Shown: positions 1-30,098, numbered from the stretch's first letter. The stretch: DNA of 30,098 bases from an uncultured Acidiphilium sp. (GCA_964585955.1 CAZPFZ010000001.1:1-30098), one strand, 5' to 3'. Translations and numbers: made by a program. The notes: generated from the sequence alone by a model not told the origin.

Positions 1-211
1 CCGCCACCTTATCCCGTGTTTCGCGTTGTGTAAAACACGGTAGCGGTTACAAAAAGTTTTTGTAAAATGCTTTTGTTTTTTCAACCGGTTAAGGGATTCT
101 TTCGTGCTTTTTATGTATATTTATAGCACGTCATGTATATTACGCTGCTATATATTCATAAAACGAAATTTATATACATATAACTAACATAAAAACTATA
201 TATCCTTTGTT

Positions 212-240
212 ATCCTGTGTTTTAAGCGCAGGATTTTTTT
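212..240 (+). terminator. Probable intrinsic terminator of an upstream transcript
   Basis: ATCCTGTG-(TTTTAAG)-CGCAGGAT 8-bp stem with one G-U pair, followed by T6. Confidence 0.5.
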
Positions 241-619
241 ATTTAAAAAAAAGAAGTTAACGCTTTGCTTTCAAAGTGTGTGTAGTGAAAAAAAGGATAC
301 TTTTATATATTTTTAATAAAAAGTTGAAAGTGTAAATTTATATTTTTAAAACTGCAAAAGAGTTATATTTTTTACACCTTATTAAGTATAATTGGGCAAA
401 TTATAGTAAATTTGTTGTTTTTTTTGTAAACATTATGCAAAGTGTTTAAATTGGTAAAAAAGTATATCGTCTGTTGCTAATATTCACTTTTTTGAAATTA
501 TTGTGTATGGACTATTGCTCGATATGGGTATAAAATTAAAGAAAAAAGATATAAAGTTGATTGAAAAAAAGTTGCTTTTAATAAATTGCACCATTTTCGG
601 TGTGGGGAGAAAAACTTTG

Positions 620-2812
620 ATGAAGAAAAAATTAATTGCTTTGGTTGTAGCATTGATGTTTAGTATGTCAATGTTTGCGGGGTGCGGAATGGATACAGAA
701 CAATCAGATATCGTAAAATCAAGCGACATAGAGAGTGCTGTTGGTGGCAACGATTCCCCCCAAGAACATTTACGTCACGTTTACGGTGAGTGGGAAGTTG
801 TAAACGGGGAAATCATAAGAAGATGCGCTTGCGGGGCAACGGAGAAAAAAATTACCGTAACAGAAGTGCCCGGTGCATTGACTTTAACAGCGGATATAAA
901 CGAAAGTGAAAATCTTTCTTTGCTTAAAAAAATCACTATGTATAATGCGGGGACGATAGATCCCATTTCTAATTATGAGCGTGACTTAAACCTTATTGAA
1001 GATCTTAACGCCGAATCATTGCGTATTGATCTTTCTATCGGAAAGGGTGACGGGGGTAGAAATTATACCGGCGATGAATGGATGGTAACCGGTAATGGCG
1101 ACGATTGGGAAAATTATTCATATAATTTTGACCAGCTTGACGGTATAATAGCGCAACTTTTAGAAAAAGACGTGTTGCCATATATGTCTTGGTGCTATAT
1201 TCCCAAGCCTTTGCAAGAAAATCCTAATGATCTAAGTTGGGGCTGGACAAATTTGAACCAAAACCTACCAAATTGGCGTCAAGCTTGGCAAAATTTGCAC
1301 TACAACTATGCAAAACATTATAAGGATGTAGGGTTGCAAATTGGTTATCACGAAATTTATAACGAACCCGATCTATTCGGCGTATTTATGAATTACGGTG
1401 ATTTTCAAAATAGGATATATAACGACATGTATGTATACGGTGCAAGGGGGATTCGCGAAGCCGATCCCGATGCAACCGTCGGCGGACCTGCTTTTGCAAT
1501 TGCTGAAAGTGCAGGCAATACAGGATTTATAGATGTTGTAAAAAATACTAATTCACCTATGGATTTCTTTTCTTTCCATTCTTATATGGACGGAAATACT
1601 TGGCCTAACGAATTGAATTATGTCGGCGATTTAATAGCACGTGACCCTTATTTTTTAACAACAGCTATTCACATTAACGAATTTTCTTGGTTGCATTCAG
1701 AAAATGGCGGTCAATCGGGGTCAAACAGTCAGTTTAATACGTATGTTGGCGGACAAAAAACCCTTTCTGCAATTATGGAAGTTGTAGAGCGTACCGATGT
1801 GCAATGGGCGCATTGGGCACAATTTATGGAATCCACTTGCGGTGACGATCCTTACGGTCTAATTTTTAAAAACGGGCACGTAAAAGCTGCGTATAATGCG
1901 GTAAAAATGTATAACGATATGCCCGTATGGCGGTATAAAGTTAATAAGTCGAGCGAAGACGATAGTGTAAGAGCGGTATGTTCGGCAAATGACGAAAAAA
2001 TAGGATATCTTATTTGGAATACGTCCGGGCGAGAAAAACAGGTTAATGTAAAGTTAGATAATACATATTTTGCAAACGGAACACGTCGTGTGTATCGTAT
2101 TGATAAAAATCACGGAAGTTACAAAGATAATCATTCTGCAGAGCATCTTGTGGCTGAAGAAATAGGCGGTATAGATTTAGAGGAAGGTAATATATGGTCG
2201 GGTACCATTCCCGCAAACGGAGTTGTATATATTACTGTAAACGAAAACGGATATGATGATTTTACAAGTTGGGAAGAACGTCGTACAAATTTTGCTACCG
2301 ACGTAAAAACAAGTTATTATTATGCCGACAGAGCAAAACTTGACAGAGTGCGCGCCGGTAAATCCAGCTATGCTCATTTTGATCGCAACAGTTGGACAAT
2401 GTATCTCTCACAAGGTGATTATAACGATGCGCATGCCGATGCATCGGTTATAGTGAAAAATTTACCCGAAAAGTTTAAAGTGAATTTTAATACAGAAGGG
2501 TATGTTAGAAACATCGATAAAAATTCGGCATTAGCATTCCGTATCGATTTTTACGATGAAGATAGCGGTAAATATAGCAACAGTGTACTTTTCCATAACG
2601 GAATATATAACGATTCGCGCAATGCTTTTCTCGCTCCTTGGGGAACGGCGTGTGCTCCGGATGAAGTTGTAGAATTCGACGGTTCCGAATGTGATATCAA
2701 CATTGCCGACTATGCCCCCGATGGGTGGAATGCAGCAACGGGGAAGGCTCAAATTTCCTTCATTATGCAAAATACAGGGGCTAACACGCGTGCGGCGATC
2801 AGTCTTTATTAA
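620..2812 (+). CDS. Lipoprotein glycoside hydrolase, GH39-like (clan GH-A), with an uncharacterised C-terminal domain
   Basis: Start moved from 503 to ATG 620 (in frame, GGGGAG RBS upstream, gives MKKKLIALVVALMFSMSMFAG-C lipobox). Acid/base motif HEIYNEPD, nucleophile motif IHINEFS, and VGGPAFA and DFFSFHSY as in GH39. Paralogue of 17791-20088. Confidence 0.8.
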   Translation: MKKKLIALVVALMFSMSMFAGCGMDTEQSDIVKSSDIESAVGGNDSPQEHLRHVYGEWEVVNGEIIRRCACGATEKKITVTEVPGALTLTADINESENLSLLKKITMYNAGTIDPISNYERDLNLIEDLNAESLRIDLSIGKGDGGRNYTGDEWMVTGNGDDWENYSYNFDQLDGIIAQLLEKDVLPYMSWCYIPKPLQENPNDLSWGWTNLNQNLPNWRQAWQNLHYNYAKHYKDVGLQIGYHEIYNEPDLFGVFMNYGDFQNRIYNDMYVYGARGIREADPDATVGGPAFAIAESAGNTGFIDVVKNTNSPMDFFSFHSYMDGNTWPNELNYVGDLIARDPYFLTTAIHINEFSWLHSENGGQSGSNSQFNTYVGGQKTLSAIMEVVERTDVQWAHWAQFMESTCGDDPYGLIFKNGHVKAAYNAVKMYNDMPVWRYKVNKSSEDDSVRAVCSANDEKIGYLIWNTSGREKQVNVKLDNTYFANGTRRVYRIDKNHGSYKDNHSAEHLVAEEIGGIDLEEGNIWSGTIPANGVVYITVNENGYDDFTSWEERRTNFATDVKTSYYYADRAKLDRVRAGKSSYAHFDRNSWTMYLSQGDYNDAHADASVIVKNLPEKFKVNFNTEGYVRNIDKNSALAFRIDFYDEDSGKYSNSVLFHNGIYNDSRNAFLAPWGTACAPDEVVEFDGSECDINIADYAPDGWNAATGKAQISFIMQNTGANTRAAISLY

Positions 2813-2884
2813 ATATAAAAAACAACAAATAAAAAAACTTTAAGATATATTTTTGCTTAAAAAAAGAATTAAATCGGAGAAAAT

Positions 2885-4927
2885 ATGAAGTATAATATGC
2901 GTTTTCGCAAAGTATTTGCTTTAATCCTTGCTGTTATTTCAGTAAGTGTAATAATGGGATGCGAGTTTGAAGACAGTGCATCAAATGGTTTGTCCTTGTC
3001 GGCGGGTGATTCTTCATCAATCGAAAACAACGATAGTAGCGATATTATAGATAGCTCTGAATTTGATTCTTCAAGCAGTGGAGATGAACTTGATTCTTCA
3101 AGTGGCGGTTCCGATGTTATAGAACCTATTACGCCACAGCCTACACAGTCAACAATAAAGAATGTTATTTACTTAATTGCAGACGGATTAAGTTCATCAA
3201 CAATAAATCTTGCTCGTGAGCTTAAAGGTGATTCCTTATATTTGGATGAGATTTTGATCGGACAAGAAATGGTATCCACAACTAATTTATCAACGCTAAA
3301 AAATGCGGGAGCCGATGAGTCGTGGAAAATATCCAACACCGATTCTTCATCTTGCGGAACAGCCCTTGCAACCGGTAGAAAGACATATAAAAACGGTCAA
3401 GGACAAATAAGACATGATAACGATCAATATGTTCCGTATGCCAATGACGGTGTAAAAACCGATTGGAAAAACGGTGAACTCGAAAGATTAAGATCTATAA
3501 TAGACTTAGCTCAGGATCAAGGTAAAAAAACAGCTGTTATTACAACAGCGGATATTCTCGATTCTACGCCGTCTGCATTCTATTCTCATTCCGAACGCGG
3601 CTATTGGGATACTATTTATGCTGATTTAAAAGCTTCCGATATCGACGTTTTAGTAGGTACTAACTCATATGCGGGAAATACTTTGTCATCATGGCGACAG
3701 GAATTCGGAGCTCTCGGATATAAAAAAGTAGAATATACGAAAAAAAGCGATTTAGATAAAGTAAATAAAGGCGAAAAATATATTTCGATTGCGGATTCCG
3801 GAAACGGCAATCACGATCCGTTTTGGGATTATAATAATTACCGAGCCGACAATATTCGCATTTTTGAACATTTTTCTAAAACGTTAGAGCTGTTTGAAGA
3901 CGAAGAAGATGGTTTCTTTATTATGTTAGAGGGTGGCGAAATCGATATAGGCGGACATAACGATGAATCACAGCATGCCCTTAGTGAATTATATGCTTTC
4001 GACGAAACTGTAAGGTTAGCATTAGATTTTGCCGCAGTTAGGGATGATACCATGGTTGTAGTTACGGTTGACCACGGGAACAGTCAATTTCATTATAAAA
4101 ACAATGTAAGTGCTGAAAATTTTAATTTAACTTGGACGGATGAAGCGTATTTTTATAATAATTTTGCAACATTTACAAGTTGGATGAAAAATAACGTAAC
4201 TAAAAATTATGACGGTCACACGTTGGAAAACGTTATGTTGGGTTTGTATGTGCCCGATGCAATAGATAATATTTTTGAGGGAAAAAGTAAAATCGAAAAC
4301 ATAGAAATCCCTCGTTATATTGCAAGTCTTTTAAATATAGATATAGATTACGAAAATCGTATTTTTAACGGACTCGAAGTAGAAGAACCGTTCGGTTATA
4401 TTGTTGTCGATTTTGACGAAAATTTACAAATCGGAAAAGATAATGCCGTATCTGCCGTTTCTTATTGGGGCGCAAATACTTCCGGTTGTAGGGCGATAAA
4501 AGCATCATCGGTGGCTTTTCACGATTGTGAAAACATCAAGGGCGATACATGTTATGCATTAAGATGTTTTAATACCAATAATGCAAGCACGGGCATTGCA
4601 ATTACGCTACCTTCGCCAATCGCTATTAAGCAATATAAACTTACATCGCTAACCTTACGTTGTCAAATTAGTTTAGATGCAGTTGATTCTTATCCGATGT
4701 GCCGTTTATATAAAGGTAGCAACGAGATTTTAAATAACCCATCAACCAACGGTGTTTCGTTAGCGCAACATGCAAATTCAAAAGTTGTTGATGTTAATCT
4801 CGGTAATATAGATTTTTCAAAACTTGCCGATTCGGATGGCATTATCCGAAGCTTTACTATTAACATTCGTACAAAGAGTATAGGATACATATATTTAGAT
4901 GAAATTCGCTTTGCGTACGAAATATAA
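2885..4927 (+). CDS. Alkaline phosphatase family lipoprotein with an extra C-terminal beta-rich domain
   Basis: Lipobox VIMG-C and Ser/Asp-rich linker. AP motifs IADGLS, TDSSSCGTALATG (Ser nucleophile), TPSAFYSHSER, LEGGEIDIGGH, VTVDHG and GHT. About 180 aa of extra C-terminal sequence. Confidence 0.88.
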   Translation: MKYNMRFRKVFALILAVISVSVIMGCEFEDSASNGLSLSAGDSSSIENNDSSDIIDSSEFDSSSSGDELDSSSGGSDVIEPITPQPTQSTIKNVIYLIADGLSSSTINLARELKGDSLYLDEILIGQEMVSTTNLSTLKNAGADESWKISNTDSSSCGTALATGRKTYKNGQGQIRHDNDQYVPYANDGVKTDWKNGELERLRSIIDLAQDQGKKTAVITTADILDSTPSAFYSHSERGYWDTIYADLKASDIDVLVGTNSYAGNTLSSWRQEFGALGYKKVEYTKKSDLDKVNKGEKYISIADSGNGNHDPFWDYNNYRADNIRIFEHFSKTLELFEDEEDGFFIMLEGGEIDIGGHNDESQHALSELYAFDETVRLALDFAAVRDDTMVVVTVDHGNSQFHYKNNVSAENFNLTWTDEAYFYNNFATFTSWMKNNVTKNYDGHTLENVMLGLYVPDAIDNIFEGKSKIENIEIPRYIASLLNIDIDYENRIFNGLEVEEPFGYIVVDFDENLQIGKDNAVSAVSYWGANTSGCRAIKASSVAFHDCENIKGDTCYALRCFNTNNASTGIAITLPSPIAIKQYKLTSLTLRCQISLDAVDSYPMCRLYKGSNEILNNPSTNGVSLAQHANSKVVDVNLGNIDFSKLADSDGIIRSFTINIRTKSIGYIYLDEIRFAYEI

Positions 4928-4935
4928 AACCTATG

Positions 4936-4970
4936 GCGATACGAAAGGGCAAAGCTATGTTCTTTCTCGC
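4936..4970 (+). other. Intergenic stem-loop without U-tract
   Basis: GCGA-(TAC bulge)-GAAAGGGC pairs with GTTCTTTC-TCGC; followed by AATAAAAAAT. Confidence 0.5.
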
Positions 4971-4998
4971 AATAAAAAATACATTGAGGTGTGTAATT

Positions 4999-7320
4999 AT
5001 GATGAAAACGAGAACATTAATGATTATGTTTCTTGCAATGGCAGTAGCTGTTTCTACAGCTTTATGCACGGTAGGGTGCGGGTCAAACGACAATCCACCT
5101 GAATCTAACCCGACATCGGAGCTTCCCGATGAATCGAGCGGTGGCGGAGGACAGTCTTCTCCTACAGAGGAGAAAAAAGAGGTAACAGTCCGTTTTCTTG
5201 TAGATGGTGAAGTTTATCAAGAGATAACCGGTTTAGAAGGTGCAAGAATCACTCTTCCCCAAAAGCAACCCACAAAAGATCATATGACCTTTGTAAAGTG
5301 GGAAGGTTATACCAACGGCACGAGATTTACCGAAAATAGGGATTACAATGCAGTTTTTGAAGATGTGATTTATACTGTAAAATTCACTGACGGCAACACA
5401 ACTGTAAAAACCGTTGAAGGTAAATACGGCGATACGTTTGAAGCACCTGAAAACCTTGCAGACAAACCCGGATATATATTCATGGGGTGGGAAGGTTTCG
5501 ACGCTACCAATTTAGCTATTGGCGGAAATGCCGAATATGCAGCAAACTGGCTTAAAATGAATGTTTCTTACAGTGCAGAAGGTACATATGATAACACTGT
5601 TTTAACAAAAGACAGTATGTTTGCAACCAGCGAAGCAGTTGCTAAATTTGACCTTGTACAAAACACTGAAAACGCTGCAGACGAAGCAAAGAAATTTGAA
5701 GTTAGTCTTGCTCACGACGGTGAATATTTATACGTATATATTTATTCCGAAGATAATGATCAAAACGATGACGACAGATTGTCTTTCTATATTGTGAAAA
5801 ATGGTCAAACCACGACTACTCTTATCGAAACAAAACCCAATCTTGCCGATCCTTACACAAAAGGTAAAGACGCTTGCTCTTTAATTAATGCAGGCAAAGT
5901 AGAAGGCGGATATGCATTAAAGGCAAAAATTGATCTTTCTTCACTTGAAATTAGCGAACAAACATTACGTTTTGGTGTACGCTTCATTGATATGAACAAC
6001 AAAGTTGTTTACCTTAGCAAAGGTGCAACTGCAGATAACGGCGCAACAAAGGTAGATAACGCTGCTAACCTTCCTGTATGGGAAATTGCAGGCGATATTT
6101 CTATAGACGGTGACGATTCCGAATGGGAAAATATTGTAAAAACCGATATACCCGCTAGCGGATTTACCTCTTGGGTAGGCAGTGTTCCTGCCGATTTCGC
6201 TATAAAAGCAGCATTCAAAGCAGACGCTAAAAACTTATATGCTCGTATTGAAGTAAAAGATTCAATACTTGTTGCCGGAACAGATGAAGGTAAAAACGAC
6301 GGTAGTAAGTATGATGGCGACGCTATGCAAATCGCGTTTAACGCAGGTAACGGACGTTTCTTCTATTCCTTCGATTACAGAGGCGACGGAAATCAAGGAT
6401 ATATCATTTGTCAAAACGGCGTAACCAATGAAAATGTTACATTAGTAGGCGCATATTTATATACCAAAAATGTTGAAGGCGGCTGGGCAGCAGAATTAAG
6501 TATTCCTCTTTCAACTATCCTTGGCGATACATTTACCTTTAATGCTGAAAATCCCATTAATTTAAAAGTATTGGTTTGTTACATTGATCGTGACGAAGGC
6601 GAAGGCGCTGTTACAGGTGCATACGGTACGTTCTGTGATTTTGAAGCATGGGGCGACGAAGATGGTATGCCTTTAACATTGAAGGCTGATGGTACATATC
6701 AATTGACTATTCCTTCTAAAGAACCCATTCAACCCGTACAACCTGCAACTCCCGTAGGAATTGCTCCTGTCGCATATGTGGAAAACGCAACTTTTGATGC
6801 AACAAATTTAACAAAAGACGCTCTTTTTGCAAATGCAACCGACATTACTAAATTTCAAAAAGTAGAAGGTAGTGGCGACTTTAGTTATGTTTTAAATCTT
6901 GTACACGATAACAACTATTTATACGTATACATTTTTTCGGCAGATACCGCACAAAACGATACCGATAGAGTAACATTTTACTTTGTTAAAAAAGGTGAAA
7001 CAAAAACTTTATGTGTAGAAACCTATCCCAACAAGGCTGATCCTTATAAAACTAATAAGGATGCTTGTGCAGCAATTATTGCAGGCAAAGTAGAGGGTGG
7101 ATATGCGTTAAAAGCAAAGATTGCTCTTGCCGATATCGAAATTAAAGAAGGCGGCAAAATTAACTTTGGCGTACGTTTGATCAATAATGATAATAATGCA
7201 AATACCATTTACCTTAGCGATGGAGCAACCGCAGATAACGGTGCAACAAAGGTAGATAACGCGGCAAACCTTCCCGAGTATACTTTAACAGATTATAGAT
7301 CAACTACTACTGAGGAATAA
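4999..7320 (+). CDS. Lipoprotein with no recognisable catalytic domain: 2 InlB-B-type repeats + compact CBM9/DOMON-like domain + CBM9-like domain + second compact domain
   Basis: Start moved from 4933 to ATG 4999 or 5002 (GAGGTG RBS). Lipobox TVG-C. Repeats VTVRFLVDGE..PTKDHMTFVKW and YTVKFTDG..KPGYIFMGW. ISIDGDDSEW..NLYARIEVKD..GWAAELSIPL is CBM9-like. Internal duplication at aa level (5554-6081 vs 6760-7281). Confidence 0.7.
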   Translation: MMKTRTLMIMFLAMAVAVSTALCTVGCGSNDNPPESNPTSELPDESSGGGGQSSPTEEKKEVTVRFLVDGEVYQEITGLEGARITLPQKQPTKDHMTFVKWEGYTNGTRFTENRDYNAVFEDVIYTVKFTDGNTTVKTVEGKYGDTFEAPENLADKPGYIFMGWEGFDATNLAIGGNAEYAANWLKMNVSYSAEGTYDNTVLTKDSMFATSEAVAKFDLVQNTENAADEAKKFEVSLAHDGEYLYVYIYSEDNDQNDDDRLSFYIVKNGQTTTTLIETKPNLADPYTKGKDACSLINAGKVEGGYALKAKIDLSSLEISEQTLRFGVRFIDMNNKVVYLSKGATADNGATKVDNAANLPVWEIAGDISIDGDDSEWENIVKTDIPASGFTSWVGSVPADFAIKAAFKADAKNLYARIEVKDSILVAGTDEGKNDGSKYDGDAMQIAFNAGNGRFFYSFDYRGDGNQGYIICQNGVTNENVTLVGAYLYTKNVEGGWAAELSIPLSTILGDTFTFNAENPINLKVLVCYIDRDEGEGAVTGAYGTFCDFEAWGDEDGMPLTLKADGTYQLTIPSKEPIQPVQPATPVGIAPVAYVENATFDATNLTKDALFANATDITKFQKVEGSGDFSYVLNLVHDNNYLYVYIFSADTAQNDTDRVTFYFVKKGETKTLCVETYPNKADPYKTNKDACAAIIAGKVEGGYALKAKIALADIEIKEGGKINFGVRLINNDNNANTIYLSDGATADNGATKVDNAANLPEYTLTDYRSTTTEE

Positions 7321-7447
7321 TAAATATTTATTTGACTGTTTTAAACGGTAAAAAAAGCAATCATTTAGGGATTGGTAAATTTGTTTTAGTGATATAAATC
7401 CGCAAATAACGTAATTATTAAAAATTAACAAGCTAAATACAAATTGA

Positions 7448-7488
7448 TTTGTTTCGGAAATCGAGGCGATCTCGATTTCCGAAACAAA
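7448..7488. other. Perfect 18-bp inverted repeat (hairpin) just upstream of an RBS
   Basis: TTTGTTTCGGAAATCGAG-GCGAT-CTCGATTTCCGAAACAAA; no U-tract downstream on either strand. Confidence 0.85.
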
Positions 7489-7512
7489 AAACTAAAATTC
7501 AGGAGTATAAAT

Positions 7513-8616
7513 ATGAATGCAAAAAAAATTATTATATTGATTCTTGCCATTGTTTCAATTGTTGCTTTTGCCGCGTTTGGTGGATGCAAAAAAGGCAACG
7601 AAAGTTCAATCGATTCGAATACTGAAAATTCTCAATATACAGATGGGGAATCTTCAATTGAGCCGACTCAAACAGTAACGGTGCGTTTTCTTGTTGATGG
7701 CGAAGTTTACCAAGAAGTAAGCGGAACGGTTGGAGCAAGAATTGTTGCCCCTAAAACAAAACCGTCAAAAGATCATATGACTTTTGTCAAATGGGACGGC
7801 TACACAAACGGCGCAAGATTTTCCGAAGATGCCGATTTTAACGCTGTATTCGAAGATATAATTTATAAAATTACCTTTGTTAGTCTTGGTAAAACAGTGA
7901 CTACTGTAGAAGGCAAATACGGCGATACTTTCCAAGTTCCTACAACCCCCACAGCCGGTTCAGGCTATACATTTATCGGTTGGAACGGATTAGATACATC
8001 GAATCTTATTATAGAAGATGATGCCGAATACGTTGCACAATGGGAATATGCAGCTCCGAGCATAGCATATGCTACAGGCTCGTTTGATGCCTCTACATTA
8101 GAAAAAGATGCAATATTCAACAACGCAACTACGGTAACTAATTTCCAAATGGTACAAAACACCGAAAATGCCGCCGATGCTAATAAAGCATATACGGTTA
8201 GCCTTGTAAACGACGGTACTTATTTGTATGTTTATATTTTTTCTGCCGACACGGAACGTAACGATGACGATAGACTTTCATTCTATATTGTAAAGAAAGA
8301 TTCTACCGAAACTTCTAATGTTCAAACATATCCCAACAAATCCGAGCCTTATAGCACAAATAAGGATGCTTGTGAAGCTATTAACGTAGGTAAAGTGGAA
8401 GGCGGATACGTTTTAAAAGCAAAAATAGCACTTTCTACATTAGAAATCAGCGACGATAACAAGATTGGCTTTGGCGTACGTTTTATCGATATGAACAATA
8501 AAGTTGTTTATCTCAGCGAAGGTTCTATTGTTGACGATTCGACAAAAACAAAAACGGGTAAGGCAATCAATCTTCCTAAAATGCAGCTTGCAAGCGCGAC
8601 TACAAATAACGATTAA
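7513..8616 (+). CDS. Lipoprotein: 2 InlB-B-type repeats + compact CBM9/DOMON-like domain (paralogue of the N-terminal part of 4999-7320)
   Basis: Start moved from 7444 to ATG 7513 (AGGAG RBS). Lipobox FGG-C. Shares VTVRFLVDGEVYQE, KDHMTFVKW, VQNTENAAD, NDDDRLSFYIVK and FGVRFIDMNNKVVYLS with the upstream gene. Confidence 0.75.
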   Translation: MNAKKIIILILAIVSIVAFAAFGGCKKGNESSIDSNTENSQYTDGESSIEPTQTVTVRFLVDGEVYQEVSGTVGARIVAPKTKPSKDHMTFVKWDGYTNGARFSEDADFNAVFEDIIYKITFVSLGKTVTTVEGKYGDTFQVPTTPTAGSGYTFIGWNGLDTSNLIIEDDAEYVAQWEYAAPSIAYATGSFDASTLEKDAIFNNATTVTNFQMVQNTENAADANKAYTVSLVNDGTYLYVYIFSADTERNDDDRLSFYIVKKDSTETSNVQTYPNKSEPYSTNKDACEAINVGKVEGGYVLKAKIALSTLEISDDNKIGFGVRFIDMNNKVVYLSEGSIVDDSTKTKTGKAINLPKMQLASATTNND

Positions 8617-8628
8617 TTTTAGCAACAT

Positions 8629-8656
8629 TTGGATGCCGAGCATTATCGGCATCCAA
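8629..8656. other. Perfect 11-bp intergenic hairpin without U-tract
   Basis: TTGGATGCCGA-GCATTA-TCGGCATCCAA followed by GAAAAAAA. Confidence 0.75.
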
Positions 8657-8684
8657 GAAAAAAATATTTTTAAGAGGTGTAAAA

Positions 8685-9767
8685 ATGAAAGCGAAAAAGG
8701 TTTTAATAACATGTCTTGCTTTAGTATTTGCTATGACGATGTTTGCTATGGCAGCTTGTAAAACTTCCGCCGGTACAAATAGCGGTTCAGGTAATATCGT
8801 AAACAGTGCCGATAGCGGGCAAAGTTCGAACGGGGGCAATTCAGCTGGCGGAAACTCAGGTAATAGCGCAACCGTAACTTATACTGCAACTTTTAAAGTT
8901 GATGGTGAAGTATATTATACTTTTACAGGCGAAAGAAACTCGGTAGTAGAAGCTCCTGCTGAAGATCCCGTAAAAGAAGGGTATACTTTTGTCGGTTGGA
9001 GTGGCTATAGTGCAAACTATAAATTAAAGAGCAATAAAACATTTGTGGCTCAATTCCAAAAGGCTATGAATGGTTTACCCACTGCTACTGAATTCCAAAC
9101 TCCCGATACAGCTACTCTTCCGGATGAATACGAAGTAAACGTATACGAAGCAAAAAAGACTACTGCAACTATTGATATAGACGGCGTATTAGATGATGCT
9201 TATCTTGAAGCAACCCCCATTGAAATAGCAGTTAAGGCAGATCAAGGCGGCACTGTAGATGCAACTGGCTTTGCGTACATAATTTGGGATGCTTCCTATT
9301 TATATGTATATGTAACCGTAAACGATACAAACGTTGTTTCTTACACATCCGGTGATCGTTGGTTATCCGACAGTGTAGAACTTGTACTTGATACTTGGAA
9401 TAAACCTAGCGGAAAGACTCAAAATTATGGAGACAGTTACCGTGGCGGCGACTATCAAGGCGAAGGTCAATTTAGAATTAATCCGGGTGAATCGAGCGTT
9501 GCTAGTGGGTTGCATTGGATGTTTGATGACGGAAATGTAGAGAAAAAAGGTGCATCTCGTATTATAGAGGGCGAAGGATATACTGCCGAATATAAAATTT
9601 CTTGGGCAAGTTTTGGTAGTGCTACAGCAGGTAAGCAAGTTGCATTTGCAATACTTATAAACGACGGCGTAGCAGGAAACAGATCGGGCGTTACCGCTAT
9701 AGAAGCAGGTCATATCGATGCGTTCCAGTGGGCTGGAGTTCTTTCAAAGCTTAATCTAGTTGATTGA
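8685..9767 (+). CDS. Lipoprotein: InlB-B-type repeat + CBM9-like domain
   Basis: GAGGTG RBS, lipobox MAA-C, Gly/Ser/Asn linker. DPVKEGYTFVGW repeat. IDIDGVLDDAY, WDASYLYVYVTVND, SDSVEL, GYTAEYKISW and FAILIND match the CBM9-like pattern. Confidence 0.75.
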   Translation: MKAKKVLITCLALVFAMTMFAMAACKTSAGTNSGSGNIVNSADSGQSSNGGNSAGGNSGNSATVTYTATFKVDGEVYYTFTGERNSVVEAPAEDPVKEGYTFVGWSGYSANYKLKSNKTFVAQFQKAMNGLPTATEFQTPDTATLPDEYEVNVYEAKKTTATIDIDGVLDDAYLEATPIEIAVKADQGGTVDATGFAYIIWDASYLYVYVTVNDTNVVSYTSGDRWLSDSVELVLDTWNKPSGKTQNYGDSYRGGDYQGEGQFRINPGESSVASGLHWMFDDGNVEKKGASRIIEGEGYTAEYKISWASFGSATAGKQVAFAILINDGVAGNRSGVTAIEAGHIDAFQWAGVLSKLNLVD

Positions 9768-9791
9768 TAAGAAATAAAAAGGAGCAGTTTT

Positions 9792-11945
9792 ATGAAAAAA
9801 AATAAACTTGGTTTTATTATAAAGCAGGTTATAACATTGTGTCTTGTTGCTGTGCTATTTTGTCCTGACTTTAGCTTCATTGGCGCAAATGCCGAATATG
9901 AAGATTGTTGGTATGACCATGATCACGTAGAAGCAACAGGTTATTCTACAGGTGAAACATATTATGTAGAAGAAGGATTTGGTTCAGATGTCGTATATGA
10001 AGCTGTAAAATTAGTCGAAGGCGAAGAATATATCGAAGTTGACGGATTTAAAGACGACGTTTGGGACAATGCTTACGAAATTGAAAGCTTTGTTGTAACC
10101 GAAAAAGCTGAAAACAATCGCAATACGCGTATTGTTGCAAGCTATATGTGGGATGATGAAAATCTCTATGTATGGGCAGAAATTTATGATAGTACATATA
10201 CTCTTTCTTGGGATAACGGTAAAGATTGGGCAGCTTGGGGTGACTATTGCGAACTGTATGTAGATACACTTCACAATAGTTCATTAGCAGAAGATGGTTG
10301 GGACGGTACAGATGGTCCCGATTACCGTGGTAAAAACCCCAATTCCGGTACATGGCCCGACGGTTCCGAATATGAAGACTGCTGTTTTGGTCAGTTTAAA
10401 ATTTCGGCAGGCTTCAATCAAACTCTCGATCGTAGCGATTCCGATACTAAATATGGCAGAGGCGGAGCTGTTCAGTGGCAACAATGGACGTGGCTTTCGG
10501 CTGCGTGTTGGGAAGACGACGTAAGTTTGTTTACTTCGGCATTTATTTACGAAGATCGTGATTTAAGCGAACCTTACGACAGATATAAAACATGCGGCGG
10601 TATTCAAAACGGTGCAGAGCTTGCGTTAGGTAAACCCATTGGCTATACATTCGAAGCTCAAATCAACTTTAAATCTTCCGATTATATGCCTGAAGACGGC
10701 TCCATTATCGGCGCCGGCTTAAGAATTGCCGATATGACTGACTTAAGTTGGTGGGGTGATATGGGTGGCGATTATTGTATTTATGCGCAAGAATCGCAAG
10801 CCGGTTCTATGTGGGAAAGACCTAAAAATCTTCCGCACCTTGCATTATTGCCTGCTGACGGCGAATCTTCATCCGGTGGCGAAGAGAAACAGTATACGGC
10901 AAATTTCGTAGTAGACGATAAAGTTGTACATTCTGTAACAGGACCTAAAAAAACAGAAGTAAATGCACCTGCAGATCCCGTAAAGACCGGTTATACATTT
11001 ATCGGTTGGAAGGGTTACAGTGAAGGTTATACTTTAAGAGGAAACAAAACGTTTGTTGCTGAATTTGAAAGAACAATGAACGAATTGCCTGTTTGGCCCA
11101 ACGAGGTACAACCTACGTATAATTTCACAGAATTGCCCGATGGCTATACCGTAAACATTTACAAAGGTGAAAAAACCACCGCAACAATAGAAGTTGACGG
11201 AGTTATGGACGAAGCTTATCGTGAAGCTACGGCAATCGAAATTGTCGAACTTAACGAAGGCAATAGCGACACAACAGGTTTTGCGTATGTAATTTGGGAT
11301 GAAGAATATATATATCTATACGTAGTTGTTTACGATACTTATGTATCCAAAACTAAGGATGCAGCTCAGCCTTGGTTATCGGATAGTGTAGAATTCTATC
11401 TTGATACATATAATGACCCCAACGGTCAAAGGCAAAATTATGGAGATAGTTACCGTGGCAAAGATTATGTAGGCGAAGGGCAGTTCCGTCTTAATGCAGG
11501 TGAAAAGGTTTTAAGTGGTATGCATTGGTTGTATGATAACGCCGATGTTAGCAAGAAAGCCGCATCGAGAATTATCGACGGTGAAGGTTACACTGCAGAA
11601 TACAAAATTGAATGGGGTTCGTTTAAAGAGGATGCAGATATTGGTGAACAAATTGCTTTTGCGGTTGTAATTAACGACGGCGAAGGTGCAAATAGAAACG
11701 GTCAAATAGCATTTGAACCCGAGCAAAACCATGCGTTCGAATGGGCAGGGGTTCTTTCAAAACTCGAACTTGTAGACGAAAGCGAAACAGTAGAGCCTCC
11801 CGTTGTAGAACCTATTCAACCAAGCAGTGGTAGCAGCAGTAACGGCGGTCGCAACTGCAAGTCTTCCTTACTTGCAACTACTCCTATCGTAACTCTTAGT
11901 GCAGCTTTTGTAGTAGTCTTTTTAAGTAAAAAGAAAAGAGGTTAA
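9792..11945 (+). CDS. Secreted protein: CBM9-like domain + InlB-B-type repeat + CBM9-like domain + C-terminal Cys/TM/basic anchor
   Basis: AAGGAG RBS and Sec-type signal ending in A-N-A. Two IEVDG..WD(D/E)E..Y..D domains, DPVKTGYTFIGW repeat, and tail SNGGRNCKSSLLATTPIVTLSAAFVVVFLSKKKRG. Confidence 0.75.
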   Translation: MKKNKLGFIIKQVITLCLVAVLFCPDFSFIGANAEYEDCWYDHDHVEATGYSTGETYYVEEGFGSDVVYEAVKLVEGEEYIEVDGFKDDVWDNAYEIESFVVTEKAENNRNTRIVASYMWDDENLYVWAEIYDSTYTLSWDNGKDWAAWGDYCELYVDTLHNSSLAEDGWDGTDGPDYRGKNPNSGTWPDGSEYEDCCFGQFKISAGFNQTLDRSDSDTKYGRGGAVQWQQWTWLSAACWEDDVSLFTSAFIYEDRDLSEPYDRYKTCGGIQNGAELALGKPIGYTFEAQINFKSSDYMPEDGSIIGAGLRIADMTDLSWWGDMGGDYCIYAQESQAGSMWERPKNLPHLALLPADGESSSGGEEKQYTANFVVDDKVVHSVTGPKKTEVNAPADPVKTGYTFIGWKGYSEGYTLRGNKTFVAEFERTMNELPVWPNEVQPTYNFTELPDGYTVNIYKGEKTTATIEVDGVMDEAYREATAIEIVELNEGNSDTTGFAYVIWDEEYIYLYVVVYDTYVSKTKDAAQPWLSDSVEFYLDTYNDPNGQRQNYGDSYRGKDYVGEGQFRLNAGEKVLSGMHWLYDNADVSKKAASRIIDGEGYTAEYKIEWGSFKEDADIGEQIAFAVVINDGEGANRNGQIAFEPEQNHAFEWAGVLSKLELVDESETVEPPVVEPIQPSSGSSSNGGRNCKSSLLATTPIVTLSAAFVVVFLSKKKRG

Positions 11946-11978
11946 AAAAGAAGTTTATCGCTCCTAAGTAATAAAAAT

Positions 11979-12014
11979 GGGCGGATCGGCTGTTCGTCGA
12001 TTCCGCCCTTTTTT
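11979..12014 (+). terminator. Intrinsic terminator before the CotH gene
   Basis: GGGCGGATCGGC-TGTTC-GTCGA(T)TCCGCCC followed by T6. Confidence 0.75.
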
Positions 12015-12047
12015 AGGCTTTAGTGAATTGAAAAATGAGGAAAAAAA

Positions 12048-14123
12048 ATGAAAAGGTATTTGGCTTTAATTTTTGTAATTATATTGTTGCTTTTTTCATC
12101 TTGCGAGGAAAGTTTTACTCAAGGCGGAAGCGAATATAATCAAAGCGAAGAAATATCGGCGGGAATAAGTGATGAATCTAGTGAAGAAGGCTCTTCATTC
12201 GTTGGCGATTCATCCACTACGAGTGTCGACGAGGACGATAAAACCAACGATTCCACCGATGATAAACTTGATGATTCTACCGACGATAAGCTTGATAATC
12301 CCCCTGTAGATGAGGATAGGGCTCTTGCATACAGTTATTATCCTACAATAACAGAAGAAATGCCAAAAGTTTCTATCAATACGTCCGACGGAAGCAATTT
12401 TTGGGCAACAGGATATACCGCGGCAAACAAAAGGGATATTAATTATACTGCTGCAACGGTTTCGGTAGAAAATTGCGAGGAAAATTTCAAATTTTTAAAT
12501 GCGAAAGCAGAAGTAAAAGTTCGCGGTAATGCCACATTGAATTATGTAAAAAAGGCTATTCGCATTAAATTTGACAAAAAAGAAAAGAAAAATATGTTGG
12601 GTTTAAACGGCGGTAAAGTGTTTCGAAATTGGGTATTGCTCGCCGATTGGAAAGATTTTTCAATGACCAACAATGCATTGGCTTTTTATTTAGGTAATAC
12701 AATTCTCGGTTCCGACGACTATTATTGCACCGATTTTCGCAATGTAGAAGTATATCTTAACGGACAGTATTGGGGTGTATATTTATTGGTAGAGCAACAA
12801 GAAATAGCCGATGGTCGAACATCTGTCACAAAAATAGAAGACGATAAATACACCGGTAACGATATAGGTTATTTTTTTGAATATGATGCATATTACGGGG
12901 ATGAGATAAATTCTCCAAACGGCGACCCTACATTTACAATGAATTACGGCAACGGAGTAGGTAGAGTGAACGGTTACACGATAAAAAACGATATTGCAGC
13001 AGATTCTCAAGTAACTTTTTTAAAAAACTATATGAACAATCTCTACAAAATTGTGTATGAGGCTGTTAAGAACGGTAAGTATTATGCATTTAATAAAGAT
13101 AAAACGGATATTGTTGCCACCGATGCTTTTAAATCGGCCAAAGAAGTTGTGGCTTCGGTAATAGATATACAGTCGCTCGTCGATACATATTTGTTTAATG
13201 AACTTGTATGTAATTTGGATGTAGATTGGTCAAGCTTTTATTTATCCTTGGACTTAAGTGCAAAAGGGAGCGGAAAACTTATATTTGAAGCTCCTTGGGA
13301 TTTTGATTCAGCTTTTGGTGTGCGTTTTGATCTCGATAAATATACTAATGGCAAGCTTTGGGCAGCAAATAGAGGAAATCCATGGTTCAAACTTGTGGCT
13401 GCTGAAGATTGGTTTTTAAAAATGGTAACCGAAAAATGGGCAGAGCTTAAAAAATACGGCGTTTTAGATAAAGCATTGCGTTTAGTAGAAGAACAAAAGA
13501 ATGTTTATAAAGATGAATATGCAAGAAACCTTGCCAGGTGGCCTGAGCGTCTAAATGATATCGGTGAGGTAAAAGCGGAATTGAATGCATATACAGAGCA
13601 ATGGCAAGCAGCCGATTATTTAAAAAGATGGCTAACAGAGCGCATAGCTTTTCTCGATGAAGAGTGGATATTATTGCCGACTTATACTAAATATAAACTT
13701 GAGGCAGAAAATGCAATGCTCGGCGGCGGAATAAATTCTTCGGCTATACGTAAAGGTAAAGCCTATGCTAGCGGCGGTGCATATGTCGGCGATTTGTCAG
13801 GTGGCGGCAGAACGGTTACATTTACAGTAACGGCTGAATCTGCTTGTACTGTTTATTTATATGCGTCTTTAAGTCGGCGCGAGTATGACGGTAATTTTTC
13901 AGATTGGTTTACTTTGTCGCTTAACGGAAAAAATATATCTGTTCAAAATATTGTTTTTCCTATGACTGAAACATATGAAGAACCGTGGCATTCTTTTGTA
14001 GAATTTCGTATTACAAAGCTAAATGTAATAAATGGAAAAAATACTATAACGTTTACTTCCGGTACGGCATGTACTAATTTTGATTATATTTGCTTATATT
14101 CGTCAGTTGCTTTAAATGTATAA
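12048..14123 (+). CDS. CotH kinase family lipoprotein with C-terminal CBM6/CBM35-like domain
   Basis: GAGG RBS, lipobox LFSS-C. CotH-family motifs VKVRGNAT, LLADWKD, EVYLNGQYWGVYLLVEQ, N-x-D and APWDFDSAFG. The C-terminal KLEAENA..YASGGAYVG..NGKNTITF..NFDYI pattern resembles CBM6/35. Confidence 0.82.
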   Translation: MKRYLALIFVIILLLFSSCEESFTQGGSEYNQSEEISAGISDESSEEGSSFVGDSSTTSVDEDDKTNDSTDDKLDDSTDDKLDNPPVDEDRALAYSYYPTITEEMPKVSINTSDGSNFWATGYTAANKRDINYTAATVSVENCEENFKFLNAKAEVKVRGNATLNYVKKAIRIKFDKKEKKNMLGLNGGKVFRNWVLLADWKDFSMTNNALAFYLGNTILGSDDYYCTDFRNVEVYLNGQYWGVYLLVEQQEIADGRTSVTKIEDDKYTGNDIGYFFEYDAYYGDEINSPNGDPTFTMNYGNGVGRVNGYTIKNDIAADSQVTFLKNYMNNLYKIVYEAVKNGKYYAFNKDKTDIVATDAFKSAKEVVASVIDIQSLVDTYLFNELVCNLDVDWSSFYLSLDLSAKGSGKLIFEAPWDFDSAFGVRFDLDKYTNGKLWAANRGNPWFKLVAAEDWFLKMVTEKWAELKKYGVLDKALRLVEEQKNVYKDEYARNLARWPERLNDIGEVKAELNAYTEQWQAADYLKRWLTERIAFLDEEWILLPTYTKYKLEAENAMLGGGINSSAIRKGKAYASGGAYVGDLSGGGRTVTFTVTAESACTVYLYASLSRREYDGNFSDWFTLSLNGKNISVQNIVFPMTETYEEPWHSFVEFRITKLNVINGKNTITFTSGTACTNFDYICLYSSVALNV
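12234..12299 (+). repeat. Coding tandem repeat, 24-nt unit x ~2.75 (DDKTNDST / DDKLDDST / DDKLDN)
   Basis: gacgataaaaccaacgattccacc / gatgataaacttgatgattctacc / gacgataagcttgataat in the CotH linker. Confidence 0.7.
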
Positions 14124-14150
14124 AAACGATCATATTTTTGATGAGTAATA

Positions 14151-14176
14151 AAAAAACGGCTTAAATGCCGTTTTTT
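14151..14176. terminator. Bidirectional terminator between the convergent CotH and AraC genes
   Basis: AAAAAACGGC-TTAAAT-GCCGTTTTTT. Confidence 0.8.
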
Positions 14177-14180
14177 GCTT

Positions 14181-15029
14181 TTACTTTTTACTTTGTTGGT
14201 ATTCAGAGGGTGGAAGTCCCGTCTTCTTTTTAAATATTCGTGAAAAATAGTGCGGATCGCTAAAAGCTAATTTATCGCTGATTTCGTTAACTCGCAAATT
14301 TGAATGAATAAGCAATTGTTCTGCCATTTTTATTTTAATGGTTAAAAGGTAATTATATGGTGTTTGATTGTAGTATTTAGTAAATTCTCTTGTAATTTGT
14401 ATTTTAGAAAGATGCATTTGTAGAGCTATTTCTTCAATAGTTATGTTTGAAAAAAGCGCGTTGTCCAAATATTCTTTAATGTGTTTTGCGTTATCTGATA
14501 TATAAGTTTGGTTATGTGCGTTTTCTGCCATAATACAAACAATTTGAAAAATAATCGAGCTTATCTGAAAGCAAATTTCGTCACTGTAATTGGATATTTT
14601 TGCAATTCTCTGTAGTTCGTGAAAAAGGTGTATGCATTTACATTTTTTAAATACGAATTTGCCCGAAATGCCGTAAGTTTTAAAAACATCCACAAAAAAA
14701 TCGCTAAAAAAGTTAATCCACATTTTTTCAAATGGTTCTTTTGTGTCTGAGTAATAAAGATGATCGTATCCGGGTTCTATACAATATATGTCTCCGGCCT
14801 CTAACTCATAGGTTTTGCCGTTTATTTCTAAATATCCTTTTCCCGAAATAACATATTCCAACACAAAATAGTTATTATGGTCTCGTTGAATACAATAGCG
14901 TGGGTGTGGCGGAGTATAGCCGATATTTTCTATTTTTATCGGCATTGAACTATCTTTATTAAATATAAAAAAGTGAGTTTCTTCGTTTATCGAAGCCGTG
15001 CCCCAAAACGGTTGTCTTGATTTGTTCAT
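14181..15029 (-). CDS. AraC/XylS family transcriptional regulator with cupin-like sensor domain
   Basis: AAGAAGGA RBS. N-terminal EYVISGKGYLEING..H.Y cupin pattern and C-terminal double HTH (ITIEEIA..TPYNYL..LRVNEISDKLAFSDPHYFSRIFKKKTGLPPSEY). Confidence 0.95.
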   Translation of the reverse strand: MNKSRQPFWGTASINEETHFFIFNKDSSMPIKIENIGYTPPHPRYCIQRDHNNYFVLEYVISGKGYLEINGKTYELEAGDIYCIEPGYDHLYYSDTKEPFEKMWINFFSDFFVDVFKTYGISGKFVFKKCKCIHLFHELQRIAKISNYSDEICFQISSIIFQIVCIMAENAHNQTYISDNAKHIKEYLDNALFSNITIEEIALQMHLSKIQITREFTKYYNQTPYNYLLTIKIKMAEQLLIHSNLRVNEISDKLAFSDPHYFSRIFKKKTGLPPSEYQQSKK

Positions 15030-15080
15030 TGTATTCCTTCTTTTTGTTTGTTAACTTAAAAGAGTACAAACACATTTCTA

Positions 15081-15109
15081 TTTATATCATAAAATCGAAT
15101 TTTTGTCAA
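15081..15109 (-). promoter_or_regulatory. Sigma-A promoter for the AraC gene
   Basis: Minus strand reads TTGACA-17 nt-TATAAA with an extended -10 TG. Confidence 0.75.
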
Positions 15110-15192
15110 TATTTTCAGACAATTTAGTTCAAATATGCAAAAAAGCGTTTTAAAAATGTTACGAATGTACACCGTATAGTAATAAAAATGCA

Positions 15193-15221
15193 TTTACACG
15201 CTTTTGTATAAGTGGTATAAT
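15193..15221 (+). promoter_or_regulatory. Candidate sigma-A promoter P1 of the right arm
   Basis: TTTACA-17 nt-TATAAT with TGn extension, overlapped by the inverted repeat TTTTGTATA-N10-TATACAAAA. Confidence 0.55.
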
Positions 15222-15346
15222 ATACAAAAAGAATTAAGGTCGTTGTTGTGTCTGTTATGAAACAAAACAACATTGATTTCACCGTAAACAAGGCAAATAA
15301 GTAAGATTTGTGATCCGAATGTATACATATTCGTTTTTAATGTGTA

Positions 15347-15375
15347 TTTACATGCAAAGTAAGGTATGCTATAAT
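15347..15375 (+). promoter_or_regulatory. Candidate sigma-A promoter P2 of the right arm
   Basis: TTTACA-17 nt-TATAAT with TGn extension. Confidence 0.6.
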
Positions 15376-15550
15376 AGAGTCGAAAAGGGAAGTGTATAAT
15401 AAAAACTATGCAATGTCTAAAAAGTTGCAATCAAGTTTGTTAATGTAAACCACCGCTTTTTTCGAAAAAAAAACGGCATAGCAATAATTAATATTGGGCT
15501 TTGATTCGCTAAAGCGAATTAAAAATAATTTATTATTAAAGGAGCAAAAA

Positions 15551-17644
15551 ATGATGAAAAACAAAAAAATTATTATGCTGCTTTCTATTTTAATGGCATG
15601 CATAATGTGCGCTGCTGTTGCAGGTTGTCAGAATGAAGGCGACGGCGTAAGCTCTCCTTCCGAAAGTTCTTTCACGGAAGCATCGGATTTGCCTGATTCG
15701 AGCAGTATTACCGAAGATGAAGAAAAGTATACCGTTAAATTCATGAACGGCGAAACGATTGTTTCTGAGGTAGAGGCAGCAAAAGGTGAATTGGTAGACA
15801 TCCCCGAAGATCCTACTAGTGAAGATTCTAGATACACTTTTGTCGGTTGGGAAGGTTTGGATGAAACCGATAAAGCAGCCGGACAGGTAGAAGTATTTGC
15901 CGATGCAACTTATGCTGCAATTTGGAAAGAACAGTTTGGTTCTGCAAAAACCTTCGAAGCGATGCAACTTCGTAACATATTCACTTTGACTATAGACGGT
16001 ACAGAAGAAGACGCTTGGTTAGATGCAACCGGTATCGCTTTAGACAAAGAAGGCAGTTATGTTAAATTTATGTGGGATGCTACCAACATTTATATTTTTG
16101 CAAACATAGTTGATAGCGATATAACCAACGATAACCTCGAAGTAAAAATTGACCTTTTACATAGTGAAGAATATGCGACCGATGCTTGGAATGGAACAGA
16201 TTGGGGCGAAAAGTATCGTGCAAATTACATGGTAGAAGGCGGTTATGCTGTAAATGCAGGAGCTGAAACTATAAGCAATTTCTATTGGGAATGGTTGTCA
16301 AACGGTGACCAAGCAGGTGCTGCCGGTAAATCGGTTATTACCGAAACAGGTTACACTGTAGAAATGAAAATAGGCACAACTAACGGTTCAACTCCCGACT
16401 TTGTAAGACCTGATGTAGATCAAGTAATAGGTCTTTCTGTAAGAAATCTTAACAAAAAAACTGTCGCTATGGAATCTTTTGCAGGTTATATGGATCACGG
16501 TCCTAAGAGCCTTTCCAATGTAAAACTCGTTGCAAACGAAAATAACGATAAAGATTTGATGAGCGTAAAAGAAGTTCGTGAAAACTACTCTATAGTTGTA
16601 GATAATAAAGAAGATCTTCTCTACAAAGATGCCGCAGAAACTATGTTTGGTGAATCAAAAGTAAAAATGCTTTGGGCAAAAGAAGGCGTATATTTGCTTG
16701 CTACCCTCGGCGAGAATACTAAATCGTTAAAGTTTGAAAGTCCTTTGCTTGGCGAAGCTGTTGAATTTACAACCGCAAAATCCGTAAACGAGCTTAAAAT
16801 ATCTTCGCCCAACGGCTTTGTATTAAATTCTTATGCTGATTTAACTGTTAGCTATGAAGATGGCAGCGCAGAAGCAGTTGTAAAAGAATATATCATGAAA
16901 TTAGAAGCTAATCCGCAAAACTTTGGTCGTAACATTTACGAAGCAAAGAAACTTGCCGAGAACCAAACTATAACCGTTGACGGCACAAAAGATGCTGCTT
17001 ACGGTGAAGAAGCAACTATGATAATCGACACAATTTCTTTAAGAGAAAACAATGGCGAACCCGACAATACAGGTAAAGCTTGGATAAGATGGGATGACTC
17101 TAATCTTTATGTATATGTAGAAGTTCTCGATGATGACGTATCTACCGAACAAAGAGGTGATTCTCATAATAACGATAGCGTAGAGCTTTGGTTGTCCACT
17201 TGTCGTACCCTTCCTCAAAATACAACGGGTTGGGGATTTGGTGATTACGATTGTTTACGCCCTAGCGCTGATTGGTGTGGCGAAGGCGGTTGGAGAGTTC
17301 AAGCTTGTAATGCAGCTCTTACCGGTTCGCATTGGATGTATGACTGGGCTGACGGTGTTCCTCGTGAAGTAGCAGCCGGCAAACTTATGGATGGCGAAAC
17401 TCAAATTGGTTACACGGTTGAATATAAGATTGCTTGGAGTACGTTTGCAGATGCAAGCAAGGTTCCCGAAAAAGTAGGTCAAATAATCGATATTATGATT
17501 AACATTAACGAAGATGACGGACAAGACGGTACCCGTGAAGGTATAGTTAGTTCTAATGCTAAGGGATGTGAAGCATGGCATCAGCCTTATGTTTTAGACC
17601 AACTTAAATTGGTTGCAGCTGATACAACAACCGAAGAAGCATAA
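15551..17644 (+). CDS. Lipoprotein: InlB-B-type repeat + three CBM9-like domains (middle one degenerate)
   Basis: Start moved from 15494 to ATG 15551 or 15554 (AAGGAG RBS). Lipobox VAG-C, YTFVGW repeat. Domains begin LTIDGTEEDAW, IVVDNKEDLLY and ITVDGTKDAAY; the last has WDDSNLYVYVEVLDDD, NDSVEL and GYTVEYKIAW. Confidence 0.75.
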   Translation: MMKNKKIIMLLSILMACIMCAAVAGCQNEGDGVSSPSESSFTEASDLPDSSSITEDEEKYTVKFMNGETIVSEVEAAKGELVDIPEDPTSEDSRYTFVGWEGLDETDKAAGQVEVFADATYAAIWKEQFGSAKTFEAMQLRNIFTLTIDGTEEDAWLDATGIALDKEGSYVKFMWDATNIYIFANIVDSDITNDNLEVKIDLLHSEEYATDAWNGTDWGEKYRANYMVEGGYAVNAGAETISNFYWEWLSNGDQAGAAGKSVITETGYTVEMKIGTTNGSTPDFVRPDVDQVIGLSVRNLNKKTVAMESFAGYMDHGPKSLSNVKLVANENNDKDLMSVKEVRENYSIVVDNKEDLLYKDAAETMFGESKVKMLWAKEGVYLLATLGENTKSLKFESPLLGEAVEFTTAKSVNELKISSPNGFVLNSYADLTVSYEDGSAEAVVKEYIMKLEANPQNFGRNIYEAKKLAENQTITVDGTKDAAYGEEATMIIDTISLRENNGEPDNTGKAWIRWDDSNLYVYVEVLDDDVSTEQRGDSHNNDSVELWLSTCRTLPQNTTGWGFGDYDCLRPSADWCGEGGWRVQACNAALTGSHWMYDWADGVPREVAAGKLMDGETQIGYTVEYKIAWSTFADASKVPEKVGQIIDIMININEDDGQDGTREGIVSSNAKGCEAWHQPYVLDQLKLVAADTTTEEA

Positions 17645-17693
17645 TTATATATAACAAAATTAGCAAAAATAACAAAATAATAAGTTAAATTAT

Positions 17694-17727
17694 GGGTTCT
17701 CCTTGCCGCAATTGGTAAGGAGAACCC
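17694..17727. other. 14-bp intergenic hairpin without U-tract
   Basis: GGGTTCTCCTTGCC-GCAATT-GGTAAGGAGAACCC followed by TGAAAAAA; a weaker GAGCG..CGCTC hairpin lies at 17749-17770. Confidence 0.75.
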
Positions 17728-17790
17728 TGAAAAAATAACGAAAATATAGAGCGATAATATGATTGCGCTCGGTAAAACAGGAGGTTTCTT

Positions 17791-20088
17791 GTGAAAAAAA
17801 TTACAAAACTCGCAACAGGGTTGTTGTGTTTGCTTTTCGGAATTAACAGCTTTGCAGCTTGCAATACTGTCGGTCCCGGCGGACAACATTCCTCGGATGA
17901 TAATATTGATCTTACAAATGCAATTACAATGAAAGCGGATTTTAATGAAATTATCGATCCGCCTTTACTTAAAAAAGTTGCAATGTACAATGCGGGTTGT
18001 ATTCAACCGCTTACTAACTACGAAAGAGATTTTGATAGAATTAAGGAGTTGAATGCCGATGCGCTTCGTATAGACCTTTCTCTTGGTAAGTCTGGCGGTA
18101 CGGCAGGGCAGTATCTTGTAGGTGAAGATTATGATTTTAAAAATTATAATCCAACCACGGGTACGTTCGAAGTAGTAAAAGATTCGCTTACTTACGATTT
18201 CTCTCAGCTTGATGGTATTGTAGATTATATGAATCAGGCAGATGTTCTTCCTTATATGTCTTGGAGTTATATTCCTTTCCCATTACAACAGGATGGAAAG
18301 TGGAATAACCTCGATACAAACATTACAAACTGGAAGGAAATTTGGGAAGAAACATTTTATCAATATGCTAAGCATTATAAAGATACGGGTATAAAAATCG
18401 GTTATCACGAAATTTACAACGAACCCGATCTTGAAATTTTAAAGTGTTGGGGTGTATTTGATAACACTTTCGACGGATTTTTAAGTTGGGATGATTTTTG
18501 TCTTGGTTCACAGTGCGCACCCGGTAACGGTGTATATCCCGATATGTACGAATACGGTGCAAAGGGTATTTTGCGTGCCGATCCCGATGCCTCTATCGGC
18601 GGACCTGCTTTCGCGCTTGGCGAAATCGGCGTAGAAAGCTGGGTAGGATTTCTTCCCAGAGTATTAGAAAAACAGCTTCCTCTTGACTTCTATTCGTTCC
18701 ATACCTACCTTGATGGTAACACTTGGTTTATGAGTGACGAAGAACGTGCAAACGGAGGTAAAAACGAGATAGAAAAGGTAGTTGACGGATTGGCTTCTGA
18801 TTCATATTTTATTAAATCGGCTATTCACATCAACGAATACAGCTACCTTAACGATAAAAACGGCTCGTCAAACGGTTTAAACAGTCCTTACAATTATTAC
18901 GGTGGAGCATGGCAAACGATTGACGGCTTAATGGAAGCTATTAACCGTTCTACAATTCAATGGATTTATTGGGCTCAGTTTATGGAATCCACAGGCGGCT
19001 ATGATCCCTATGGTTTAATAGAGCATGTAGGCGGTAATGTAAAAGCGCCTTTCAACGCGTTAAAAATTTATGCCGATATGCCTGTATGGCGTTACGACAG
19101 CTATTTTGCACCCGATAGCGATGGGTTGCAATCTCTTGTTTCTTCTACTGACGACAAGATAGGTATTCTTCTTTGGAATACAAATTCGGCATTAGATGCA
19201 AACGGAAACAAAACGACGGCAGGCGATAGAACCGTTCGCGTTGAACTCGATAATGCAAAATTCGGCAATGGAACAAGAAGGGTATACCGTATTGATGAAA
19301 ACCATGCAAGTTATTTTGATAACAACAATAACGCTGAATTAGTTGCCGAGGCTATTGCCAATGTAAAAACCGACAGTGATGTTTGGGCTGGCAATATTCC
19401 CGCTGACGGAATGGTGTATATTACTATTAACAAAGACGGTGCTGAAGATTTCACCGATTACGAAAATCGTACTTCCGATTTTGCTTCTGATATTAAAACA
19501 CAGTATTATTACGAAGATAGATACAGAGGTTTAGAAGGAAGTCGCGGTGTATATCAAGATTATGTAGAAGAAATTTCCGGTAGCTATTCACATTTTGATA
19601 GAACCACTTGGACTATGTATCTTGGCATGGGCAGTGCTACGGGAAAAGGTGGCAAGTACGAAGGTCAAGCACACGCTAACGGTGCTGTAATTTGTGAAAA
19701 TCTTCCTGAAAAATTCAAAGTCGGCGTTAAAGCTGAAGGCGAAATTTCTATGGTAAATAAAAATACCACACTTGGCTTCCGCGTTGATTTTTATGATGAA
19801 ACAACAGGAAAATATACAAATAGCGTATATTTCTATAAGGACGATCTTTATAGAGCAAGCCGTGATCCTAAAGCGCAGGATAGCAAGGTTAAAAACTTGT
19901 CTGTATATCCTTGGGGAACGCAACAAAAAGCCGATGTTGCCGTTTCTATGAGCGGAGATGTTTGGGATATAGATTTATCTAAATATGCTCCCGATGGTTG
20001 GGATGCTGCAACGGGAAGAGTTCAAATTTCCTTTGATATGCAAAACACCGGTGCAAACACACGCGCTATGTTCAGTTTGTATGAATAA
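17791..20088 (+). CDS. Lipoprotein glycoside hydrolase, GH39-like (paralogue of 620-2812)
   Basis: GTG start after AGGAGG RBS, lipobox FAA-C. HEIYNEPD and IHINEYS catalytic motifs. Same C-terminal domain ending MQNTGANTRA..SLY. Confidence 0.8.
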   Translation: MKKITKLATGLLCLLFGINSFAACNTVGPGGQHSSDDNIDLTNAITMKADFNEIIDPPLLKKVAMYNAGCIQPLTNYERDFDRIKELNADALRIDLSLGKSGGTAGQYLVGEDYDFKNYNPTTGTFEVVKDSLTYDFSQLDGIVDYMNQADVLPYMSWSYIPFPLQQDGKWNNLDTNITNWKEIWEETFYQYAKHYKDTGIKIGYHEIYNEPDLEILKCWGVFDNTFDGFLSWDDFCLGSQCAPGNGVYPDMYEYGAKGILRADPDASIGGPAFALGEIGVESWVGFLPRVLEKQLPLDFYSFHTYLDGNTWFMSDEERANGGKNEIEKVVDGLASDSYFIKSAIHINEYSYLNDKNGSSNGLNSPYNYYGGAWQTIDGLMEAINRSTIQWIYWAQFMESTGGYDPYGLIEHVGGNVKAPFNALKIYADMPVWRYDSYFAPDSDGLQSLVSSTDDKIGILLWNTNSALDANGNKTTAGDRTVRVELDNAKFGNGTRRVYRIDENHASYFDNNNNAELVAEAIANVKTDSDVWAGNIPADGMVYITINKDGAEDFTDYENRTSDFASDIKTQYYYEDRYRGLEGSRGVYQDYVEEISGSYSHFDRTTWTMYLGMGSATGKGGKYEGQAHANGAVICENLPEKFKVGVKAEGEISMVNKNTTLGFRVDFYDETTGKYTNSVYFYKDDLYRASRDPKAQDSKVKNLSVYPWGTQQKADVAVSMSGDVWDIDLSKYAPDGWDAATGRVQISFDMQNTGANTRAMFSLYE

Positions 20089-20125
20089 AAAAAATACACA
20101 TTTTTAATAAATAGCTGAGAAAATT

Positions 20126-21880
20126 ATGATAAAATGTTACCAAAAAGGATATTTTAGACCACAATTTGTCCGTAAACATTGGATAGATATGAACGGGGTT
20201 TGGAATTTTGTTTTTGACGACGAAAACATAGGTGAAAAGGTCGGATTTTTTAAACAATTTCCGACCAATTCCCTAAAAATTAACGTACCGTATTCATATG
20301 AAACACCTGCAAGCGGTATTGGCGACGAAAGCGTTCACAATGTGGTTTGGTATCAAAAAATATTCAAAGCAGAAGAAATTGAGACTAGAAAAAGGTACAT
20401 TATCAATTTTGAGGGTGCTGATTATGTAACAAAAGTATGGGTTAACGGTATTTTTATCGGTAGCCATATTGGTGGAAACTGTCGTTTTAGTTTTGATATA
20501 ACAAACGCAATTCTATCGAATAAAGAAAACAATATGATTGTAAAATGCGAAGATTCGCTTGATACAACTCAACCGAGAGGAAAACAGCGTTGGCTTAAAG
20601 ATAGTTTTGGCTGTTGGTATATTCAAACAACGGGAATTTGGAAGCCGGTATGGAGCGAAATTGTTTCCGAAACTCGTTTAGATTATGTAAAAATTACCCC
20701 GGATATAGACACCGAGAGCGTCCGTTTTGACTATACTGTAACAGATATTCGAAAGAATGTAGAGATTGAAACGAAGATTTCGTTTGAAGATGTTTTTGTT
20801 ACAAGCTCTCGTTATTCGGTAAAAAATAAGAATTCTTGGCAAAGCTTAGATATTCGTTGTTCGGCATTTGATTTTAAGGTAAAATGTTGGAACCCTGATT
20901 TTCCTAATCTTTATGACGTTGAATTTATCGTTTATGAAGACGGAAAGGAAGTAGACAGGGTGGGCTCTTATTTCGGTATGCGTAAAATTCAAGCCGACGA
21001 AAAGGGAATTCGTTTGAATAACTGTCCATTGTACCAAAAACTTGTTCTTGCTCAAAATTATTGGACAAAAACAGGTTATACCATGCCAGACGAAGATGCC
21101 GCAAAAAAAGATATAGCAATTGCTAAAGCTGCGGGCTTTAACGGTTTGCGTATCCATCAAAAAATCGAGGACGAACGTTTTTTACTTCATTGCGATGTGG
21201 ATGGTATATTTGTTTGGGCGGAGTTCCCCGCAGCATACGAATTTAACTATACCGCAGTTAAAAATTTAACAGATGAATGGATGGATGCTGTAAAACAGCA
21301 ATATAATCATCCTTCAATTATTACCTGGGTTCCTTTTAACGAAAGTTGGGGACTACCTAATATTTTTACACAAAAAACGCAGCAAGAATTCACTTGCGGT
21401 ATTTATAGTTTAACTAAATCTTTTGATTCAATGCGACCTGTTATTACCAACGATGGTTGGGAACACACTTGTTCCGATATTATTACGTTGCATGATTACG
21501 ATGGCGCAGGTGAGCATATGTTGCCTCGATATAAAAATGGATTAAAAGATATTCTCGAAAACCGTGTGGCTCATGGGCAGTATAAATTTGCCTTTGCGCA
21601 AGGTTATGCGTATAAAGGTCAACCAATTATTGTTAGTGAATATGGCGGCATTGCTATGGAAGGTGGCGAAGGTTGGGGGTATAACGGTAGGGTGAAAGAC
21701 GGAGAGTCGTTGATTAAAAAATATGACGATTTAACATCTGCTATAAAAAGCATGGAAAACGTTTGTGGCTACTGTTATACGCAACTTACAGATCTTTATC
21801 AAGAGATCAACGGTTTGGTTGATATGGATAGAAATCCCAAAGTGGATTTAGCAATTATAAAATCAATTAATGATAAATAA
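20126..21880 (+). CDS. Glycoside hydrolase family 2, cytoplasmic; specificity not assignable
   Basis: LNG.WNF-like start (MNGVWNF), FEGADYVTKVWVNG, FGMRKI, GFNGLRIHQK, acid/base WVPFNESWG and nucleophile VSEYGG; no signal peptide. Confidence 0.88.
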   Translation: MIKCYQKGYFRPQFVRKHWIDMNGVWNFVFDDENIGEKVGFFKQFPTNSLKINVPYSYETPASGIGDESVHNVVWYQKIFKAEEIETRKRYIINFEGADYVTKVWVNGIFIGSHIGGNCRFSFDITNAILSNKENNMIVKCEDSLDTTQPRGKQRWLKDSFGCWYIQTTGIWKPVWSEIVSETRLDYVKITPDIDTESVRFDYTVTDIRKNVEIETKISFEDVFVTSSRYSVKNKNSWQSLDIRCSAFDFKVKCWNPDFPNLYDVEFIVYEDGKEVDRVGSYFGMRKIQADEKGIRLNNCPLYQKLVLAQNYWTKTGYTMPDEDAAKKDIAIAKAAGFNGLRIHQKIEDERFLLHCDVDGIFVWAEFPAAYEFNYTAVKNLTDEWMDAVKQQYNHPSIITWVPFNESWGLPNIFTQKTQQEFTCGIYSLTKSFDSMRPVITNDGWEHTCSDIITLHDYDGAGEHMLPRYKNGLKDILENRVAHGQYKFAFAQGYAYKGQPIIVSEYGGIAMEGGEGWGYNGRVKDGESLIKKYDDLTSAIKSMENVCGYCYTQLTDLYQEINGLVDMDRNPKVDLAIIKSINDK

Positions 21881-21891
21881 GGAGAAATAAG

Positions 21892-23220
21892 ATGAATAAA
21901 TTTTTAAAGAGAATTTTCTCGTTTGCAATGGTTGCATGTCTTGCTTCCGGTTTAGGTGCTTGTGGCGGAAAACCTGATAATGGCTCCGCTCCTTCTTCAG
22001 CTGCTACCGGAAATGCAATAGTCATTTCGTTTTGGAATCCTATTACCGGACCTGATGCTGCGTATATGCAAACACTTGTTGCTGATTTTAACAAAGAATA
22101 TAAAGGACAATTTTATGTTAATTCCGATGCGCAGGCAGAAGCAAGTCATTATCAACGTATAACAACAAGCTTTACCGATCAATCAACTGCAGATCTTTGC
22201 CTCGTGCATAAATCGAGAATTTCTTCTTTCCAACGCGCCGGCAAGTTGCGTTCTATGACTAGCATGTTGGAAGGCATAGGTATTAGCGCGGACGATTACG
22301 TAGGCGATAGTTGGACTGCTTGCGAAATTGATGGCGAAATGTATGCTACACCATACGATGTATTACCCACGCTTCTTTTCTATAACAGAAAGCTTATTCC
22401 TGCCGGATATACCGAAGCAGATATTCTTTCAGAAAACTTTACTATTGATAAAATGTTAGAAATGATGCAAGCTGCATACAAGCACGCACCTATGACAACT
22501 AAGAGAGTTTACGGTATGGCATTTAACTATTCGTATACCGAGCCTATGTTCTTAAGTTTTCTCAATCAACAGGGCGCTGCCGCAGTAGATGCCGCAAATC
22601 CCACCGTACCTACTTTTGCAAACGAAAAGGGTTACGCCGCTGCCGAAGCTGTAAAACGTATTCCCTTCACTTTGAAAGACGGAAATAAAGTTTGTTCAGA
22701 AAGTGGTTCCGATCACTTGAATGTATTTACTCAGGGTAGAGCATTGTTTACTATTGATGGTATTTGGTCAGCTCCTTCCGCATGTGAAAAAACAGAAAAG
22801 GTAGATGCAGGCGTTGCCCTTCTTCCCAAGATGAACGCGGATGTTGCAAGAAATGTTGCTGCAGACGGTCACGTTTTTGTAACTTTTGATAACAAAAAAG
22901 TTTCTACCGAAAAAGACCAAGCAATCGCTACATTTATGAATTATCTTATTGAACACAGCGAATATTGGTGCCAAGGCGGAAAAGTAGCCGCCAGAGCAGA
23001 CAGTGTGAACAACGAAGAGTATCAAGCACTTGAATGGGGCTATCTTTCCGGTTTACTTGAAAATATCATTTCGCCGGTAAAAACATATACCTATGATACA
23101 ATTACTAATCCTATCGGTGTAGAAGTTGCTAAACTTTGCGAAGGAATAGAAACTGATGTTCAAAAAGCAGTAAATAAAGCTGCGCAAGACGCAAAACAGG
23201 AAGCTGAAGCATTGCAGTAA
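21892..23220 (+). CDS. Carbohydrate ABC transporter substrate-binding lipoprotein
   Basis: AGGAG RBS and lipobox LGA-C. ISFWN..GPD, DGEMYATP..V.PTLLFYNRKL and F.QGRALFTIDGIW are typical of family 1 sugar-binding proteins; followed by two permeases. Confidence 0.9.
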   Translation: MNKFLKRIFSFAMVACLASGLGACGGKPDNGSAPSSAATGNAIVISFWNPITGPDAAYMQTLVADFNKEYKGQFYVNSDAQAEASHYQRITTSFTDQSTADLCLVHKSRISSFQRAGKLRSMTSMLEGIGISADDYVGDSWTACEIDGEMYATPYDVLPTLLFYNRKLIPAGYTEADILSENFTIDKMLEMMQAAYKHAPMTTKRVYGMAFNYSYTEPMFLSFLNQQGAAAVDAANPTVPTFANEKGYAAAEAVKRIPFTLKDGNKVCSESGSDHLNVFTQGRALFTIDGIWSAPSACEKTEKVDAGVALLPKMNADVARNVAADGHVFVTFDNKKVSTEKDQAIATFMNYLIEHSEYWCQGGKVAARADSVNNEEYQALEWGYLSGLLENIISPVKTYTYDTITNPIGVEVAKLCEGIETDVQKAVNKAAQDAKQEAEALQ

Positions 23221-23274
23221 TTCCTTTTTGGTGCATATAGGCAAAAATAAATCCAAAAAAAGGGGGTACCACCT

Positions 23275-24180
23275 GTGAATAAGAGTAAGAGTGGTGGGTT
23301 AAACAGTCCTAAGGAACAACTTAAGGCGTTAATCTTTATCGGTCCGCAGCTTATCTTTTTCTGTGTATTTTTCATTATTCCGTTTTTCTTTGGTATAATC
23401 ATCAGTTTTACAAAGTGGGACATGATGGGGCCGATGAAGTTTGAAGGATTGGGAAATTTTGCACAAATATGGGATATAAAAGGGGCTATCGAAAAGGTAA
23501 ACGTATTTTCAGAGAATTTTTTCAACGGCTTAAAATACACTCTCTATTATACCGTGGTTATGGTGCCGCTCCTTATTGTTGTGCCCATGGCATTTGCGTT
23601 GGTATTAAATAAACTAAAAGTTGGTAGGGGTATCTTTCAGGCTATCCTATATGCCCCTTCTTTATTATCGGTAGCCACAGTTGCTCTTACTTGGCGCTGG
23701 TTAGTTGATATGGATAACGGTGTGTTTAATAACATATTTTTTCCAATGAACCCTGTCAATTTTGTCCGCGATCACGCATGGCTTTGTATTTTTATGCTTA
23801 CATTGTGGTCAGGCGTAGGTGGCAATCTTGTAATTTTCTTGGCGGGGCTTTCCGGAATACCGGAAACATATTATGAAGCTGCTGATGTTGACGGAGCTAA
23901 CGCTATTGTTAAATTTTGGTATATTACTATTCCCGAAATGAGCTTTCAGCTTTTATATACAACGATTATGGGTACCATCGGTGCATTCAACGTATTTGGT
24001 CAACCTTATATGTTTGGTACTCCGCCGGGACAAGAAGTTCTCATGCAGTATATTCACGAATATGCTTTCGGTATGGCTACCCCCATGGCAGGTATGGCGA
24101 GTGCAATGTCCGTATCTTTGGGGTTGATCATTTCCGTATTTAGCGCGGTTCAGTTTAAACTGATGGAAGCTAAGGATTAA
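23275..24180 (+). CDS. Carbohydrate ABC transporter permease (MalF/UgpA type)
   Basis: GTG start, multiple hydrophobic helices, EAA loop IPETYYEAADVDGAN. Confidence 0.93.
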   Translation: MNKSKSGGLNSPKEQLKALIFIGPQLIFFCVFFIIPFFFGIIISFTKWDMMGPMKFEGLGNFAQIWDIKGAIEKVNVFSENFFNGLKYTLYYTVVMVPLLIVVPMAFALVLNKLKVGRGIFQAILYAPSLLSVATVALTWRWLVDMDNGVFNNIFFPMNPVNFVRDHAWLCIFMLTLWSGVGGNLVIFLAGLSGIPETYYEAADVDGANAIVKFWYITIPEMSFQLLYTTIMGTIGAFNVFGQPYMFGTPPGQEVLMQYIHEYAFGMATPMAGMASAMSVSLGLIISVFSAVQFKLMEAKD

Positions 24181-24191
24181 GGGGGGACAAT

Positions 24192-25055
24192 ATGAAAAAA
24201 TTAAAAGCTCGGAGCCCTTACCAAATTATAACGGTTATTCTACTTATTGTAATTTGTATTGCATGGCTGTTCCCTTTATATTTTATTTTAATGACCTCTC
24301 TTCGTACAGATGCATCTTTTAGGCAAGAAACCTTTAGCGAGGCATTCGGTATATTATTATTTCCCAAAGCTCCTACGTTTGACACTTATAAAACGGTATT
24401 AGATACTACTACGGGTTCGCCTGTTTTACAGTGGTTTTTAAATTCGCTAACGGTTGCCGTTTCAAGCACAATACTTACAGTGTTTGTAAGCGCTATGGCT
24501 GCATTCGGTTATGCTCGTATGCAATTTAAAGGAAAGAATATTTTGTTTTCATTTTTGATGTTTACGATGATGATTCCCGGTGTTATAAACCTCGTTCCGT
24601 CCTACAAAATTGTATCAATGTTAGGTTTAAAAAATAATTTGTTAGCGTTGATTTTACCGGGGCTAAGCGGCGTAGGAAACGTATTTCTTATCAGACAGTT
24701 CTTTTATTCGGTCCCTAAAGATTTCGACGAAGCCGCAAAAATTGACGGTGCAGGATATATTAGGATCTTTTTCCAAATTTTGTTACCGCAAATAGTTCCG
24801 GTATTGATGGTTGTAGCGCTCAATTCTTTCTTAGGTAGTTGGAATGATCTTTTGTGGCCCATGATTGTAATGGACGATACGTCAAAACGTACGCTTACCG
24901 CAGGTCTTAGCGTTATCAATGGCGTGTATGATACAGAATATGCAAGTAAAATGGCGTCGACGGTTATTTCGGCAGTGCCCGTACTTTTGATCTATATTTT
25001 TGCGCAAAAATATTTATTACAGGGCATTTCGTTATCGTCCGGCGTAAAAGGTTAA
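24192..25055 (+). CDS. Carbohydrate ABC transporter permease (MalG/UgpE type)
   Basis: WFLNSLTVA, AAFGYAR, EAA loop VPKDFDEAAKIDGAG, SWNDLLWPMI. Confidence 0.93.
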   Translation: MKKLKARSPYQIITVILLIVICIAWLFPLYFILMTSLRTDASFRQETFSEAFGILLFPKAPTFDTYKTVLDTTTGSPVLQWFLNSLTVAVSSTILTVFVSAMAAFGYARMQFKGKNILFSFLMFTMMIPGVINLVPSYKIVSMLGLKNNLLALILPGLSGVGNVFLIRQFFYSVPKDFDEAAKIDGAGYIRIFFQILLPQIVPVLMVVALNSFLGSWNDLLWPMIVMDDTSKRTLTAGLSVINGVYDTEYASKMASTVISAVPVLLIYIFAQKYLLQGISLSSGVKG

Positions 25056-25061
25056 AAAACG

Positions 25062-25096
25062 AAGGCTGCTCACAAAAGGTGGACAGCCTTTTATTG
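25062..25096 (+). terminator. Weak terminator or attenuator between the ABC genes and the xylose genes
   Basis: AAGGCTG-CTCAC-AAAAG-GTGGA-CAGCCTT followed by TTATT (imperfect U-tract). Confidence 0.45.
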
Positions 25097-25123
25097 TAAA
25101 TATATATAAATCAGGAGATAAAT

Positions 25124-26701
25124 ATGAAATATCAAGTACAAAACCCCATTTTAAGAGGTTTTCACCCCGATCCTTGTATGATCTATGTAAATGGCACATA
25201 TTATATTGCCACATCCACGTTTGAATATTACCCCGGCGTTAAAATTTCCGCCTCGGAAGATCTTGCCAATTGGCGTACTGTTTCTTATCCGTTAAAAGAG
25301 CTTCGTTTGCTTGATATGCGCGGTGATGTTGCTTCAACGGGTATTTGGGCGCCTGCATTGTCGTATGCGGACGGTAAATTCTGGTTAATTTTTACCAATC
25401 AAAGACAATGGGTAGACGAACATTTAAAAGATACCGAAAATTACCTTACCACTTGCGAAACAATCGACGGAAAATGGAGCGATCCCATAAAGCTTAACGG
25501 TAGTGGTTTTGATCCGTCACTTTTCCATGACGACGATGGTAAAAAATATCTTGTTAACATGCGTTGGGATTACCGTTATGAAAACGATGGTGTACGTTTT
25601 AGGGGTATTTTACTGCAAGAATACGATCATTCGCAAAAGAAACTTATCGGAAAACCCAAAGTTATTTTTGAAGGAACCGAAAGAAAAATTACCGAAGGAC
25701 CTCACATTTTTAAAAAAGATGGATATTATTATCTTTTGACTGCAGAAGGCGGTACAGGTTTAACTCACAGTGCAACACTTGCGCGCAGTCGCAATATCGA
25801 AGGACCTTACGAATTGCATCCGAATAAACATATTATTACAGCATGGGAAACTGATTGTTATTTGCAAAAAGCGGGACACGCAAGTCTTTGTCAAGGTAAA
25901 AACGGAGAGTGGATAATGGCGCACCTTTGCGGTAGACCGTTACCTGACGGACGTTGTATGCTCGGACGCGAAACAGCTTTACAAAATGTGGAATGGCACG
26001 AGGACGGTTGGTGTTATTTAACAAACGGCACAATGAACCCCTCCGACACTTTTGAAGCTTTTGCGCCCGCGAAAGAACGCAAAAAAGAATGGCTTTATGA
26101 ATTTAACGGCGAACCTTTCGATATAGATATGATGACCTTGCGTCAACCGTTTGGTGATGACGTATTTGATCAAAAATCGCGTAGCGGATGGCTTCGCATA
26201 AGGGGACAAAAGAGTTTACTTGCTTTGCAAGATCAATCGCTTTTGTTGCGCCGCCAAGAAGCTTTTGCCTTTGAAGCTGAAACAATGCTTGAGTTTGACC
26301 CCGAGTCTTTTAATCATTGGGCAGGCCTTTCCTATCGTTATAGCGAAAATAACCAGCATTATTTGTATGTTTCTTATGATGATGCAACAAATTCGAGAGA
26401 GTTGTTAAAAATTACTTACGATAACAGCAAGTTTAAGTTGGAAAGAATTACAAAATTGCCCGAAAAGGGCGGAGTATGGATGAAAGTTTGCGTGGATCAT
26501 GCAGACGGTCAGTTTTACTATTCACTCGACGGCAAAAAATATGAAAAAGCAGGTGATGCTTTTGATGCATCCAAGCTTAGCGATGAATACAATAGACCTT
26601 TGGCATTTACAGGACCGTATGTAGGTATTGGCTGTCAAGATTTTTCAGATGCGAAAAAAACAGCGGATTTTAAGTATCTACTTTATAAAGAATTAGATTA
26701 A
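25124..26701 (+). CDS. GH43 beta-xylosidase / arabinofuranosidase (XynB-like, with C-terminal beta-sandwich), cytoplasmic
   Basis: NPILRGFHPDP (base Asp), GIWAPALSY, GFDPSLFHDDDG (pKa Asp), TEGPHIFKKDGYYYL (acid Glu), RRQEAF and FTGPYVG; no signal peptide. Confidence 0.92.
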   Translation: MKYQVQNPILRGFHPDPCMIYVNGTYYIATSTFEYYPGVKISASEDLANWRTVSYPLKELRLLDMRGDVASTGIWAPALSYADGKFWLIFTNQRQWVDEHLKDTENYLTTCETIDGKWSDPIKLNGSGFDPSLFHDDDGKKYLVNMRWDYRYENDGVRFRGILLQEYDHSQKKLIGKPKVIFEGTERKITEGPHIFKKDGYYYLLTAEGGTGLTHSATLARSRNIEGPYELHPNKHIITAWETDCYLQKAGHASLCQGKNGEWIMAHLCGRPLPDGRCMLGRETALQNVEWHEDGWCYLTNGTMNPSDTFEAFAPAKERKKEWLYEFNGEPFDIDMMTLRQPFGDDVFDQKSRSGWLRIRGQKSLLALQDQSLLLRRQEAFAFEAETMLEFDPESFNHWAGLSYRYSENNQHYLYVSYDDATNSRELLKITYDNSKFKLERITKLPEKGGVWMKVCVDHADGQFYYSLDGKKYEKAGDAFDASKLSDEYNRPLAFTGPYVGIGCQDFSDAKKTADFKYLLYKELD

Positions 26702-26716
26702 TTAGAGGTACATATA

Positions 26717-28033
26717 ATGGAAAAATTTAAAAATATTCCTCAAATAAAATACGAGGGAGCCGATAGTAAAAATCCGTTAGCATTTAAATATTACGATGCC
26801 GATAGAGTGATTATGGGTAAAAAAATGAAGGAACACCTTCCTTTTGCAATGGCGTGGTGGCATAATCTTTGCGCTACGGGAACAGATATGTTCGGTCGCG
26901 GTGTTGCAGATAAATCTTTTGGTGCACAAGAAGGCACTATGGAACATGCAAAAGCTAAAGTAGATGCCGGATTTGAATTCATGCAAAAGCTTGGCATAGA
27001 ATATTTTTGTTTTCACGATGTAGATATTGTACCCGAAGCAGATGATATTAAGGAAACTAATCGCCGTTTGGATGAAATTTCCGATTATATCTTAATAAAA
27101 ATGAAACAAACAGGCATAAAATGTTTGTGGGGAACAGCAAATATGTTTGGTAATCCACGTTTTTGTAACGGTGCAGGATCTTCAAATAGTGCAGATGTAT
27201 TCGCTTTTGCCGCAGCACAGGTAAAAAAGGCGTTGGATATAACTGTAAAACTCGGCGGAAAAGGTTATGTTTTTTGGGGCGGCAGAGAAGGTTATGAAAC
27301 ATTGCTTAATACCGACGTAAAATTCGAGCAAGAAAACATTGCTCGTCTTATGAAAATGGCTGTAACGTACGGTAGAAGTATCGGCTTTACCGGTGATTTC
27401 TATATTGAGCCCAAGCCGAAGGAACCTATGAAACATCAATACGATTTTGATGCAGCAACAGCAATCGGATTCCTTCGCCAATATGGCTTAGATAAAGATT
27501 TTAAATTGAATATTGAGGCAAATCATGCAACGCTTGCGGGGCATACATTCCAGCACGACCTTCGCATTTCCGCAATTAACGGTATGCTTGGTTCGATTGA
27601 TGCAAATCAAGGGGATTATTTGCTTGGTTGGGATACCGATGAATTTCCGTTTGATGTATACACGGCAACAATGTGTATGTATGAAGTTTTAAAAGCCGGT
27701 GGGCTTACCGGCGGATTTAATTTTGACGCAAAAAACCGCCGTCCTTCTTACACAGTAGAAGATATGTTTGAAGGGTATATTCTCGGCATGGATACATTTG
27801 CACTCGGCTTAATAAAGGCTGCGGCTTTAATCGAAGACGGCAGAGTTGACGAATTTATCAAAAAACGCTATGCAAGTTATAGGGAAACCGAAATAGGTAA
27901 AAAGATTTTGTCGAACGAAACTAATTTGCAAGAATTATCCGCTTATGCTGAAAAGCTCGGTGCCCCTGAACTTCCCGGTAGCGGTAAACAAGAATATCTC
28001 GAAACAGTTGTCAATAGTGTATTATTTAAATAA
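26717..28033 (+). CDS. xylA: Xylose isomerase (class II)
   Basis: [49 protein letters not shown]. Confidence 0.98.
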
Positions 28034-28035
28034 CT

Positions 28036-29502
28036 ATGAATACGTATATCGGAGTTGATTTGGGTACAAGCGGCGTAAAAATTCTGCTTGTGGCTGCCAA
28101 TGGCGAAATTTTATTTGAAATAACGGAAAGTTATCCCATATATTACCCACAAGACGGATGGAGCGAACAATCGCCTGAAGATTGGCTAAATGCAGTAAAA
28201 AAAGGCTTAGAACGGTTGTTTGCCGATGGTATGCATAAAAGAACGGATGTTAAAGGTTTGTCCTTTGGCGGTCAAATGCACGGTTTGGTATTGCTTGATA
28301 AAAACGATGAAGTTATTCGTCCTGCAATACTTTGGAATGATGGTAGAACGCAAAAGCAGACTAACTACCTTAATGAAATTATAGGGCGAGAAAATCTTTC
28401 TAAGTATACTGCAAATATTGCATTTGCGGGCTTTACGGCACCAAAAATTTTATGGGTAAAGCAAAATGAGCCCGAAAATTTTGCACGTATTGCGAAAATA
28501 TGCTTACCCAAGGATTATATTGCATATAAGTTAACAGGCGTTTTTTCAACAGATTATTCAGATGCAAGCGGTATGCTTCTTCTTGATGTAAAAAACAAAT
28601 GCTGGTCTAAGGAAATGTGTGAAATTTGTTCCATCAAAGAAGAATGGCTTCCCACGTTGTATGAAAGTTATGAGCAAACAGGAAAGCCTTTAAGCGAATA
28701 TCTGTTACCTAATGCAATTGTAACAGCCGGGGCAGGCGATAATGCCGCTGCCGCTATCGGTACGGGAACTGTAAAAAACGGTGATTGTAATATTTCGCTC
28801 GGTACTAGTGGTACTGTATTTGTTGCAGAGGATAATTTTTCGGCAGATAAAATGAATGCATTGCATGTATTTGCTCACGCTACGGGCAAATGGCATTTTA
28901 TGGGGTGCATTTTGTCGGCGGCAAGTGCGAATAAATGGTGGATGGAAGATATTCTCGGTTCTAATAATTACGATATACAAATTGATGGCATAGATGAAAA
29001 ACTTGGCGAAAACAGGGTGTACTTTCTGCCATATTTAATGGGCGAAAGAAGTCCACATAACGATGTAAACGCAAGCGGCGTATTTATAGGTATGCGTCCT
29101 GATACAACAAAAGAAGAAATGAGCCTTGCAGTTTTAGAAGGTGTTTCGTTTGCTCTTCGTGATTGCTTAGAAGTCGTAAAAGAGAACGGTATTGTAATTA
29201 ACAAAACAAATATTTGCGGGGGCGGCGCAAAGAGTAAACTTTGGAGAAAAATTATTGCAAATGTTTTAAATGTAGAAGTTTGTTCTTTAAAAACAGAACA
29301 AGGTCCCGCCTATGGGGCGGCAATGCTTGCAATGGTTGGAGCGTGTGAGTATATTTCAGTGGAAAAAGCATCAGCTGCACTTATAAAAATTGATTATTCA
29401 ATTTTACCTCAATCCGAAATTGTACAAAAATATGAAAAACGCTATGCTGTTTTTAAAACGTTATATCCTGCATTAAAGAATATCTTTTCAAATATTTCAT
29501 AA
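28036..29502 (+). CDS. xylB: Xylulokinase (FGGY family)
   Basis: IGVDLGTSGVK, SFGGQMHG, AILWNDGR, GAGDNAAAA, SLGTSG and PYLMGERSP; immediately downstream of xylA. Confidence 0.95.
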   Translation: MNTYIGVDLGTSGVKILLVAANGEILFEITESYPIYYPQDGWSEQSPEDWLNAVKKGLERLFADGMHKRTDVKGLSFGGQMHGLVLLDKNDEVIRPAILWNDGRTQKQTNYLNEIIGRENLSKYTANIAFAGFTAPKILWVKQNEPENFARIAKICLPKDYIAYKLTGVFSTDYSDASGMLLLDVKNKCWSKEMCEICSIKEEWLPTLYESYEQTGKPLSEYLLPNAIVTAGAGDNAAAAIGTGTVKNGDCNISLGTSGTVFVAEDNFSADKMNALHVFAHATGKWHFMGCILSAASANKWWMEDILGSNNYDIQIDGIDEKLGENRVYFLPYLMGERSPHNDVNASGVFIGMRPDTTKEEMSLAVLEGVSFALRDCLEVVKENGIVINKTNICGGGAKSKLWRKIIANVLNVEVCSLKTEQGPAYGAAMLAMVGACEYISVEKASAALIKIDYSILPQSEIVQKYEKRYAVFKTLYPALKNIFSNIS

Positions 29503-29510
29503 GAAAAAAT

Positions 29511-29560
29511 AAAAAACGTGTCTTTTAGCAACATAATTGTTAAAAATGAGCACGTTTTTT
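29511..29560 (+). terminator. Intrinsic terminator after xylB
   Basis: AAAAAACGTG..TTTTAGCAA-CATAA-TTGTTAAAA..CACGTTTTTT extended hairpin with T-run. Confidence 0.6.
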
Positions 29561-29584
29561 ATATAGTCTCTTTCATTCAAAATT

Positions 29585-29621
29585 AAAAAGGTATAGTTGT
29601 GAGTCAGCTATACCTTTTTTT
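29585..29621 (+). terminator. Second, bidirectional-looking intrinsic terminator
   Basis: AAAAAGGTATAGTTG-TGAGT-CAGCTATACCTTTTTTT. Confidence 0.8.
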
Positions 29622-29632
29622 ATGTCTTTTAA

Positions 29633-30098
29633 TATTTAAATACGGTAGAAACGATTGTGAATTATCTATTACAAGTGCAAAAAAACCGCATAAAACAAAA
29701 TTCGGTTTTAACGTCGCTCGTAAAAGAAAAACGTCAAACCGAAAATTCAATCAATAACATTATGGAAGCCATTGAACAAGGCGGACAAAGTGCAATGGTA
29801 ATGAAGCGTATGCGAGAACTCGAAAGCAAACTAACCGATATAGAAAAACGACTTACGAAAGAAAAATCTCAAACGGCGTTTAGGCTTACAAAAGAACAGA
29901 TTAAAGAATTTTACAAAGCAGTTCTTGAAAAAGAACCGTTACAACTCATAAACTATTTCGTAAAAGAGATACGACTGTTTGACGACAAAATGATAATTGA
30001 ATACAATACACCTAAAACGATTAACCTTGACGAAAGTCAGGGTTTTTCTTTATGCAAAATTTCGGGCAATTTGCATTATAAAAAACAAAACGTGCCTG
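29633..30098 (+). pseudogene. 5'-truncated large serine recombinase C-terminal fragment (runs off the window)
   Basis: Open frame from 29633 (in-frame TAA at 29630) to the window end: ..LTSLVKEKRQTENSINNIMEAIEQGGQSAMVMKRMRELESKLTDIEKRL..LINYFVKEIRLFDDKMIIEYN... Coiled coil plus FV..I....I.I.YN is typical of the tail of large serine recombinases. No catalytic domain or plausible RBS/start upstream. Confidence 0.65.

Follow-up and report, generated by a model that had tools for sequence, protein, structure and literature searches.

Our analysis shows that the gene cluster in this 30,098-nucleotide stretch of DNA (hereafter the window) is an enlarged form of a rare yet conserved gene set, and not a novel type of system. 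In this plant-fibre locus, five enzyme-free proteins with CBM9 modules lie beside two GH39-like enzymes that are predicted to be displayed at the cell surface, and the target glycan is probably of the xylan type. An AraC regulator, a binding protein with two permeases, two GH39-like enzymes, a GH2 and a GH43 are co-located, which is the combination by which a gpPUL is recognized. We consider it fairly probable that the locus is an accessory, patchily distributed gpPUL for a xylose/arabinose-containing glycan, with CBM9 binding proteins acting in trans. The host is an uncultured, walled, monoderm and sortase-poor member of the animal-gut Clostridia, whose relatives bear the names Christensenella and Candidatus Scatosoma. 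All holders of the locus stem from DNA metagenomes of gut or faeces. The gene set and its coordinates are as given by the first-pass annotation (Table 1).

Table 1. Genes and control elements of the window, with the lipoboxes and the matches on which the assignments are based.
Feature	Position	Strand	Description	Lipobox	Evidence
g01	620..2812	+	GH39-like lipoprotein (GH39a), C-terminal domain of ~190 residues	FAGC	Pfam GH39 E 2e-16
g02	2885..4927	+	Alkaline-phosphatase-superfamily lipoprotein	IMGC	Pfam Alk_phosphatase E 2.8e-37
g03	4999..7320	+	Non-catalytic lipoprotein: linker; Flg_new x2 5185-5490; X 5554-6081; CBM9_1 6106-6594; X 6760-7281	TVGC	No catalytic family found
g04	7513..8616	+	Non-catalytic lipoprotein: linker, Flg_new, X module 8053-8583	FGGC	Pfam Flg_new E 1.8e-8, CBM9_1 E 9.8e-6
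g05	8685..9767	+	Non-catalytic lipoprotein: linker, Flg_new, one full CBM9	MAAC	CBM9_1 E 4e-20
g06	9792..11945	+	Signal peptide, CBM9 with large insert, linker, Flg_new, CBM9, hydrophobic tail		
g07	12048..14123	+	CotH-family lipoprotein, beta-rich C-terminal part	FSSC	Pfam CotH E 1.8e-25
Hairpin	14151..14176	.	T runs on both sides, between convergent g07 and AraC gene		Likely terminator
g08	14181..15029	-	AraC-family regulator, divergent from g09		Pfam HTH_18, HTH_AraC, AraC_binding
Divergent control region	15030..15550	+	Two extended -10 promoter-like sites, 15193-15221 and 15347-15375		Consensus matches only
g09	15551..17644	+	Conserved core CBM9 lipoprotein: linker; InlB-B 58-129; DOMON/CBM9_1-like 133-332; Ig-like ~335-455; full CBM9 461-689 (residues)	VAGC	
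g10	17791..20088	+	GH39-like lipoprotein (GH39b)	FAAC	Pfam GH39 E 1.9e-12
g11	20126..21880	+	Cytoplasmic GH2, group III (GH2_19/18 type)		7xyr E 1.8e-87; 9j6n E 9e-50
g12-g14	21892..25055	+	Solute-binding lipoprotein and two permeases, CUT1-type sugar ABC importer	LGAC	Pfam SBP_bac_1/8, BPD_transp_1
g15	25124..26701	+	Cytoplasmic GH43 beta-1,4-xylosidase with GH43_C2 domain		Pfam E 8e-96
g16, g17	26717..29502	+	Xylose isomerase, xylulokinase		Pfam; orthologues follow GH43 in L010

The five enzyme-free proteins (g03, g04, g05, g06 and g09) are paralogues, in which Pfam and NCBIfam recognize Flg_new and CBM9_1 only. Searches with the same two libraries found no catalytic domain, cohesin, dockerin or SLH domain in any of them, in agreement with the first-pass annotation, and no LPXTG motif. 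Seven modules exceed the CBM9_1 (PF06452) gathering score of 23.4 bits, namely those of g05 (72.8 bits) and g04 (its X module, 26.0 bits), the middle module of g03 (33.3 bits), and the N- and C-terminal modules of g06 (93.5 bits for the whole protein, 29.4 for g06N) and g09 (90.3 bits, 32.4 for g09N). The X modules appear weakly CBM9_1-like. The two copies in g03 share 56–57% identity with the g04 copy, their one link to CBM9_1. In a PDB profile search the X modules reached E 0.07 to 1i82, and alignment of the X module with the CBM9 profile by hhalign covered just 27 columns at a probability of 3%. An earlier count of about ten CBM9/DOMON-like domains is therefore fair as a number, but it includes these weak X modules and the 120-residue middle module of g09, which matches generic Ig-like sandwiches only. 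Likewise, the linkers, described earlier as acidic, do contain D and E, but their composition is S/G/N/D/E-rich and not uniformly acidic. The tail of g06 contains Cys, and its C-terminal CBM9 is 56% identical to g05; its orthologues include P0134 and an 817-residue protein of locus L031 (P0147). Homologues of g04 form only 4 clusters among 5.8 billion proteins.

The CBM9 relationship suggested at first reading is true both by sequence and by fold. The profile of the g05 family matches 1i82 over its full length (E 2.4e-17), and the AF2 model of g05 has the same structure as its top Foldseek match (E 2e-11). For both predicted models the top Foldseek matches were 1i82 and 7nwn/7nwo, consistent with a CBM9 beta-sandwich. 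The aromatic clamp of TmCBM9-2 consists of Trp71 and Trp175, and the characterized ligands of CBM9 are chain ends of beta-1,4-glucan and xylan (PMC8280721). The aligned clamp positions hold W and F in g05 and g06C, W and W in g06N, and H and W in g09C. The clamp Glu is kept in all four modules, and the second polar position is Arg (Lys in g06N). The clamp residues are absent from g09N, from the middle module of g03 and from all three X modules. In total about half of the modules, five or six of ten, are without them, and these may bind another ligand or none. The statement that CBM9 normally occurs appended to xylanases fails for this subfamily, since 57 of the 60 nearest homologue clusters are without a catalytic domain and stand-alone CBM9_1 proteins are the norm.

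The two GH39-like proteins are 46% identical and score 60.3 (g01) and 47.2 bits (g10) against Pfam GH39, where the cut-off is 26. N210, E211 and P212 (the NEP of the acid/base) and E349 (the nucleophile Glu of INE) are invariant in 32 homologues, and g01 and g10 both combine the family match with the catalytic pair of clan GH-A. The nearest solved structures of g10 are GH39 beta-xylosidases, at only E ~1e-5, and its homologues fall into at least 139 clusters, all unnamed. Orthologues of g01 adjoin CBM9 genes in L008, L010, L021 and L031.

Gene order links the CBM9 proteins to these enzymes. In eight independent loci (the window, L009/L012, L010/L013, L011/L014/L022, L015, L026, L027 and L028; also in L031), the gene immediately upstream of a GH39-like lipoprotein gene encodes a g09-type CBM9 lipoprotein, with g09 identities down to 33% and, in some loci, only 3–13 bases between the g09-type and GH39b-type genes. 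The pair is usually followed by a group III GH2, a CUT1 ABC importer and a GH43_11 beta-xylosidase; neighbours in sister loci include GH51 and GH78. Two further loci have the core together with the left-arm genes (GH39a, phosphatase-like, X-module, g05 and g06 types), and a third genome has both on separate contigs. L031 keeps both arms around its AraC gene, and a reindeer MAG (L015 and L008) holds g09, GH39b, GH2, ABC, GH43, GH39a, g05 and g06. G272 has GH39a, the phosphatase-like gene and an X-module protein, and its right arm lies on a different contig. Each locus has one to five copies of the CBM9 binding protein. Scanning metagenomes with the g09 alignment yielded only four more loci, three of them of known type. 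Co-conservation with GH39-like, ABC and GH43 genes, on which the first-pass annotation had made its glycan-capture reading depend, thus holds in other organisms. Judged from this synteny, the GH39b-type enzyme has the g09-type gene as its obligatory partner, and the other four CBM9 proteins are a lineage-specific expansion.

Nine lipoproteins and one C-terminally anchored protein had been proposed for the locus. By eye and by regular expression we indeed found nine lipoboxes, and the g06 protein combines a type-I signal peptide with a hydrophobic tail that ends in KKKRG, for which the NCBIfam C-terminal sorting models gave no match. Two of the nine lipoproteins are the alkaline-phosphatase-like protein and the CotH protein, neither of which had been named before. 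On the contig the regular expression matched 8 of 18 ORFs, compared with 8% genome-wide (binomial P ~3e-5). Lgt (E 5e-32) and LspA (E 1e-33) are encoded on contig C51, and lipidation is predicted here. However, lipid tethering is no distinguishing mark of the locus. It is the default surface display of the whole genome, which has ~103 lipobox ORFs, 35 of them of at least 600 residues. The layout of CBM9_1 lipoproteins adjoining ABC importers recurs at two other loci of the same genome. No LPXTG-like tails were found anywhere in the genome; sortase was not found in the 15 congeners searched, and the own genome gave a weak partial match only. A wall-less, Mollicutes-like cell as the reason for lipid tethering was rejected, because PBPs are present in genome G000 and in 14 of 15 congeners. 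A lipoprotein of the size of g05 (360 residues) may perhaps not reach past the wall.

The hairpin downstream of g07 is likely a two-way terminator that closes the left transcription unit. Orthologues of the AraC regulator (44–64% identity) occupy the same position in L004, L010, L011 and L031. A k-mer comparison of the two promoter regions, 235-620 and 15030-15550, for a shared operator gave AT-rich chance matches only. The GH2 enzyme is without a signal peptide and keeps the NE motif, and the GH43 enzyme matches 1yrz (E 9e-154) and 2exh (E 1e-144). The ATPase gene of the importer is absent from the locus, and the search for solved relatives of the binding protein g12 gave none that was close or informative. 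The phosphatase-like protein g02 carries a D-S-S-S motif where PhoA has its nucleophile, and has orthologues (63% identity) in the same arm of L021 and L031. The CotH gene is missing from the other Firmicute loci examined, and a CotH gene lies near a GH39-like gene in the T9SS-type locus L030. Both proteins fit nowhere in the model proposed below. Pfam searches up to E 1 gave nothing usable for the C-terminal parts of g01, g02 and g07, nor for the partial ORF at 29657-30097, for which the reading as a 'decapitated serine recombinase' is unsupported.

In the model that we favour, the two GH39-like surface lipoproteins would cleave a plant glycan that contains xylose/arabinose, with arabinoxylan or its oligosaccharides as the likeliest candidates; it is the cytoplasmic enzymes alone that point to this substrate. 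The binding protein and ABC importer would take up the fragments, which would be trimmed in the cytoplasm by the group III GH2 (furanosidase type) and the GH43 beta-xylosidase, and xylose would enter metabolism via XylA and XylB. The AraC regulator would govern at least the right-hand operon. The five enzyme-free proteins would provide CBM9 modules in trans, fixed to the membrane through a lipid or, in one case, a C-terminal anchor, and raised from it by low-complexity linkers and InlB-B repeats. For the four clamp-bearing modules the most likely ligands would be chain ends, either of the glycan itself or of the products of its cleavage, and such binding would keep substrate and products close to the GH39-like enzymes and the importer. 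The CBM9 identity, the clamp in four modules and the co-conservation make a non-catalytic glycan-binding role, like that of SGBPs, a reasonable proposal.

An alternative explanation might be that the CBM9 proteins serve as adhesins, by which the cell attaches to plant particles, host mucus or other microbes, with feeding of the importer secondary. InlB-B/Flg_new repeats are characteristic of surface proteins of the adhesin type, and this genome encodes ~14 large proteins that carry them. The multi-module, stalk-like models weakly resemble adhesin ectodomains, and a copy number that varies from one to five between loci is expected of surface-interaction genes. Yet, the g09 type tightly adjoins GH39-like and ABC genes in the same eight loci, which argues for a role within a catabolic pathway, and substrate attachment and nutrient capture can coexist; we consider a primarily adhesive function unlikely. 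The strict adjacency and near-coupled spacing of the g09-type and GH39b-type genes would also suit a g09-type protein that works as a subunit of the GH39-like enzyme, or as its structural partner, within a complex at the surface, where it positions, stabilizes or activates the enzyme, with glycan binding secondary, and several g09 modules are without sugar-clamp residues. However, the C-terminal module of g09 keeps a CBM9-like site, and we give this reading a low probability. A complex prediction for GH39b 45-765 with g09 455-697 scored 0.00 and counts neither way.

It is very improbable that the modules are DOMON haem/quinone domains for extracellular electron transfer, or cryptic enzymes, instead of carbohydrate binders. 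The axial haem ligands of DOMON domains are Met/His or Met/Lys, and the alignment of the g05 family has 38 invariant columns with no invariant Met or His among them. Another candidate target of the locus and its CBM9-like proteins is a microbial glycan, for instance a polymer from fungi or bacteria that contains Galf, xylose or phosphate. In favour of this, some group III GH2 enzymes are beta-D-galactofuranosidases, three loci have kept the exported phosphatase-like protein, and CotH occurs both here and in L030. Against this, the GH43 is a typical xylan beta-1,4-xylosidase, xylA and xylB lie within the operon, sister loci add GH51 and GH78, and characterized CBM9 modules bind chain ends of beta-1,4-glucan and xylan (PMC8280721). 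A microbial target thus seems quite unlikely, and a xylan-type plant glycan remains our preferred reading.

A bolder version of the favoured model, which we regard as rather doubtful, would make the g09-type protein and the GH39-like enzyme a two-gene surface depolymerase. CBM9 modules that bind chain ends in trans would stand in for the CBMs appended to classical xylanases, the GH39-like family of Firmicutes and Bacteroidota would be a new endo- or processive hemicellulase, and the array would be an amplified layer for capture and retention. If true, the five-gene array would be a lipoprotein-only, sortase-free counterpart of the SGBP system of Bacteroidota.

How Gram-positive gut bacteria capture glycans at their surface is understood much less well than the Sus paradigm of Bacteroidota. 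What is new here is the synteny of g09-type CBM9 genes with GH39-like genes, which reveals no new mechanism. The conserved pair of CBM9 lipoprotein and GH39-like enzyme can be directly expressed and assayed, possibly assigning an activity to a widespread unannotated GH39-like family, and loci with one, three and five binding proteins form a natural series for the value of extra copies. Our results also offer evidence that small-genome, sortase-poor Clostridia may display their entire extracellular glycan apparatus as lipoproteins.

The GH39-like enzymes of the window share Pfam GH39, the NEP motif and the nucleophile Glu with GH39 beta-xylosidases (Geobacillus XynB, 1w91/2bs9; Caulobacter, 4ekj). 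Unlike these solved enzymes, they are exported lipoproteins with an extra conserved C-terminal domain, and their Bacteroidota counterparts are T9SS cargo. Similarly, the CBM9 modules of GH10 xylanases (CBM9-2 of T. maritima Xyn10A, 1i82; CBM9.3 of Caldicellulosiruptor kristjansonii, 7nwn) are appended to the enzyme, whereas those of the window sit in separate lipoproteins, are combined with InlB-B repeats, include clamp-less variants and carry an extra insert of ~20–30 residues relative to known CBM9. With the gpPULs of gut Firmicutes (Sheridan et al., 2016; PMC5320581) the locus has in common a regulator, an ABC importer with binding lipoprotein, extracellular and cytoplasmic GHs, and catabolic genes. 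It differs in that its extracellular enzymes are GH39-like, and in its one to five non-catalytic CBM9 proteins, phosphatase-like protein and CotH. Our literature searches found no published description of this gene set. Non-catalytic CBM surface proteins of Gram-positive bacteria do have precedents, such as the Sas proteins of R. bromii. The array had also been likened to SusE/F. The CBM9 proteins of the window show no kinship to SusE/F in sequence or fold, have no SusC/D beside them and belong to a monoderm; they are not SGBPs of the SusE/F type. Their folds are CBM9 and InlB-B, and their modules are neither CBM26/74 nor of the SusE/F type. They are anchored by a lipobox in a monoderm, where SusE/F are outer-membrane lipoproteins and Sas proteins use a dockerin. 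Nevertheless, the functional analogy is reasonable. Like the SusE/F SGBPs of Bacteroidota and Sas6/Sas20 of R. bromii (7uwu; PMC9112005), of which Sas6 is a weak multi-domain structural match to the predicted models, the CBM9 proteins are enzyme-free, multi-module beta-sandwiches partnered with degradative machinery.

The main new result of our analysis is synteny in other organisms. Wherever the flank sufficed, a gene for a g09-type CBM9 lipoprotein was located directly upstream of a gene of the GH39b type (g10), namely in the window, in the comparison loci L009/L012, L010/L013, L011/L014/L022, L015, L026, L027 and L028, and likewise in L031. In most loci, the GH39b-type gene was followed by genes for GH2, a binding protein, two permeases and GH43. 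Identity of g09 across loci went down to 33%. The loci contained one to five CBM9 genes each, and the window has the largest array seen. The specific, conserved feature is the pair formed by the CBM9 lipoprotein and the GH39-like protein.

The first-pass annotation had named a left arm (g01-g07) not co-conserved with the GH39 and ABC genes as evidence against its proposal. However, L031 combines GH39a (g01), a g06-type gene, a phosphatase-like gene, a g04-type gene, an AraC gene on the minus strand, g09, GH39b, GH2 and ABC genes. A reindeer MAG (L015 plus L008) has g09, GH39b, GH2, ABC, GH43, GH39a, g05 and g06. The genome G272, which represents a different family in the order, has its right arm on one contig and, together on a second, the genes for GH39a, the phosphatase-like protein and a protein with an X module (see below). 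Left-arm genes thus recur with the core in other organisms, and therefore the co-conservation in question was found. A further locus, L004, contains g03, g04, g05 and g06 with an AraC gene.

Several other features of these loci deserve mention. The exported, g02-type phosphatase-like lipoprotein has a C-terminal part of ~225 residues to which no family was assigned, and g02 orthologues with 63% identity lie beside GH39a in two other organisms (L021:851-2926 and L031:7842-9878). A CotH gene was not found in the other Firmicute loci compared. In the T9SS-type metagenome locus L030, CotH (2823-4985) is encoded within 20 kb of sequence together with GH2, GH43 plus GH43_C2, and a GH39-like protein that shares 45% identity with g01. 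Exported CotH proteins might thus be linked to this glycan system in a way not recognised so far. In L009 (9003-9944) and L028 (2883-3869), a gene for an HTH_5/HTH_20 (ArsR-type) regulator sits between the g09-type and GH39b-type genes, and the sequenced flank of L009 has no AraC gene. Possibly, regulators are swapped between sister loci.

The source MAG comprises 1.54 Mb in 228 contigs and is 79.6% complete, and the 30,098-base window is an entire contig (C1). DNA near-identical to the window is present in metagenomes of animal gut and faeces, and the closest loci in named records belong to Candidatus Scatosoma sp., an uncultured Christensenella sp., a Eubacteriales MAG and a reindeer Clostridia MAG. 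The host is walled, because it encodes penicillin-binding proteins. Gene families were assigned with Pfam and NCBIfam; 17 of the 18 genes are on the plus strand and one is on the minus strand, apparently in two transcription units.

Genes and putative transcription signals of the window
Feature	Position	Strand	Assignment
g01	620-2812	+	GH39-like (GH39a)
g02	2885-4927	+	alkaline-phosphatase-like
g03	4999-7320	+	Flg_new and CBM9_1-type, enzyme-free
g04	7513-8616	+	Flg_new and CBM9_1-type, enzyme-free
g05	8685-9767	+	Flg_new and CBM9_1-type, enzyme-free
g06	9792-11945	+	Flg_new and CBM9_1-type, enzyme-free
g07	12048-14123	+	CotH
hairpin	14151-14176		two-way terminator-like, 3' end of left unit
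g08	14181-15029	-	AraC regulator
promoter-like sites	15193, 15347		5' end of right unit, region divergent from AraC
g09	15551-17644	+	Flg_new and CBM9_1-type, enzyme-free
g10	17791-20088	+	GH39-like (GH39b)
g11		+	GH2
g12-g14		+	ABC binding protein and two permeases
g15		+	GH43 with GH43_C2
g16, g17		+	xylA, xylB
partial ORF	29657-30097		contig end; no family match (Pfam, E up to 1)

The GH39-like proteins have at least 139 homologue clusters, all unnamed, from Firmicute MAGs and, with T9SS tails, from Bacteroidota. Among solved structures, GH39 beta-xylosidases come closest, but only at E ~1e-5, although none of the aligned homologues deviates in the NEP motif or the nucleophile Glu of the catalytic site. 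The gene is patchily distributed: it occurred in three of 401 genomes sampled across the order and in none of 16 other searched genomes of the genus. The tyrosine integrase that flanks sister locus L010 (353-1768) is consistent with this distribution. Both GH39-like proteins of the window share a C-terminal domain of ~190 residues (2261-2812 and ~19450-20085), in which Pfam recognised nothing even at E 1 and which is kept in 32 aligned homologues, Bacteroidota included.

The five proteins g03, g04, g05, g06 and g09 are paralogues. In line with the first-pass annotation, which had described CBM9-like modules and no catalytic domain, they matched only Flg_new and CBM9_1 in Pfam and NCBIfam, and the description needed only small corrections. 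Seven modules passed the CBM9_1 gathering score in whole-protein or single-module scans. The g05-family profile matched CBM9-2 of T. maritima Xyn10A (1i82) over its full length (E 2.4e-17), and an AF2 model of g05 (pLDDT 72) gave 1i82 and C. kristjansonii CBM9.3 (7nwn) as top Foldseek matches, followed by BACUNI_03838 and ethylbenzene dehydrogenase gamma, which are related in fold. Judged by sequence and predicted fold, the full-size modules are real CBM9, as had been proposed. In g09, the middle module (120 residues) is an Ig-like sandwich of a generic type. The X module, found in g04 and twice in g03 (56-57% identity to the g04 copy), is marginally CBM9_1-like (Pfam 26 bits; 1i82 at E 0.07), had no profile-profile match to CBM9, and is very rare: a search of 5.8 billion proteins gave 4 clusters.

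Two aromatic residues make up the published CBM9 binding site, a clamp (Trp71/Trp175 in TmCBM9-2, Tyr89/Trp191 in CBM9.3) that grips oligosaccharides of the cello, xylo and xylogluco series by their reducing ends (PMC8280721). At the aligned positions, g05 and the C-terminal module of g06 have W plus F, the N-terminal module of g06 has W plus W, and the C-terminal module of g09 has H plus W. In g05, the Trp belongs to a conserved Arg-Trp-Leu stretch and the Phe to an Ala-Phe-Gln-Trp stretch. All four have the Glu, with Arg at the second polar position except for Lys in the N-terminal module of g06. The N-terminal module of g09, the middle module of g03 and the X modules do not have these residues. 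The predicted binding site agrees with CBM9 only partly. An exhaustive search with the g05 module matched 445 clusters; among the best 60, a catalytic domain was present in only three (one each of GH10, GH5 and pectate-lyase-like type) and a T9SS tail in six. Standing alone is the local norm for CBM9_1 proteins.

Nine window proteins have a lipobox. A tenth, g06, starts with a type-I signal peptide and finishes in a hydrophobic tail with basic residues at its very end. This bears out the earlier count of nine lipoproteins and one C-terminally anchored protein. In a regex scan, 8 of 18 ORFs on the window contig had a lipobox, versus 8% genome-wide (P ~3e-5). The genome encodes both Lgt and LspA, and ~103 lipobox ORFs of at least 150 residues, 35 of them with at least 600 and the largest with 3,453. 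Most have S/G/D/E-rich linkers, and a genome scan found no LPXTG tail. Flg_new (InlB B-repeat) occurs in ~14 proteins of the genome. Lipoprotein display is the local norm. Elsewhere in the genome, the same layout was seen twice. On contig C21 (L018:335-11320), a lipoprotein of 1,703 residues that combines CBM9_1 with five CarboxypepD_reg repeats is encoded beside a GH43 lipoprotein and an ABC importer. On contig C4 (L019:159-7617), a lipoprotein of 1,194 residues that combines CBM9_1 with a GDSL esterase domain adjoins another ABC importer. These two loci show that pairing a giant CBM9_1 lipoprotein with an ABC importer is a genome-wide design rule.

The tail of g06 (11840-11945) consists of a Gly/Cys motif (G-C-x-x-S-like), ~19 hydrophobic residues and a Lys/Arg cluster. 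Such tails are also C-terminal in the CBM9_1 homologues P0006, P0136, P0137, P0147, P0166, P0167, P0185 and P0202, which have very different lengths, and matched none of the NCBIfam C-terminal sorting models at E up to 0.1. No sortase was found in 15 genomes of the host genus, and the source genome itself gave one weak partial match. The tail is a candidate for an uncatalogued sorting or anchoring signal of sortase-poor Clostridia.

Our best guess for the substrate is arabinoxylan, or arabinoxylo-oligosaccharides set free by others. This is based on g15, a typical xylan beta-1,4-xylosidase (1yrz, E 9e-154), on g11, nearest to GH2 subfamilies 19 and 18, on xylA and xylB at the end of the operon, on the extra GH51 or GH78 genes of sister loci, and on a GH10 gene elsewhere in the genome. 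Relatives of the ABC binding protein were uninformative in this respect. Signal peptides are absent from both g11 and g15. The GH39-like lipoproteins would cleave the polymer at the cell surface, while the CBM9 lipoproteins, lifted on linkers and B-repeats, would grip chain ends of substrate or product near the enzymes and the binding protein. Imported fragments would then be trimmed by GH2 and GH43 and passed to XylA and XylB. Beyond domain identity and synteny we infer these steps, and we consider them rather probable.

Alternatively, the CBM9 proteins might serve as adhesins, which seems unlikely, or the g09-type protein might be a structural partner of the GH39-like enzyme encoded next to it, an explanation to which we give little credence. 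That the modules are DOMON-type cofactor domains or cryptic enzymes is very improbable; the g05-family alignment has no invariant Met or His for a DOMON-type haem site. As for the substrate, we doubt that the locus targets a microbial rather than a plant glycan.

The locus falls under the definition of a gpPUL (PMC5320581), and we found no description of this gene set in the literature searched. Its value lies in a CBM9/GH39-like pair that can be put to the test and in access to a GH39-like family that lacks annotation. Sas6 and Sas20 of R. bromii (PMC9112005) are a precedent for CBM proteins without catalytic function at the surface of a Gram-positive cell. The first-pass annotation had likened the array, as a membrane-tethered glycan-capture layer, to SusE/F. 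This likeness holds for the proposed function but not as kinship: the CBM9 proteins of the window are not members of the SusE/F family, and what they share with it would be a way of working.
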